Notes: a model not told the origin generated them from the sequence alone. A stretch of 64,000 bases of DNA from Candidatus Latescibacterota bacterium (GCA_963667175.2 CAXXXF010000016.1:32001-96000); one strand, 5' to 3'. Numbered from the stretch's first letter, positions 1 to 64,000 are shown. Numbers and translations are program-made.

Positions 1-98
1 CACTATGACTCGGCCTTGCCTGCAGAGCGACTTTTCCAACGGACTGCCAAAAGTCGGCGAAGTCCATTTGCCGCACTTGCGCCGGGACCTTCCGGGAG

Positions 99-914
99 CT
101 ACAGGCCCCGGATGGCGTCATATAGAGACAGTACGAAACCGGCTCCGGTGATCAGGAGGAGGAGCAACGCAACCACGACGGTGAGGCGGCCTTCACGCCA
201 GCGAGCACTCGACACCAGGAGTCGCGACGCGATCCATCCCCCGGCGAATCCACCGAAGTGGGCCCAGTTGTTGACGCCCTGCATGAGAAAGCCCAAAATG
301 AAGAGCATGATCGCCCATTGCCACACCTGACGCGTCATCAGCGACGCGAGATTGGTCTTCTGGCTGCGGCCGTAGACGATGAGCGCGGCCAGAAGTCCGA
401 AGATCGAACCGGAGGCGCCCAGCGTGGGGTTGCCGGATCCGGCGTTGGACAGGAGAAAGCCAACGACGCCGCCCGTTGTAAAGATGATGAAATACCGTGC
501 CGGACCGTAGAGATTGCCGACTTCCGGGCCCAGTTGCCGGATCCAGAGCACATTGAAGAGGATGTGGAACAACCCGCCGTGCAGGTAAATGGCCGTGAAC
601 AGGGTCCACCACGGGCCGTTGCCGTAGGTCATGCCCAGGGCGACCATTGGAAACTGACCGGGCGAAAGCATGTTGAAAAAGCCGCCCCTCAGTGTCAGGG
701 CCGCGTCCAGGTCCAGGAGCAGGCTGAGCACGTAGAGGACGATACACGCCGTGGGAATCAGGGTCAGAACGTCGATTTTCGAACCAAAGAGCCGGCTCAG
801 GGCCGGACCGAGTCCCCACAGACCCGGTCGGTAGGCGCCGCAGTACGGGCATTTCTTTTCTTCTGTGCTGATGAGGTTTCGGCAGTCCGGACAGACCATC
901 GACGTAGGCGGCAT
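99..914 (-). CDS. Rhomboid family intramembrane serine protease with N-terminal zinc-ribbon
   Basis: GASG catalytic Ser motif, HxxxN (HILFN), catalytic AHFGG; N-terminal CPDC...CPYC. Confidence 0.9.
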   Translation of the reverse strand: MPPTSMVCPDCRNLISTEEKKCPYCGAYRPGLWGLGPALSRLFGSKIDVLTLIPTACIVLYVLSLLLDLDAALTLRGGFFNMLSPGQFPMVALGMTYGNGPWWTLFTAIYLHGGLFHILFNVLWIRQLGPEVGNLYGPARYFIIFTTGGVVGFLLSNAGSGNPTLGASGSIFGLLAALIVYGRSQKTNLASLMTRQVWQWAIMLFILGFLMQGVNNWAHFGGFAGGWIASRLLVSSARWREGRLTVVVALLLLLITGAGFVLSLYDAIRGL

Positions 915-1034
915 TTTGTCCCTCGCCAGGAAAGATCGACTACAGTCACAGGGTGAGAACGCGGCGTTGCGTTTCTCAAAACCTTCGTCGCGTACAGCGT
1001 TCCCATTTCGACGTCGCCGCGCCGAAGGGTTCCC

Positions 1035-2216
1035 TCAGGTGTCACCGGGGGTTGCGCCGGAACGGCGGAATCCGGTGGAACCATTGAGCCCCCATTGATC
1101 GAGAATCAGCGACAGCCCCGCCAGAAACCGCTCCATATCTGTTTCCGACGTGTGTCCCATCGCGGCGATCCGGATGGCCTTCTCCCGCATCGGGCCGTAC
1201 CCCGGCGCGACCTGGACGTTCAGAAGGCGCTTCGCCGCGTGAGCGACTTCCGACGCCGGGACGGATTCGGGCATCAGGATGGCGGTGACCGTGGGGCTGT
1301 AGAATCCCGGTTGCGCGAGCAGGTCCAGGCCGTGTTTTCCTGCCCAATCCCGCTGCATCGTCGCGAGGTTCCGGTGCCTTTCGAAACGGGCTTTTCCTTC
1401 GTCCAGCATCTCCTCCAGACGGGCGACCAGGCACTGTAACATGAGGTCGGAAACGGTCACCGGCGTTTGCGCGGTTTCGGCGCGGGATTGCCACTCGATC
1501 AGGTCCAGCACGTACCCGCGTCGTTTCGTGCGGCGTGCGGCCTGGAACGCGCGGTCCGAGACGATCATCACCGAACCGATGGCGGGTATCGCGAAGTCCT
1601 TCTGAAGGCTCCAAAGATAATAGTCCGGCCGCAATGCGCCAATGTCCAACTCGACCGCCCCGGCGATACTCACCCCGTCGACGGCGATTAACGTCTCCGG
1701 CGCGTACCTCTGCGCGTCCTCGCAGAGGGTATCGAGGGGCAGCGCAACCCCGGTCGCGGTTTCGTTGTGTGTCAGCAGCGCAACGGAGTAGCCGCGCCGC
1801 ATCGCCTCCCGCCACGTATTGGATCCGATTCCGTGCCCCCACGGAGTCTTCAGCACGTCGACGGTTCGGTCGAGCCGCATGAACACACCCGCCCAGCGGG
1901 CGGAAAATGCGCCTATGTCGAGACCCAGGGCGCGATACGCGGGCGGTGTGTTGACCGCGACCATCTCCCAGTTGTAGCTGGCGGCGTGTCCGAACACGAG
2001 AGGCGTGAATGTTTCGGGAACGTGGAATGCTTCGCGCAGAAGATCCACCGCACGGACGTATACGGACTTGAAGTCGGTTGAACGGTGGGAAAACGTCGCC
2101 CGGTAGTTCCTCAGGACCCGCTCGACCGCAGGCGTGAGGGCGTGCGGCCCCGGGGTCCAGAGGGCGGTGTCCGGCAGGCGAAGGCAACTGAATTCGTCGC
2201 GCGTATCGGCTTTCAT
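1035..2216 (-). CDS. PLP-dependent class V aminotransferase (serine-pyruvate/alanine-glyoxylate type)
   Basis: TPGP, THNETATGV, VDGVS, SLQK (PLP Lys), IRIAAMG. Start moved to ATG 2216 because the longer ORF runs through the tRNA. Confidence 0.85.
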   Translation of the reverse strand: MKADTRDEFSCLRLPDTALWTPGPHALTPAVERVLRNYRATFSHRSTDFKSVYVRAVDLLREAFHVPETFTPLVFGHAASYNWEMVAVNTPPAYRALGLDIGAFSARWAGVFMRLDRTVDVLKTPWGHGIGSNTWREAMRRGYSVALLTHNETATGVALPLDTLCEDAQRYAPETLIAVDGVSIAGAVELDIGALRPDYYLWSLQKDFAIPAIGSVMIVSDRAFQAARRTKRRGYVLDLIEWQSRAETAQTPVTVSDLMLQCLVARLEEMLDEGKARFERHRNLATMQRDWAGKHGLDLLAQPGFYSPTVTAILMPESVPASEVAHAAKRLLNVQVAPGYGPMREKAIRIAAMGHTSETDMERFLAGLSLILDQWGLNGSTGFRRSGATPGDT

Positions 2217-2311
2217 CGGGGCGCCTCGGACAACGAATCTCTTGGGTGGCCGACACAAAATAAGAGCGCCCGCTAAACGGGCAGGTTTAACGGGCTTTCG
2301 CGTACAGGAAA

Positions 2312-2386
2312 TGGAGCGGGAAACGGGACTCGAACCCGCGACCCCAACCTTGGCAAGGTTGTGCTCTACCACTGAGCTATTCCCGC
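2312..2386 (-). tRNA. tRNA-Gly(GCC)
   Basis: Reverse complement reads GCGGGAATAGCTCAGTGGTAGAGCACAACCTTGCCAAGGTTGGGGTCGCGGGTTCGAGTCCCGTTTCCCGCTCCA, with encoded CCA. Confidence 0.98.
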
Positions 2387-2418
2387 TCCCAATCATCTGA
2401 GACGTCAGGCGGAGTGAA

Positions 2419-2447
2419 AAATTAAGCAAAGGACTGCCGGATGTCAA
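2419..2447 (-). promoter_or_regulatory. Putative sigma70 promoter for tRNA-Gly
   Basis: TTGACA-17 nt-TAATTT on the minus strand. Confidence 0.5.
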
Positions 2448-2583
2448 GGCATAATGCGTACACTGGGCGCCCGGACCGAACGGGTATCGGGCTCGGAAAG
2501 CACCTCCTGTACACAAGCAATCGAATCGTCGTCGTCGGAGGCAGAGACAGCCAGGTGTAACGCGTGATGAACACGCGTTTGAG

Positions 2584-2612
2584 TTGACTTTCACGCTAAC
2601 GAGGCGCATATT
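2584..2612 (+). promoter_or_regulatory. Putative sigma70 promoter for the hydantoinase pair
   Basis: TTGACT-17 nt-CATATT. Confidence 0.4.
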
Positions 2613-2728
2613 TACGATCCGCCAGGCAGGGGTCCCCGCCCGCGTCGAATGAATGGATTGGCGCGTCGCCGGATTCGTGCCGACTGGTACTGCGATTGCC
2701 GTGGTTGGTCTGAATGGAGCGAGGTGGA

Positions 2729-4816
2729 ATGGTCGAAGAGCGGTACGTCCTGGCAATTGACATCGGCGGCACGTTCACGGATCTCGTTCTTCTGGAACGC
2801 CGAAGCGGTCGGCAGGCGGTTGCCAAGGTGCCTACGACCTATCCGGACCCTTCCGATGCCGTGCTGAACGGGATCGACTCGGTACTGGATTCCAATAACG
2901 TAGAGGCCGTTCAACGCGTCATTCATGGAACGACGCTGGTGACCAATACGCTGATCGAACGCAAAGGCGCCCGAACCGGGCTTGTCACCACGGCCGGATT
3001 CCGGGACGCACTGGAAATCGGGAGGGAAGGTCGGTACGACATTTACGATCTAGGGCTGGAATTGCCCGAACCGCTGGTGGAACGCAGATTGCGATTCGGC
3101 GCGCCCGAGCGGATGAACGTCAGGGGAGACGTGATGAAGCCTCTGGATGAGGCGTCAATACACGACGCGTGCAGGTTGTTTCTGGATGAATGCGTCGAGG
3201 CGGTTGCCATCTGTTTTCTGCATGCGTACGCCAATCCGGAACACGAGCGGCAGGCGGCGCGGATTGTCCGGGATTCGATGCCCGAGGCTGCGGTCTCGGT
3301 CTCACACCAGGTGTCGCCCGAATTGAGGGAATACGACCGGACGTCCACGACCGTTGCCAACGCTTACGTTCAACCGCTTGCCCGGCGGTACCTGGCGGGA
3401 TTGTCCGAAGGCCTGGCGTCGAAGGGAATCGTCGCTCCACTGCATATCATGTTGTCCAACGGCGGGGTCTGTTCAGCGGAGACCGCCGCTGCCTTTCCGG
3501 TACGTCTCGTGGAATCCGGTCCGAGCGGCGGCGCGTTGTCCGCCGCCTATTGGGCGCGCCGCTCGGACCGACAGGACGTGCTTGCGTTTGATATGGGCGG
3601 AACCACGGCAAAGGCCGTGCTCAGCAGCGACGGCGGGTTTCCGGTCACCAACGAATCCGAGGTTGCGCGCGTCTATCGCTTCAAGCGCGGCAGCGGGTTG
3701 CCGCTCCTCGTGCCGGTGCTGGACATGATCGAGATTGGCGCGGGCGGCGGCAGTATCGCGCATATCAACCGGATGGGCCTGCCGGCGGTCGGTCCCGAAA
3801 GCGCGGGATCGGTTCCCGGCCCTGCCTGCTACGCAAACGGCGGCGAAGCGGCCACCGTCACGGATGCCGATCTGTTGCTGGGCCTGCTGGATCCCGAATA
3901 TTTCCTGGGTGGAGAGATGGCGCTGGACGTGGACCGCGCCCGGCGCGCCGTTCAACGGCTGTCAGTGCGACTTGGCATGGACGTGAATCGGATGGCCTGG
4001 GGCATCCACAGAATGGTGAATGAGAATATGGCCAATGCCGCACGGGTTCACGCGGCCGAGCGGGGAACCGATATCCGGGGCTATGCGATGGTGGCCACCG
4101 GGGGCGCGGGACCGGTACACGCGTGCGGCGTCGCCGAACGGCTGGGCATCGCCACCGTGATCGTGCCGCCCGCAGCTGGCGTGAGCTCGGCATTCGGTCT
4201 GATGCTGGCTCCGATTTCATTCGACTTCGCGAGGAGTTACGTCTCGCGGCTCGTTGCGCTGGATTACGTGCGGCTGAACGGCCTGTTCGAAGAGATGGAA
4301 AACGAAGGCGAGGGCGTCTTGCGAGAGGCCGGCGTGGCCCCCGCTGAGATGCGGATTGAGCGCACTGCCGACATGCGCTACGTGGGACAGGGCCACGAAA
4401 TCCGAATCCCGATTCCGCCCGGCAGGTTGGATTCCGATCGGCTGGACGAGATTCGCGCGGGTTTCGAAACGGAATACACACGTAAATATACACGCACCTG
4501 CGAAGGCGTTGAAATCGAGTCCGTCCACTGGCGGGTCCGGATGTCTGCGCCGGAACCCGATCCGGGCGACGTTGAGACCGGCCCCGTGGCGGCCGATGAC
4601 GCGAACAAGGCCGTTCGCGGCGTTTTGTTCAACGCGGAGCAGGCGCCCGAAGAGACGCCGGTGTTCGACCGGTACCGGCTCGCGGCAGGTTTCTGCGCGG
4701 CGGGTCCCGCAATCGTGGAAGAAGCCGAGTCGACGGCCGTCGTGCCTCGCGGCTGGGTGATCAGCGTGGAAGATTGCGGCAACCTGATTCTTACGCGCCG
4801 GGAGGGTTCGCGATGA
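2729..4816 (+). CDS. Hydantoinase/oxoprolinase subunit A (N-methylhydantoinase A-like)
   Basis: IDIGGTFTD, HGTTLVTN, ESGPSGG, DMGGTT, GAGGGS, ADMRYVGQGHE. Confidence 0.92.
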   Translation: MVEERYVLAIDIGGTFTDLVLLERRSGRQAVAKVPTTYPDPSDAVLNGIDSVLDSNNVEAVQRVIHGTTLVTNTLIERKGARTGLVTTAGFRDALEIGREGRYDIYDLGLELPEPLVERRLRFGAPERMNVRGDVMKPLDEASIHDACRLFLDECVEAVAICFLHAYANPEHERQAARIVRDSMPEAAVSVSHQVSPELREYDRTSTTVANAYVQPLARRYLAGLSEGLASKGIVAPLHIMLSNGGVCSAETAAAFPVRLVESGPSGGALSAAYWARRSDRQDVLAFDMGGTTAKAVLSSDGGFPVTNESEVARVYRFKRGSGLPLLVPVLDMIEIGAGGGSIAHINRMGLPAVGPESAGSVPGPACYANGGEAATVTDADLLLGLLDPEYFLGGEMALDVDRARRAVQRLSVRLGMDVNRMAWGIHRMVNENMANAARVHAAERGTDIRGYAMVATGGAGPVHACGVAERLGIATVIVPPAAGVSSAFGLMLAPISFDFARSYVSRLVALDYVRLNGLFEEMENEGEGVLREAGVAPAEMRIERTADMRYVGQGHEIRIPIPPGRLDSDRLDEIRAGFETEYTRKYTRTCEGVEIESVHWRVRMSAPEPDPGDVETGPVAADDANKAVRGVLFNAEQAPEETPVFDRYRLAAGFCAAGPAIVEEAESTAVVPRGWVISVEDCGNLILTRREGSR

Positions 4817-6549
4817 AGTCTGCGGAAGAGCTGGATGCAGTCCTCCTGGAGGTGTTGTGGAACCGGCTCATCTCCATCGTAAACGAACAGGCCGCGGCAT
4901 TGATGCACGCTTCGTTTACAACCGTGGTGCGGGAAGCCGGCGACCTTTCCGCGGGCATTTTCAACCGTGGCGGTCATATGGTCGCGCAGGCGGTAACGGG
5001 CACGCCGGGTCACATCAACACGATGGCGACATGCGTCCGTCATTTCGCGAGAGCCCATCCAATAGACAGTCTGAAGCCGGGCGACAGCCTGCTCACCAAC
5101 GATCCATGGCTGGGGTCGGGGCATTTGCACGACGTCACCGTGGTCACTCCCGTCTTCCATAGAGAAAAGGCCGTGGGCTGGTTCGCCAATACGTGTCACG
5201 CCATGGATATCGGCGGACGGACGCTTGGCGCCGACGCGCGCGAGGTCTTTGAGGAAGGCCTCCATATACCCATCATGTTCCTGTTCCGTGGGGGCTCGGT
5301 CAATCGCGATTTAATGGAAATCGTACGGGCAAACGTCCGCACGCCGGATGCCGTTGTTGGAGACCTCTACGCGCAGCAGGCAGGAAACGACGTGGGCGCC
5401 GCCAAGCTCTCGGAAATGATGACGGAATACGAAATGGAGGACATCGAGTCGCTCGCGTCACTGATACTGGACCGTTCGGAAGCCGCCACGCGCGATGCGA
5501 TCGCGGAGATTCCCAACGGCACGTACCGGGATGAAGTCGTCATCGACGGCTTCGATCATCCGCTGAAGATCGAGGTATCCATCGGTGTACGGGACCGGGA
5601 GCTTGTGGTGGACTACGACGGCACGTCGCAGCAGGTGGACCGCGGCATCAACGTAGTCTACAATTATACACACGCCTATACAACCTATCCGCTCGCGTGT
5701 TCAATCAGTCCCTCCGTTCCGAATAACGCCGGCAGTTTCCGACCCGTCACGGTGACGGCCCCGGAGGGCAGCGTACTCAATGCCAGGTTTCCATGCGCCG
5801 TCGGCGCCCGGCACCTGATCGGGCACTTTCTCTCCCAGGCGGTATTCGGCGCGTTGTCCGGCGCCATTCCCGAGCGGGTGCTCGCGGACGGTTCGGCCGG
5901 GCTCTGGAACACGCAGCTGGAGGGCCACGACCGGGACGGACGCGTGTTTTCCTACGTCTTTTTTTCCGCCGGCGGCATGGGCGCGAGGCATGCCGCGGAC
6001 GGGTTATCCGCCACGGCCTTTCCCAGCGGCATCAAGGGAGTTCCCGCCGAGGCGATCGAGGCGGTGTCACCTGTACTGATGCTGAAGCGGGAGCTGCGTC
6101 CGGATTCCGGCGGCGCGGGCAAGTACCGCGGCGGTCTGGGGCAGGAGATGGTGCTGAGCATGGATACGGACACGGCCGTGTTGCATTCGTGTATGTATGA
6201 CCGCACGAAGAGCCCGGCGCGCGGTTTCCGGGGGGGAGGCAACGGCGCCGTTGGCGCGGTGATCCTTTCGGACGGGTCCCGGCCGCATCCGAAGGGAAAA
6301 TACGAACTGAAGCCTGGACAGACCGTCACGCTCAGGCTTCCGGGCGGGGGCGGTTTCTTCTCTCCCATGGCACGCGATCCGAAGCGGGTGCTGAACGACG
6401 TACGACAGGGGCGGGTGTCTCCGGAAGCGGCCCGAGAGGTGTACGGGGTGGTTGTGGACAGCCTGACCCGAGAGGTGGACGCCGCCGCGACCGAAGCGGT
6501 CAGGGATGCCTCCGCCGGCCCGGAGGACACAACGGGTTCCGCGCCGTGA
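4813..6549 (+). CDS. Hydantoinase B/oxoprolinase subunit (N-methylhydantoinase B-like)
   Basis: TNDPWLGSGHLHD, HAMDIGG, DSGGAGKYRGGLG, PGGGGF; ATGA overlap with the upstream gene. Confidence 0.92.
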   Translation: MKSAEELDAVLLEVLWNRLISIVNEQAAALMHASFTTVVREAGDLSAGIFNRGGHMVAQAVTGTPGHINTMATCVRHFARAHPIDSLKPGDSLLTNDPWLGSGHLHDVTVVTPVFHREKAVGWFANTCHAMDIGGRTLGADAREVFEEGLHIPIMFLFRGGSVNRDLMEIVRANVRTPDAVVGDLYAQQAGNDVGAAKLSEMMTEYEMEDIESLASLILDRSEAATRDAIAEIPNGTYRDEVVIDGFDHPLKIEVSIGVRDRELVVDYDGTSQQVDRGINVVYNYTHAYTTYPLACSISPSVPNNAGSFRPVTVTAPEGSVLNARFPCAVGARHLIGHFLSQAVFGALSGAIPERVLADGSAGLWNTQLEGHDRDGRVFSYVFFSAGGMGARHAADGLSATAFPSGIKGVPAEAIEAVSPVLMLKRELRPDSGGAGKYRGGLGQEMVLSMDTDTAVLHSCMYDRTKSPARGFRGGGNGAVGAVILSDGSRPHPKGKYELKPGQTVTLRLPGGGGFFSPMARDPKRVLNDVRQGRVSPEAAREVYGVVVDSLTREVDAAATEAVRDASAGPEDTTGSAP

Positions 6550-6641
6550 TTCGGGGCGCCGGGATGCGCTGTTGCATTTGATCGGAACTTTAAAATATCC
6601 CTCAAAGTGATTGGAAGAAAACTGGTTATATAGGGAATTCA

Positions 6642-8036
6642 ATGGGAAGACGTGAAACCGCCGACGGCTACCGGGGGATCTGGTGGTGGGACACGCCCGC
6701 GGACAACGAGTACAAATTCGTCTACTACAGTGGAGGATTCGCGACGTATACCGCGAAACACATTCCGCTGGCCTATTATTCCGATACCGCGCATAAGACG
6801 TTTTTCTGCTACGGGGGGACGTACAGGGACAGGAACCGGATTCTGGCGATGGTCTCCTATTACGATCACGCCACGGGGACGGTTCCACGGCCGACCATCC
6901 TGATGGACAAGGGCACGGCGGACGCGCACGACAACCCCGTGCTGATGCTTGACGACAAGGGTTACATCTGGGTCTTCGTCAGCGCACACGGCACCGTAAG
7001 ACCGGCGTATATTTTCAAGAGTGAAGAACCCTATTCCGTGGATGCATTCCAATGCGTGCAGAGGACGAATTTCTCTTACCCTCAGCCGTGGCATATTCAC
7101 GGCCGGGGATTCCTGTTTCTGCACACCCGTTACCTTGGCGGTCGATACCTCTACACGCAAACCAGCCTGGATGGGGCGAACTGGTCCGAACCCAGGGCGC
7201 TATCGAAAATCCGTCATGGGCACTACCAGGTCAGCTGGCGCGCCGGCAAGCGGGTCGGCACCGCGTTCAACCACCATCCGGTCAGGATGCCGGGTCCACC
7301 CCGAACCAACCTGTATTACCTGCAGACCGACGATTTCGGTGAAACCTGGAAAAACGCCGGGGGTGAGCGGATGGACCTCCCCCTGGAATGTCCCCGCAAC
7401 GGCGCAATTGTTCACGACTGCGAGCGAGAGGACCTGCAGGTTTTCGTCAAGGACCTGAATTTCGACGCTCATGGCCATCCCGTCATCCTGTTTCTGACCA
7501 GCCGGGGGATGGAGACCGGCCCCGAGAACGACCCGCGCGTCTGGATGACGATGCGGTGGACGGGCGATGCCTGGATGAAACGCGAGGCATTCCGGTCTGA
7601 CAATAACTACGACGCCGGGGGACTGCACGTCGAAACGGATGGTACGTGGCGGATTATTGCGCCGACGGAGACAGGGCCGCAGCCTTACAATACCGGCGGT
7701 GAGGTGGCGGTGTGGATCAGCGGCAATGAAGGCGACACGTGGGAGAAGATCCGGCTGGCAACGGGGAACAGCAGGTACAATCACACCTATGTGCGCCGGC
7801 CGGTAAACGCCCACCCGGAATTCTATGCCTTCTGGGCGGATGGACACGCGCGGCAGCAGTCGGAATCCCGCCTGTATTTCTGCAACAGCACGGGCGAGCA
7901 CGTCTTCCGGCTGCCGTCTCTGATGTCGGGGGACCACCAGAAACCCGGGAGGGTGGTCGCACTCACGGACGCGGAGGCTCCCGAAAACGCCGACGAAGCG
8001 GGCTCCGGTCGATACACCGGAAAGGCGGAACGATGA
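6642..8036 (+). CDS. BNR_4 (Asp-box) repeat beta-propeller protein
   Basis: DAHDNP, FSYPQPW and Asp-box-like repeats SLDGANWS, TDDFGETW, SGNEGDTW; no signal peptide. Confidence 0.75.
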   Translation: MGRRETADGYRGIWWWDTPADNEYKFVYYSGGFATYTAKHIPLAYYSDTAHKTFFCYGGTYRDRNRILAMVSYYDHATGTVPRPTILMDKGTADAHDNPVLMLDDKGYIWVFVSAHGTVRPAYIFKSEEPYSVDAFQCVQRTNFSYPQPWHIHGRGFLFLHTRYLGGRYLYTQTSLDGANWSEPRALSKIRHGHYQVSWRAGKRVGTAFNHHPVRMPGPPRTNLYYLQTDDFGETWKNAGGERMDLPLECPRNGAIVHDCEREDLQVFVKDLNFDAHGHPVILFLTSRGMETGPENDPRVWMTMRWTGDAWMKREAFRSDNNYDAGGLHVETDGTWRIIAPTETGPQPYNTGGEVAVWISGNEGDTWEKIRLATGNSRYNHTYVRRPVNAHPEFYAFWADGHARQQSESRLYFCNSTGEHVFRLPSLMSGDHQKPGRVVALTDAEAPENADEAGSGRYTGKAER

Positions 8037-8905
8037 GAGGCATCATTCTGTCGGGCGGTCTGGGTACCCGGCTGTACCCTCTTACGGTCTCGATTTCAAA
8101 GCAGATTATGCCCATCTTCGACAAACCGATGATCTATTATCCGCTTTCGGTTCTGATGCTGGCCAATATCCGTGAATTCCTGATCATATCATCCCCTGAG
8201 CATATCGAGCTCTACCGGAATCTGCTCGGAGACGGCAGCCGGCTGGGTCTCCGGTTCGACTACGCGATCCAACCCCGCCCGGAGGGCGTTGCGCAATCCT
8301 TCATTATCGGCGAGGAATTCATCGACGGCGAACCTTGCGCGCTCATTTTCGGAGACAATTTCTTCTACGGCCACGGTCTATCGGGATTGCTGGAGCTTGC
8401 GGGCAAACACGAAGAGGGCGGGCTGGTCTTCGCGTATTACGTGCAGGACCCGGAGAGATACGGTGTGGTTGAGTTCGATGAACGCATGAACGTGGTGGGC
8501 ATCGAAGAAAAGCCGAAACGACCCAGGTCGAATTATGCGGTTACCGGACTTTATTTCTACGACGGAAGCGTGGTCGAGACTGCGAAGCGTCTGAAGCCGT
8601 CGGACCGGGGGGAACTGGAAATTACCGATTTGAACAACGAGTACCTCAGACGGGACAAGCTGCGGGTTCAGTTGCTGGGGAGGGGAATTGCCTATCTCGA
8701 CACGGGAACCCACGAGAGCCTGCTGGAAGCGAGCAACTTTGTACAGATTGTCGAAAACCGGCAGGGGCTGAAAATCGCGTGCCTGGAGGAAATCGCGTTT
8801 CGTAAAGGGTACATCGGCGCGCAGCAGCTTGAGGACGTCGCGAACTATTCGGAAGAAAACGAGTATTGTCAGTATCTGAAACGATTGCTGGCGTCCGGGA
8901 CCTGA
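8033..8905 (+). CDS. rfbA: Glucose-1-phosphate thymidylyltransferase
   Basis: MRGIILSGGLGTRLYP, DKPMIYYPLS, EEKP, RGELEITD, LDTGTHESL; ATG 8033 overlaps the previous stop. Confidence 0.95.
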   Translation: MRGIILSGGLGTRLYPLTVSISKQIMPIFDKPMIYYPLSVLMLANIREFLIISSPEHIELYRNLLGDGSRLGLRFDYAIQPRPEGVAQSFIIGEEFIDGEPCALIFGDNFFYGHGLSGLLELAGKHEEGGLVFAYYVQDPERYGVVEFDERMNVVGIEEKPKRPRSNYAVTGLYFYDGSVVETAKRLKPSDRGELEITDLNNEYLRRDKLRVQLLGRGIAYLDTGTHESLLEASNFVQIVENRQGLKIACLEEIAFRKGYIGAQQLEDVANYSEENEYCQYLKRLLASGT

Positions 8906-9103
8906 CGGGCCGCAGGCCGCGGCAACGGCCTTGAACCGACCGACGCGTCACGTTGGGACGACAATTTTCGGATCGCTGGTACCATTGCCGCTGAAACATC
9001 CGGGCTTCCACCGTCCCCCGGGATCCTGGAGCCTCCCGACGAGGACCGGCCGAGGGGGATGCGCGGCGACACCGTTTTGCGCAAGACTCATGAAAGGCTC
9101 CCC

Positions 9104-9442
9104 ATGTCGAGGATGTTCTGCATCCTGTTTGTTCTGGTGTCGTTTGTTCACTGCGGAGACGCCCCGTTGGCGCCTGATGAGGCAATTATCGGTACGTGGA
9201 AACTGACGCTCGCGAGGAACGAATCCGTAACCGTGAATTACATGCTGACCTTTGAGAGTAACGGGAATTATACGTTCATCAATACGATTTTCGACGGGAG
9301 TCAGATCACGACCACCGGGATCTGGCGAATCCAGAATAACACACTGTTCCTCGATACCCTGGATTTCGGATTCTCGATTGAAGAGGACGTACTTACGCTG
9401 TATGCGATAGACGGCACGGTATTCGTCTATACGAAGCAGTAG
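9104..9442 (+). CDS. Small lipocalin-like putative lipoprotein
   Basis: Hydrophobic signal ending FVHC, then IIGTWKL ... GIW ... LTL ... YTK. Confidence 0.6.
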   Translation: MSRMFCILFVLVSFVHCGDAPLAPDEAIIGTWKLTLARNESVTVNYMLTFESNGNYTFINTIFDGSQITTTGIWRIQNNTLFLDTLDFGFSIEEDVLTLYAIDGTVFVYTKQ

Positions 9443-9499
9443 TGCCCTTGGGGACCTCCGTTTCATGGTTCAGAACACCGTATTCCTCCCGGAGAGGCC

Positions 9500-10876
9500 A
9501 TGCGCGTTGATCCTTCCATACGCCTGAGGGATCTGGAAACCAGGCTGAACCGGTGCTTCGAACTTGCAGGAGGCAAGATAACCTCTATTGCCGAGACATG
9601 GGATCCCGATCACGGGGCGCCGGTGTTTACCGCAGGGGGGAAATACACCACCAGGGGCTGGACGGAATGGACGCAGGGGTTTCAGTACGGCTGTGCGATA
9701 TTGCTGTTCGACGCGCTGAGGGAAACGCGTTTCCTGGAAATCGGTCGACGAGGAACGGTCGACCGGATGCCCCCGCACCTGACACACACCGGCGTGCACG
9801 ACCACGGATTCAACAACGTTTCGACCTATGGCAATCTCAGGCGGCTGATGCTCGAAGGCGTCACCGCGGGCGATCGGTGGGAAGCGCGTTTTTACGATCT
9901 CGCCCTTAAGACCTCGGGGGCGGTCCAGGCGGCACGCTGGGCGGCGATACGAAACGGAAAGGGGTATATTCCGTCATTCAACGGCGCTCATTCTCTGTTT
10001 TCCGACACGATCCGCACCTGCCGGTCCCTGGGGCTTGCGCACGGATTGGGCCACGTGTTGATGGGGGAGAACGACCGTGCGATTTCGCTCCTTGACCGGA
10101 TGGTCCAGCACGCCGAGACGACGGCGACGTACAACGTCTATTACGGCCGGGGGCGCGATTCCTACGACGTTCGGGGTCGGGTGGCGCATGAATCGATTTT
10201 CAATGTCGCGGACGGAAACTATCGATGTCCGAGCACACAGCAGGGATACTCACCCTATTCCACCTGGACGAGGGGTCTCGCCTGGATTGTGACGGGATAC
10301 GCGGAATTGCTGGAGTTCCTTGAGGTCGTCGATGATGACGATCTTTCGGCCTGCGGCGGTCGAGACCACGTAACGGCGTTCATGACCCGGGCGGCCACCG
10401 CCGCTGCCGATTATTTCATCGACGGCGCTTCCGCGGCCGACGGCATCCCGTATTGGGATACCGGCGCCCCCGGGTTGGCCCGAATGGGAGACTATCTCGG
10501 TCGCAATGCCGATCCATTCAATGAATATGAACCCGTTGACAGTTCGGCCGCAGCGATTGCCGCACAGGGCCTTTACCGCCTGGGAAAAACCCTTGGCGCT
10601 GAAGACGGCGCGCCGTACACGCGCGCGGCCTTAACGGTCTCGCGCACGTTATTCGATTCACCGTACCTGTCGGAGGATGTCGATCACCAGGGATTGATCC
10701 TGCATTCGGTATACCACCGGCCCAACGGATGGGACCGTCGCCGGCAGGGACAAAGCGTGCCGAACGGAGAGGCTTCGATATGGGGAGACTATCACGCATT
10801 GGAACTGGCGGTGTTGTTGAAGCGTGAAATTACCGGACAGCCGTACCTGACGTTTTTCGGCAACTTCGGCGTTTGA
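9500..10876 (+). CDS. Glycoside hydrolase family 88-like (unsaturated glucuronyl hydrolase)
   Basis: EWTQGF, HDHGF, QGYSPYSTWTRGLAW, IPYWD, DSSAAAIAA, WGDY. Confidence 0.85.
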   Translation: MRVDPSIRLRDLETRLNRCFELAGGKITSIAETWDPDHGAPVFTAGGKYTTRGWTEWTQGFQYGCAILLFDALRETRFLEIGRRGTVDRMPPHLTHTGVHDHGFNNVSTYGNLRRLMLEGVTAGDRWEARFYDLALKTSGAVQAARWAAIRNGKGYIPSFNGAHSLFSDTIRTCRSLGLAHGLGHVLMGENDRAISLLDRMVQHAETTATYNVYYGRGRDSYDVRGRVAHESIFNVADGNYRCPSTQQGYSPYSTWTRGLAWIVTGYAELLEFLEVVDDDDLSACGGRDHVTAFMTRAATAAADYFIDGASAADGIPYWDTGAPGLARMGDYLGRNADPFNEYEPVDSSAAAIAAQGLYRLGKTLGAEDGAPYTRAALTVSRTLFDSPYLSEDVDHQGLILHSVYHRPNGWDRRRQGQSVPNGEASIWGDYHALELAVLLKREITGQPYLTFFGNFGV

Positions 10877-10930
10877 CGCGAACCTTCGCCGGACGTTTCG
10901 AACGCCTCACGCTTATTCAGGCGGAAGGAC

Positions 10931-11803
10931 ATGAAGCCCATTCTTGACTCAGCCGGCCCAACGACGGGGCGGATACGTCTCGCAATGCCTTTTGGATTCG
11001 TATCAGGGTTGTTCCTGGCGATCGCGTTCTGCAAGTCCCCAGTACAGGGTGGAGAATCGACCGGGTTCGATTTCGGACCCCTCGACCGTCTGTTGGGCAG
11101 GTTCGTTGATTCGCGGGGTTGGGTCGATTACGCCGGAATCAAGGCCGAGCCTTCCGACCTCCGGCGCCAGGTGGCCCGCCTTCGGGCGATTAGCCCGGAG
11201 AGCCACCCTGGCATGTTTCCCGATCGGGAAGATCGGCTGGCATATTGGATCAATGCGTACAACGCGCTGGTGATTGCGGGAGTGGTCAATTCGTATCCCG
11301 CAACCAGCGTGAAAGACATCCACCCGCAACCAGGATTCTTCAAGGTATTCCACGTCGTTGGCGGCAAGTCCCTTTCACTGGACGACATTGAACACAATAT
11401 CGTCCGAAAGGAGTTCGGAGATCCTCGCATCCATGCCGCTCTGAACTGTGCCGCGGCGTCGTGTCCCCGGTTGCGACCGGAAGCATTCATTCCCGGCCGG
11501 CTCGAGAGTCAACTGGATGCCGCCATCCGCGACTTCATCCGAAATCCGCGACACGTCATGGTGGACCGCGACAGCGAGACGCTGGTACTTTCAAAAATCC
11601 TCGACTGGTTCGAAGGTGATTTCACAGAATGGTACAAACGGGTTCACAAAGTGGAAAACGCAGCGGTCACGGATTACCTGAGGATTTACCTTGCCGAAGA
11701 AAACCGTGCCTATCTGCAATCACGCCCTCAGCTAACCATTCGATACGTGCCGTACGATTGGACGCTCAATGACCGGGCGCTGCGCGAGAACGCCGCCCGT
11801 TGA
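10931..11803 (+). CDS. DUF547 domain-containing exported protein
   Basis: GWVDY, LAYWINAYNA, SLDDIEHNI, DPRIHAALNCAAASCP, LSKILDWF, YDWTLN. Confidence 0.9.
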   Translation: MKPILDSAGPTTGRIRLAMPFGFVSGLFLAIAFCKSPVQGGESTGFDFGPLDRLLGRFVDSRGWVDYAGIKAEPSDLRRQVARLRAISPESHPGMFPDREDRLAYWINAYNALVIAGVVNSYPATSVKDIHPQPGFFKVFHVVGGKSLSLDDIEHNIVRKEFGDPRIHAALNCAAASCPRLRPEAFIPGRLESQLDAAIRDFIRNPRHVMVDRDSETLVLSKILDWFEGDFTEWYKRVHKVENAAVTDYLRIYLAEENRAYLQSRPQLTIRYVPYDWTLNDRALRENAAR

Positions 11804-11927
11804 TTCAATTGAAATGCGACGATTCGGTTCGCACGTCGTCGAATTGGCATTGTCGACTTGCACGTCGGTCACACGTGCGCCCGAGGCTTACGCACGGAAG
11901 TCTGTCGTCCACGTAAAGGAGTAGCCC

Positions 11928-12941
11928 ATGGGAGCGCCGTCGGAACTGCTGGCGATTCAACCCCGGATTCGGAACGGGGTATCCGGAAAACGCCCGTCGT
12001 TCGGAGCGCGTCTGAGGCGGGAGGGTGTCGACCTCAGGCGTGAGGCGCTGGAGACGCTTCAGATCAACGTGGGAAAACTGTGCAATCAGGCGTGCCGGCA
12101 CTGCCACGTGGATGCCGGTCCGAACCGGACCGAAGTGATGACGCGCGACACGATGCGGTCGATCCTGACGTTTCTCGCCTCGACGGATATCCCGGTCGTG
12201 GACGTTACCGGCGGCGCGCCGGAGGTGAACCCCGACTTCAGGTATCTGGTTCATCAGATCCGTGTGCTTGGACGACACGTGATGGTCCGGTGCAATCTAA
12301 CCGTGATTTTCGAACCCGGTCTGCAGGATCTGCCTGGCTTCTACCGTGAACATCAGGTGGAACTGGTGTGCTCACTCCCCTGTTATCTTGAGGAAAACGT
12401 AGACCAACAGCGTGGAAAGGGCGTATTCTACGATAGCATCGAGGCGCTGCAGCGCCTGAATGCGATCGGTTACGGACAGCCGGATTCAGGATTGCCGCTT
12501 CACCTCGTATACAATCCGGTCGGGGCCTCGCTTCCGCCGCCGCAGGCCGAACTGGAGGCGAACTATAAGCAGGTTCTTGCAGAGCGGTACGACATTTCGT
12601 TCAACCGACTCCTGACCATAACGAACATGCCGATCAGCCGGTTCAATGACTATCTGAAACGTCGGGGAGAGTACGAAGGCTACACGCAGACGTTATACGA
12701 TCATTTCAACGCCCAGACCATCGATCGCCTGATGTGCCGTTTTCTCGTGAGCGTAGATTGGGAAGGCAATATTTACGACTGCGATTTCAACCAGATGCTG
12801 GACATGCATCTGTCGGGGCGGCCGAAGAAACTGTGGGAGGTGTCGCCGGGATGGTTGGTGGACAGAAGGATCCGGATTGCCGACCATTGCTATGGTTGTA
12901 CGGCAGGGGCGGGAAGCAGTTGCGGAGGCGAACTGGCCTGA
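11928..12941 (+). CDS. arsS: Radical SAM protein of the ArsS/DUF3641 family (arsenosugar biosynthesis)
   Basis: LQINVGKLCNQACRHCHVDAGP, SLPCY, YDCDFNQML, C-terminal HCYGCTAGAGSSCGG (Cys form, no Sec). Confidence 0.9.
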   Translation: MGAPSELLAIQPRIRNGVSGKRPSFGARLRREGVDLRREALETLQINVGKLCNQACRHCHVDAGPNRTEVMTRDTMRSILTFLASTDIPVVDVTGGAPEVNPDFRYLVHQIRVLGRHVMVRCNLTVIFEPGLQDLPGFYREHQVELVCSLPCYLEENVDQQRGKGVFYDSIEALQRLNAIGYGQPDSGLPLHLVYNPVGASLPPPQAELEANYKQVLAERYDISFNRLLTITNMPISRFNDYLKRRGEYEGYTQTLYDHFNAQTIDRLMCRFLVSVDWEGNIYDCDFNQMLDMHLSGRPKKLWEVSPGWLVDRRIRIADHCYGCTAGAGSSCGGELA

Positions 12942-13027
12942 GAAGATCCGTTTCCGATTTCAGGCAATACGCAAGTGAGAGGGTCGGCCGACTCGATCGG
13001 TCGACCCCGATTTATTGCGCGCCGGAT

Positions 13028-13453
13028 TTATTCGAAACGACGCCCGCCGGTATCGAGGAACTTACGAATCCGACCGTGTATTTCGTCTCTGACCCTTCGA
13101 AAGACAGCCATCCGCTGGTCGTCGGTTCCACGTGTTTCGGCCGGGTCGTCGAAGCTCCAGTGGAGACGTGCGGTCGCGCCGTGATAAACCGGGCAGCTTT
13201 CGATTGCCCGGTCGCACACGGTGACGACAACGTCAAACGTCGGGTTCGCAAGGGTATCGGGCCCCTTCGCCTGCTGCCTCGAAATGTCGATGCCGACTTC
13301 GGCCATCGCCCTGATCGCCAGCGGATTCAGGGCGACGGGGCGGGTTCCCGCACTCGACGATTCGAAACGGTCCCCCGCGATGTGCCGGAGGAAGCCTTCC
13401 GCCATCTGACTCCTGCAGGAATTTCCCGTACAGAGGAATAAAACGCGTTTCAT
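13028..13453 (-). CDS. arsC: Thioredoxin-coupled arsenate reductase (LMW-PTP fold)
   Basis: LFLCTGNSCRSQMAEG P-loop, resolving cysteines TVC...SCP, HWSFDDP. Confidence 0.88.
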   Translation of the reverse strand: MKRVLFLCTGNSCRSQMAEGFLRHIAGDRFESSSAGTRPVALNPLAIRAMAEVGIDISRQQAKGPDTLANPTFDVVVTVCDRAIESCPVYHGATARLHWSFDDPAETRGTDDQRMAVFRRVRDEIHGRIRKFLDTGGRRFE

Positions 13454-13521
13454 GGCGCCACGTGCGCCTTTCATCCGCGGGACTCAGCCGCCCGCGGGAC
13501 CTGGAGCGATTGACGGGGGGA

Positions 13522-14769
13522 TTAACGGGCAAATGCGCGCTTGATCTTGTCCACGGCCCCTACGATGTCGTCCATGTCTTCCCGCGTGCCCAGGAGCATG
13601 GACTGATAGAACCATACGCTGTGCCGGCAGACGTGTTCAACCCGGGGACACGGCAGCCTGCGTACACGATCGGGGTATGCATCCGAGACGCTTTTCAGCG
13701 CGCCTTCGTCGGAAAGCGGTCGCTGGTAACCGGGTGTGCAGTCTATTCCTTCAGCGGAGAGGGCGCTGACGAATTCCTCTCTGCTTCGGCCGCCGAATTG
13801 ATGGGGATCGTAGAGCGTCATGTAGAGATGATACCCGTGCCGCGTTGTCCAGGGACGCGTCTCCGGTGGGGTGACGCCGCCGACACTTGTCAGTTCCCGT
13901 GTGAGATAGGCCGCGTTTCGACTTCGAACCCCGGCCTGAAGCTGCAATCGTCTGAGCCGTACCAATAGGATGGTCGCGAGGTACTCGGAGGTGCGATAGT
14001 TCCATCCGTGGCGCGGGTATTCCCATCGTTCGCCGCCGGGGCGCCGTCCGACGTCCTTGAACGCGCAGGCCCGTTCGTAAATGTACCGATGGTTGGTGAC
14101 AAGACAGCCGCCCTCCCCGACCGTCAGGTTCTTGCTGGACTGGAAGCTGAAGGCGCCGACGTGGCCCAGCGGGCCTGCCTTCCTTTCGTTGTGCTCCGCG
14201 CCGTGGGCCTGCGCGGCATCTTCGACAACCACCAGGCCGTGTTTTTCGGCGATGGCGTTCAGGGCGTCCATATCCGCGGGGTGCCCCCCCATGTGCACCG
14301 GAAGAAGGCCAACCGTCCTTCCGGTTATGGCCGCCTCTACCGCGTTTGGGTCGAGGGTAAAACTCACCGGGTCGATGTCCGCCAGCGCCAGCCTGCAACG
14401 TACCGAAAGGGCCGCGCTGGCCGTGGCGATGAAAGTATAATTCGGAATGATGATTTCCCCGCCCTCACCGAGACCGTCCAGGTCGAGCGCGCCGGCTAAG
14501 GACGCGGAAATCGCGTCGGTTCCATGCGGCATCATCAGGCCGTAGCCGGCGCCGCAATATGCCGCGAACGCCCTGCCGAACCGGTCGCTCATGCTTGCCG
14601 GAAGGCCCTCTGTCCTACCCAGATAGACTTCACGAAGGGCCGGTTCGATTTCGCTTTCCCACTCCGTTTCGGTGTTGTGGGGCCAGGAAGGCCACGGTTT
14701 CTCTTTGGGATCGCGAACGGGCGTGCCCCCGTCCACTGCCAGCCGGTTCGATGAAATTACATCTGGCAT
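13522..14769 (-). CDS. DegT/DnrJ/EryC1/StrS family aminotransferase
   Basis: YTFIATASA, PVHMGG, EDAAQAHGA, FSFQSSKNL, GEGG, GWNYR. Confidence 0.9.
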   Translation of the reverse strand: MPDVISSNRLAVDGGTPVRDPKEKPWPSWPHNTETEWESEIEPALREVYLGRTEGLPASMSDRFGRAFAAYCGAGYGLMMPHGTDAISASLAGALDLDGLGEGGEIIIPNYTFIATASAALSVRCRLALADIDPVSFTLDPNAVEAAITGRTVGLLPVHMGGHPADMDALNAIAEKHGLVVVEDAAQAHGAEHNERKAGPLGHVGAFSFQSSKNLTVGEGGCLVTNHRYIYERACAFKDVGRRPGGERWEYPRHGWNYRTSEYLATILLVRLRRLQLQAGVRSRNAAYLTRELTSVGGVTPPETRPWTTRHGYHLYMTLYDPHQFGGRSREEFVSALSAEGIDCTPGYQRPLSDEGALKSVSDAYPDRVRRLPCPRVEHVCRHSVWFYQSMLLGTREDMDDIVGAVDKIKRAFAR

Positions 14770-14906
14770 CGGATCTCCTGTGGACGCGGCGGAAAACTCC
14801 CCTCCTTATCGGAGCCCGCCGGGGTGACAAAACGGTTGCAGAAAACCCGAAGTTGCGGGCAGCGGGGGTTGCAGGAACGCGTGCGGTCGAGAGCCACCCA
14901 TTTGTA

Positions 14907-16139
14907 TCACCCGGCCACCATTTCGCAGGCGGCCGCGCGGACAAGCCGCTCTCCTTCTATCGCAAGACCGGCGTACCTGGGTTCCATGCCGCCTTCCCTG
15001 TGGGCCCGGGGGGTACTCAGATAACCGACGTCGGCGGTCGGGCCGGACAGGACGATCGTAAGTGGAGCGCGTGCCGCAGACTTGATCGCAGACGCAGTTT
15101 CAACGAAGACTTCGCCTGGAAGATGGATAATTTCAAGCCCCGATGCGGAAACACGCGTGATCGTGTAGTCCAGGGTTCGCCTGCCGGTTGCGTAATGCCT
15201 GCTGCCGTAGGCCTGAAAACGCTGAAGACCGTCCGACCGTTGCGGCGTCGACTTCAGTTCTGTCTCGACGGCATCCGGATCTTCGTGCGAAAACGTGGGC
15301 AACCGAATGGTCTTCTGCGAGACACCGAAGTTCCCGGAACCGTTCGTGCCCGCCTGTTCCAACGCGTAGAGTGCCGCTCCTCCGACGCTGTGGCCCACGC
15401 GCTTATGGGTCCGACCGGCGCGGCTGACGGGTACCACGTTTCCTATACTTCCTGGCAGAAACAGCGTACTGAGACCCGCCGCCTCGACCACGTGCCGGGC
15501 GACGCCGGGATAGTCGGCGGAGACGTGCCCGTACTTGTCGGTGTTGCAAAGTGCGTGGCACCCGAATACGATGGCGCAACGGATGGGATTGCCTTCCAGG
15601 TCGTCAATTCGGAGCACGTAGACATTGTCGTCCACCTCGTCATAGGTCAGTTCCGGACGAGGATACGGAAACTTGAAATTGCTCATCACCAGATTGCCGT
15701 CCCGGTCGTATGAGCGCCGGTTGTACAGGACGTTGGGAGCGGAACTGGCGCCAGCGCCCAATCGGGAGGGCGCCATGGCCCGGGCGGCTTTGCGGATGGC
15801 CGCCGCCATGTTTTCCGCGAAAAAATCCTCCCTGCCGTAGTACTTGAGCGCTTCGCACGGAATGTTGACGTAGGATTGGAATAAAATCGGCGTGGTGCCC
15901 ACGTGGGAAGCGCAGGGCAGGACGTGGTTCAGATTCAGCCAGGCGATATCCCGGAGTCGTTCCCTGACCCGAGCCATGATATCCTCTTCGATGCTGAAAC
16001 AATCTCCTGCCAGAAAGGTGACGTTGGTGTCCTGGTCGCGCAGGATCAGGGCGCGGAAGGAGATCGGATCGTACACGCGGAACGAGCCGTCGAGCGGTTC
16101 CTGTGGCGTAAAATCCTGGATGCCAAAGCCGGTTTCCAT
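14907..16139 (-). CDS. Neutral/alkaline ceramidase-like hypothetical hydrolase
   Basis: DP.ALIL, ASH, NRR, FGCHA, SADYPG, PGSIGN, LPGEVF; start codon uncertain. Confidence 0.6.
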   Translation of the reverse strand: METGFGIQDFTPQEPLDGSFRVYDPISFRALILRDQDTNVTFLAGDCFSIEEDIMARVRERLRDIAWLNLNHVLPCASHVGTTPILFQSYVNIPCEALKYYGREDFFAENMAAAIRKAARAMAPSRLGAGASSAPNVLYNRRSYDRDGNLVMSNFKFPYPRPELTYDEVDDNVYVLRIDDLEGNPIRCAIVFGCHALCNTDKYGHVSADYPGVARHVVEAAGLSTLFLPGSIGNVVPVSRAGRTHKRVGHSVGGAALYALEQAGTNGSGNFGVSQKTIRLPTFSHEDPDAVETELKSTPQRSDGLQRFQAYGSRHYATGRRTLDYTITRVSASGLEIIHLPGEVFVETASAIKSAARAPLTIVLSGPTADVGYLSTPRAHREGGMEPRYAGLAIEGERLVRAAACEMVAG

Positions 16140-16409
16140 CACGTCGGGCCTCCACGGCAACGGTTGACGTAGGAAAGCGGTCAATTGATAGGGTAAGTTT
16201 CACGGAGCGTCAAGCGTTTTCCGGCCGTGCATACGCTCGCGGGCGGCGGACCTTGACGTATCCGCGGGGATGGGTTACATTATTGGTTTGTCCACGCCCG
16301 CGTACGGGTTTCGCGTCGCCTTGAAACGCCGCGTGAGCGCGCGACGAACGGTTCCCGTCCACCTGGGGATTGCGGCGGATTCCGTACGAGGCGAAGCACG
16401 GGAGATGAA

Positions 16410-19277
16410 ATGCAGGCCCTGATTTCGGCACTTGAAAGAGAACTGTCCGGCGAAGTCCGGTTCGATCGGGCGTCGCGGATCCTGTACAGCACCGATGCAA
16501 GCATGTATCAGATTGAGCCGGTCGGGGTCGTCCTGCCCAGGCATCGGCAGGACGTCCTGCGGGTCATGCGCCTCGCCGGGGAGTTCGGTGTGCCGGTGCT
16601 GCCGCGCGGCGGCGGCACGGCGCTTGCGGGGCAATGCGTTGGCCCGGCGGTGATTATGGATCTGTCCAAATACATGAATGAAATCCTCGAACTGAACGAG
16701 GACGAGGGATGGGTGCGGGTACAGCCCGGCGTGGTACTGGACGAGTTGAACTCGTTCCTGAAGCCCCATGGTCTCCAGTTCGCCCCGGACGTGGCGACGA
16801 GCAGCCGGGCGACGATCGGGGGAATGATCGGCAACAATTCGGCGGGCGCCCATTCGGTCATTTACGGCAAGACCATCGACCACGTACTTGAACTCACCGT
16901 GGCCCTCGCGGACGGTACGGAAACCCGGTTCGCGGACATGTCGGACGAGGAAGTCGCCGGGAAGACGAAACAGACGGACCTGGAGGGGCGGGCATACCGG
17001 GAAGTCGCCCGGCTTGCCCGGCGGCACCGCGCTGAAATCGAACGGAAGTACCCGAAGATTCTGAGACGGGTGGGCGGCTATAACCTGGATGAATTCACGA
17101 AGCCACAGACCTTTAATCTGTCCCGTATGATCGTGGGATCGGAGGGCACCCTGGCCACGGTCCTGGAAGCCAGGCTGCGGGTGATTCCACTACCGCGCGC
17201 CAGGGTACTGGGGGTTGTGCAATTCGAGGACCTGATCGACTCCATGCGTGCGGTCGCGCCAATTCTCGAAACCGGACCCGCGGCCGTGGAACTGGTGGAC
17301 CGCATGATTCTGGAGCAGACCAAAGGCTCGATTGCGTTGTCCGGGGCGCGCGGGTGGGTTGAAGGAGACCCCAAAGCCGTACTCGTGGTGGAATATTTCG
17401 ACGACTCGACGGACCAACTGGCATCGCGCCTGGATGCACTCGAGGCCGCCATGTCGCAGCACGGGCTCGGCTATGGATTCCGACGGGCCGTGTCAGCCGA
17501 AGAACAGGCGAACGTGTGGAACGTCCGCCGGTCGGGTCTCGGATTGCTGATGGGCGTCAAGGGGGATACGAAACCGGTGGCCTTCGTGGAGGATTCCGCC
17601 GTTTCACCCGAAAGGCTTCCGGATTACATCGGCGATTTCGAGCGGATTGTGCGCGAGCACGATACGACCGCCGGCTATTACGCGCACGCCAGCGTGGGAT
17701 TGCTGCACATCCGTCCGATGGTGAATCTGAAAACAGCGGCCGGCGTGGCCAAAATGCGGTCGATCGCAGAGGCAGTACGCGAACTCGTGCTGAGATATGG
17801 CGGCGCGATGAGCGGCGAACACGGGGACGGTCTCGCCCGCAGTTGCTGGAACGAGAGGGTATTCGGGTCCACGCTCTACAATGCGTTCCGGGAGATCAAA
17901 CGCGCATTCGATCCGCGTGGTCTGATGAATCCGGGAAAGATCGTGGATGCGCCTATGATGACGGAAAATCTGAGGTTCGGTTCCGAATACCGCGCACATG
18001 AGCCTCGCACCCACTTCGACTTTTCCGCCGACGGGGGATTTCACCGGGCGGTCGAACTGTGCAACGGCGTGGGCGCCTGCCGGAAGAAGCTCCACGGGAC
18101 AATGTGCCCTTCCTACATGGCAACACTTGACGAGGCCCATTCCACACGCGGACGGGCGAACGCGCTCCGTGCGGCCATCTCCGGCGGACTCGAGGACGGC
18201 CTCGCCGACGAACGGGTCTACGAAATCCTGGACCTGTGTCTGGAGTGCAAGGCGTGCAAGTCGGAGTGCCCGTCCAACGTGGACATGGCCAAGATCAAAT
18301 ACGAATTCCTCGCACACTATTACGAAACGCGTGGAAGGCCGTTGCGGGAGTGGCTCTTCGGCAATATCGAAACGCTGAACCGCGCCGGGTGCGCACTGGC
18401 GCCACTGTCGAATTGGTTTGCCGACACCCCGATTGCCAGACTTGGGCTTCAGTTCCTCGGCATCGCGCCGGAACGGGCATTGCCCCGGTTCGCATCCCAG
18501 ACGTTTACGGATTGGTTTTCGCGGCGCGAAAAGCGGCCGCGCGAGCGGAAAGTGGTGCTGTTCAACGACACGTACCTCACGTTCAACGAACCCGAAATCG
18601 GCATTTCCGCCACGCGTTTTCTGGAGGCCGCGGGATATGAGGTGCTTCTGCCGGCAAAGCGGTGTTGCGGAAGGCCGCTCCTGTCCAGTGGCATGATCGA
18701 GCAGGTCAAGGAAAATCTGGAATTCAACGTGCGCCACCTCCATGCATACGTCACGCAGGGGTACGATATCGTGGGCTTCGAACCCAGTTGCGTCTCGATG
18801 CTGACGGACGATTACCCCGATCTGAACGCGGATCCCCGCGTCCGGGAGGTGTCGGAGAAGTGTTATACGCTGGAGTCATATCTGAGTCGGCTGGCGCGAC
18901 GCGGGGAACTCCACGTGACGTTTACGGAACTGAAGAAGCGGATCCTGGTCCACGGGCACTGCCATCAGAAAGCGCTCTGGGGCATGGCGCCTTCGCTCGA
19001 GGCATTGAATCTCCCCCCAGGATTCTCGGCATCGGCCATTGATTCGGCCTGCTGCGGAATGGCCGGCGCATTCGGTTACCAGGCGGAGCATTACGACGTT
19101 TCGTTGAAAATGGGGGAAGACCGGCTATTGAACGTCGTGCGTCGGGCGGGCCCGGAAACGGAGATCGCCGCATCCGGTCTGTCGTGTCGGCAGCAGATCA
19201 ACCATGCAACCGGACGGACAGCGCGTCATCCCATTCAGATTCTGTGGGAGGCGGTGGCGCCCGATGGCGAAGAATGA
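16410..19277 (+). CDS. FAD-linked oxidase fused to 4Fe-4S/CCG domains (YdiJ, GlcD-GlcF type)
   Basis: YSTDASMY, PRGGGT, GSEGTL, GEHGDG, CNGVGAC, CLECKAC, CCG motifs. Confidence 0.9.
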   Translation: MQALISALERELSGEVRFDRASRILYSTDASMYQIEPVGVVLPRHRQDVLRVMRLAGEFGVPVLPRGGGTALAGQCVGPAVIMDLSKYMNEILELNEDEGWVRVQPGVVLDELNSFLKPHGLQFAPDVATSSRATIGGMIGNNSAGAHSVIYGKTIDHVLELTVALADGTETRFADMSDEEVAGKTKQTDLEGRAYREVARLARRHRAEIERKYPKILRRVGGYNLDEFTKPQTFNLSRMIVGSEGTLATVLEARLRVIPLPRARVLGVVQFEDLIDSMRAVAPILETGPAAVELVDRMILEQTKGSIALSGARGWVEGDPKAVLVVEYFDDSTDQLASRLDALEAAMSQHGLGYGFRRAVSAEEQANVWNVRRSGLGLLMGVKGDTKPVAFVEDSAVSPERLPDYIGDFERIVREHDTTAGYYAHASVGLLHIRPMVNLKTAAGVAKMRSIAEAVRELVLRYGGAMSGEHGDGLARSCWNERVFGSTLYNAFREIKRAFDPRGLMNPGKIVDAPMMTENLRFGSEYRAHEPRTHFDFSADGGFHRAVELCNGVGACRKKLHGTMCPSYMATLDEAHSTRGRANALRAAISGGLEDGLADERVYEILDLCLECKACKSECPSNVDMAKIKYEFLAHYYETRGRPLREWLFGNIETLNRAGCALAPLSNWFADTPIARLGLQFLGIAPERALPRFASQTFTDWFSRREKRPRERKVVLFNDTYLTFNEPEIGISATRFLEAAGYEVLLPAKRCCGRPLLSSGMIEQVKENLEFNVRHLHAYVTQGYDIVGFEPSCVSMLTDDYPDLNADPRVREVSEKCYTLESYLSRLARRGELHVTFTELKKRILVHGHCHQKALWGMAPSLEALNLPPGFSASAIDSACCGMAGAFGYQAEHYDVSLKMGEDRLLNVVRRAGPETEIAASGLSCRQQINHATGRTARHPIQILWEAVAPDGEE

Positions 19278-19555
19278 GCGCCCGTCGACGGGTTTATGTA
19301 CGGGTAACGGGCGTTGTTCAGGGAGTGGGTTTTCGTTTCTTCGTGTGTCGCGAGGCGCGGAAGATGGGCCTCGTCGGGTACGTGCGCAATCGCCCCGACG
19401 GGAGTGTGGAGCTCGAGGCGGAAGGGGAGTCTTCCTGCGTATCGGCTCTCGTCGATACGGTCGGCAGAGGTCCTCCGGGCGCTCGAGTCGGGAAGACATC
19501 GGTACATTCACGACCTGTTGACGGGTCCGAAACCGGATTTGACATCCGGTGGTAG
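19274..19555 (+). CDS. acyP: Acylphosphatase
   Basis: VTGVVQGVGFR, GYVRNRPDGSVE, GPP. Confidence 0.92.
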   Translation: MSARRRVYVRVTGVVQGVGFRFFVCREARKMGLVGYVRNRPDGSVELEAEGESSCVSALVDTVGRGPPGARVGKTSVHSRPVDGSETGFDIRW

Positions 19556-19570
19556 AAAGCGGGGCACATC

Positions 19571-20083
19571 GTGGATCTAATGAGTTATATTCGTGAAGTA
19601 CCGGATTTCCCGAAACCGGGTATTCTGTTCAAGGATATCACAACGCTCCTGAAAGAGCCCGCGGCGCTCGATGCCGTCGTTCGACGGCTTGCGGACCCGT
19701 ACCGGAACGCGGACGTGTCACTTGTGGCCGGGATCGAATCCAGGGGTTTCATCCTCGGGGCGGCCGTGGCCCGGGATCTGGCCGCGGGATTCGTGCCCAT
19801 TCGAAAATCCGGAAAATTGCCCGCAGAGACGGCTTCGGTGAGTTATGCGCTTGAATACGGCGCCGACAGCATTGAAATTCATACCGACGCGATCGTTCCC
19901 GGTCAGCGTGTACTCCTCCTGGACGATCTGCTGGCGACCGGCGGCACCATGGAGGCCGCGGTCAAACTCGTGAAGGGTCTCCGCGCCCGGGTCGTGGGTA
20001 TCGCATTTCTGATCGAATTGACCGCGCTCGACGGGCGCTCCAGATTGACGGGAGAAAACGTGATGGCGCTGGTTGCCGGATAA
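19571..20083 (+). CDS. apt: Adenine phosphoribosyltransferase
   Basis: PDFPKPGILFKDIT, ESRGF, LEYG, DDLLATGGT. Confidence 0.96.
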   Translation: MDLMSYIREVPDFPKPGILFKDITTLLKEPAALDAVVRRLADPYRNADVSLVAGIESRGFILGAAVARDLAAGFVPIRKSGKLPAETASVSYALEYGADSIEIHTDAIVPGQRVLLLDDLLATGGTMEAAVKLVKGLRARVVGIAFLIELTALDGRSRLTGENVMALVAG

Positions 20084-20194
20084 CCGAATGGAAGCGTCAC
20101 GCGGGCACACGTCCGTCGGCAACTCTCCTCTGACGTTTTGCGCCGTTCGAAACGGGCGAAATCGCCGTTGGCAACCTCATGTCATGCTATTTAT

Positions 20195-20267
20195 GCCCCT
20201 GTAGCTCAGAGGATAGAGTAGCGGATTCCTAATCCGTTGGTCGCAGGTTCGAGTCCTGCCAGGGGCA
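20195..20267 (+). tRNA. tRNA-Arg(CCT)
   Basis: GCCCCTGTAGCTCAGAGGATAGAGTAGCGGATTCCTAATCCGTTGGTCGCAGGTTCGAGTCCTGCCAGGGGCA; anticodon loop TTCCTAA; CCA not encoded. Confidence 0.95.
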
Positions 20268-20289
20268 TTTTGTCTTTTCGGTTTCTTGA

Positions 20290-20477
20290 GAAGCTGTCTT
20301 AAAATTCCCAGCGGTCTTCGCGCCTGCCTGCTGCCGCAGGCAAGGCAGGCGGCTGCAAAAGCGCCGGTCGGCGTTGGTCGAATCCACCCGTATAATCAAA
20401 TATGGGCGGATTTACCCGCCTTGACCGCCACTCTTTCGCTCGCACTCTGGAACTCACCGGTAATTTTAAACCGCTTC
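20290..20477. mobile_element. Putative MITE (188 bp) with imperfect terminal inverted repeats and a TGA direct repeat
   Basis: Left end GAAGCTGTCTTAAAATT, right end AATTTTAAACCGCTTC, TGA on both flanks (20287-89 and 20478-80), internal hairpins. Confidence 0.65.
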
Positions 20478-20530
20478 TGAAACGCGCCCGGCTTCGGAGT
20501 GCGGCTTCCCGTTCCCTGTGGGCAAAAGGG

Positions 20531-20559
20531 TTGACATCGGAACCGGAATGCCATACTAT
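20531..20559 (+). promoter_or_regulatory. Putative sigma70 promoter
   Basis: TTGACA-17 nt-TACTAT. Confidence 0.6.
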
Positions 20560-20678
20560 TTGGTGGCGTTGCCGCCCCTGATCGGGCCCGCTTTCGTACG
20601 TGCAGGGAGCACGTTCAACTTGCGGCCGGGCCGCCCGGTGCGGCCTCCCCGATGTTCCGAGAGATCGGGAGGGAACTG

Positions 20679-21026
20679 ATGTCTCCTGACCGTGACGAAT
20701 ATCTCGAAGACGATCGAATATTGGCGCTTCTCGCCGATCCGGTTGACGCCGAAGCGTTTACGAACCTGATGGAACACGCGCACCAGAGGGGCATGAGCGC
20801 CGCGGATTTTGTCCGCGAGGTACCGGAACGCACGTCCCGCAAGGCCATTCGGAGGCTGTGTCTGAAAGACAGGAAACGAACGTTACGCACAAGACTGTCC
20901 TCCTTCGCCAGGAATCTGTGGGCGCGCCCCGCCGAGGATCCGGAGAACAGATACATACAGACACTCTACCCGCCCCGGGACGGGCCGCCGATGCCCGGCG
21001 GAAACGGACAGAAGCCCAAACAATGA
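20679..21026 (+). CDS. Hypothetical protein
   Basis: GGGAGGG SD before the ATG, follows a promoter, stop overlaps the next ATG. Confidence 0.55.
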   Translation: MSPDRDEYLEDDRILALLADPVDAEAFTNLMEHAHQRGMSAADFVREVPERTSRKAIRRLCLKDRKRTLRTRLSSFARNLWARPAEDPENRYIQTLYPPRDGPPMPGGNGQKPKQ

Positions 21027-21205
21027 CGCGGGAAGAGCGACAGGCGCTGCAGGTGCATATTCACGAACTGGAAGAACTGGTCGAAGCCATGCTTGTACAT
21101 GCGCGGTCCGGAAACCAGGAGGCCAGGGAACGGCTGGTTCACGTGCATCGAGAGGTGATGAATAAGCGGCATCGGCTAAAGGATCTGTCCGGGCGGGATG
21201 GCTGA
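21023..21205 (+). CDS. Small helical hypothetical protein (60 aa)
   Basis: ATGA overlap; MTREERQALQVHIHELEELVEAML amphipathic helices. Confidence 0.55.
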   Translation: MTREERQALQVHIHELEELVEAMLVHARSGNQEARERLVHVHREVMNKRHRLKDLSGRDG

Positions 21206-21299
21206 GGCAGGGATTCATCAAGCGGAATATGACGGGTGGGCTCACGGACCAATCCGGGAGGTATACCCCATGTTTCGCTCTTTTTTTTCAGGGTCGGAA

Positions 21300-21722
21300 G
21301 TGCGGGTACTTGCGGTTGACTACGGCACGAGGCGCGTGGGCATGGCCGTTTCAGACGAACTCGGCGTGGCCGCGCGTGGATTGCCCACGGTGCATGCGGG
21401 CTCGCGGATCTCGGCGGTGCAATCGGTCGCGCAGGTGGCCTCAGACGTCGGAGCGGCCGCGCTGCTCGTCGGTCTGCCGCTCAACATGGACGGGAGTCGG
21501 GGGCCGATGGCTGAAGCTGCCGAAGCGTTCGCTTCCGAACTGAATCGAACGACGGGGTTGCCCGTTTGCCTCTGGGACGAGCGGCTGACCACGGTTGCCG
21601 CGCGTCGTGCGATCCGCGAGACAGGGTCGAGGCAGGGAAAAAAAAGGGGCGAGGTGGATCGAGTGGCGGCGGTCCTGCTGCTGAATAACTATCTGCAGGC
21701 GCAGGATTCAGCGATGACCTGA
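21300..21722 (+). CDS. ruvX: YqgF/RuvX pre-16S rRNA nuclease
   Basis: RVLAVDYGTRRVGMAVSD, VGLPLNMDG, WDERLTT, VDRVAA. Confidence 0.92.
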   Translation: MRVLAVDYGTRRVGMAVSDELGVAARGLPTVHAGSRISAVQSVAQVASDVGAAALLVGLPLNMDGSRGPMAEAAEAFASELNRTTGLPVCLWDERLTTVAARRAIRETGSRQGKKRGEVDRVAAVLLLNNYLQAQDSAMT

Positions 21723-21745
21723 AGCAATTCAATGGGAGAAACAAC

Positions 21746-22813
21746 GTGGCGCCGGACGGTCCGGACGGCCGTCGATCCTGGAGGTCTCACAACCTCGGAT
21801 CGGCGATCGTCCATTCAATTATCGCGCTTGCCTGCATTGGCGCCGTGGGCTTCGTGCTGCTGGTCCTGACATTGAACCGTTCCACGGGGTGGGGACCTGG
21901 AGACGTCGTCATTCAGAAGGGCATGTCGGTCGAACAGATCGGCAGGTTATTGCATAACGAGGGCGTCATCCGGAGTCCGCGGCTGTTGGTTCTTTTTTCC
22001 ATGGTCAACCGGTCCAGCAGAAACCTCAAAGCCGGCATTCACCATTTCCAGGAAGGAATGGACACTTGGGAGATCTTGGAGGAGCTTACCGTGTCCAAAG
22101 CTGAATTCCACGAGGTGACGATACCGGAAGGGAGGACACTCCTCCAGACGCTCACGCGCCTTGCGGCAACAGCAGACCTCGATGAACGCGAGTTGAGGCG
22201 AATCGCGACCGACCCGGGGTTCTGTCGCCGGTTGGGTGTCGATGCGGACAATCTCGAGGGTTACCTCTTTCCGGAAACCTATCGGCTTTCGCCGACAATG
22301 GACGAAGAACAGGTCATCCGGATGCTGATCGGGCAGTTCTTCGCGGTCTTCAGCGGGAAGCTGAAGGAGCGAGCGCAGGAAATCGGAATGTCGGTGCATG
22401 AAGTTGTCACACTGGCCTCAATTATCGAAGGCGAGGCACAACTGGAGGAAGAACGATCGACCATCTCGGCGGTGTATCACAACCGGCTCAAGCACGGGAT
22501 GCGCCTCCAGGCCGACCCCACGGTTCAATACGCCATCGAAGGAGGTCCACGCAGGTTGTTTTACAGGGATTATAGGATTGACTCGCCCTACAATACGTAC
22601 CGGCACAAGGGGTTGCCGCCGGGTCCCGTAATGAACCCGGGGGCGGCGTCGCTGGCGGCGGCGTTGTTCCCTGCAAACGTGGACTATCTCTATTTTGTGG
22701 CGAAGGGCGACGGATCGCACGTGTTCAGCAGGACGTCCCGGGAACACGACCGGGCAAAGCACAGGACACGTTGGGCCAGAAGACGCAATTGGCAGCCGTC
22801 AAAGACGCCTTGA
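21746..22813 (+). CDS. mltG: Endolytic transglycosylase
   Basis: TIPEG, LEGYLFPETY, LASIIEGE, LQADPTVQY, SPYNTY, GLPPGP. Confidence 0.95.
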   Translation: MAPDGPDGRRSWRSHNLGSAIVHSIIALACIGAVGFVLLVLTLNRSTGWGPGDVVIQKGMSVEQIGRLLHNEGVIRSPRLLVLFSMVNRSSRNLKAGIHHFQEGMDTWEILEELTVSKAEFHEVTIPEGRTLLQTLTRLAATADLDERELRRIATDPGFCRRLGVDADNLEGYLFPETYRLSPTMDEEQVIRMLIGQFFAVFSGKLKERAQEIGMSVHEVVTLASIIEGEAQLEEERSTISAVYHNRLKHGMRLQADPTVQYAIEGGPRRLFYRDYRIDSPYNTYRHKGLPPGPVMNPGAASLAAALFPANVDYLYFVAKGDGSHVFSRTSREHDRAKHRTRWARRRNWQPSKTP

Positions 22814-22830
22814 AACGGGAAAGCGAGGGT

Positions 22831-25065
22831 ATGCAAGCCATACTGGAGGGGTTGAACGAACAACAAAGGGAAGCAGTCTGCGTAGTGGACCGTCCGGTTC
22901 TCGTCCTGGCGGGGGCTGGGTCCGGAAAGACGCGTGTGCTGACCCACCGGCTGGCGTACTTGATCGAGGTCTGCGGCGTGAGCCCGGGCGCCATCGTGGC
23001 CATGACCTTTACGAACAAGGCGGCGGGGGAGATGAACGGCCGCGTCGAAGAACTGTTGAACCGAAACACCCGGAGCATGTGGCTTGGGACGTTCCACTCC
23101 CTGTGCGCGCGCATTTTGAGGAGGGAGCCGGAAGCGGCCGGCCTCGACGCCGATTTCACCATCTACGACGCCGACGACCAGCTCTCGCTGATACGGCAGG
23201 TTCTTCGGGACCAGGAGATTTCGGAGCGGCAGTTCCCTCCGCGGCAGGTCCGGGCGCGCATCAGTTCGGAGAAGAGCCGGATGGTCGATCCGGTTGCTTT
23301 CGCGAATCGTGCCGGCACCTATTACGAGCAGCAACTCGCCCGGACGTACCGGCAGTACCAATCGGCCCTGCAACAGAACAACGCTGTAGATTTCGACGAT
23401 CTGCTCATGCTGACGGTACAGGCTTTCAGGGAAGTTCCGGAGGTCCTGGCGAAGTACCAGGAACGGTTCGCGCACGTCTTGATCGACGAGTACCAGGATA
23501 CCAACCGCCCTCAATACCTCTTTGCGCGTCTGCTTGCGGAAGGACACGGACGCATCTTCGTGGTGGGAGACGACGACCAGAGCATTTATGGGTGGCGCGG
23601 CGCGGACCTGGGGAATATCCTGAATTTCGAGAAGGATTTTCCCGATGCGAGTGTGATCCGCCTCGAACAGAACTATCGTTCGTCTCAGGTGATTCTCGAC
23701 GCCGGAAACGCGGTGATCCGAAACAACGTCGGACGCAAGGGAAAGGAACTCTGGACGAATCGCGGCGGCGGGGAACTGATTCAGGTTTCGAGTTGCGCGG
23801 ATGAAGTGGATGAGGCCCAATGGATCGCTCGGGAATTGAAACGCCTCCGGGCGACGTATACGTACGGACAGGTCGCCGTGTTGTACCGTACGAACGCGCA
23901 GTCCCGCGCTCTGGAAGACGGACTGCGGTTCCAGGCAATCCCGTACGTGATTGTGGGAGGCGTCAGGTTTTACGAAAGAAGCGAAGTCAAGGACGTGCTG
24001 GCTTACCTCAGGCTGATCGTGAATCCCAGCGACTCGATCAGCCTGTACCGCATTGTCAATACGCCGCGACGCGGCATCGGAAAGACGTCACTCGCCAGAT
24101 TGGAATCCTATTCGGCCGGGGAGGGTATCGCCCCATTTGAAGCAATGTCCCGAGTCACCGACGTGGACGGGCTGACGGGCCGCGCGAAAACGGCGATGGG
24201 TGGATTCTATGGGATGATGGAAGGATTCCGGCGCAGGGCGGAGGATGAGCCGGCCCATGTTCTGGCGGAGCGCGTCGTACAGGAGACAGGATATCTGCAG
24301 ACGCTGGAGGATCTGACGCCGGCCGAGACCGTCTCCCGCTCGGAGAACGTGCAGGAACTGCTGGCGGCCATCGAGGATTTCGTCCACCGGTCCGACCCAC
24401 CCACGTTGTCGGCATTCTTGCGGGAAGTCGCACTGATCACCGACGTGGACCAGTGGCGCGACGAGGCCGATGCCGTCACGTTGATGACGCTGCACAGCGC
24501 CAAGGGTCTCGAGTTTCCCGCGGTTTTCATGACGGGTCTGGAAGAGGGCCTGTTCCCTATCCTCAGGGATCAGAACGATCCGGTTGCCGAAGAGGCGGCA
24601 GTGGAGGAGGAGCGGCGGTTGTTCTACGTGGGGGTGACGCGGGCGCAGGACCGGCTCCACCTGACCCATGCCGCTCACCGCCGGCGGTACGGTGGCGCAG
24701 CGGTCAATGCCGAATCCAGATTCCTGCGGGAAATTCCCGGCAATCTGGTCGTTCGCGGCCTTGCCTCGAAGAAGGACGTTTCTCCGCCCGCCCGCGTGGA
24801 GAAAACCGCCGCCGGCGCCCCCTTTCCCGTGGAAGCGGGCAACGTGGATCGAGAGGTTCCTCCCACGTCTGAGCCGTTGAATCAATCGAATGACGGCGAC
24901 CCGTTCCCGATGGAAGCGGGTACCGCCATTATCCATCCAACGTTGGGTCGGGGGCGAATTCTGGATCGGACAGGAAGCGGTCCTGATACGAAACTCACGG
25001 TAACCTTTCAGAACGGTTCCACGAAGAAGCTGGTTGTCCGTTTTGCCCGTCTTCGACCGGGATGA
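22831..25065 (+). CDS. pcrA: UvrD/PcrA ATP-dependent DNA helicase
   Basis: AGAGSGKT, TFTNKAA, DEYQDTN, QSIYGWRGA, TLHSAKGLEF, EERRLFYVGVTRA, C-terminal Tudor-like domain. Confidence 0.95.
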   Translation: MQAILEGLNEQQREAVCVVDRPVLVLAGAGSGKTRVLTHRLAYLIEVCGVSPGAIVAMTFTNKAAGEMNGRVEELLNRNTRSMWLGTFHSLCARILRREPEAAGLDADFTIYDADDQLSLIRQVLRDQEISERQFPPRQVRARISSEKSRMVDPVAFANRAGTYYEQQLARTYRQYQSALQQNNAVDFDDLLMLTVQAFREVPEVLAKYQERFAHVLIDEYQDTNRPQYLFARLLAEGHGRIFVVGDDDQSIYGWRGADLGNILNFEKDFPDASVIRLEQNYRSSQVILDAGNAVIRNNVGRKGKELWTNRGGGELIQVSSCADEVDEAQWIARELKRLRATYTYGQVAVLYRTNAQSRALEDGLRFQAIPYVIVGGVRFYERSEVKDVLAYLRLIVNPSDSISLYRIVNTPRRGIGKTSLARLESYSAGEGIAPFEAMSRVTDVDGLTGRAKTAMGGFYGMMEGFRRRAEDEPAHVLAERVVQETGYLQTLEDLTPAETVSRSENVQELLAAIEDFVHRSDPPTLSAFLREVALITDVDQWRDEADAVTLMTLHSAKGLEFPAVFMTGLEEGLFPILRDQNDPVAEEAAVEEERRLFYVGVTRAQDRLHLTHAAHRRRYGGAAVNAESRFLREIPGNLVVRGLASKKDVSPPARVEKTAAGAPFPVEAGNVDREVPPTSEPLNQSNDGDPFPMEAGTAIIHPTLGRGRILDRTGSGPDTKLTVTFQNGSTKKLVVRFARLRPG

Positions 25066-25197
25066 TCCGAAGCCGTACGAACGTCCGGCTGCTCGCCTCC
25101 ATCGCCAGAATCCTCTTGATTTCAGGATCGGATTGCCACATATTACAATTGAGGTGAAGACCGGAGATAACGCCAATCCGTTTCCATGGGTTTGTCG

Positions 25198-25485
25198 ATG
25201 TCGGTTACGCTGGAAGACGTACGAAAGGTGGCGCGACTTGCGCGGCTGAGGTTCGACAGGGAAGAGGAAAAACGGCTGGTTGTCGACCTGAATCAAATGC
25301 TGGATTACGCGACCGCCCTCGAAAATCTGAATACCTGCGGCGTTTCGCCCACGTCGCACGTACTGCCTGTATGCAACGTGTTTCGCGAGGATACGCCGGT
25401 TCCCTGTCTTTCACAGACGGAGGCCCTGTCGAACGCGCCGAGTTCCGGCCACGGCCATTTCAGCGTTCCCAAAGTTATCGAATGA
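25198..25485 (+). CDS. gatC: Asp/Glu-tRNA amidotransferase subunit C
   Basis: VRKVARLARL, NVFRED, LSNAP, FSVPKVIE. Confidence 0.92.
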   Translation: MSVTLEDVRKVARLARLRFDREEEKRLVVDLNQMLDYATALENLNTCGVSPTSHVLPVCNVFREDTPVPCLSQTEALSNAPSSGHGHFSVPKVIE

Positions 25486-25542
25486 CTCCCGGCGGTGGTT
25501 TTATCTACACCGCCGTTCTTTGTTCTGCGCGTGGAGGAGCGG

Positions 25543-27330
25543 ATGGGCAAGCGGAGCGATTACAACGGCCCCAAATACATCGTCGTCGCCGGCGGTGTGA
25601 TGAGCGGCGTTGGCAAGGGACTTGCCACTGCGTCCATCGGAAAAATCCTGCAGCAGCATGGATACAAAGCGACAGCGATAAAGATCGATCCCTATCTCAA
25701 TTACGACGCCGGCACCCTGCGTCCGACCGAACACGGAGAAGTGTGGGTAACGGACGACGGCGGCGAAATCGACCTGGACCTCGGGAACTACGAGAGATTC
25801 CTGGGACTCGATCTTCCAAGGACGAACAACCTGACCACGGGCCAGATTTACCACACCGTTATCGAGCGGGAACGCCGCGGAGAGTATCTGGGCAAGACCG
25901 TTCAGCCGATCCCTCATATCACCGATGAGATCAAGCAGCGAATTACCGATTCGGCGAACGGGTTCGACGTCGCGCTGGTAGAAATCGGCGGCACAATTGG
26001 CGATGACGAGAATCGGCCCTTTTTGTTTGCAATGAAAAGCCTTGAGCGGGAGGTAGGCGAGGAAAACGTCATATACGTGCTGGTAACCTATCTTCCGGTG
26101 CCCGGTCACGTGGGCGAGATGAAAACCAAGCCCACTCAGCATGCGATCCGGTCCTTGAGCGAAAACGGCATATTTGCGGACTTCATCATCTGCCGCGCGG
26201 TTGAAGCGCTCGACGACGTGAGGAAGCGAAAAATCGAGATTTCGGCGAATATTTCGGCGGACCGGATTATCTCTGCACCCGACGTGGACAGCATCTACCA
26301 GGTTCCTCTGGAATATGAAAAGGACCGGCTGGGCGAGAAAATCCTGGATGAGTTCGGTTTGACTCCCAGGAAGAACCCCGACTGGGAGCGATGGTGTGAG
26401 TTGCTGGAAATGATCCGCGGTCCGAGAGAACGGGTGCGCGTGGCGATGGTAGGCAAATACGTCGGAATAGGGGATTATGAATTTCAGGATTCCTATATCT
26501 CCGTCAATCAATCCCTCGAACACGCGGGCGCACTGCTTGACACCAAGGTGGAAATCGACTGGATAGATTCCAACCGCCTGGAACTTCACGACGTTGGCGA
26601 GGCGCTCGCCGGATACCATGGCATTATTGTGCCCGGGGCGTTTGGAGAAGGCGGCGCCGAAGGCGCCATCAACGCCGTCCGTTACGCCAGAGAAAACCAG
26701 GTGCCCTTCCTGGGGCTGTGTTACGGCCTGCAGATGGTCGTGGTGGAATACGCGCGCCACGTGGCCGGATTGAGCGATGCGAATTCCGTCGAAATGGATC
26801 CCGATTCGCCGCACGCAGTCATCGACATTCAGTATGCGCAGCGGCAGATCATCGAAGAAAACCGATACGGCGGCACCATGAGGCTGGGAGGGTACGCGGC
26901 CGTTTTGCGGCGTGAATCCCGGGTGCTCGACCTCTACGAGCGAACGGGAAGGCTGGAGGAGGATACGTGGCGGATCCAACAACTGCGGGAGCGCCCCGAT
27001 CAGGTGTTCCGGTGCGGTGTGATCCTTCCCAGCGAGAACGCGGTGGTTGAGCGGCATCGGCACCGGTATGAAGTCGCGCCCAAATACGTGGACCTGCTTG
27101 AGGAATACGGGCTGTTCTTTTCGGGATTCCACCGCAGGGAGGATGGCACCAAGCTGATGGAGTTCGCGGAACTGCCCGATCATCCGTTCTTTGTCGCAAC
27201 CCAGGCACATCCCGAGTTCAAATCCCGTCTGGAACACCCTGCGCCGCTGTTTTATGGACTGATCAACGCGTCCATCCGCTATTCCGAAACGGGTCGGGAG
27301 GAATCCGTACACATCGGAATAGAAACATGA
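25543..27330 (+). CDS. pyrG: CTP synthase
   Basis: GGVMSGVGKG, KIDPYLN, DLDLGNYERF, KTKPTQH, GLCYGLQ, ERHRHRYE, QAHPEF. Confidence 0.96.
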   Translation: MGKRSDYNGPKYIVVAGGVMSGVGKGLATASIGKILQQHGYKATAIKIDPYLNYDAGTLRPTEHGEVWVTDDGGEIDLDLGNYERFLGLDLPRTNNLTTGQIYHTVIERERRGEYLGKTVQPIPHITDEIKQRITDSANGFDVALVEIGGTIGDDENRPFLFAMKSLEREVGEENVIYVLVTYLPVPGHVGEMKTKPTQHAIRSLSENGIFADFIICRAVEALDDVRKRKIEISANISADRIISAPDVDSIYQVPLEYEKDRLGEKILDEFGLTPRKNPDWERWCELLEMIRGPRERVRVAMVGKYVGIGDYEFQDSYISVNQSLEHAGALLDTKVEIDWIDSNRLELHDVGEALAGYHGIIVPGAFGEGGAEGAINAVRYARENQVPFLGLCYGLQMVVVEYARHVAGLSDANSVEMDPDSPHAVIDIQYAQRQIIEENRYGGTMRLGGYAAVLRRESRVLDLYERTGRLEEDTWRIQQLRERPDQVFRCGVILPSENAVVERHRHRYEVAPKYVDLLEEYGLFFSGFHRREDGTKLMEFAELPDHPFFVATQAHPEFKSRLEHPAPLFYGLINASIRYSETGREESVHIGIET

Positions 27331-27884
27331 AACCGGGCAGGACATCCCCGGTCCCATGCGGGATATGCCTGATTTTCGCTTTGCTGTCGGGCTGTTCGCC
27401 GTCTTCCCGGCATTCATCTTCACCGGAAGGATCCAAACCACCGGATCAGGAGGCATGGGGATGGAACACGGTGGTCACCCGAAACGGCAGAAAACGCGCC
27501 GAGGTGGCGGCCGGGCATTTTCGGAAATACGATCGCACGTTGATCGCCCTCCTCGACAGCGGCGTGGCGGTTTCCTTTTACGACGGGACCGGGCGGAACA
27601 GAGTGTCGGCATTGACGGCGCTGCAGGCGGAGATTCACGAAGCGTCCGGTGAATTGGTGGCTATGGGCCAGGTCGCGGTGGTCGCCAGCAATGGAACCCG
27701 CCTGGAAACCGATACGTTGCGTTGGAACCGTGAAACAGATCGGATCAACGGAAACGGGAGAATGACCCTCAGGCGTCCTGACGGAGAAGAGACCGGGATC
27801 GGATTCGAGGCGTCATCCGATCTGACATGGTGGAAGATGCACCATGTATCTACGCGCCTGGGCAGGTCAGATTCCCTCCGGTAG
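27327..27884 (+). CDS. lptC: LPS export protein LptC-like
   Basis: N-terminal hydrophobic segment, LETDTLRWN, GIGFEA; position upstream of lptA/lptB. Confidence 0.8.
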   Translation: MKPGRTSPVPCGICLIFALLSGCSPSSRHSSSPEGSKPPDQEAWGWNTVVTRNGRKRAEVAAGHFRKYDRTLIALLDSGVAVSFYDGTGRNRVSALTALQAEIHEASGELVAMGQVAVVASNGTRLETDTLRWNRETDRINGNGRMTLRRPDGEETGIGFEASSDLTWWKMHHVSTRLGRSDSLR

Positions 27885-27926
27885 CTGTTCGTCCATCCAC
27901 TCATCCACCCCTGCCCTTCCTTCTCT

Positions 27927-29248
27927 ATGCGCTTCACCGTTTTTTTTTGCTTTTCCTCGCCACGGCCTTCCCTGCACACGCGACAGAGTTGATTCGTGCC
28001 GACCGCAGTGAAACCATCCTGCGTGATTCCGGTGTTTTGCGGATCGAAGCGGGCAACGTTTCGTATCGGCAAACGGAACGGCTGCTCAGCGTGACTGCAG
28101 ATTCCGCGCGTCTGTGGATACCGGACGAGGGGTTATCGGAAGCGAGGTTTTTCGGTCGGGTCGTCTACCGGGATTCAGCAATACAACTGGATGCCGCCAA
28201 CCTGACGTACCTTCCCCGCACGGCGGTGGCAACCTTTTCGGGTAAGGTGAGGGTCACCGAAAGTGACCGCCTCCTGACGGCACGGCGGGTGGCGTACCAC
28301 AAGAATGAGCATCGGATGGACGCCGAGGGCGGGGTGACGTTGAATTACGGCCGGCAGGGGATTATTCTGCGCGCACCGGAAATGACGTATCATGTGTTGG
28401 CGGATTCTGGCTCCGGTACAGGCGGCATTCAAGCCGTACGTGTGCCGGAACCATCGGGTGATTCCCTGACCGTCCGGTCGGAATCGATGGTTTTCGCCAA
28501 TCAGAGTGATCGCATCGACTTCCTGGGCCGGGTCGGTATGGAACACGCCGGAATGGTTGCGGGCGCGCCGCGCGGCCGCTATTTCAGAGTGTTGGACCGG
28601 CTGGAACTGGACCGAGGGGCATCCGCCGTCTGGATTCAGCGCGATGAAGCTCGGGCCGATTCCGTGACGTTCAACGCCGAGCGGATGCAGGTTCACGGCG
28701 CGGCCGGGAATATACTGGACGAAATAGTACTGATTGGCGACTCCAGGCTGCGGATGGAATCCGCACAGCCGGAGCATGGCGGATCGCAAACGGTTAACGG
28801 AGACTCTGTTGTGCTGGACATGGCAGGGGGGAGGATTGTTGGCATCGAAGCATCGGGCGAGGCGTCAACGATGGTGATCGCGCGGAATGGCGCCACCGTA
28901 GACCTTGTGGGTCAACAGATTTCCATGGACTTTCTGAATGGGGATCTCGACAGCCTGACGGTTCAAGGAGTCGGCAACGGCATCTTCGTCTCATCTGACA
29001 GCGCAACCGTAAGTCGAATTTCCGGCGGCATGATCGCGTTCGGATTCGATCGGGGCGCCGTACGAAAAGTCGCGGTCATTGAATCCGCACGGTGTACGCA
29101 CCGTTCGGAAACCGACAAAACCGGTGACATCCAGCTCTCGGGAGATCGCGTGAACCTGGTCTTCGAGGGCGACAGGCTTACCGACGTTCGGGCCGAAGGC
29201 GGAGTTCGAGGCCGATACAGGCCGGTTGAAGCCGGAGAGGCGCCGTGA
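27927..29248 (+). CDS. LptA/OstA-like beta-jellyroll protein; likely start is out of frame across a T9 tract
   Basis: Repeated ADS/GNV/GxV jellyroll strands between lptC and lptB. ATG 27927 gives the signal peptide MRFTVFFLLFLATAFPAHA only if the T9 at 27940-48 were T10 (or T7). Confidence 0.7.
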
Positions 29249-29967
29249 TCCTGAAAGCCCGGAACCTCGTCAAGTCCTACCAGCGCCAGCGGGTTGTCGA
29301 TGGCGTCGGCGTCGAGGTGAATCCCGGAGAGGTCGTGGGTCTTCTGGGCCCGAATGGGGCGGGGAAAACCACCACCTTTCACCTGATTGTGGGGCTGGTT
29401 CCGTGCAACCAGGGGGAAATCTTCCTCGGCAACGAGGAAATAACCGGCCTGCCGATGTACATTCGGGCGCGAAAGGGCATCGGCTATCTCGCCCAGGAAC
29501 CCTCTGTATTCCGAAGACTCTCCGTGAGGCAGAACATCCTCGCGGTGCTGGAAACACTTCACCTGACGCGCGCAGAACAGGAATGCCGCCTCGAAGAACT
29601 TCTGCACGAACTTGGACTCTCCAGTCTTGCGGATCGCAGGGCGGACCGGCTTTCGGGCGGCGAAGCCCGCAGACTGGAGATAACCCGCGCTCTGGCCAGG
29701 CGTCCCAGATTCCTGCTGCTGGATGAACCGTTCGCCGGTATCGATCCGAAGGCGGTCGAAGATATCCAGGCGATCATCCAGACGCTGAAGAACCGGCGTA
29801 TCGGACTTCTGGTAACCGATCACAATGTACGCGAAACCCTGGCAATCACGGACAGGTCTTATATACTCTCCAACGGCAGGATTCTGACCTCCGGCAGCCC
29901 GGTCGCACTGACGGGAAACCCGGAGGTGCGTCGCGTGTACCTCGGGGACAGGTTCCGATTGGACTGA
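29245..29967 (+). CDS. lptB: LPS export ABC transporter ATP-binding protein
   Basis: GPNGAGKTT, YLAQEPSVF, LSGGE, LLDEPFAGIDP, TDHNVRETL. Confidence 0.96.
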   Translation: MILKARNLVKSYQRQRVVDGVGVEVNPGEVVGLLGPNGAGKTTTFHLIVGLVPCNQGEIFLGNEEITGLPMYIRARKGIGYLAQEPSVFRRLSVRQNILAVLETLHLTRAEQECRLEELLHELGLSSLADRRADRLSGGEARRLEITRALARRPRFLLLDEPFAGIDPKAVEDIQAIIQTLKNRRIGLLVTDHNVRETLAITDRSYILSNGRILTSGSPVALTGNPEVRRVYLGDRFRLD

Positions 29968-29971
29968 AAGA

Positions 29972-30000
29972 AAAATGGGATTGTCACGCGATCCCGTTTT
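29972..30000. terminator. Putative intrinsic terminator after lptB
   Basis: AAAATGGGAT...ATCCCGTTTT hairpin. Confidence 0.5.
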
Positions 30001-30143
30001 CCTTATTATTTGGTCACGCAGCCAACGGGTTGCCGAATGAATTTCGAACCGGCAGATCGGTCCGGCCGGGCGAGTGTTGCAATTTGCAACATTTTGATTA
30101 TACGGATTTTAAACGACTATTCGTCAGGGATCCTCAGACGCCG

Positions 30144-31613
30144 ATGATTCAACTGACCCAGACCGTTTCTCTTCAACAGAAGCTGGCGCCGCAGCTCATC
30201 CAGTCCTTGCGGCTCCTGCAGATGCCTTCGCTGGAATTGGAGCAATTGATTCAGCAGGAACTGCAGTCTAATCCGCTTCTGGAAATCTCCGAAGAAAACA
30301 TTCGCGACGACGAGGAATGGGATTTGGAGTCGGGCCGTTCGGATGCGGAAGAACTCGACAGCGGAAGGGAGGATCCGGACGACGGTGATCCTCCGGAACT
30401 TGAATTCGGCGACGCGGCAATGGCCGACGGCCGGTTCGATGAAAATCAGTGGAACGAACTCCTTAACGACGCCGGATATACCGCGCCCCGGCAGGAGTTC
30501 GACCCCAATGCCGAAGAATGGGAGTACGACGGCGCGGGGCAGCAGTCATTGGAAGCGGAATTGCGAGCCCAGCTCTCCCTTACCGATTTGGACGATGAAG
30601 AGCGACAGATCGGTGAGTACATCATCGGCAATATCGACGAAGATGGCTTTCTGCAGGCGGAAGTCGGGGACGTCGCCGACGGGCTCGGGGTAGCGCCGGG
30701 GACCGTGGAGCGAATTCTGGATGTCATACAGACCTTCGATCCACCTGGCGTCGGCGCAAGGAATCTGCAGGAATGCCTGGCGATCCAGCTCCGTGAGCAG
30801 GGGCTGGAGGATTCGCTCGCGATGCGGATCGTGTGCGACCACTGGGACGACCTGGTGAACCGCCGATACATGAAAATAAGCAGGTCACTCGGGGCGGACC
30901 GGGCGGCAATTGCCCACGCCGAAGGCGTGATCTCCGGCCTGAATCCCAAGCCGATGATCTACAGGGAAGGCCGTATCAATCACAATCTGGTTGTCCCCGA
31001 CCTTGAGGTTCAGAAGGTCGGCGATGAGTATGTGGTGTCGCTGATCGACCGCAATCTGCCCACCCTGCGGGTCAGCCCGGTGTACAGGACCCTGTTGAGC
31101 AAGTCGGGCAAACCGGGGAGCCAGGCAAGGAAATTCGTGGTGGATCGCCTGAATTCGGCCCGCTGGTTCATCAGCGCGATCAATCAGCGCCGGACCACCA
31201 TGCTCAAGGTGATGCGGTGTATTGTCGACAACCAACGCGCATTCTTCGACAAGGGCGTCGGATTTCTTAAGCCCATGGTCCTGCAGGAGGTTGCCGACCG
31301 GGTCGAGATGCACGTTTCGACAATCAGCCGCGTCAGCAACGGGAAATACGTACAGACGCCACACGGTGTATTCGAAATGAAGTACTTTTTCGACGGCGGG
31401 TTGTCCCGCAACAACGGCGAAGACATCGCTGCGCGGAGCGTAAAGCAGAAGATCGCCAGGCTGATTGCTGAGGAGAACGCCAGCAGGCCCTTGAGCGATC
31501 AGAAAATCGCCAACCTGCTGAAAGAAGACGGTATCGCTATTGCCCGCCGCACCGTAGCCAAATACAGAGATCAGCTGAAGATCAATCCGGCCAGATACAG
31601 AAAGTCGATCTGA
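30144..31613 (+). CDS. rpoN: RNA polymerase sigma-54 factor
   Basis: Gln/Leu-rich N-terminus, DPPGVGARNLQECL, HVSTISR, RpoN box ARRTVAKYR. Confidence 0.97.
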   Translation: MIQLTQTVSLQQKLAPQLIQSLRLLQMPSLELEQLIQQELQSNPLLEISEENIRDDEEWDLESGRSDAEELDSGREDPDDGDPPELEFGDAAMADGRFDENQWNELLNDAGYTAPRQEFDPNAEEWEYDGAGQQSLEAELRAQLSLTDLDDEERQIGEYIIGNIDEDGFLQAEVGDVADGLGVAPGTVERILDVIQTFDPPGVGARNLQECLAIQLREQGLEDSLAMRIVCDHWDDLVNRRYMKISRSLGADRAAIAHAEGVISGLNPKPMIYREGRINHNLVVPDLEVQKVGDEYVVSLIDRNLPTLRVSPVYRTLLSKSGKPGSQARKFVVDRLNSARWFISAINQRRTTMLKVMRCIVDNQRAFFDKGVGFLKPMVLQEVADRVEMHVSTISRVSNGKYVQTPHGVFEMKYFFDGGLSRNNGEDIAARSVKQKIARLIAEENASRPLSDQKIANLLKEDGIAIARRTVAKYRDQLKINPARYRKSI

Positions 31614-31643
31614 AGGCGGAAAGGCAGCCAGCACCGGAAAGAG

Positions 31644-31701
31644 AAAACCGGCGGAATCCGGAGCGCGGGAGGTAACGCGCTCCGGTCCCGCCGGTTTTTT
31701 T
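31644..31701. terminator. Bidirectional intrinsic terminator
   Basis: AAAACCGGCGG...CCGCCGGTTTTTTT long hairpin between convergent genes. Confidence 0.8.
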
Positions 31702-31745
31702 GTCCCTTTTGCAGGTGTCGTCGACGCCGCCCCGAGTGCCAACGT

Positions 31746-32534
31746 CTATCCGCCGGATTGAACGGCGCTGATTTCGTCCCTTGATATCTTGTGCACGCTT
31801 TTCGGATTGAAGGTCTGCCGCGTGCTCGAACGGAGAGCAACTTCGATTCTTCCTCCGGTCAAGACGAAAAACTGGAGGAGGAACCCACCGCCCTGCATCG
31901 ACTCCACCTGAAATTCATCGGGGTCCATCCCGTGGACCCATTCAGGCAGACGCGCCTCGAAACGGGCATCGGCGCAAACGGATTCCGGCAGTGCCATGAC
32001 AAGCGCTCCGGGTGACTGGCTGAGGGCCTCACCGATGGTCCTCCGGATCCGGGCCAGATAGGGAATCACCTTCCCGGCGTAATCGAAGTCGTCTTCCGCG
32101 CCCCGCGCGGGCGGAACGATACCCCACGTCACGTGGTGGATGAAAGGATTGCCGTGACCCTGTGCGAGCATGTGGTCGCGTGCCGCTTCATCCACGGGAT
32201 GGACGACCGCGACGTAGTCGAACCAGCCCATTCCGCGAGCGGGGCTGTCCTCAGGGAGTCCCGACGACACGTTGATGTAGTCGTGCCCGTCCACCGGCGA
32301 CGGATAGCATCGGTTGTCCCAGCCGGAGACGTAACCGATGCGCTTCAAACGGCCGGCAACGAGATGCGGGGGATCGACGAATATGGCCGCATGGTCAGGA
32401 TTCGGCAATAAAGGCACGCCGGCGGCTGAGATTTTTCGAGCGACGTCGAGCGCCTCACGCAGCCGCTCCGGCGCGTTGAAGATGCCGAGTTGCTCATTGA
32501 AATCGTCAGGCAGGATCACGTTCCCGGGCATCAT
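31746..32534 (-). CDS. Hypothetical protein, VOC/HPPD-like metal-binding motifs
   Basis: DHAA, IHHVTW, FLLQFF...IEVALR...TFN; GGAGA SD before the ATG. Confidence 0.6.
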   Translation of the reverse strand: MMPGNVILPDDFNEQLGIFNAPERLREALDVARKISAAGVPLLPNPDHAAIFVDPPHLVAGRLKRIGYVSGWDNRCYPSPVDGHDYINVSSGLPEDSPARGMGWFDYVAVVHPVDEAARDHMLAQGHGNPFIHHVTWGIVPPARGAEDDFDYAGKVIPYLARIRRTIGEALSQSPGALVMALPESVCADARFEARLPEWVHGMDPDEFQVESMQGGGFLLQFFVLTGGRIEVALRSSTRQTFNPKSVHKISRDEISAVQSGG

Positions 32535-32926
32535 TCTCTCCTTTGGCAGTCCGTTGGAAAAGTCGCTCTGCAGGCGAGGCCAGGTGACAGAGGAGCCCCC
32601 GACAGGTAAAATTGCCTGACCCTGACGCGGTGTCAAGCGGAATCCGGTTTGGGGAGTCGAACAGAGTTCGGTTTACAGGCTGTCACTCGCGCCGCCGGCG
32701 CGCCCGCGCGAATACCCGATGGGCCGCGGATTGGAACCCGACGCGACAGACTCGCATGAACACCCGTCGCGACCGTGAAACCGGTCGTGCTTTCTTAGTG
32801 TCCGCGGGCGAGTTTTCAATTTCGGGTTCCATACTGAAAACTCTATTCAAGTCAGTGCAGAACGGGGCAGCAGTTCTCCGAACATAATCCTATGATAAAA
32901 TTTCATTTACGTTCGGCCATCCCAAC

Positions 32927-32942
32927 TGGCACAGGGATTGCA
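32927..32942 (+). promoter_or_regulatory. sigma54 (-24/-12) promoter
   Basis: TGGCACAGGGATTGCA matches TGGCAC-N5-TTGCW with exact spacing, about 40 nt upstream of the GTG start. Confidence 0.7.
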
Positions 32943-32980
32943 GCCCGCTGAAGTGTCGACACTTGCGGGAGGAGAATCGC

Positions 32981-35900
32981 GTGAAACCGGTCATTTTGCT
33001 CATTATCGGGTTTCAGTTCCTGGGACAGAACGCGTTGCGGGCCGAGATGATCGCGACGCCGGATACGCTTCGCTTCGGCCCGGTACGCATCGGGACTTCC
33101 GTGCTGGACAGTGCCGTTGTGGTGAACAGAGGACAGGCCGACATGACGTTAACCTCCGCCGATATCGACGGGACTGCCTTCCATTTGCCGGTCGATTTCA
33201 CCGACGGCGAAGGCATTACGCTGTCTCCCGAACAGACCATGAGCGTGCGGGTTCGGTTTGCCCCGGCGGACCAGGCAGACTATTCGTCAACTCTGACCAT
33301 CGGGACCGGCGGCGGCGTCCTGAATGTAGCGATGGAGGGCGAAGGCGTTCGCGAAGTGGTTGTCATTCAGGAGATCCTCGCCGACCCGCCGCCAAACGCG
33401 GACGGCGACGCCAACCGGGACGGCAAACGCCACGCAAGTGAGGACGAATTCGTAGAACTGCTCAATATTGGGCGGCGGAGCGTCCAGCTGGATGGATGGC
33501 AACTGAGCGACGCGGGAACCCCGCCTGGTTCGAGATTCACGTTTCCGGAAAACACCGTGTTGGAACCCGGCGAGCGCGTGGTTCTGTTCGGGGGTGGCAA
33601 ACCCGCAGGCATTCCAGGATCCGTGTTCGTGCATGACGGAGCCATTGGCGGAGGTCTGAACAATGGGGGCGACGAGGTCTTCCTGATCGATCCAGCCGTG
33701 CCGGATACCGTGGCGACCGCGGCCTATGGCGCCGAAGGGAACAGAAACCAATCCCTGGTGCGCCACCCGCAAGGACGGGGACCGTTCGTTCCACATAGTT
33801 CGTTCCCAGGCGACGGCGCTCTATATTCCCCGGGCCGGGCGCGCACGCTCATACGACGGAGCGACGTCGCATTGAGGGCCAGAGTGGTGATCGACGAGGT
33901 GTTGGCGGACCCTGCGGCGGGCCCGGACGGCGACGCCAACCGGGACGGCGTCAGAGACGGCAAGAAGGACGAGTTTGTCGAAATCTGGAACGTTGACTCG
34001 AAGCCGGTGACAATAGGCGGCTGGTGGCTCAGCGACGACGACGTGGGGAAGAAGAATGAGAGGTTTCATTTTCCTGACGGACTGGTACTTGAACCTGGAA
34101 CGCGCGCGGTGCTGTTCGGCGGTGGCGAACCAAAGGATCTGCCGGGACCCGTATTCGTAGACAACGGCAGCATCGGTAACGGACTGACCAATAAGGGAGA
34201 CCGGGTGTTGTTGGTCGATCCGGTTGCTAATGATACGGTGGCGGTGGCCGACTTCCGGGTAAAGGGCGACCTGAACCGATCCGTAGTGAGATTCGCGGAG
34301 GGCGTCTACGTTCCGCACCCGGACGTACCGGGCGGCGGGGGCATCTCGCCCGGTCTTCCGCACCCGAAACCCGCGCCTCCGGGGGGATCCGAACGATCCC
34401 CCCGTCCCGAGTTTCTGGATGCGCCTCCATCCTGGTGCAGGGTTGGCGCGCTCTGTCGGTTCGTGCCCAGAATTCGTAATCTGGACGGCGGATACGTGCG
34501 TCTGGAAACCCGCGCGCAGGGCGTTGTGTGGGATCGATTCACGGGTGAAATACGCTGGCGGCCGGATAGGGAAGGGCGTTTTCGTTTCTGGCAGACCGCG
34601 GTCAGTGGCTCGGGGGCGAAGACCGTCAGGCAGTTTGACGTGCGGGTCGAACCCCGGCCGCAGATTGCAATCGTCGAAATCCTGGCTGACCCTCCGCCGG
34701 GTCCGGTCGGAGACGTGAATCGGGACGGGACCCGTGACAGCCGGGAGGATGAATTCGTGGAGATCCAGAACAGAGGAGCGGATCCGGTCTGGATAACAGA
34801 CTGGCGGTTGAGCGACGATGACGTCTCTTCACGCCGGCAATTCAGGTTTCCGGACTTCACGAGACTTCGTCCCGGCGAACGCACCGTACTGTTCGGGGGA
34901 GGGCGCCCTGAAGGATTCGAGTGTCAGGTTTTCGTGGACGACGGCAGTATCGGCAACGGTTTGACGGATACGGCGGACGTGATCCTGCTGATAGATCCCG
35001 TACTGAACGATACGCTCGCCAGGGCGGCCTACAACGCAGAAGGCGATATCGACCAGTCTCTGGTGTGGGACGGGACCGGCTGGGTCCCTCACCGGACACT
35101 TCCGGGACGAGGGGTCTATTCGCCGGGATTGCCGTCTGAATCGGGTACGGTGTTCGCGGAACACGACGGGAACCGGCAAAGCGACGGCGCAGGACCGAAT
35201 GCCGGAGAAACGAGTTCTGGCGATCCGTTGGGGCCGGCAGGGGTGATGATCAGCGAAATACTCGCGAACCCCGCCACCGGTTCGGACGGCGACGCCAACG
35301 CCGATGGAGAACGTCACGGATATCGGGATGAATTCGTCGAACTGTGGAATACGGGACCCGACACTGCCCTTCTGGAAGGTTGCAGGCTTGGGGACGACGA
35401 CACCCGGTGGAACCGTATGTTCGGATTTCCCGCCGGTACGATGCTTCCGCCAGAAGGGTTCCTGGTCCTTTTTGGCGGCGGTACGCTCAAGGATTTCACG
35501 GGGGCCGCATTTACGGACGACGGTCGGATCGGCGACGGCCTCTCGAATGCTGGCGATACCGTCGTTTTTCTGTCACCCGACGGCGAGGATACGCTGGACG
35601 TGGTCAGCTTTGGAAGCGCTCCCTCAGGAACCTCCCTGGTCCGCCGCGAGGATGCCACGCTCCAACGTCACGATCTTCTGCCACACACCGGGTTGATCTC
35701 ACCGGGCCGAGCGGCGCCGTTGCTGGTCGCCATTCGCGTTGTGCCTGACACGATTGGCATGGAACCCGGGTCCATCCGCGTTGTCGCCGCGGAGGGGGTT
35801 TTCGATTCCGAAGACCGGGTGGACGTAACGGGCGATCTGACCTGGATCGTGGAGGACTCCGCGGTAGTCCGACTTGAACCCGGGCTGCAATTGCGCGCTC

Positions 35901-37318
35901 TCGCGCCAGGTGAGACGGCGGTGCATGCGCGATTCGGGCGTCTATCGTCACATGCCGTCGTCAGGGTTTTTTCGGAGACGACGGACGAAAGCGGCGATCC
36001 GGACGACGAGGATGGCGGCGGCGCGGGTCCCGCTGCAAATCTCCCGCCAGTGATCCTTTCACGCCCCGATACGCTGGTCATCGCAGGCCTGAAGTACGCG
36101 TACCGGCCGACCGCCGAGGATCCCGAGGGAGATTCCGTGGTCTTTTCTGCGCCACGGAAACCGGCATGGCTGCACTGGACGGGATCCCGATTGCACGGAA
36201 TGCCTGAAGATGCCGGATTCTGGCCGGCTGCCGTCATGGCGACCGACGGTCGTGACACAACAGAACAGGCGTTCACCATCCGGGTTGTGAGGCCCGTTTT
36301 TTCACGGGCAGGCCGGCCGGACAGCATCGCCTACGTCGGTGTGACATGGCGGCTGTCTATGGATCCAAGCCACGGGATTCAGGTCCAGGCGGATGGCGGA
36401 CCCGTTCCCGAATCGTCGGGCGAATCCCTCGTGTGGCGCCCGCAAACCGGCGACGAAGGCCGGCGGGAAATCACGGTTTCGATAAGCGGACACGGCTCGG
36501 CAAGCCTGGTCCTGACGTTCCGGATCATGGTCCGTCCACGGCCGCAGATCCGGGTCGCGGAGATCCTGGTCGATCCGGTCGAGGACGTAAGCGGAGATGG
36601 AGGCCTTGACCGTTTCGGGGATCAATTCATCGAATTGCTCAATTCCGCCGAATTCGAAGTGGATCTGTCCGACTGGACGCTCGGTGATGACGACGGGGAG
36701 CCGTTTGAATTCCCACGGGGAACGGTATTGACTGGGGGAGAACGATTGACCCTCTTCGGGGGAGGGCTGCGCGAGGACCGGAAGGGCCGGTTCAGCGCGG
36801 GCGGGCGAATCGGAAACGGTCTGGACGAAGCGGACCGGCTCCTGCTGATCGCGCCGGCCGGACCGGATACGCTCGTCGATATCCGCTATACCGGCGGGCT
36901 GATCGGCGCGTCTCTCGTTCCCGACCCGGAGAACCGCGGCAGTTGGCTGCCCCACAACCGGATTTCAGGTCTGCCGTTTTCGCCGGGGCTTGCCGAATCT
37001 GCAGCGGATTCCGCTGAGGCCCGCGCGGAATTCACCGCCAATGGAACTGAGGCGGTTCCGGCTCACCCGTTTCCAAACCCTTTTAACGTTCACACGACCA
37101 TCGGGTTTCGCGCCTCCGGCGATCCGGCTGAATTAACGGTTTACAACGTTCTCGGACAACCCGTACGGCGGTTTCCGGCCGCAGAGCGGGCGGGTTTTCA
37201 GCAACTGGTATGGGACGGTCGCGACGATCTGGGGCGACCTGTGGGAACGGGCGTATACCTCATTCGACTTCGAAACGGATTGCACGTCCGCACAATGCGC
37301 GTGGTACTGGTAAAATGA
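32981..37318 (+). CDS. Large secreted protein: ASH/Ig domain, five lamin-tail domains, Ig-like domains, C-terminal FlgD-Ig/T9SS-like sorting domain
   Basis: Signal peptide; 5 repeats of EILxxP..GDxNxDG..D(E/Q)F(V/I)E..N..W.LxD..F.FP..LFGGG..IGxGL; C-terminal FPNPFN...WDGRDD.G..V.TGVY. Confidence 0.85.
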   Translation: MKPVILLIIGFQFLGQNALRAEMIATPDTLRFGPVRIGTSVLDSAVVVNRGQADMTLTSADIDGTAFHLPVDFTDGEGITLSPEQTMSVRVRFAPADQADYSSTLTIGTGGGVLNVAMEGEGVREVVVIQEILADPPPNADGDANRDGKRHASEDEFVELLNIGRRSVQLDGWQLSDAGTPPGSRFTFPENTVLEPGERVVLFGGGKPAGIPGSVFVHDGAIGGGLNNGGDEVFLIDPAVPDTVATAAYGAEGNRNQSLVRHPQGRGPFVPHSSFPGDGALYSPGRARTLIRRSDVALRARVVIDEVLADPAAGPDGDANRDGVRDGKKDEFVEIWNVDSKPVTIGGWWLSDDDVGKKNERFHFPDGLVLEPGTRAVLFGGGEPKDLPGPVFVDNGSIGNGLTNKGDRVLLVDPVANDTVAVADFRVKGDLNRSVVRFAEGVYVPHPDVPGGGGISPGLPHPKPAPPGGSERSPRPEFLDAPPSWCRVGALCRFVPRIRNLDGGYVRLETRAQGVVWDRFTGEIRWRPDREGRFRFWQTAVSGSGAKTVRQFDVRVEPRPQIAIVEILADPPPGPVGDVNRDGTRDSREDEFVEIQNRGADPVWITDWRLSDDDVSSRRQFRFPDFTRLRPGERTVLFGGGRPEGFECQVFVDDGSIGNGLTDTADVILLIDPVLNDTLARAAYNAEGDIDQSLVWDGTGWVPHRTLPGRGVYSPGLPSESGTVFAEHDGNRQSDGAGPNAGETSSGDPLGPAGVMISEILANPATGSDGDANADGERHGYRDEFVELWNTGPDTALLEGCRLGDDDTRWNRMFGFPAGTMLPPEGFLVLFGGGTLKDFTGAAFTDDGRIGDGLSNAGDTVVFLSPDGEDTLDVVSFGSAPSGTSLVRREDATLQRHDLLPHTGLISPGRAAPLLVAIRVVPDTIGMEPGSIRVVAAEGVFDSEDRVDVTGDLTWIVEDSAVVRLEPGLQLRALAPGETAVHARFGRLSSHAVVRVFSETTDESGDPDDEDGGGAGPAANLPPVILSRPDTLVIAGLKYAYRPTAEDPEGDSVVFSAPRKPAWLHWTGSRLHGMPEDAGFWPAAVMATDGRDTTEQAFTIRVVRPVFSRAGRPDSIAYVGVTWRLSMDPSHGIQVQADGGPVPESSGESLVWRPQTGDEGRREITVSISGHGSASLVLTFRIMVRPRPQIRVAEILVDPVEDVSGDGGLDRFGDQFIELLNSAEFEVDLSDWTLGDDDGEPFEFPRGTVLTGGERLTLFGGGLREDRKGRFSAGGRIGNGLDEADRLLLIAPAGPDTLVDIRYTGGLIGASLVPDPENRGSWLPHNRISGLPFSPGLAESAADSAEARAEFTANGTEAVPAHPFPNPFNVHTTIGFRASGDPAELTVYNVLGQPVRRFPAAERAGFQQLVWDGRDDLGRPVGTGVYLIRLRNGLHVRTMRVVLVK

Positions 37319-37505
37319 CCCGGGAGAGAATCGACGCGCAACCGCGTGCGTCGAAGAAACAACACTGCAATTGTCGCCGTTCAGTGTGCCGCGAATGGTT
37401 CGGGCAGGCCGCCGCCGTGCAGACGTTGAGAACAAGCGACGTTGTTCGCCGGCTTGCTCGATCGTGTTTGGCACGAAAATTCATCGAGGAAAGGAGGTGA
37501 ATTTC

Positions 37506-37766
37506 ATGGCGCAGCCCGAGATTACGTTCAGGCATGGTTCCTGCAGCGCTTCGGTATTTGAGAACGAATACAACCGCGGCAAGGAGAGCTTCAACGTCCG
37601 AACGGTTTCGTTCCAGAAGAGCTACCGGGACAAGCAGGGCGAGTGGCAGCGTTCCAGCAGCCTGGATGTGAACGATATACCGAAAGCAATTCTGGTACTC
37701 AACAAAGCCTATGAGTACCTGACGTCCAACGGCCGGGCCGAAGTCGAAGAAGAAGCTGCAAGCTGA
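37506..37766 (+). CDS. Small conserved hypothetical protein (possible PC4/Whirly-like ssDNA-binding fold)
   Basis: Strong SD AAGGAGGTGA; ASVFEN...VSFQKSYRDKQGEW...DIPK. Confidence 0.7.
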   Translation: MAQPEITFRHGSCSASVFENEYNRGKESFNVRTVSFQKSYRDKQGEWQRSSSLDVNDIPKAILVLNKAYEYLTSNGRAEVEEEAAS

Positions 37767-37791
37767 AACACGATTTACCGTCCATTGCGAC

Positions 37792-37830
37792 GAGGGATAA
37801 CCGGCGCGTCCTTCCGGTTATCCCTCTTTT
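37792..37830 (+). terminator. Intrinsic terminator
   Basis: 13-bp perfect stem GAGGGATAACCGG/CCGGTTATCCCTC followed by a T tract. Confidence 0.8.
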
Positions 37831-37926
37831 GCATATTCAAGGTTCTATTGTTGTTTCCAAGACGATTTGTTCGTATCTTCGGTGGAACGTGAATCGGAAG
37901 GGATAACGAGCCTGTGGAGCGTTCTC

Positions 37927-38847
37927 ATGGAAGACGAGCAGATCAATGTTGAGAAATCTCTGCGCCGGCTGACCGGCGAACTGCAGAATTTCCAGGACAT
38001 CGTCAAGCATATCAAGCCGCCTTCGGGTGAAATCCCGGAATTGGACGGAATCGATATTTTCGGGGAAACCATTCCGCTGTACGACCAGATCGGCGGGGAC
38101 CACATCATATATATCGACTTCAAGAAACGTTACGATCTGGAGGCGCGAGTCAGGCAGGCGGAGAACGAGGGCCGCATCTGTGTAGCCGCAAACCTGAGTA
38201 GATGCCGAAGGATGGCCGGGATTGCGCTTGTGGATGTGTCGGGTCACCAGATCACAGATGCGATGCTGGCAGGCATGCTGCACGGCGCATTCCTGCTAGG
38301 CGCGATATATGAATTGGACCAGTTTGGTACTATCACCGAGAAACTCTTCGAGAACCTGAACACCAGGATCTACAATTCTTCCAGCGTGAGCAAGTTCCTG
38401 ACGATGATCTACGGGGAAATCAGCGAAGACGAGACGTTCAAGTTCCTTTCTGCCGCACACCCGATGCCGATTGTCTTTTCCAATGCCCAGAATCGGATTA
38501 TGGACATCAGTGAAGACCTGTTTGTGAATTTTCCTCCGATAGGCACGTTGCCATCGAAGGAGGATATCGACCGGGAGGCGGTCCAGAGTGTACTCGGCTT
38601 CAAGGAGAAATACGAGATCAATGAATGGACGCTGAAGGGTTCCGGAGACATCCTCTTGCTGTATACCGATGGATTGACGGACCACCGCCGGGGAGACGAA
38701 GAGTATTTCCCCATTGGCCTCGAATCCGTACTTCGCAGGGAAAAAGAGCGCTCGGCACGCGGAATTTTCGAAGCCATCAAGAAGGACCTGCTCGACTTCG
38801 GCCAACCCGTAGACGATATCAGTCTTGTTGTCATAAAGAGGACGTAG
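37927..38847 (+). CDS. PP2C/SpoIIE family Ser/Thr phosphatase
   Basis: IGGDH, VDVSGH, SAAHP, LLYTDGL, DDISLVVI. Confidence 0.85.
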   Translation: MEDEQINVEKSLRRLTGELQNFQDIVKHIKPPSGEIPELDGIDIFGETIPLYDQIGGDHIIYIDFKKRYDLEARVRQAENEGRICVAANLSRCRRMAGIALVDVSGHQITDAMLAGMLHGAFLLGAIYELDQFGTITEKLFENLNTRIYNSSSVSKFLTMIYGEISEDETFKFLSAAHPMPIVFSNAQNRIMDISEDLFVNFPPIGTLPSKEDIDREAVQSVLGFKEKYEINEWTLKGSGDILLLYTDGLTDHRRGDEEYFPIGLESVLRREKERSARGIFEAIKKDLLDFGQPVDDISLVVIKRT

Positions 38848-38923
38848 CAGCATCCCTCCGGCCGCGGGCGTCGAATAGCCGGACCGGATCCGATACGGAC
38901 GAAGTACCGCAGGAGGCAATGCC

Positions 38924-40333
38924 ATGAAGATGTTTGTCAATTCCCGATGGACGGACAAGGCAGAGAAGATCGAAGTGCTGAATCCGTACGATGGCTCTGT
39001 GATCGACACGGTACCACGGGCGGATGGCGCCGACGTTCAGGCCGCCCTCGCGACGGCGGCCAGGGGCGCCGAAATCATGGGGGCGATGCCGGCACACGAG
39101 CGGTACCGCATTCTGCACCGCGCCGCGGAGTTAATGGCTGACCGTCAGGAGGACTTCGGGTGGACCATTTCCTCCGAAGAGGGTAAGATTCTATCCGAGG
39201 GGCGCGGGGAAGCCGCACGGGCGGTCGATACGATGACGCTTTCGGCGGAAGAGGCGAAACGGCTTTACGGAGAGACCATTCCGCTGGACGGCGCGACCGG
39301 TGCGGAGGGCAAGTTCGGGTTTACCGTAAGGGTGCCCTGCGGCGTCGTCGTTGCCATTACGCCCTTTAATTTTCCCTTAAATCTGGTCTGCCACAAGGTT
39401 GGCCCGGCGCTGGCGGCTGGAAATTCCGTGATCGTTAAGCCGGCCACAGACACGCCTCTTTCCGCCATGAAACTGGTGGAGGCGCTTCTGGACGCGGGCG
39501 CACCGGCCGAATCCGTGCAGTGCATCACCGGACCCGGGGGCGAAATCGGAGACATGCTGTCGTCCGATCCCCGAGTGCGTAAGATCTCCTTCACGGGCAG
39601 CAGGGACGTCGGTGAACGAATCTGCAGAACGGCGGGGCTGAAGAAGGTGACGATGGAACTGGGGTCCAATTCGCCGCTGATTGTGATGCCGGACGCCGAT
39701 CTGGAAAAGGTGGCTGAAGCGACGGCCGCGACCGGATTTGCAAATGCCGGGCAGGTCTGCATTTCAGCGCAGCGGGTCATGGTCAACAAGGACGTCTACG
39801 AGGACTTCATCGACGTACTCCGGCCGCGCGTGGAGGCCATGACAACGGGCGACCAACTGGATGAATCGGTATCCATGGGACCGATGATTCGAGAGAACGA
39901 TGCGGTGCGGGTAAGCGACTGGATACACGAGGCGAGCCAGGGCGGCGCAAGGGTAATCGTGGGCGGAGACCGGAACGGTACATTACACGCCCCAACGGTG
40001 GTCGCGGACGTCGATCCCAGGATGCGGATTTCGTGCGACGAACTCTTCGGTCCGGCCGTCGGACTGACCCGATTCGAGGCCATCGATGAGGCCATCGCCT
40101 CGGCCAACGACACCAACTACGGTTTGTCGGCAGCGCTGTTCACTGAAAACCTGGACCACGCGATGCAGTTCGTCAACAAGGTGGCGTCAGGCAATATCAT
40201 GGTGAATTGGGGCCCTCAATGGCGGGCTGACCTGATGCCTTACGGAGGACTCAAGGATAGCGGGATGGGCAAGGAGGGGCCTAAGTACGCGGTGGAGGAG
40301 ATGACTGAGCTGAAGATGGTGGTATTTCATTGA
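38924..40333 (+). CDS. NAD(P)-dependent aldehyde dehydrogenase
   Basis: ITPFNFP, KPA, FTGS, MELGSN, NAGQVCIS, ELFGP, PYGGLKDSG. Confidence 0.93.
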   Translation: MKMFVNSRWTDKAEKIEVLNPYDGSVIDTVPRADGADVQAALATAARGAEIMGAMPAHERYRILHRAAELMADRQEDFGWTISSEEGKILSEGRGEAARAVDTMTLSAEEAKRLYGETIPLDGATGAEGKFGFTVRVPCGVVVAITPFNFPLNLVCHKVGPALAAGNSVIVKPATDTPLSAMKLVEALLDAGAPAESVQCITGPGGEIGDMLSSDPRVRKISFTGSRDVGERICRTAGLKKVTMELGSNSPLIVMPDADLEKVAEATAATGFANAGQVCISAQRVMVNKDVYEDFIDVLRPRVEAMTTGDQLDESVSMGPMIRENDAVRVSDWIHEASQGGARVIVGGDRNGTLHAPTVVADVDPRMRISCDELFGPAVGLTRFEAIDEAIASANDTNYGLSAALFTENLDHAMQFVNKVASGNIMVNWGPQWRADLMPYGGLKDSGMGKEGPKYAVEEMTELKMVVFH

Positions 40334-40379
40334 TCGCGAGGGTATGGACCGGCCGGAGATTTCGTCAGCTCGACAGGGG

Positions 40380-40694
40380 TCAGGAATCCTTCTGATCGGT
40401 TGGCTCGAGCGGCTGGTGGAGCGCCTTTTTGATGAGCACACCGGCCTTGAAATAGCTCTTCTTCCGTGCGGGCACGTACACGATTTCACCTGTCCGGGGG
40501 TTGCGCGCCGCAGGTTTGGGCTTGGTGTTCTTTACGCCCAGAACACCAAAACCGCGAATCTCGATGCGGTCTCCTGAAATGAGGCTCTCGCGCATAGCCT
40601 TGAAGAGGGTGTCTACAACCTCGTAGGCAAGTTGCTTCTTCACGCCCAGGCGTTCGGAAATCTCGATCGCCAGGTCTTTCTTGGTTGTTGTCAT
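40380..40694 (-). CDS. HU/IHF family DNA-binding protein
   Basis: TKKDL, RIEIRGFG, ARNPRTGE, FKAG. Confidence 0.92.
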   Translation of the reverse strand: MTTTKKDLAIEISERLGVKKQLAYEVVDTLFKAMRESLISGDRIEIRGFGVLGVKNTKPKPAARNPRTGEIVYVPARKKSYFKAGVLIKKALHQPLEPTDQKDS

Positions 40695-41222
40695 TTTCTC
40701 CTCTCGATTGGCCTGCTCGACTGAGCCGAAGCGTAATATAGACCCAAAGTGTCGATTGTTGCAAGAAAAAAATAAACTAGAAGTTACACGGATTTCCACC
40801 AAACCGGAACCGGGCTGCAGGATTCGGGTTCATCTGTAATTGATTGTTTTTAATAAACTTGTATGAAAATTTGTATATCTTATTGAATTTTAAACACTTA
40901 TACGAATTATCTCTCGCTTGCATTTTTCGTCGGAAGCGCCACCCGGGCGCGGGGAGGCGCGTGGATCCTGTACCATGCGGCGATCCTCGGACGACGATGC
41001 CCGCAGTCGCCGTTGTCAGCGACAGTCGTGCCTGGCGTCCGGGCAACGTCGTATTGGCGAGTCGGTTCTCTTGCGGGAGAATTGAACGGTGTGGGACCGT
41101 ACACCGGAATTGGACGGCAGCCATCCGTCGATTCAGAGAGCCATCGCTTCTTGAGCCCCGGGATGCCCGGGCCGGGCATCGGAGGCGAGCTCTTGTATGA
41201 GGGCCGGGGTGCGTGCCGAAAC

Positions 41223-42265
41223 TCAGCCGCTTCGCTGTTTGCGCAAGGTCTCCAGCAGGCGGTCGACGTGGTCAAATCCGTTAATGATGTGAGTGGACAC
41301 CCGGATCCAGTGGGCTCCGTCGATCCTTTGCGTCGGCACGGTGATCCGATGTCTCTCGTAAAGGTCGAGGCTCCCGAATCCCGTAACGTGGAATGCCGAG
41401 ATTGAACCGGACATGCCGGCGCCGGACGGTGTAAGCAGTCTTGCCCATCCTGTTGCCGCCATGCCTTCCCGAAGATAGGCCGCCAACGCCCTGCCTCTTT
41501 TCAGAATACGATATTTGCCAACCTGTTCCTGAAAATCGACGGCTTCGCCTACGGCGGCGAAACCGGCCTGATCCCGGGCGCCCCAGTTCTCAAGCCCCCA
41601 CATATACGGACGGTCGCCCAGTCTCAACACGCCGTCCGCGTCACGCCTTGGGCCCCCGCGGCTGTATCCCCAGCTTACGATGACGTGATCCAGAAGCTCT
41701 TGCGCGCGCGGAGACGCGTAGAGGAACCCCGTACCCTTCGGCGCGCATAGCCGCTTGTGACAGTTTCCGCCGTAAAAATCACAATCCAGGGCATTCAGGT
41801 CCAGGGGGATCATGCCCGGGGCATGGGCGCCGTCGACCGCAGTGATCGCACCGCGCTTGCGGGCAAGGCGCGCCAGCCTGCCAATTGGCGCGATCATGCC
41901 GGTGCGGGTGAAAATGTGACTGCAGAGGACCAGCCGGGTGCGGCCGGCAAACCCGACTTCAAAGGCATCCATGATATCGTCGGGACTCTTCGCCGTCAGC
42001 GGAATCCTGGCGCGCTTCACGACAACCCCGCGCCGTCGTTCCACATGGTGCAGGCAGTGATCGATTGCGCCAGATTCCTGGTCCGAGGCGAGAATCTCGT
42101 CGCCGGGACGCCATCTCAGGCCATTGATCACCATATTGATAGCGACGGTGACGTTGCATGTGAACGCGACGTCCTCCGGCGGCGCGTTGATAAAGCCGCT
42201 CAGCCGGCGGCGGATACCTGATTCATGAATCCCTCGATTGGCTCACACGCTGGAACCGGATTCAT
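41223..42265 (-). pseudogene. Class V aminotransferase (CefD/cysteine desulfurase-like), 5' truncated or frameshifted
   Basis: VDGAHAPG and NCHKRLCAPKGTG present. Homologous sequence continues upstream of ATG 42134 (RRRLSGFINAPPEDVAFTCNVT) to an in-frame stop near 42243 with no start codon. Confidence 0.65.
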
Positions 42266-42467
42266 ACCGGTTCTCTCTCTGCTTTCGTTTGCGCGTGAGA
42301 ACGGATCTATCGAGTCGATGAAGGCGGAGGTTTCGGGCCGGCGCGAGCCCGAGACCTTCCCGGGATCGCAACCGGGTCGCTCAGGGTCTTTCAATCGGCG
42401 CGGCGCGTTGGCGTGCCGACGTGTTTGTCCCGACGAAACGACGAGGCCCGGTCTGCCGTAACCTACC

Positions 42468-42496
42468 TTGACAGCTTGATTTATCTTGTCTATATT
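42468..42496 (+). promoter_or_regulatory. sigma70 promoter upstream of the formate dehydrogenase operon
   Basis: TTGACA-17 nt-TATATT. Confidence 0.7.
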
Positions 42497-42770
42497 ATCT
42501 TGAGCGGGTGGCTGTCGGTCGCAAGGCGCTGGCTTGCGGTTTACGTCGTTGCGTGTCATACAGGCAATCGAAATCTTCATCATGCTTCGATCGTTTCGGG
42601 ATTCATTCTGTATTGATGCACTGATTTCTTTTGCGACTCCGTGAACTGAAGCGCGGCCGAATTGCGACCTGAAGTCGTCTTTACGGTTCCGGCCACTTCC
42701 CGGCGAAAACGGCCCGGTTGATCCGGATTCAGGCGGGTTGTTTGTATACAGGCATCGATGGGAGCGTTCC

Positions 42771-44432
42771 ATGACGGGCCTTCGGGACGACGAGCTGGTT
42801 CGAAGCTGGAAAGACGAGCCGGCGCCCCTGCTGCCGTTGTTGCACGCGTTCCACGACCGGGATGGATATATCTCCGATGAGGCCATCCGATCCATATCCG
42901 CGGGCTTGAAAACACCACTGGCGGATCTGTTTGGAACCGTTACGTTCTACCATCACTTATCCCGCAAGCCCGGGGGCCTGCATGAATATCGGGTGTGCAC
43001 GGGCCCGGTATGCGCGCTTCAGGGAGCGCGGGAGATGTGCGATGCCCTTAACGGTGTACCTATGGCCTGCCCGGGCAGGTGCGACCAACCGATACCCGTA
43101 ATCCAGAACCACCGCGTGCTCGTGGGTCCGAACGCAGGGGATCTGCAGGAGGTCCCGACGCCAATGCCGGAAGACAACCCGGGCGGCTTCGAGGAATGCG
43201 TCTTTCGTCATATTCGAACGCCGAAGCGTTCGGAACTCCGGGAGTATCGCGAGACTCGTGGATACCACGGTCTGGAAAAGGCCGTAACCAGGATGGCGCC
43301 AGCGGAGGTCGTGGAACGGGTCACGCAGAGCGGGCTGGCCGGGCGCGGGGGGGCCGGCTTCCCCACGGGCGCAAAATGGAGGGCGGTTGCGGACGCCGGC
43401 GGCGGTACGAAGACGGTTGTCTGCAACGCCGACGAAGGGGAACCCGGCTGCTTCAAGGATCGCGCCCTGATGGACCATGATCCCCACTCGGTGCTGGAGG
43501 GAATGGCCATTGCCGCGTACGCAACCGGCGCCAAACGCGGGTTCATCTATCTCCGGTACGAGTACCCGCAAACGTGGAACGTCCTGGAACGCGCCCTCGG
43601 AGAAGCCGAGGCCGCCGGATTGCTTGGCAATGGCATTATGGGGACTGACTTCGACTTTCGGGTGCATCTTCGGCGCGGGGGAGGGGCGTACGTGTGCGGA
43701 GAAGAGGGGTCGCTGCTCAACAGCCTGGAGGGCAAACACCCGTTCCCGAGGAACCGCCCGCCCTTTCCCGTAACCCACGGGTTCGAGGATATGCCCACGG
43801 CGGTAAACAACGTTGAAACGCTGGTTGCCGTACCTCAAATCCTCCGGAAAGGCGCGGATTGGTACCGGGCACTCGGACTGAACGGACATCCAGGCACCAA
43901 AGTCATCAGTCTTTCGGGCGATATATCGAACCCGGGGAACTACGAGGTTCCCTTCGGCCTGCCGCTGAAGACCCTGCTGTATGATTGGGGCGGCGGCGCG
44001 CCCGGGGGCCGGAGCATCCAGGCGGTCACCATGGCGGGGTTGTCCGGAGGGTTTATCGCGGGTGACGCACTGGAAGCCACGCTCGACGAACCCGGCCTCC
44101 GCGGTTACGGGTCGTTTCTGGGCGCCGGTGGCATCATCGTCTTTGACGCCAGCCGGAACATGGTCGAGGTTGCCCGCGGCGCGATGGCCTTTTTTGCAGA
44201 CGAGTCCTGCGGCAAGTGTTTTCCGTGCCGCATCGGGACTCGCCGGTTGTCGGAAAGGCTTAAAGGTGACGGCGGCCCCCGGCAGGTCGGGACGTGGCGG
44301 GCTGAGGTCCATGATATCGGCCAGACCATGATCGCGACCAGCGCGTGCGGACTGGGCACGGCGGCGCCTCTGGTGACCGAAAGCCTCATGAAATACTTTC
44401 CGAATCAGGTGGAGACGCACGTCGCACGTTAG
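42771..44432 (+). CDS. NAD-dependent formate dehydrogenase diaphorase subunit, NuoE-NuoF (FdsG-FdsB-type) fusion
   Basis: N-terminal NuoE-like region (TFYHH, CTGPVC...CPGRC); NuoF motifs GRGGAGFPTG, NADEGEPG, YVCGEE, ESCGKCFPCR, CGLG. Confidence 0.88.
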   Translation: MTGLRDDELVRSWKDEPAPLLPLLHAFHDRDGYISDEAIRSISAGLKTPLADLFGTVTFYHHLSRKPGGLHEYRVCTGPVCALQGAREMCDALNGVPMACPGRCDQPIPVIQNHRVLVGPNAGDLQEVPTPMPEDNPGGFEECVFRHIRTPKRSELREYRETRGYHGLEKAVTRMAPAEVVERVTQSGLAGRGGAGFPTGAKWRAVADAGGGTKTVVCNADEGEPGCFKDRALMDHDPHSVLEGMAIAAYATGAKRGFIYLRYEYPQTWNVLERALGEAEAAGLLGNGIMGTDFDFRVHLRRGGGAYVCGEEGSLLNSLEGKHPFPRNRPPFPVTHGFEDMPTAVNNVETLVAVPQILRKGADWYRALGLNGHPGTKVISLSGDISNPGNYEVPFGLPLKTLLYDWGGGAPGGRSIQAVTMAGLSGGFIAGDALEATLDEPGLRGYGSFLGAGGIIVFDASRNMVEVARGAMAFFADESCGKCFPCRIGTRRLSERLKGDGGPRQVGTWRAEVHDIGQTMIATSACGLGTAAPLVTESLMKYFPNQVETHVAR

Positions 44433-44475
44433 TAGCTGGCGCATGTTAATCGTAACCGAATCCGGAAGGCGGGGA

Positions 44476-47205
44476 ATGATGGTTGCAGACGGGGATAAAG
44501 CCGATACCGCCACAATGACGCTGGACAGCCAGACAGTCAGGTTTTCCGACGGGGAAACCGTTTTTGACGTTGCGCAAAGGCACTCGAAATTCGTGCCGAC
44601 CCTGTGTTACGATTCCCGCCTGAAACCCTTTGGCAGTTGCCGCCTCTGTGTGGTCGACGTGGAAGGCGCGCGAACCCCCCTTGCTTCGTGCACGACCCCT
44701 GCAACGCCCGGGATGGTCGTTCGCACGCAGACGGATGCAATACAGAAACATCGCAAGGTGTTGCTGGAGTTGGTGGCCTCCGAAAACCCCGACGTGGACG
44801 TAGACCCCCTTAGCGGCTATGCCTCCCAGGAACTGGCTACGCTTGTCGATCGATACGGCGCGCGGACGGGCCGGTTCAGAGGCACCCGTTCCGGACGCAG
44901 CAAGCCGGAGGACGACAACCCGTTTCTTCTGCGAGACTATGAAAAGTGCATTTCCTGTTACCGTTGCGTCCGGGTGTGCGCCGAGCAGGAGGGGGACGAC
45001 GCAATCAGTGTGATGAACCGCGGTTTCGATACGCAGATCGTTACCGAATTCGACGGCTTGCTGAAAGAGTCGTCGTGTACGTTCTGCGGGCAGTGCATTC
45101 AGACGTGCCCGACGGGCGCCCTTGCGGACCGGAAGGCGCTCCGGGCGGCCGGCGAACCGGGAGAAATAGAAAAGACCCGGACCGTCTGTCCGTATTGCGG
45201 GGTCGGTTGTTCGGTGGACATGATGACAAAGGGGGAGAAGATCGTAGGAATCCAGCCCGCGATGGACGGTCCAGCGAACCTGGGTGCGCTTTGTGTAAAG
45301 GGGCAGTTTGCGTTCGATTTCGTGCAGCACCGCGAACGGCTGCGAGTGCCGCTGGTGCGGCGGGAAGACGGCAGGCTGCGCGAAGCCGGCTGGGAGGAGG
45401 CGCTGGATCGCGCGGCGCAGGGATTCATGCATGCACGGACGTCGCATGGAAATCTCAGCGCGTACGGCGTGGCGTCCGGCCGTGCGCCAACCGAGGCCGC
45501 TTACGTGATGGGCAAATTCATCCGCGCCGGCTTCGGTACCAACTACATCGACAACTGCAGCCGTGCCTGACACGCCCCTACGGTTGCCGGTCTGGCAGCC
45601 ACCGTCGGAAGGGGCGCGATGTCGAATCCACTGGTCGACATGGAGAAGCCCGATGTGTTCTTCTGCATCGGGACGAATATGACCGAGTGTCATCCGGTGG
45701 CGGCCACGCGCATGAAGAAAGCGGTACGCGGGGGTGCGAAGCTGATCGTGGCGGATCCCCGGCGCATCCCGCTGGCGGAGATGGCGGATCTGTATCTTCC
45801 GTTGCGTGTGGGGTCGGATGTTGCCCTTCTGCTTGCGATGGCGCACGTGATTGCGAGGGAGGGGTTGATCGACAGGGGGTTTGTCGAAAGCCGGACGACG
45901 AGGGCCGGGGACTTTCTCGAGCACGTGAAGGAATATCCCCCGGAGTGGGCCGAACGGATTACGGGGGTGCCGGCAAAGGATATCGAACTCGCCGCGATCT
46001 GGTACGGCATGGCGGATAGGGGCGCCATCTACTATACGCTGGGCATCACCGAACACATCTGCGGCGTCGACAACGTTCAGAGCCTGTGCAACCTGGCGCT
46101 GATGACGGGAAACGTGGGCCGCGAAGGCACGGGCATCAATCCCATGCGCGGTCAGAATAATATCCAGGGCGCGGGGGATGCAGGCGCTATCCCGGACAAA
46201 TTCCCCGGGTTCCAGGCGTGCGATGATCCGGAGATGGCGGCGAGATTCTCGCGAATTTACGGCCGGCCTCTGAAACCGGAAAAGGGAATAACGAAGGTGG
46301 CGGCGCTGAACCTTTGCGGAGACCGCATCCGCGCCATGCTGATCGACGGCGAGAACACGGTCGTATCCGACCCCGACAGGGCCCATTGCGCGAAGGCATT
46401 GCAGAGCCTGGACCATCTGGTGGTGATCGACATCTTCCTGACCGAAACGGCCAGACTTGCCGACGTCGTGCTGCCGGCCACGGCATGGGGCGAAACGGAC
46501 GGGACGTGTTCGAACACGGAGCGGCGCGTTCAGCGTCTGCGCGCCGCGGTCCCGCCCCCCGGGGAGGCCCGCCCGGATTGGTGGATTGTCAGTGAGATTG
46601 CGAAACGGATGGGAGCGCAGGGGTTCGACTTCACTTCCGCGAAAGACGTGTTCAACGAGCTGTGCGCCGTATCCCCGATATACGCGGGATTGAATTGGGA
46701 TCGAATCGAACATGGCCAGTACCATTGGCCGGTTCCTGACGCCGATCATCCGGGCACGCCGATGCTGCACGAAGGCGAATTTGTGAATGGCCGGGGCATC
46801 TTCACAAAACATCGCTACCGCAATCCTGCGGAGACGGTCAGCGACGAGTTTCCCGTATGGTTGACGACCGGCCGCAGATTGCAGGCATACCACACGCGGA
46901 CTCAGACCGGACGGGCCGCGGGGATGGACTACTTTCTGTCCGAAGAGGCTCTGGAGGTGCATCCGTCGGACGTGGTGGCCTGGGGACTTACCGACGGCGG
47001 CTGGTGCCGGATGTCGAGCGAGCGCGGTTCCATCCGGATCAAGGTCAAGGCGACCCGGCAGTCGCCGCGGGGGACCGTGTTCGCCAGTTTCGGCTTCAAT
47101 GACGTTCCCGTGAATATCCTGACGGGTTCGGGCTACGATCCGGTGACGGAAACGGCCGAATTGAAGGTGTGCCCGGTTCGTATTGAATCAATTGTTCCGG
47201 AATGA
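44476..47205 (+). CDS. fdhF: Selenocysteine-containing formate dehydrogenase alpha subunit (Mo/W-bisPGD); TGA 45568-45570 = Sec
   Basis: Track ORFs 44443-45570 and 45619-47205 are in the same frame. Read-through gives DNCSRA-U-HAPTVAGL. Also 2Fe-2S/4Fe-4S N-terminus, CPYCGVGC, RGQNNIQG. Confidence 0.93.
45582..45600 (+). promoter_or_regulatory. Bacterial SECIS element
   Basis: Hairpin GGTTGCC-GGTCT-GGCAGCC starting 11 nt after the TGA, similar to the E. coli fdhF SECIS. Confidence 0.85.
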
Positions 47206-47226
47206 TTTACTCCCGAAGGTTAAAGA

Positions 47227-48057
47227 TTGAATTCAGGCATTACACAGCGGGACGTGTCCAGGGTGAACAACGGCTTTCCGGCGCGTCCGGTTCAGGACGA
47301 CATCGCGGTTGAAGAGCCCCTGGAAATCCGCGTGGCCGGAGATCCGGTTGCCATAACCATGCGGTCGCCGGGTGACGACGCCCGGCTTGCGGCGGGCTTT
47401 CTCTTTTCAGAAGGGATTATTGCGTCCATCGAGGACGTGGGACGGGTAACCCACTGCGGAAGGCCGGGGACGGAGGCGTACGGAAACACGATCGACGTGC
47501 TGCCCGCGCCCGGCCACAGCCTGGATATCGAGCGGGTCTCCGCCAGCCGCCGGGGAACGCTGACGACGTCGGCGTGCGGGGTCTGCGGGCGGCAGGGCGT
47601 GGAAGACCTGATGGCGCGTTGTTCTGTTTTGCCGCCCGGGCCGCGGATATCGGCGGAACTGCTCCTGGATACGATTGAACGGATGACGCGGATTCAGCCC
47701 ACGTTCACCCATACCGGCGGCGTGCACGCCTCCGCCGCGTTCGGCCGGGACGGCCGCCCGCTTGTGTGTTCCGAAGACGTCGGACGCCACAATGCCGTGG
47801 ACAAGACCATCGGCGCCCTGCTGTTCGACCGTCTGGTGGGCGCGTCGTCGGGCGCCGCGCTGCTGGCCGTAAGCGGCAGAGCGAGTTTTGAAATCGTGCA
47901 GAAAGCGGCCGTCGCGAAAATCCCGATTGTCGCAAGCGTCTCCGCGGCCAGTTCTCTCGCGGTCGATCTCGCAACCGATGCGGGCATCACCCTCGCGGGT
48001 TTCGTTCGCCGCAGGGGATTCAACCTGTACGCGCACCCCGAACGGATCGGACAATAA
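47227..48057 (+). CDS. fdhD: Formate dehydrogenase accessory sulfurtransferase
   Basis: VEEPLEI, TMRSPG, SACGVCG, TGGVHA, EDVGRHNAVDK, SGRASFE. Confidence 0.93.
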   Translation: MNSGITQRDVSRVNNGFPARPVQDDIAVEEPLEIRVAGDPVAITMRSPGDDARLAAGFLFSEGIIASIEDVGRVTHCGRPGTEAYGNTIDVLPAPGHSLDIERVSASRRGTLTTSACGVCGRQGVEDLMARCSVLPPGPRISAELLLDTIERMTRIQPTFTHTGGVHASAAFGRDGRPLVCSEDVGRHNAVDKTIGALLFDRLVGASSGAALLAVSGRASFEIVQKAAVAKIPIVASVSAASSLAVDLATDAGITLAGFVRRRGFNLYAHPERIGQ

Positions 48058-48058
48058 G

Positions 48059-48286
48059 ATGCCTATCTTCGAGTTCATCTGCAGCAGGTGCCGCCATCCC
48101 TTTGAGGCCTTCATTCAGGGGTCCCGGGAGCCGCGTTGTCCGTCCTGTGGCAGCGCCGAACTTGAGAAGCAGCTTTCGGTTTTCGCTGTCAGCGGCGGCG
48201 GCGGTCGGACGGAGGCGCCCGCGCCCCTAGGACCGTGCGGAACCTGTGGAGACCCCAGGGGCCCGGGCGCCTGTACGATAAGCTAG
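48059..48286 (+). CDS. FmdB family zinc-ribbon protein
   Basis: MPIFEFICSRC..FE...CPSCGS...S.FA, C-terminal CGTC...C. Confidence 0.88.
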   Translation: MPIFEFICSRCRHPFEAFIQGSREPRCPSCGSAELEKQLSVFAVSGGGGRTEAPAPLGPCGTCGDPRGPGACTIS

Positions 48287-48413
48287 TGCCCGGTCCCAAG
48301 AACACCTCACCATTCTTCCGCCTGCCTGCGCAGTGCCCTGCGCTGCAGGCAGGCAGATTCATCGCGATCCGGCGGCCGAATTCAGGCGATCGATTTCCGG
48401 TACGGAACACCAG
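48283..48413. mobile_element. MITE-like element, short copy (131 bp)
   Basis: Starts at the CTAG overlapping a stop codon; first ~80 bp nearly identical to 52221-52300; imperfect terminal inverted repeats. Confidence 0.7.
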
Positions 48414-48422
48414 ACATCATGG

Positions 48423-48449
48423 CCCGGTTCATAACACCGGGTTTTTTTT
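48423..48449 (+). terminator. Intrinsic terminator after the fdh operon
   Basis: CCCGGT...ACCGGG followed by T8. Confidence 0.7.
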
Positions 48450-48687
48450 ATGCGCACAAAACGAGGAAGCGAACGCATTTTCAACCGAACCCGACGAATA
48501 CGGAGATCATCTTCCGCGTTAACGTTGAAAGAAATGCATTTGTGCATTTTGACATACGAACCTATCTTTGGCAGCGTCGGCTGTTTCTTACGTTATTCCA
48601 CGAGATTGACCTCGTGAACGGATGGTTTGCGTGGTCCCGGTCGAACCGGAACGGACGCGGGCCGGCCGGGCCCGGGGAGAATGCTGT

Positions 48688-50424
48688 ATGAGCGGCCTTT
48701 GCTCGAGAGCCTACCAGCGGATACGACGACTGTTCGACGAGGACCACTGTGTGATTCTGGACGGCGGCGTCGCAACGGAACTGGAACGCATGGGGCTTCG
48801 GGACCACGCCATCAGCGATCACAGCCTGTGGGGCACGTGGGCGCTGTACCATGAACCCTATTCGGTTCTTGACGTGCACAGACGGTTCGCACAGGCCGGC
48901 TGCGACCTGATTTCAACCAACACGTGGGGGATCCTCGACGCGGCGGAGATGGGCGGACAAGGGCTGAAATCCGCGGCCGGCGTCTCGCACTGGATGGACG
49001 TTGCGCGACGTGGTATCCGGTTGGCCCGACAGGCGAATCGGGAGTCGGGCCGGGAAAACGAGTGTGCGGTGGCTTTCAGCATGAATGGAGACATCGATAC
49101 GCCTCAACGCCTGGAACGACTGCAACTGCTTTCGAGGGTATTTGCAGACGACCCGCCCGATCTCATTCTGCTGGAGACGATGTCCATTATCAGGGACGAA
49201 CTCACGCTGCCGGCGGTCGAGCTGATGATTCAATCGGAGATACCGGTGTGGCTGAGCTTTCGGCGCTGCCGGGAGGGCCTGTGCGGGGTTCACGGACAGC
49301 ACTGGGGCGGCCCGGAGGGCGATTATTTCGGCAGATTGGCCGGCCGTTTTGAACGAATGAAAATAGGCGCCCTCCTGATCAATTGTCTCCCGGTGGATCA
49401 CGTACCGGGAATGATCTCGTGGCTGAGGGATTTTACGGATCTCCCGCTGGGCGTGTACCCGAACCTGGGGCGTTACCTGGACCCGGGCTGGAAATTCGAC
49501 GAGGCCGTCGGACCCCCGCGCTTTGCCGCGCTGGCCCGTGCCTGGCGGGACGAGGGCGCGCAGATCGTCGGCGGGTGCTGCGGTGTCACACCCGATCACA
49601 TTGCCGCAGCACGGGAGGCGCTGGCCGGTACGCTGCCGGGACGAAAGCGGTTCCGGCCGCAGACAGCCGCGGCGGCCGGAAGCCGGAAGAACGCCCCGGT
49701 TGTTCCGCACCCGTGGGTGGACGCGGACGGGAGGACGCTCTTTCCGCTGCCGTTCCCTGAAATTACGTGCGATCCGGGAGTATTCGCTCCCACGCAGGGG
49801 AGCTTTCTGATCTGGAAGCACCTCTTTCGAACGGGCGCCGGGCAGGGCAAACGCTGTCTGGACGTGGGTTGCGGCACCGGAATCCTCTCCGTGCAACTCG
49901 CGTTGAACGGAGCCGAACAGGTTGTGGCAATCGATATCCAGAAAGAAGCCATCGGCAACACGATGACGAACGCATTTCGAAACGGCGTGGCCGACCGTAT
50001 TTCCGCACGGGTCGAGGACCTCTACACCTACATCCCGGAAGAGCGGTATGACCTGGTGATCGGCAGCCTCTATCAGATGCCCGTGGATCCGGTCCGGCAG
50101 ACGACCGGGCACCGACCCGCGGATTTCTGGGGCAGAAATCTATTCGATCACCTCATCGCTCTGCTGCCTGAGATGCTGGCTGATGACGGCGTCGCCTACC
50201 TGATGCAGATATCGGCCTTGAGTCAGCTTCGGTCATCCGAACTGATTTCGGCCGCCGGTCTGAAAGCAAAGGTCATCGACTTCAGCTTTTTTCACTTCAG
50301 CCCGGTATTCGATGAAAATACCGATCAGATCCGGCGGGTCTCCGAGTTGTCGGACGCCTTTCACCTGAGCTTTGGCCGGGACAACGTCATGGTGATGTAC
50401 CTGCTTGAGGTCAACTGGAATTGA
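48688..50424 (+). CDS. Homocysteine S-methyltransferase domain fused to a class I SAM-dependent methyltransferase
   Basis: N-terminal ILDGGVATELE, INC, GVYPN, GGCCG (Zn ligands); C-terminal LDVGCGTG, AIDI. Confidence 0.85.
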   Translation: MSGLCSRAYQRIRRLFDEDHCVILDGGVATELERMGLRDHAISDHSLWGTWALYHEPYSVLDVHRRFAQAGCDLISTNTWGILDAAEMGGQGLKSAAGVSHWMDVARRGIRLARQANRESGRENECAVAFSMNGDIDTPQRLERLQLLSRVFADDPPDLILLETMSIIRDELTLPAVELMIQSEIPVWLSFRRCREGLCGVHGQHWGGPEGDYFGRLAGRFERMKIGALLINCLPVDHVPGMISWLRDFTDLPLGVYPNLGRYLDPGWKFDEAVGPPRFAALARAWRDEGAQIVGGCCGVTPDHIAAAREALAGTLPGRKRFRPQTAAAAGSRKNAPVVPHPWVDADGRTLFPLPFPEITCDPGVFAPTQGSFLIWKHLFRTGAGQGKRCLDVGCGTGILSVQLALNGAEQVVAIDIQKEAIGNTMTNAFRNGVADRISARVEDLYTYIPEERYDLVIGSLYQMPVDPVRQTTGHRPADFWGRNLFDHLIALLPEMLADDGVAYLMQISALSQLRSSELISAAGLKAKVIDFSFFHFSPVFDENTDQIRRVSELSDAFHLSFGRDNVMVMYLLEVNWN

Positions 50425-50560
50425 AGGGGTCTGCAGACGCTGCCCACCGGCGCATCGTGCGGTTCGATAAACTGCGCGGCGGTTTCGCGCATCTCCGTAC
50501 CCGGCGCGCAGGAGCGATTTGCCCGGGTAGCGTGAACTCGATATACGCAGGGAATGGGAG

Positions 50561-51391
50561 ATGGACGATCGGTTCCTGAAGGGACGCGCCGCAATTGTCA
50601 CGGGAGGCGCAAGTGGACTCGGCAGGGCAATCGCGTTGCGTCTGGCGCACCGCGGCGCGGACGTCTGCATCATGTCCCTGAGCAGCCGGCGGGTGGAAAG
50701 AGTCGATAGCGAGGTCAAATACTTCGCGGACGTCGGCGAGATCGAGGCCACCCGAAGGGAGATACGGGAAACGGGTGTGCGGTGTATCGGTCTGGACGGA
50801 GACGTCAGTTCGACGTCGGACGTAGAGGAAATGATCGTCCGGACGGTCGAGACATTCGGCAGGCTGGACGTCCTGGTGAACAACGCCGCGACAAACGTGA
50901 TCCATCCCGTCCTCGGCCACGACAACCGGGCCTGGCGGCGCGTGATCGATGTCAATCTGTTCGGTCCCTACCTGTGCGCCCGGAACGCGCTGCCCCATAT
51001 GATCGAGAATGGTTGGGGACGTATCGTCTCCATCGGATCCACGAATTCCCACGTCGGCACGTCCGGTTACAGTGCTTACGCCGCATCCAAGCACGGGTTG
51101 TTGGGGTTCAGCCGATCCCTCTCGCTGGAAGTGGCCCGCCACCATATTACGGCCAATACCGTCAGCCCGGCAACGATCGAGACACCATCCGGGCAGATGC
51201 ATCTGCTCAGGTGGGCGGAAGACCAGGGACTTTCTCCCGAAGCGATGCGCGGGGAGTTCATGAAATCCTATCCGCAGGGGAGATTCCTTCGCCCGGAGGA
51301 AATCGCAGACCTGGTTGTCTATCTGTGCCGGGAAGAAGCGCGGGGAATCAACGGGGAAGATATCCGTGTGACAACGGGCGCGATGTACTGA
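50561..51391 (+). CDS. Short-chain dehydrogenase/reductase (classical)
   Basis: TGGASGLG, NNA, YAASK. Confidence 0.92.
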   Translation: MDDRFLKGRAAIVTGGASGLGRAIALRLAHRGADVCIMSLSSRRVERVDSEVKYFADVGEIEATRREIRETGVRCIGLDGDVSSTSDVEEMIVRTVETFGRLDVLVNNAATNVIHPVLGHDNRAWRRVIDVNLFGPYLCARNALPHMIENGWGRIVSIGSTNSHVGTSGYSAYAASKHGLLGFSRSLSLEVARHHITANTVSPATIETPSGQMHLLRWAEDQGLSPEAMRGEFMKSYPQGRFLRPEEIADLVVYLCREEARGINGEDIRVTTGAMY

Positions 51392-51441
51392 GATGAACCG
51401 TATGGTCCTCTCCCGGGTTTCCGATTGTGAAGGAGACGGTG

Positions 51442-52224
51442 ATGGATCTGGGATTGAAAGGCCGCAGGGCGCTGGTGACCGGCGCGAGCAAGGGCATCGG
51501 CCGGGCGATCGCATTCGAGCTGGCAACGGAAGGCGCCGACCTGGCAATCTGCGCCCGCGGACCGCGCGCTCTGGAGGAAACGGCGGCGGCGTTGAAGGCG
51601 GCAACGGGCGTGAACGTGTTCGCGGGTGCCGCGGATGTAACGGTCGACCGGGAGGTCGGGACTTTCGTGGACGGGGCCGCCGCCGCGCTGGGCGGGCTCG
51701 ACGTCCTCGTGAACAACGCCGGCAGTGCGCTTCCGGGCGCCTTCGAAGAGGTGGACGAGGTTCGCTGGCGCGCGGATCTGGACGTAAAGCTGTTCGCCGC
51801 GATGCGCTGCGTGCGTACGGCCCTGCCTCATCTGAAACAGAGCACGCAGGCAAGGATTATCAACATAAACTCGATTGTCGGACGCCAGATTGCACCGGAA
51901 TACATCGCCAACAGCACCGATCGAGCCGCGTGTCTGGCGTTCAGCAAAGGTCTGGCGGACAATCTGGCGCAGTACGGCATTCTTGTAAACAGCGTGAATC
52001 CGGGCAACGTCAGGAGCCAGGCCTGGGACAGCACGCTGGACTACTTCGCGCCGGACGCGGAACTGGAAGACTATTACGTCCGGGCGAGCCGGGAAACGCC
52101 GCTGGGCAGGGTGGCGGACGCCGGCGAGATTGCCGCGGTGGTGGCCTTTCTGGCGAGCAAGCGGGCAAGCTACATCACGGGAACTTCCATCGACGTGGAC
52201 GGCGGGCTGGCGAGGTACATCTAG
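51442..52224 (+). CDS. Short-chain dehydrogenase/reductase (atypical catalytic motif)
   Basis: MDLGLKG, TGASKGIG, NNAG; YxxxK replaced by NSTDR; VDGG. Confidence 0.9.
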   Translation: MDLGLKGRRALVTGASKGIGRAIAFELATEGADLAICARGPRALEETAAALKAATGVNVFAGAADVTVDREVGTFVDGAAAALGGLDVLVNNAGSALPGAFEEVDEVRWRADLDVKLFAAMRCVRTALPHLKQSTQARIININSIVGRQIAPEYIANSTDRAACLAFSKGLADNLAQYGILVNSVNPGNVRSQAWDSTLDYFAPDAELEDYYVRASRETPLGRVADAGEIAAVVAFLASKRASYITGTSIDVDGGLARYI

Positions 52225-52421
52225 TGTCCTGTCCCAAAAATACCTCACCATTCTTCCGCCTGCCTGCGCAGTGCCCTGCGCTGCAGGCAGGCCGATTCAT
52301 CCCGTCTCGCAGCGTTCCCTTCGCTCGCCGACCTGGCCAGGTCGCCTGCGCGCTGGCGCCTTGCGAGCCGGGCGACTCGTCGGCCGAATTCAGGCAACTT
52401 ATTTCCGGGACAGAACACTCG
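52221..52421. mobile_element. MITE-like element, long copy (201 bp)
   Basis: Left end CTAGTGTCCTGTCCCAAAAAT versus reverse-complemented right end CGAGTGTTCTGTCCCGGAAAT; homologous to 48283-48413. Confidence 0.75.
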
Positions 52422-54676
52422 TGTCCAATCCTCGTTTCGAAAGACTGTCGCCCGTCCCCGGCCTCGGGCTGGAGGGCTACGCCGACGAGATGACGCTCCC
52501 GGCCGGTGCGGAAATCGCGTTCAAGCTGGGCGGACCGCCCGGCGAGGTGAAGGTGAACCTCGCGAGGCTGATCCACGGAGACCCCGATTCCCGCGGACCG
52601 GGTTACAGGGAAGAACGTGTCTCGTGGGGACAGCCCGATCGGGTTGCGGTTGAGGAACGGACAACGGATTACGGATCGTTTGTCGAGATTCCACACGCCG
52701 CAACCCTGAATCCTGGAGGCGCGTTTACCCTGGCGCTCTGGTTTCTTCCGACGCTGGGCGGCGGGGGATGGCGCGCCCTTATGGTGAAGTGGGCGCGTGA
52801 AAACCTGTGCTACGGGATTTTCTTCGCCGGCGAGCGCTTTCTGACTGCCGCCGTGTCTCAGGACGGCAGGAAGACGCATTGGGCAACGGCCAGAGAGAAC
52901 ATCCACGTCGGCAACTGGCAGTTCGCGGCGTTCTCGTACCGTCCGGAACCGGGTGAAATCCGTCTGTATCAGCTGATCGGGGATACCGCGGGTGTGGTCG
53001 AAACCCGTTCGTCTTCCGATGCGCTGAGTTGCATATCGAAAAAAACCGGAAAAGGACCGGTGTTCGCGGGAAACGCGCCGCTGGTGTTCGGCGCCTGCCC
53101 GGAACCGGACCGGGAAGGCAGCCACTGGGCGCATTTTACGGGGAAGATCGGACACCCGGTGCTTTTTGGAACCGCTCTGGATCGGGAGGCGATCCATGCC
53201 CTCGCGGGGGGACGGGACCCCGCATCCCTCGGCCCGCTGCTGGGTTGCTGGCATCTGGGCGAGGAGGTGACCGGCGCTCGCGTCGTCGATCTTTCCGGAA
53301 ACGAGAATCACGGGCGCGCCGTAAATGCGCCGGGGCGCGCGGTTACGGGCCCGTTCTGGCGGGGAATGCCGTCCCGGCTCTATACCGATCGGCCCGGCGA
53401 TTACAACGCGATCTATCTGCACGAAGACGACCTGGAAGACGCCGGCTGGCCGACTTCCTTCGTGGCCAAAGTTCCCGCTGACGCCAGGTCAGGCATCTAT
53501 GCCCTCCGCGCCGATACGGATGCGGACGCACTCTTCGTACCGTTCATCGTGACGTCGAAGAAGCCGCTGTCGGAACTGGCATGCCTGATCCCGACGCTTA
53601 CGTGGCAGGCCTACGGCAGCAACCGCGCGGCGTACAGTTATACGGAAGACGGCGTGCTGGACCGCACCCTGTGCACCTACGACGTTCACAGCGACGGGTC
53701 GATGGTAACCTATTATTCGCGCCTGCAGCCCACGCGGGGCTGGAACCCCTGTGCGGGCTTCCAGAACTGGGGCGCGCACAATATCACCGCGAATCTTTAC
53801 CTGATTGACTGGCTGGAAGCGCTTGACTTCGAATACGACGTCTTTGCGGACGAAGACCTGCATCGCGGCGGTGTCGGGCTCCTCTCGAAATATCGATGTG
53901 TAATTCTGGGCAGCCACCCCGAATACCACACTGAAACCATGGTGGACAGCCTGGCCGCGTACGTGCGAGACGGGGGCCGCCTCGTCTATCTGAGCGGCAA
54001 TGGCCTGTACTGGGTGATGTCCATCGACCCCCGCCGTCCGCACCTGATCGAACTTCGCCGGGGAGGAGAAGGCGATTACGGCCCCACGTACGATCCCCCA
54101 CCGGGGGAATCCCAGCACAGCACGACGCTCGAACTGGGGGGCCTGTGGGCAAGGCGCGGGCGTCCGCCTCGCAGGACGGTCGGCGTGGAACATGCGTCCA
54201 ACGCCTGGATCGAAGCCGGAGAAAAAAGGGGTTTTCGTCGCCTGCCGTCGAGCCGAGACGCCAGGTACGCGTGGATTTTCAACGGCGTCGGAGAAGATGA
54301 GGCCATCGGAGACTTCGGCCTGAATCTGGGCAGCGCGGCCGGATTCGAAATGGATGCCGTGCAGGCCTGGGCATGGGACGGGTCCACGCCCGAACCCGTC
54401 GTACTCGCCCGGGCGGCGCATCCCGGATTCACCCCCGCCCGTCGCACGCACGTCCCGCCGACGGCGGACCTGGCCATTATGGTGTATCCGGGGGGAGGCG
54501 CGGTCTTTTCGGCGGGCTCCGTAACCTGGACCGGAAGTCTCTCCCACAATGATTATCTGAACAATGTCTCCGTCATCACCCGAAACGTGATTCGCAGGTT
54601 TCTGGACGCGTCTGCCGGTGGCACCGTGCTTGGAGGCGCCGTCGAAACGTCACCGCCGGGCGCATCCTCGACATGA
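52421..54676 (+). CDS. N,N-dimethylformamidase large (beta) subunit family protein with LamG domain
   Basis: LIHGD, AIYLHEDDLEDAGW, PTLTWQAY, YDVHSDGS, HPEY, YLSGNGLYW, GFEMD, GAVFSAGS; start uncertain. Confidence 0.88.
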   Translation: MSNPRFERLSPVPGLGLEGYADEMTLPAGAEIAFKLGGPPGEVKVNLARLIHGDPDSRGPGYREERVSWGQPDRVAVEERTTDYGSFVEIPHAATLNPGGAFTLALWFLPTLGGGGWRALMVKWARENLCYGIFFAGERFLTAAVSQDGRKTHWATARENIHVGNWQFAAFSYRPEPGEIRLYQLIGDTAGVVETRSSSDALSCISKKTGKGPVFAGNAPLVFGACPEPDREGSHWAHFTGKIGHPVLFGTALDREAIHALAGGRDPASLGPLLGCWHLGEEVTGARVVDLSGNENHGRAVNAPGRAVTGPFWRGMPSRLYTDRPGDYNAIYLHEDDLEDAGWPTSFVAKVPADARSGIYALRADTDADALFVPFIVTSKKPLSELACLIPTLTWQAYGSNRAAYSYTEDGVLDRTLCTYDVHSDGSMVTYYSRLQPTRGWNPCAGFQNWGAHNITANLYLIDWLEALDFEYDVFADEDLHRGGVGLLSKYRCVILGSHPEYHTETMVDSLAAYVRDGGRLVYLSGNGLYWVMSIDPRRPHLIELRRGGEGDYGPTYDPPPGESQHSTTLELGGLWARRGRPPRRTVGVEHASNAWIEAGEKRGFRRLPSSRDARYAWIFNGVGEDEAIGDFGLNLGSAAGFEMDAVQAWAWDGSTPEPVVLARAAHPGFTPARRTHVPPTADLAIMVYPGGGAVFSAGSVTWTGSLSHNDYLNNVSVITRNVIRRFLDASAGGTVLGGAVETSPPGASST

Positions 54677-54707
54677 ATGGTGGCCCAACACCGGAGAGCC
54701 CCATCCG

Positions 54708-55775
54708 ATGAACGCCGGACACTTGGAAAACCCCCGGAACCTGATGCAGCGCCTCGACGAAGACGCAGTCATCTGCGCCGAGGGATATCTGTTTGAACTC
54801 GAGCGTCGAGGGTATCTGCAGGCGGGCCCTTTCGTGCCGGAAGTCGTGCTGGAGCATCCCGAGGTCGTCGCCGGGTTGCATCGGGAGTTCTGGCGCGCGG
54901 GTTCGGACGTGATCGAGGCGTTTACGTATTACGGCCACCGCGAAAAGCTGCGCCTTATCGGCAAGGAGCACCTTCTGGAACCCCTGCAGAAGCGCGCGCT
55001 TGCGATCGCGAAATCGGTCGCCGCCTCGGTCCAGGGAGAACGTCCGCTGGTTGCCGGCAACATCTGCAATACCAACGTCTGGGATCCGGGCGATCGCGTG
55101 ACCGACGCTCGGGTAACGGAGATGTTCGACGAACAGGTGGCCTGGGCGGTCGAAGCCGGCGTCGATTTCATGATAGCCGAGACTTTCTCCTTTTTCGGCG
55201 AGGCCGCCCTGGCGTTGGCAGCCATAAAACGCGCCGGAATGTCGGCGGTCGTGACGTTTGCCCACCATCGGGAGAAAGGGCTGCGGGACGGCTTTCTGCT
55301 TGATGAGGCCGCAAAACGTCTGGAACAGGCCGGCGCCGACGTGGTGGGAGTAAACTGCACCAGAGGGCCAGAGACGATGCTGCCCGACGTGGAACGCATT
55401 CGGCGAGCGGTATCCTGCCACGTGGCGGCGTTGCCGGTGCCGTATCGAACGACTGGGGAGCAGCCCACGTTTCAGTCGCTTCGGGAGGAGGGCGCCGAAC
55501 CGCCACCCGAGGGACGTTCGTTTCCGACGGCTTTGGATCCCTTTACCTGCCACAGGTACGAAATGGCCGCGTTTGCGCGTCGGGCCTTCGATATGGGTGT
55601 CCGGTACCTGGGGGTCTGCTGCGGCTCCGGACCCCATCACGTCCGATCCATCGCCGAAGAACTGGGGCGAACCCCGCCGGCCAGCCGGTACTCGCCCGAT
55701 ATGTCCAGGCACTACGCGCTGGGGAGCGACTCCAGCCTCAAGAGCCACAATCGGGCGTTTGTCGAGAAGCTTTGA
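54708..55775 (+). CDS. Betaine-homocysteine S-methyltransferase-like enzyme
   Basis: EGYLFELERRGYLQAGPFVPEVVLEHPE..LHREF.RAGSDV, GVNCTRGP, FPTALD, GVCCG. Confidence 0.85.
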   Translation: MNAGHLENPRNLMQRLDEDAVICAEGYLFELERRGYLQAGPFVPEVVLEHPEVVAGLHREFWRAGSDVIEAFTYYGHREKLRLIGKEHLLEPLQKRALAIAKSVAASVQGERPLVAGNICNTNVWDPGDRVTDARVTEMFDEQVAWAVEAGVDFMIAETFSFFGEAALALAAIKRAGMSAVVTFAHHREKGLRDGFLLDEAAKRLEQAGADVVGVNCTRGPETMLPDVERIRRAVSCHVAALPVPYRTTGEQPTFQSLREEGAEPPPEGRSFPTALDPFTCHRYEMAAFARRAFDMGVRYLGVCCGSGPHHVRSIAEELGRTPPASRYSPDMSRHYALGSDSSLKSHNRAFVEKL

Positions 55776-55851
55776 GGCATCCCGCGGCCGCGCCGTATCC
55801 TCAATCGTACGTTCGACCGGAAGTCGCCGGCGCCACGGAGCGTTCAAGTCG

Positions 55852-57456
55852 ATGCGATCCTGTGCGGAGGCCATCGCCGAATCCCTGTACGAAGAAAAGG
55901 TCCGGTACGTTTTCGGTCATCCCGGCGGGGAGGTCGTGGACCTGATCGACGCGCTGGAAAATACCGGTATCCGGTTCGTACTGACGGGACACGAGGCCGC
56001 GGCCGCCTTCATGGCCAGCGCGATCGGACGGCTCACCGGGACGCCCGGCGTGTGCCTGGCGACGCTTGGACCGGGCGCATGCAATCTGGTGCTGGGCGTC
56101 GGCGCCGCCTATCTCGACCGGGACCCGATGCTTGCCATTTCCGCGCGTAGCGCGGCATCACGGGCCGGAGTCAGCGAGAAACAGAATCTGTCTCTCCATG
56201 AAGTGTTCGATCCCGTCTGCAAATGGTCCGTTGCCCTTGAAAAGAGCGGCGTCGAGACCACCGTGCGCTCCGCTATGGGGCATGCAGCGGCGCCGCCGGC
56301 CGGCCCGGTGTACCTCACGATCCCCAATGACGACGCGGTGGCCTACGCGTCGCCGGGCAGGGGGGCGCGGACGCCAGACCTCCCGGATTGCGCGTGCAAC
56401 GGAGATCTCGATACAATCGCAAGGGCGCTGAATCGGGCAAATCGCCCCGTCGGCGTTGTCGGGGTCGCGTTGAACGTCAGGCAGGATTCAGCCGCAGTGC
56501 GTCGGTTTTTCGCAACGTCACGCATACCGTACGTGGTCCTGCCGCAGGCCAAGGGCGTCGCGGACGAATTCGGCGCGGGATATCTTGGCACGGTGGCGTC
56601 GGCCTCGGGAGACGCCGCCCTTGTAGAGCTGATCCGGAAGAGCGATTGCCTGCTTGGCGTGGGCTTCGACCCCGTCGAGTCGGCCCAGGAATGGCATCTG
56701 CGCCAACCCGTCTACTCCGTGGCCAATGCCTCGATCGCCTTTGGCGGCTTCGCGCCGGTGTCCGAGTGCGTGGGCGACGTCACGTCCCTGCTCACTCGGC
56801 TGCTGGAAGGGGTCGACGGGCGACCGTCCTGGACGGCGGACGAAATCCACGAATCGCAGAACGCCGTCGCGGATGCGATCAGTCCCGGCACGGGCGCTAC
56901 ACCCAGGGGCGCTTCCCCTTACCATCTGCTGCGTGAACTGTACGAGGCGATGCCCGGGGAGACGATTCTGTCGGTGGACGTCGGCGCCCACAAGATGCTG
57001 ATTTCGCAGGTGTGGCGGGCGCGTTCCCCAGGGACGTTTCTAACGTCAAACGGCCTGTCCGCGATGGGCTACGGGCTGCCGTCGGCACTGGCGGCAGCGC
57101 TGATCCGGCCGGGCCGGCCGGTGGCGGGCGTGTTTGGCGACGCCGGATTCGCGATGATGGTGCAGGAGTTGGAAACGGCGCGCAGGCTGGGCGTGCGCCC
57201 GTTACTGGTGGTGCTGTGCGACCGGTCTCTGGCCATCGTAAAGGTCGCCCAGGCCATGCGCCGCATTCCGTTCCGGGGCGTGGATTTCCAACCGGTCGAC
57301 TGGGCGAAGGTCGCCGACGGCTTCGGCGCCAGGGGCGTGAACGTGACGCGTCCGGAGGAAATGCGAAGGGTGGGGGAGGAGTGGCTGGCAAAACCGGAAC
57401 TGACGGTTGTGGCCGCCCGCGTGGACGAGGAATTATACACCGCGATGGAATATTGA
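55852..57456 (+). CDS. Thiamine-diphosphate-binding enzyme (acetolactate synthase large subunit-like)
   Basis: FGHPGG, HEAAAAFMA, TLGPG, SAMGYGLP, GDAGF..QELET. Confidence 0.88.
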   Translation: MRSCAEAIAESLYEEKVRYVFGHPGGEVVDLIDALENTGIRFVLTGHEAAAAFMASAIGRLTGTPGVCLATLGPGACNLVLGVGAAYLDRDPMLAISARSAASRAGVSEKQNLSLHEVFDPVCKWSVALEKSGVETTVRSAMGHAAAPPAGPVYLTIPNDDAVAYASPGRGARTPDLPDCACNGDLDTIARALNRANRPVGVVGVALNVRQDSAAVRRFFATSRIPYVVLPQAKGVADEFGAGYLGTVASASGDAALVELIRKSDCLLGVGFDPVESAQEWHLRQPVYSVANASIAFGGFAPVSECVGDVTSLLTRLLEGVDGRPSWTADEIHESQNAVADAISPGTGATPRGASPYHLLRELYEAMPGETILSVDVGAHKMLISQVWRARSPGTFLTSNGLSAMGYGLPSALAAALIRPGRPVAGVFGDAGFAMMVQELETARRLGVRPLLVVLCDRSLAIVKVAQAMRRIPFRGVDFQPVDWAKVADGFGARGVNVTRPEEMRRVGEEWLAKPELTVVAARVDEELYTAMEY

Positions 57457-57511
57457 CGTCACGAGGCGTTTTCGGCGCCGGACGGACCAGAATGTGAACG
57501 TGAGGCAACCC

Positions 57512-58849
57512 ATGCGTTTACCCGAACACACAACATATCTCATTATAGGCGCAGGTGTGCACGGTCTGAGCATCGGATATCACCTGGCGCGGGAATTGAA
57601 GAGGCGGCGCAGAGGCGGCGGGGCCGAGGTGCTGATTGTAGACAAGACGGGGGTGGCCGCAGGCGCTTCCGGCATCGCCTGCGGCGTGATCCGCAACAAC
57701 TATTTCCAGCCGGCCATGCGCGAGCTGATGGCGCACAGCGTCGATATATGGGAGTCCGATCCGGAAGCGTTCAGTTACCACCCCGTCGGCTACATGCAGA
57801 TCAGCCCCGAGTCCATGCGCGAGGACGTCGCCGGCATCGCGCAACAGCAGCGCGAGATCGGTTACGAATCGGAGTTTATAGAAGGCGGCGCAGACTGTAT
57901 GAAATATATGCGGGGTCTCTTTCACGACTGGCAGGCGAAGGGCGTCACGTCCGTACTTCACGAGAAAAGAGGGGGTTACGCGAACAATCGCGCATCGATG
58001 ACGGGCCTGGCCGAAAAGGCGGAAACCGAGGGCGTCAGGATTCTGGATGGCGTCTCGGTGACCGGATTCCGGTTCGGCGGAGGGGCGATTTCGGCAGTGG
58101 AAACAGATTGCGGCGTGATCCGGGCAGACGAGATCGTCATCGCCGTGGGGCCCTGGACAAAACTGCTCTGGGATATGCTGGATCTGCCCGGGTCGGTGAG
58201 CATCAAGGGCCCGGACGGGGCCCTGCGCCACAATATCCCGATGTGGAGCTACTGGTGTCTGCAGGAAGGCACATTGGGCGTAGACCCCCACTATCTCAAG
58301 ACCGACGACGGAAGGATGCCCCCCGTCATCCATCTGGACACGGACGCGCCGCTTTATTCCGACGTCGACGGTTCGCTGATTACGGACCGCGAGTGGGGCA
58401 TCTACTACAAGCCGGATTTCCACTTCGGGGGAGTACAGGGGGGGGCAATGCCTTACCGGGTTGAGAGACCGGCGGACGAGGTGGCGGTCGATCCCTACGG
58501 TCCGGAATCGCCCGATTTCATCGTCGGCGACCGGTTTGCGCATCAGTGGTGTTCCGCATTGGCATTCTGCCACAAACGGTTTGAAGGAAAGTCCACACTC
58601 TTCAAGAAAGAACCATCCGGCGGCATCGGCGCGTTCACTCCCGACAGTTTTCCGGTGTTCGACCGGTTTCACGGGAACGGCTATATTATCGCGGATTCCA
58701 ACCACGGGTACAAGATGATCGGCGTGGGCAGGCTCGTCGCTGAGGAGCTCATGGGCGTACGATCCCGTCTCCTGGAGCCGTTCCGCTTTTCTCGCTATGC
58801 CGAGGGCAGGCTGCATCCGGTTTCCAACAGCCCGTTTCCCTGGAGCTGA
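57512..58849 (+). CDS. FAD-dependent N-methyl amino acid oxidoreductase (MgdA/sarcosine oxidase beta-like)
   Basis: IIGAGVHG, GASGIACGVIRNNYFQP, FTPDSFP, DSNHGYKM, C-terminal SPFPWS. Confidence 0.8.
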   Translation: MRLPEHTTYLIIGAGVHGLSIGYHLARELKRRRRGGGAEVLIVDKTGVAAGASGIACGVIRNNYFQPAMRELMAHSVDIWESDPEAFSYHPVGYMQISPESMREDVAGIAQQQREIGYESEFIEGGADCMKYMRGLFHDWQAKGVTSVLHEKRGGYANNRASMTGLAEKAETEGVRILDGVSVTGFRFGGGAISAVETDCGVIRADEIVIAVGPWTKLLWDMLDLPGSVSIKGPDGALRHNIPMWSYWCLQEGTLGVDPHYLKTDDGRMPPVIHLDTDAPLYSDVDGSLITDREWGIYYKPDFHFGGVQGGAMPYRVERPADEVAVDPYGPESPDFIVGDRFAHQWCSALAFCHKRFEGKSTLFKKEPSGGIGAFTPDSFPVFDRFHGNGYIIADSNHGYKMIGVGRLVAEELMGVRSRLLEPFRFSRYAEGRLHPVSNSPFPWS

Positions 58850-58919
58850 CCACCGACCGCGTGGACGCCGGAGTGACGTCTAGAGACAGACGCCCGGAAC
58901 GCAGACGGAGAATGCGCCC

Positions 58920-60167
58920 ATGTTGCAACCCGACGTCCGGCGGCAGATGCGGGTCCGGCATACGGACTGGGGCGACGCAGTGCGTATCGACCTCAACCAA
59001 CTCGGCGCGCGGCTGCCCGCGCAGGGGGCGCCCGGCGCAACATGGTCGGAAGCAACCGGCGAGTCGTTGCGTGACGAATGGGCCGAACGTCAGAACGAGG
59101 CGCTTTGCGCCGCGATGGCGGACGTCGCCGCCGGTTCCGGTGGGAGCTTCGATTCGTTCGCTGAGTGGACGGTCCTGCACAACCGGCGGTACGACGGCGC
59201 GCATATGCGCGAATTGCGGCGGAAGCGGTTCCGCCAGGGCTACCGTGCCGCGATCACCACGCTCGGCTGGGCGCATCCCGAGACCAGCCGTTCCACATGC
59301 ATTCAGGCCGTTGCATATGTTCCGAAAACCGGTGCTGGTTTCAAACAGTCCACGTGGCGGCCCGAGTCGCTTTACGATACCGAATTCATGGCGCTCGCGC
59401 CCGCCGTTGTGACGGATTTCGGCGGAGGCCGACAGATCCATCTGTCGGGCGTTGTCGCGTGGGACGAGCGGATTACTCCGCTCTTCGAAGGGCAGCCCGA
59501 ACGTCAGATCTCCCACGTGTTCGACCTCATCCAGGACGTTTTCAACGAAGGCGGCGGATCGCTGGGCGACGTTGTGCGACTGCGTCCGTTCGCCCACTCT
59601 TCGGAGATCGCGCGGCTCATCCGGGCCGAAGTCAGCCGCCGCTGGGCGGGCGGTCCGAAGCCCGTCGTGATGATGTCGGACAGCCGGCATTTTGGCGACC
59701 CGCCGAGCCTGTACGCGGAAATACAGGTCCTGGGCGTGACGTCGGACGGCCACGGCAGTGTTCGCCATGGGGAAGCGGAACTCCCCCTCGGGACAATCGA
59801 TGAAAGCGCAACCCGCATCCGCTGCAGCCGGGCGCGCGAATGGGAAATGGTCCACGTGGGTGAACTGCGGGCGCGACCGGAGGCAGGCTGGAAGTGGGAG
59901 GCCGAGCAGGTCGCCGGGCAGATCAGCGCGGTCCTCGAACGGATGTCACTCACGCCGGACGACGTCTGTCTGACACTTGCCTATGTGAGTTCACCCGAAG
60001 CCGCGGCGGCGTTCCCGAAAATGGTGGCCGGCGCGGTACCGATAGAAACGGTGCACGTGCTCCCGTGTCCTGTAATGCCCGAATTGGACGGTCGCTGCAT
60101 CAAGGTGGAGATGACGGCCCGAAGACGTCCGGATCCGGCCTCCAGGTCGCAGGCCGGGCGCCCCTGA
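58920..60167 (+). CDS. Protein with tandem RidA/YjgF-like domains
   Basis: Central domain IHLSG...Q...VF..I...GGSLGDVV...AEIQ; flanking degenerate copies ending CIQAVAY and KVEMTA. Confidence 0.6.
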   Translation: MLQPDVRRQMRVRHTDWGDAVRIDLNQLGARLPAQGAPGATWSEATGESLRDEWAERQNEALCAAMADVAAGSGGSFDSFAEWTVLHNRRYDGAHMRELRRKRFRQGYRAAITTLGWAHPETSRSTCIQAVAYVPKTGAGFKQSTWRPESLYDTEFMALAPAVVTDFGGGRQIHLSGVVAWDERITPLFEGQPERQISHVFDLIQDVFNEGGGSLGDVVRLRPFAHSSEIARLIRAEVSRRWAGGPKPVVMMSDSRHFGDPPSLYAEIQVLGVTSDGHGSVRHGEAELPLGTIDESATRIRCSRAREWEMVHVGELRARPEAGWKWEAEQVAGQISAVLERMSLTPDDVCLTLAYVSSPEAAAAFPKMVAGAVPIETVHVLPCPVMPELDGRCIKVEMTARRRPDPASRSQAGRP

Positions 60168-60267
60168 CGGGTGGTCCCTGAAGGATCGCACGGCGCATGT
60201 TACCCACCGGCCCTCGCGGGAACGATCCTTACCCCAGAATTGTCCAATGCATAGAGCGTAGTTTTCC

Positions 60268-61173
60268 ATGATGGGGCTGGAAATGCGTATATTGGCAACG
60301 GGATTGACAAAAGTCTATCCGAAGGGGACCGTGCCCGCGCTGGACAACGTCGACCTGGAGATCGGACGGGGAACGTTCGGGCTGCTTGGCCCGAACGGCG
60401 CCGGAAAGACCACGCTGATCAAGGTTCTTTCAACGCAGATGGCGCCAACGGCCGGGCACGTCAGAATCGGCGCCTGGGATTTGCAGCGCAACCGCTCCGA
60501 AGTGCGGCGGCGGCTGGGCTACCTTCCCCAGCACTTCGGCGCATATCCGCAACTGACGGCGTGGGAGTTTCTGGACTATATGGACCGGCTGGCGGCCGGA
60601 CGCCGTCGGATCGGGCGGAGGGCGCGAGTGCGCGATGCGCTCGAAAACGTGGGGCTCTACGACGCGCGGGACCGGCGGACCGGCGCCTTTTCCGGCGGAA
60701 TGATGCGGCGACTCGGGATTGCTCAGGCCATTGTCGGCGATCCGGAAATCCTGATTGTGGACGAGCCCACCGTGGGGCTCGATCCGGAAGAACGCATCCG
60801 TTTTCGAGGGATTCTCGCTCGGCTGAGTCGGGACAGGACAATCCTGATTTCCACCCATATCGTAGGCGATATTTCGAGCACCTGCGATGACCTGGCGGTG
60901 CTGAATGAAGGGCGGATCGTCTACAGGGGGTCGCCCGATGCCCTGGTCGCTCGCGCGAATGACAAGACCTGGCGGGTACAGGCCGACGACGCGGAGTTCG
61001 AGACGATATCCCGGCGGTTTCTGGTCGTGACGGTCGCCGTGGATGGCGGACGAATGGACCTCCGGTTCGTGGGCGACGGCCGGCCGCCGGCCCACGCCGA
61101 ACCGGTACCGCCAAACCTCGAAGACGCATACGTGTATTATATGGGCCGGGAGAATCAGGAAAGGGCCGCGTAG
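60268..61173 (+). CDS. ABC transporter ATP-binding protein (ABC-2 type)
   Basis: GPNGAGKTT, GYLPQ, FSGGM, IVDEPT, ISTH, LEDAY. Confidence 0.93.
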   Translation: MMGLEMRILATGLTKVYPKGTVPALDNVDLEIGRGTFGLLGPNGAGKTTLIKVLSTQMAPTAGHVRIGAWDLQRNRSEVRRRLGYLPQHFGAYPQLTAWEFLDYMDRLAAGRRRIGRRARVRDALENVGLYDARDRRTGAFSGGMMRRLGIAQAIVGDPEILIVDEPTVGLDPEERIRFRGILARLSRDRTILISTHIVGDISSTCDDLAVLNEGRIVYRGSPDALVARANDKTWRVQADDAEFETISRRFLVVTVAVDGGRMDLRFVGDGRPPAHAEPVPPNLEDAYVYYMGRENQERAA

Positions 61174-61176
61174 GGC

Positions 61177-64000
61177 ATGGAAACGGTTTTCACAATATTG
61201 TCTGTCGCCGGATACGAGCGCAAGATGCTGATGCGGACGATTCGATTCCGGATCCTGGGCGGTATCGGCGTGCTCATCCCCGTTGGTCTGGGCGTCGGCC
61301 TGGCGGTCGCCGAATCCAGAGGCATCGCATTTGAGTCCGTCAGCGGCATCGGCGCCTATATGCCCTTTTTCGTATACAGTCTGCTGCAGACAGTCGTGAT
61401 CGCGTTTATCGTCGGTGATTTCCGCGCCTCGGATGAGCGCGCCGGAATCTACGAGGTGGTTGCAGCCCGGCCGCTGTCTACGGCCGAACTGGTCATGGGC
61501 AAATACCTGGGGGTCCTGGGTGCGCTGATTACGCTGAGCCTGGTCGTACTGGTGCTCAGCCTGGCGGTCCAGGCGGCCAAGATCAGCGTTACCGGCGCGC
61601 CGTTTGCGATTCGACCCTATCTGACGTACCTGCTGCTGCTGAACCTCCCCGGGCTGGTCTATATGTCCGCTCTGACGTTTTTTCTCGGGGCGATATTTCG
61701 CCGTCAGGCCGCGGTGACCGTGCTGACCATCGCATACGTCCTGATCGTTCTGCTGTTTCTTGGAAGGCGATATGGCGGTATCTACGACTTCGGCGCATTC
61801 TTCGCCCCGGTGTTCTACTCGGATATGCTCGGCCTTGGCGATATCCGGCGGGTGGTCGAGATCCGGGTCTTCTACACGTTTCTTGCCCTGTTTTTCTTCG
61901 GTTTGTCTATCGACCGGTATCCCAGGCTGCCTCAGTCCCGTGCCTGGCGCAGGTTCGGTCGATGTCTGACCGCCGGCGGTTTCGTCGCCGCGACGTGCCT
62001 GTACGCGTATATGGAAAGGCGCGACTCGTCAGACCTCGCCTACCGGATGGCACAGCTGGAAGTTCAGGAAGGAATCGCCGGGCGGCCAACGCCGGCTGTT
62101 ACGCATTACGCGCTCGACCTGGACCTTGCGAATGACCGTACGCCACTGCGGGGCAGGGCGGTTCTCAGCGTTTCGAACCCTCATCCCGTAACGCTCGACA
62201 CCCTCGTTTTCAGTCTCAACCCCGGACTGGAATTGCGGTCGGTGACTGCAGTTGAGGAAAAGGGCGCTGATCTCAGCTGGCAGCGCGAGTATTCTGTCGT
62301 GAGAATCGCCCGTCCGCTTCTGCCCGACAGTCTGGCGACGTTTGAGTTCGTATACGACGGCTCGATCGACCTCAGCGGATTCGATCTGAGGCGCCAACCG
62401 GAAGCAAGACGATTGCAGAAGCGGCGAACGGGGCCGGGAAGGAAGGGGGACCTGACCGCCTGGATCCGCCGGAATTCCGTATTCCTGCCGCCACGCAGCA
62501 GGTGGTACCCCTCGCCGGGCGTGGACTACGGTCATCAGGATGGCCGGCCCCTGTCCTTCGCCACCGCAGTTCTGGATATTGCGCTTCCCGAGGGTCTGGA
62601 AGTCGTGACCCAGGGTGTGCCGATGGGTCGGAAGAAAGAGGGCGGCCGCGAGATTCATTCATGGAAAGTGGAACGCCCCGTACCCGTCCTTTCGCTCAAC
62701 GCGGGCGTGTACCACGTCTTTCAGGCTGAAATCCACAATATCCAATGCGCCATATACGTACATCCGGCCCACGCCAGGCAGGTGACCTTCTTCCACGACG
62801 CCCGGGACGACGCATTGAAAACGCTGGGCGAGATCCTGGATAGCGTTGAACAGGAAACCAGCCTGGCCTATCCGTACCGACGCCTGTCGGTTGTGGAGGT
62901 TCCATTCCAGGTACAGTGGTATTACGACGGATGGGAAGAAGCTGGCGGATTGGCGCAGCCCGGCGTGCTGATGCTTGAAGAGGACGTCCTGATGCGGCTG
63001 AATCTGCAACGTCGTCTGAAGTGGATGCAGCGGCGACAGCGGCGTAACGACGACCCTGCCAGAATCAAGCGGGACCTGCTGGTCAGCACGGTGCTGAACA
63101 CGTTTCTCGCGCGGGAATCGACTCAGAGCGGCATCTACAGGAGTCCGGTTGCGCAACTCTGGTCGTTCAACCGGGGATTCGAAGGCGAACACTATTCCCT
63201 GCTCAAACGCGGCATGCCAGTCTATATGCAGCAGAATCTCGGGACCACGCTGCAACAGAGTTTCTACTCGAGGCGGGGACGGTTTCGAGGCCGGTTCCGG
63301 CGGAACAGGGGCGCGCGCGGCGTTTCCTGGGATACCGTAACGGCCAGGATGCGGCAGCGTTCTTTCGCGGAACTTGACCCGACTGCGGACGCGGAACTCT
63401 ACCGGGCGGTCGTCGACGCCAAGGGCGCCTCCATGTTCGGGATGATGCAGGCCGTGGTGGGAGAAGATGCATTCAGAGACGTGGTCAGCGGATTCGAGGA
63501 GGCGAGCCGGCACGCGGGAGTCGACTTTGCGTCTTTCGAGCGCGCGGCTGTTGGCGATTCGTCGATGCAGGCGGAACGGCCCAGCCTGAATCGACTCGTC
63601 CGGGACTGGCTTCACGGCGCCCAGGTCCCGGGCTACACCCTGACAAGGGCAAAAGCATATAAGGTGGACGACGGATGGGGCATGATGACGTATCAGGTCG
63701 TCGTGCGTATCCGGAACGGCGAGCCGGGGCGCGGATTTGTCCAGATTCGAGCCATGGGGACCGAAGACGAGGCGATAAAGGGCGTTGAGATCGAGGGCGG
63801 ACAGGAAGTTGAGGTGGGGCTGATCCTTTGGGAACGGCCTTCGAGGATAAGCGTCGAGCCGTTCTTTGCTCGCAACCGCCGGGTCCTGATGGCGCCGTTG
63901 CGCATACCCGAGCAGCCGATGGAAGGATCCGCCACGACCTACGTGAGGGAGGTCGCTCCGGACGAGACCGGATTGACCGAGATTATCGTGGACAACGATG
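61177..64000 (+). CDS. ABC-2 permease fused to an M1-aminopeptidase-like domain (partial, runs off the window)
   Basis: Absent from the ORF track because there is no stop in the window. METVFTILSVAGYERK start, multiple TM helices, GKYLG, then THY.LDL, WYP, YPY..L.VVEVP, KGASMF...VGEDAF, ending IIVDND. Confidence 0.8.
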   Translation, partial: METVFTILSVAGYERKMLMRTIRFRILGGIGVLIPVGLGVGLAVAESRGIAFESVSGIGAYMPFFVYSLLQTVVIAFIVGDFRASDERAGIYEVVAARPLSTAELVMGKYLGVLGALITLSLVVLVLSLAVQAAKISVTGAPFAIRPYLTYLLLLNLPGLVYMSALTFFLGAIFRRQAAVTVLTIAYVLIVLLFLGRRYGGIYDFGAFFAPVFYSDMLGLGDIRRVVEIRVFYTFLALFFFGLSIDRYPRLPQSRAWRRFGRCLTAGGFVAATCLYAYMERRDSSDLAYRMAQLEVQEGIAGRPTPAVTHYALDLDLANDRTPLRGRAVLSVSNPHPVTLDTLVFSLNPGLELRSVTAVEEKGADLSWQREYSVVRIARPLLPDSLATFEFVYDGSIDLSGFDLRRQPEARRLQKRRTGPGRKGDLTAWIRRNSVFLPPRSRWYPSPGVDYGHQDGRPLSFATAVLDIALPEGLEVVTQGVPMGRKKEGGREIHSWKVERPVPVLSLNAGVYHVFQAEIHNIQCAIYVHPAHARQVTFFHDARDDALKTLGEILDSVEQETSLAYPYRRLSVVEVPFQVQWYYDGWEEAGGLAQPGVLMLEEDVLMRLNLQRRLKWMQRRQRRNDDPARIKRDLLVSTVLNTFLARESTQSGIYRSPVAQLWSFNRGFEGEHYSLLKRGMPVYMQQNLGTTLQQSFYSRRGRFRGRFRRNRGARGVSWDTVTARMRQRSFAELDPTADAELYRAVVDAKGASMFGMMQAVVGEDAFRDVVSGFEEASRHAGVDFASFERAAVGDSSMQAERPSLNRLVRDWLHGAQVPGYTLTRAKAYKVDDGWGMMTYQVVVRIRNGEPGRGFVQIRAMGTEDEAIKGVEIEGGQEVEVGLILWERPSRISVEPFFARNRRVLMAPLRIPEQPMEGSATTYVREVAPDETGLTEIIVDND

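Follow-up and report, generated by a model that had tools for sequence, protein, structure and literature searches.

The closest described counterparts of the genes studied here belong to several families. NAD-dependent formate dehydrogenases (FDHs) coupled to NuoEF represent the FdsABG type. Members of the BHMT family carry a DGG motif near the N-terminus as their fingerprint. The imine deaminase RidA forms homotrimers of a chain with one YjgF domain (about 130 aa), whereas a chorismatase consists of three YjgF-like units. In the dimethylformamidase (DMFase) of Paracoccus sp. DMF, a mononuclear iron site formed by Tyr399, Tyr440 and Glu521 is reported, with His519 and Asn547 nearby; the large subunit is described as inactive alone, and a small subunit of about 15 kDa, encoded alongside, as needed for activity (Angew Chem 2020, PMC7686228). 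According to one survey, 952 genomes carry a gene for the large subunit, against 41 with one for the small subunit (bioRxiv 10.1101/2021.03.18.435917).

The region considered in this work (42468..60167) lies in a 64,000-nt stretch of DNA, the window, from Candidatus Latescibacterota bacterium (GCA_963667175.2, CAXXXF010000016.1:32001-96000). The source organism is an uncultured, marine-type bacterium. An earlier note had interpreted this region as a single co-oriented C1 island. We compared it with 80 related loci, 18 orthologous and 62 from elsewhere in the amidase family. On balance, the explanation that we favour as a whole is that the region holds two neighbouring units: an FDH operon of the ordinary cytoplasmic, NAD-linked selenocysteine kind, closed by a terminator (unit 1, 42738-48286), and a real, undescribed and horizontally shared catabolic module (unit 2, 48622-60167).

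Layout of the region

The 12 genes named previously are indeed co-oriented, each with a full-length domain match in profile searches of the window (Table 1), and their family labels proved right at the domain level. Position 42468, taken before as the start of the region, is not a gene start, and the frame contains stops; a promoter-like sequence, TTGACA-17-TATATT, has its first hexamer here. Since the promoter scan was at chance level overall (4 sites found, 4.1 expected), this site is a candidate only. The terminator placed at 48423 and said to divide the fdh part from the rest was confirmed as an 8-bp stem with a run of eight T, and its hairpin is also present in locus L001.

Table 1. Features of the region and its immediate surroundings (positions in the window)
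Feature	Position	Strand	Support or remark
Promoter-like TTGACA-17 nt-TATATT, upstream of fdh genes	42468..42496	+	11/12 consensus positions
NuoE-NuoF fusion, diaphorase (NAD-linked electron-transfer) subunit of FDH	42738..44432	+	2Fe-2S_thioredx, Complex1_51K, SLBB, NADH_4Fe-4S
FdhA, FDH alpha, selenocysteine, N-terminal NuoG-like Fe-S domain	44443..47205	+	TIGR01591
FdhD sulfurtransferase	47227..48057	+	PF02634; TIGR00129 162 bits (cut-off 141)
FmdB-type zinc-ribbon protein, last fdh-unit gene	48059..48286	+	PF09723, 48 bits
Miniature transposon-like repeat, copy 1, short form	48283..48413		second copy at 52221-52420
Intrinsic terminator-like hairpin and run of eight T, ends fdh unit	48421..48451	+	hairpin 48421-48443, 8-bp stem
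Fusion of homocysteine S-methyltransferase and class-I SAM methyltransferase domains (HMT-MTase)	48622..50424	+	likely start ATG 48688
SDR1, short-chain dehydrogenase, core gene	50561..51391	+	profile matches
SDR2, short-chain dehydrogenase, core gene	51427..52224	+	profile matches
Miniature transposon-like repeat, copy 2, long form, fills SDR2-amidase gap	52221..52420		
DMFase-family amidohydrolase (LamG + DMFA2_C), GTG start, core gene	52421..54676	+	Pfam, structure matches
BHMT-like zinc methyltransferase, core gene	about 54708..55775	+	PF02574, 141 bits
ThDP enzyme, acetolactate-synthase type, core gene	about 55852..57456	+	three ThDP domains
DAO-family FAD oxidoreductase, core gene	about 57512..58849	+	PF01266
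Single-chain RidA-like protein, three predicted YjgF/RidA-like units, 415 aa	58920..60167	+	PF01042 at residues 170-229 only
ABC-2-type ATPase and large permease	60268-61173; 61177 to beyond 64000	+	profile matches

Besides the terminator, a transposon relic lies between the FDH unit and the rest. It is one of two copies of a miniature transposon-like repeat whose ends are inverted repeats, and the other copy abuts the start codon of the amidase. L002, L005, L010 and L014 have copies elsewhere and differently oriented, and L001 carries an IS630-type transposase gene (DDE_3) at the SDR2-amidase junction. In relatives, the gap between SDR2 and the amidase houses a LarA-like or isochorismatase-like gene, with a PhyH gene too in six of seven. 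These relics show that the region was rearranged in the past.

The formate dehydrogenase unit

FdhA reaches 724 bits against TIGR01591 (cut-off 666) and contains an in-frame TGA at 45568-45570, the active-site codon; TGA is kept at this selenocysteine codon in all 11 loci holding FdhA, and the FmdB gene stays after FdhD in the same 11. A hairpin is found downstream of the TGA, with a folding energy not above that of shuffles (z -0.6). The NuoE-NuoF fusion scores 422 bits with nuoF_fam, below the equivalog cut-off, and its N-terminus also matches FDH gamma. The combination of an FdhA equivalog score, the TGA codon and adjoining NuoEF and FdhD genes is that of a selenocysteine NAD-linked FDH and, on sequence criteria, the conserved TGA and the TIGR01591 score mark the enzyme as bona fide. 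It resembles NuoEF-coupled FDHs by its alpha subunit with a NuoG-like Fe-S domain, its NuoE/NuoF diaphorase and its FdhD, and differs from the FdsABG type by the fusion of NuoE with NuoF and the active-site selenocysteine, which make it an ordinary variant. The FmdB gene is the PF09723 match at 48059-48286, not the overlapping 95-aa ORF (48235-48522).

The amidohydrolase and its family

The amidohydrolase matches DMFA2_C (233 bits) and Laminin_G_3. It aligns with the Paracoccus DMFase (6lvb) at E 8e-86, TM 0.78 and 28% identity, and with N-acetyl-(R)-beta-phenylalanine acylase (8huy) at E 6e-81, TM 0.74 and 29% identity; its AlphaFold model (pLDDT 79.5) retrieves 6lvb_A in Foldseek (E 4e-57, TM 0.78). 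Residues Y398, Y420, H499, E501 and N527 align to DMFase Y399, Y440, H519, E521 and N547; across 24 sequences, N527 is nearly invariant and the other four are fully so. The protein shares with DMFase the three-domain large-subunit fold and the two-Tyr, one-Glu iron ligands plus His and Asn. Unlike the Paracoccus locus, the window has neither a small-subunit gene nor dimethylamine-handling genes nearby. The 196-nt gap upstream of the amidohydrolase gene is the transposon-like repeat, and the downstream neighbour of this gene is the BHMT-like one. In L011, L012 and L016, small ORFs do adjoin the orthologue, but none of them has a conserved counterpart. In entry 8huy, chains A and B share a single molecule name, so that the acylase seems to function with no small subunit; together with the genome counts of the survey as reported, this suggests that the small subunit is not needed in the family.

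The acylase (8huy, 8i59, 8i5a) has the same fold and scores nearly equal to those of DMFase. As the amidase thus stands at a similar distance from DMFase and from an N-acetyl-amino-acid acylase, and has no small-subunit gene, the proposed release of formate is not established. Sister loci of the amidase have SBP_bac_5 transporters in six of six cases and, in some, creatininase, hydantoinase or amidase genes, and a solA-type oxidase gene adjoins an amidase homologue on an Agrobacterium vitis plasmid. Sister and distant family members thus sit in contexts of amide or amine catabolism.

Methyltransferases and other enzymes of unit 2

The BHMT-like protein aligns full-length with mammalian BHMT1 (1umy, E 1e-52, residues 9-347; see also 1lt7) and keeps the three zinc cysteines (C217, C304 and C305), which are invariant in the alignment. 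It departs from BHMT1 by AEG in place of DGG and by Phe in place of the Trp following 'AGP', both in all six orthologues, and it scores 88 bits with the bacterial BHMT model NF005718 (cut-off 338). Because of the AEG replacement, its thiol substrate is uncertain. The HMT-MTase fusion combines PF02574 (residues 44-334) with MTase domains (381-531), and it matches MmuM (5dml, E 3e-17) and HemK2/N6AMT1 (E 5e-6). Its HMT domain keeps the DGG motif and the zinc cysteines; DGG or DGA is found in this domain and in a stand-alone HMT of L016. The fusion belongs to a widespread family (at least 61% identity in several phyla) and joins the amidase cluster only in close relatives of the window.

The closest solved relative of the ThDP enzyme is acetolactate synthase (E 2e-74); its best model, NF006187, gives 362 bits for a cut-off of 509, and AlsS models fall further below. 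As for the flavoprotein labelled 'MgdA/SoxB-like', membership of the DAO family holds and the closer assignment does not: its likeness to the SoxB type is limited to the N-terminal half (residues 3-229, E 3e-15, PDB), TIGR01373 gives 67 bits for a cut-off of 529, and Atlas clusters carry generic names only. For the protein described as 'tandem RidA', the model (pLDDT 88.6, pTM 0.89) predicts three YjgF-like units, of which Pfam recognises the middle one alone; the catalytic arginine had no confident placement in the chain. This model aligns over 373 columns with a chorismatase of the FkbO/Hyg5 type (4bps, E 7e-10; also 5ag3), and one unit matches RutC (TM 0.83). The whole-chain TM to 4bps is only 0.45/0.54, and identity is 10-14%. 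The RidA-like gene is present only in close relatives, with a loss in L010, and the ABC genes are likewise kept only there. Since the ABC pair comes without a solute-binding protein, it gives no sign of an importer, and the window holds no transporter, regulator or substrate clue pointing to a compound.

Gene neighbourhoods in relatives

Gene content and its clustering were observed directly, as were the conserved catalytic residues. Judged by conservation, the presumed island splits into three layers: a conserved core, the FDH operon, and genes of close relatives only. The core is made of SDR1, SDR2, the amidohydrolase, the BHMT-like and ThDP enzymes and the DAO flavoprotein, whose genes stay close together, with their order shuffled, in Latescibacterota and Bryobacterales. 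All six are co-localised in two Bryobacterales genomes (loci L011 and L013), where the gene order differs and protein identity is 55-75%; other Latescibacterota loci have subsets of them together. In Acidiferrobacteraceae, SDR1-SDR2-amidase is retained, and in one locus the ThDP gene as well. The amidase orthologues form a clade (17 rows, SH-aLRT 100). SDR1 (orthologues at 57-95% identity) and SDR2 adjoin the amidase in 17 of the 18 orthologous loci, the contig of L009 being too short to tell, and the BHMT-like, ThDP and DAO genes are present in 15, 14 and 12 of them, respectively. Outside the clade, the 62 other loci (E <= 1e-5) contain no FdhA, FdhD, NuoEF, BHMT-like or RidA-like gene, and one weak hit each for HMT, ThDP and DAO. 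The cluster is carried by only about five independent lineages, and its high identity across phyla suggests transfer between organisms that may share habitats, so these counts are not independent events.

Co-localisation across genomes, the test set by the earlier note, holds for the six core genes. That the core genes are not scattered argues for a shared pathway. Gaps of 136-400 nt after FmdB, the fusion gene and SDR2, each of which could house a promoter, and the traces of transposition would suit unrelated genes merely sharing an orientation. Such a coincidence is nevertheless highly improbable and already disfavoured: the six genes stay together across phyla in different orders, and on the amidase tree the character 'SDR pair adjacent' is confined to a single clade (1 change, a number as low in 0 of 500 shuffles).

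The FDH operon (NuoEF-FdhA(Sec)-FdhD-FmdB) is adjacent in 11 of the 18 orthologous loci, all from Latescibacterota, namely the close relatives of the window plus L016, and in none of the 62 others. A single C1 island, in which FDH burns the formate from an N-formyl intermediate of a betaine or N-methyl heterocycle and two homocysteine methyltransferases pass methyl groups to methionine, would account for this adjacency, including that of the otherwise rearranged L016, as well as for the conserved iron site and the two intact zinc methyltransferase domains. The isochorismatase/RutB-like amidase of relatives and one MttB would fit the chemistry of a ring-opened N-heterocycle or a betaine. However, L011, L013 and L015 have no FDH genes within 10 kb; the terminator and transposon relic part the two units; the amidase is equally close to the acylase; the fusion joins the cluster among close relatives only; and the window cluster has no ring-hydroxylating, ring-cleaving or folate-linked C1 genes. 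We thus regard an integrated island as unlikely: a shared six-gene pathway is retained from it, while formate release and a core role of the fusion and RidA-like genes are not supported. Coupling of the cluster to the neighbouring FDH is possible, if weakly supported, and is not required. Against a merely optional link, FDH adjacency has been kept in two diverged Latescibacterota lineages (the window clade and L016; amidase 68% and FdhA 78% identical) despite rearrangement of the cluster, which argues for some connection to formate.

In relatives, SDR1 is preceded by an enolase-superfamily gene, the closest solved structure being 5olc (deposited as galactonate dehydratase, E 7e-67); they also have a LarA-like 2-hydroxyacid racemase, GFO/IDH/MocA oxidoreductases and TRAP transporters. 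Added to the fact that one solved family member is an N-acetyl-amino-acid acylase, these genes would be in line with deacylation of an N-acylated compound of the hydroxy-acid, sugar-acid or sulfonate type, in which the amidase is an acylase, the SDRs (with the dehydratase and racemase of relatives) handle a polyhydroxy acid skeleton, and the BHMT-like enzyme serves general methionine salvage. We hold this scheme to be rather improbable, as the window has no dehydratase, racemase or TRAP genes, and a BHMT-like gene beside the amidase or DAO in 15 orthologous loci from two phyla is hard to square with housekeeping. Locus L015 lacks the BHMT-like gene and has one for an MttB-family methyltransferase at a distance of 5 kb, a single case that fits a methyl-onium substrate; the sugar-acid and hydroxy-acid genes are not predicted by a methylated N-heterocycle.

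Discussion

Our preferred explanation retains unit 2 as a catabolic module. The families present can also be arranged into a biosynthetic scheme, for instance of a sulfonium or betaine osmolyte from methionine, with oxidation by the DAO and RidA-like proteins, SDR reduction, SAM methylation by the MTase domain and ThDP-dependent decarboxylation, and the HMT-MTase fusion does couple a SAM-type methyltransferase to a methionine-forming domain. Biosynthesis is very improbable, though, given that the fusion and the RidA-like gene fall outside the conserved core, that this core includes a hydrolase, that relatives add uptake-type transporters (TRAP) and dioxygenases typical of catabolism, and that anabolic enzymes, ATP-grasp and ligase types included, are absent.

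For the catabolic module, we infer every chemical step, as well as the order of steps, as follows. The iron amidohydrolase, acting without a small subunit, would cut the amide bond of a small polar compound, yielding an amine together with formate, acetate or some other acid. The BHMT-like enzyme would move a methyl group from an onium centre (ammonium or sulfonium) to homocysteine or another thiol, and the flavoprotein may oxidise the resulting amine to an imine and on to a carbonyl. Finally, the ThDP enzyme and the two dehydrogenases would process the oxo or hydroxy carbon skeleton.

Unit 2 would represent a local, trimmed version of the shared cluster. The window has no counterpart of the acid-sugar dehydratase, 2OG oxygenase, and LarA-like or isochorismatase-like gene of relatives, which this lineage may have lost, while it may have gained the HMT-MTase fusion, the three-unit RidA-like protein and the ABC-2 pair. 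As none of the more distant orthologous clusters lacks these three families, the pathway may have changed in the window or be in decay there.

As for the substrate, one speculative candidate is a natural compound in which an amide bond is combined with an onium methyl group. A betaine or sulfonium osmolyte from marine animals or algae, bearing an N-acyl or N-formyl group, would be an example. Its opening by a small-subunit-free iron amidase and the salvage of its methyl groups into methionine by an AEG-variant BHMT might be accompanied, in Latescibacterota, by a release of formate, which would account for an FDH operon that remained attached despite rearrangements. More generally, the cluster, which recurs in three bacterial phyla, probably breaks down a small nitrogen compound.

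Gene content and signals of the cluster

The 12 co-oriented genes described in the earlier note, and the domain-level labels given to them, were borne out by Pfam and NCBIfam matches (Table). From 42738 to the end of the window (G+C ~61%), 14 genes are found, all on the forward strand. Among public sequences, the nearest to the window comes from a Candidatus Latescibacterota genome (locus L001), whose amidase, i.e., the LamG + DMFA2_C protein of the dimethylformamidase (DMFase) family, is 95% identical. Taken alone, the formate dehydrogenase (FDH) unit is ordinary. The in-frame TGA of FdhA recurs in 11 of 11 related FdhA-holding loci; a SECIS-type hairpin is present 3' of it, but with a folding energy not above that of shuffled sequences (z -0.6), so the selenocysteine call is based on TGA conservation and on the FdhA family score. 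The ORF 48235-48522, considered as FmdB, gave no family match and was discarded in favor of the zinc ribbon. As for the boundaries proposed earlier, position 42468 is a promoter-like TTGACA-17-TATATT site and no gene start; the terminator placed behind the FDH unit is real and is followed by eight T. Sigma-54 promoter matches were about as numerous in the window as expected (23 versus 21), and none lies upstream of any cluster gene.

Outside the cluster, a perfect sigma-54 consensus match lies 20 nt upstream of a lamin-tail-domain gene, and rpoN is encoded within the window. A 49-nt inverted repeat has arms that are 90% complementary and 32.5 kb apart. In addition, ARAGORN called a 102-nt tRNA-His inside a hydantoinase A/B gene pair; since Rfam does not confirm it, this call is probably false.

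Features of the window and of related loci (positions without prefix are those of the window; counts are orthologous loci holding the gene)
Feature	Position	Strand	Match	Loci	Remark
FDH unit, NuoEF-FdhA-FdhD-FmdB	42738-48286	+
NuoE-NuoF fusion		+	Pfam/NCBIfam
FdhA		+	Curated formate dehydrogenase model, 724 bits (cut-off 666)	11/18	Ten close relatives and L016
FdhA in-frame TGA	45568-45570
FdhD		+	Pfam/NCBIfam	11/18	As FdhA
FmdB-type zinc ribbon, 75 aa	48059-48286	+	Pfam	11/18	As FdhA
Element copy	48283-48413
Terminator	48421-48443
Homocysteine S-methyltransferase (HMT) + class-I methyltransferase (MTase) fusion, 600 aa	48622-50424	+	Pfam/NCBIfam	10/18	Close relatives only
Short-chain dehydrogenases, two (SDR1, SDR2)		+	Pfam/NCBIfam	17/18	L009 starts 180 nt before amidase, cannot be judged
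Element copy	52221-52420
Amidase (LamG + DMFA2_C), 751 aa	52421-54676	+	Pfam/NCBIfam
BHMT-like, second PF02574 methyltransferase		+	Pfam	15/18	Absent from L015; L017 and L019 truncated
ThDP enzyme, three domains		+	Pfam/NCBIfam	14/18	Absent from L012 and L016
DAO-family flavoprotein		+	Pfam/NCBIfam	12/18
RidA-like, 415 aa, one recognisable RidA domain	58920-60167	+	Pfam	9/18	Close relatives only; deleted in L010
ABC-2 ATPase + permease		+	Pfam/NCBIfam
Inverted-repeat arms	3-51, 32542-32590
Hydantoinase A/B pair	2714-6549
tRNA-His call	4547-4648
rpoN	30030-31613
Sigma-54 consensus match	32927-32942
Lamin-tail-domain gene, 1451 aa	32963-37318
Element copies in relatives	L001:8749-9999, L002:8008-8172, L014:5892-6107
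RidA-like deletion	L010:16555-16762
Split amidase orthologue	L016:10001-12210
Hypothetical gene, 133 aa	L081:7603-8004

The two long gaps of the cluster contain 84-nt and 47-nt repeats, which are parts of one element with inverted ends of ~15 nt that begin with CTAG, existing in short and long forms. One copy directly follows the FmdB stop codon and the other takes up the whole 196-nt spacer that separates SDR2 from the start of the amidase gene. Among the relatives (see also Table), L002, L005, L010, and L014 carry copies that are inserted elsewhere and run the other way, and an IS630-type (DDE_3) transposase gene stands at the SDR2-amidase junction of L001, beside one copy. A riboswitch or leader RNA in these gaps was rejected: Rfam returned nothing at the gathering score for the repeat regions (chance-level matches alone, E up to 10), site and orientation of the copies differ among relatives, and the ends are inverted repeats, with a transposase gene next to one copy in L001. 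We read the element in both gaps as a putative miniature transposon relic and not as a regulator.

Conservation of the gene neighbourhood

Genome contigs were scanned with a 24-sequence amidase alignment, and the best 80 of 187 confirmed stretches, each extended by at most 10 kb in both directions, were searched by tblastn with 17 window proteins. In an amidase tree of 66 sequences (15 rows were dropped because a segment was covered to less than 85% or a stop codon was present), the window groups with L001-L015 and L017 in a clade with an SH-aLRT support of 100. The relatives in this clade, together with L016 and L019 (64-69% identical and among the dropped rows), make up 18 orthologous loci. 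The L016 orthologue aligns as two pieces that overlap (query residues 1-246 and 223-737), owing to a frameshift, a misassembly, or gene decay.

Ten close relatives (at least 81% identity) were counted as one lineage; in one of them, L010, the RidA-like gene is cleanly lost between the DAO and ABC ATPase genes. All six core genes (SDR1, SDR2, amidase, BHMT-like, ThDP enzyme, and DAO) are present in the Bryobacterales loci L011 and L013, in a different order. SDR1, SDR2, amidase, and BHMT-like genes are shared by L012 and L016 from other Latescibacterota, with FDH upstream in L016, while the Acidiferrobacteraceae loci L015 and L017 hold SDR1, SDR2, and amidase, to which L015 adds a ThDP gene on the opposite strand. 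Among the other 62 loci of the best 80, tblastn detected no BHMT-like or RidA-like gene and one weak match each for HMT, ThDP, and DAO. FDH is likewise missing from these 62 loci, as well as from L011 and L013. That FDH is the formate sink had been assumed, which goes too far; the adjacency of FDH is a Latescibacterota feature. Since it is kept in two diverged lineages of that phylum, FDH coupling stays a live but minority reading.

The amidase compared with DMFase

The amidase is nearly as close to N-acetyl-(R)-beta-phenylalanine acylase (E 6e-81) as to the large subunit of Paracoccus DMFase (E 8e-86), and its AlphaFold model (pLDDT 79.5) superposes on both (DMFase, TM 0.78 and 28% identity; acylase, TM 0.74 and 29% identity). 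The formate release put forward earlier was thus an assumption, the amidase being equally near to an N-acetyl-amino-acid acylase. The iron ligands of DMFase and a nearby His and Asn, as named in PMC7686228, align with Y398, Y420, E501, H499, and N527, which are invariant or nearly so among 24 homologues. The window has no small-subunit gene, nor do the amidase orthologues share any small ORF next to them. According to PMC7686228, the Paracoccus large subunit is inactive without the small one; a preprint (bioRxiv 10.1101/2021.03.18.435917) counts 952 genomes with the gene for the large subunit and 41 with that for the small subunit. On this evidence, the amidase belongs to the DMFase-family metal amidohydrolases; none of it demonstrates activity on formamides. 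Our literature search retrieved nothing that treats this cluster, the acylase, or DUF6605, and the 21 papers naming dimethylformamidase, as far as their accessible parts go, are about DMF degradation or refer to the enzyme only briefly.

Other proteins of the cluster

Residues 9-347 of the BHMT-like protein can be aligned with rat BHMT1 (E 1e-52), and all three zinc cysteines are retained; AEG replaces DGG and Phe replaces a Trp in six of six orthologues. In the fusion protein, E. coli MmuM is the nearest match of the HMT domain (E 3e-17), and HemK2-type enzymes are nearest to the MTase domain (E 5e-6). Its best 120 database matches are all fusions of 570-619 aa with at least 61% identity, from sources named as Poribacteria, Acidobacteria, Tectomicrobia, Planctomycetes, and others; this spread over several phyla points to a well-conserved family independent of the cluster, for which we found no described function. 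The resemblance of the DAO protein to SoxB-type enzymes is confined to the FAD-binding half. The RidA-like protein, with only 40 relatives in a large protein collection, is modeled with high confidence as three similar beta-alpha (YjgF-like) units in one chain (pLDDT 88.6, pTM 0.89). One unit matches RutC (TM 0.83), and the whole model resembles chorismatase (373 columns, E 7e-10, TM 0.45/0.54) and, more weakly, ring-opening cyclic amide hydrolases.

Discussion

The earlier proposal of a multi-gene catabolic route stands, but not as a single system of 12 genes, as the core is conserved and the FDH, fusion, and RidA-like genes are only partly so. The proposed sending of methyl groups to methionine is right insofar as the route probably includes a step that methylates a thiol. 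N-acyl taurines/taurobetaine, homarine/trigonelline, proline/homoserine betaines, and pantothenate were considered as substrates; none fits all core genes, and none is put forward here.

Extra genes in the relatives were called by Pfam, NCBIfam, and tblastn. Upstream of SDR1, the loci L013, L015, L016, L017, and L019 carry an enolase-superfamily gene; the solved structure nearest to its product was deposited as galactonate dehydratase (E 7e-67). The SDR2-amidase interval accommodates a LarA-like racemase in L012, L016, and L019, or an isochorismatase/RutB-like hydrolase in L011, L013, L015, and L017, and a PhyH-type 2OG oxygenase orthologue is found in six of these seven loci (L011, L012, L013, L015, L016, L017, and L019). 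Transporters vary by lineage (TRAP in L012 and L016; MFS and EamA in L011 and L013), and an MttB-family methyltransferase is encoded in L015. The close relatives and the 64-kb window are free of these added families; in particular, the window contains no dehydratase, LarA-like, isochorismatase-like, PhyH, or MttB homologue outside the cluster either. In the amidase sister clade (Actinomycetota, L018-L024), SBP_bac_5 transporters are present in six of six loci, and in some of these they are accompanied by creatininase, hydantoinase, amidase, or dipeptidase genes. A homologue carried by an Agrobacterium vitis plasmid (L081) has a short gene of hypothetical product on one side and a solA-type gene for an amine oxidase on the other. 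Considering these neighbours in the relatives, the sister clade, and the plasmid, the theme of the amidase family is the breakdown of amide-bearing nitrogen compounds and not C1 metabolism. The hypothetical gene of the plasmid overlaps the start of this distant family member, at the place expected for a small-subunit gene, and sugar ABC transporter genes lie alongside, with the oxidase gene.

To conclude, what DMFase is known for is acting on a man-made solvent, yet its family is, by the preprint counts above, large and mostly devoid of the small subunit. The conservation of partners across phyla in the amidase clade provides a tangible lead to a natural substrate of the family and, in the same clade, to a bacterial BHMT-like enzyme whose substrate motif is altered. 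Should the cluster act on a common marine osmolyte or a host metabolite, it would represent a new sink for carbon, nitrogen, and methyl groups among uncultured bacteria of symbiont type.
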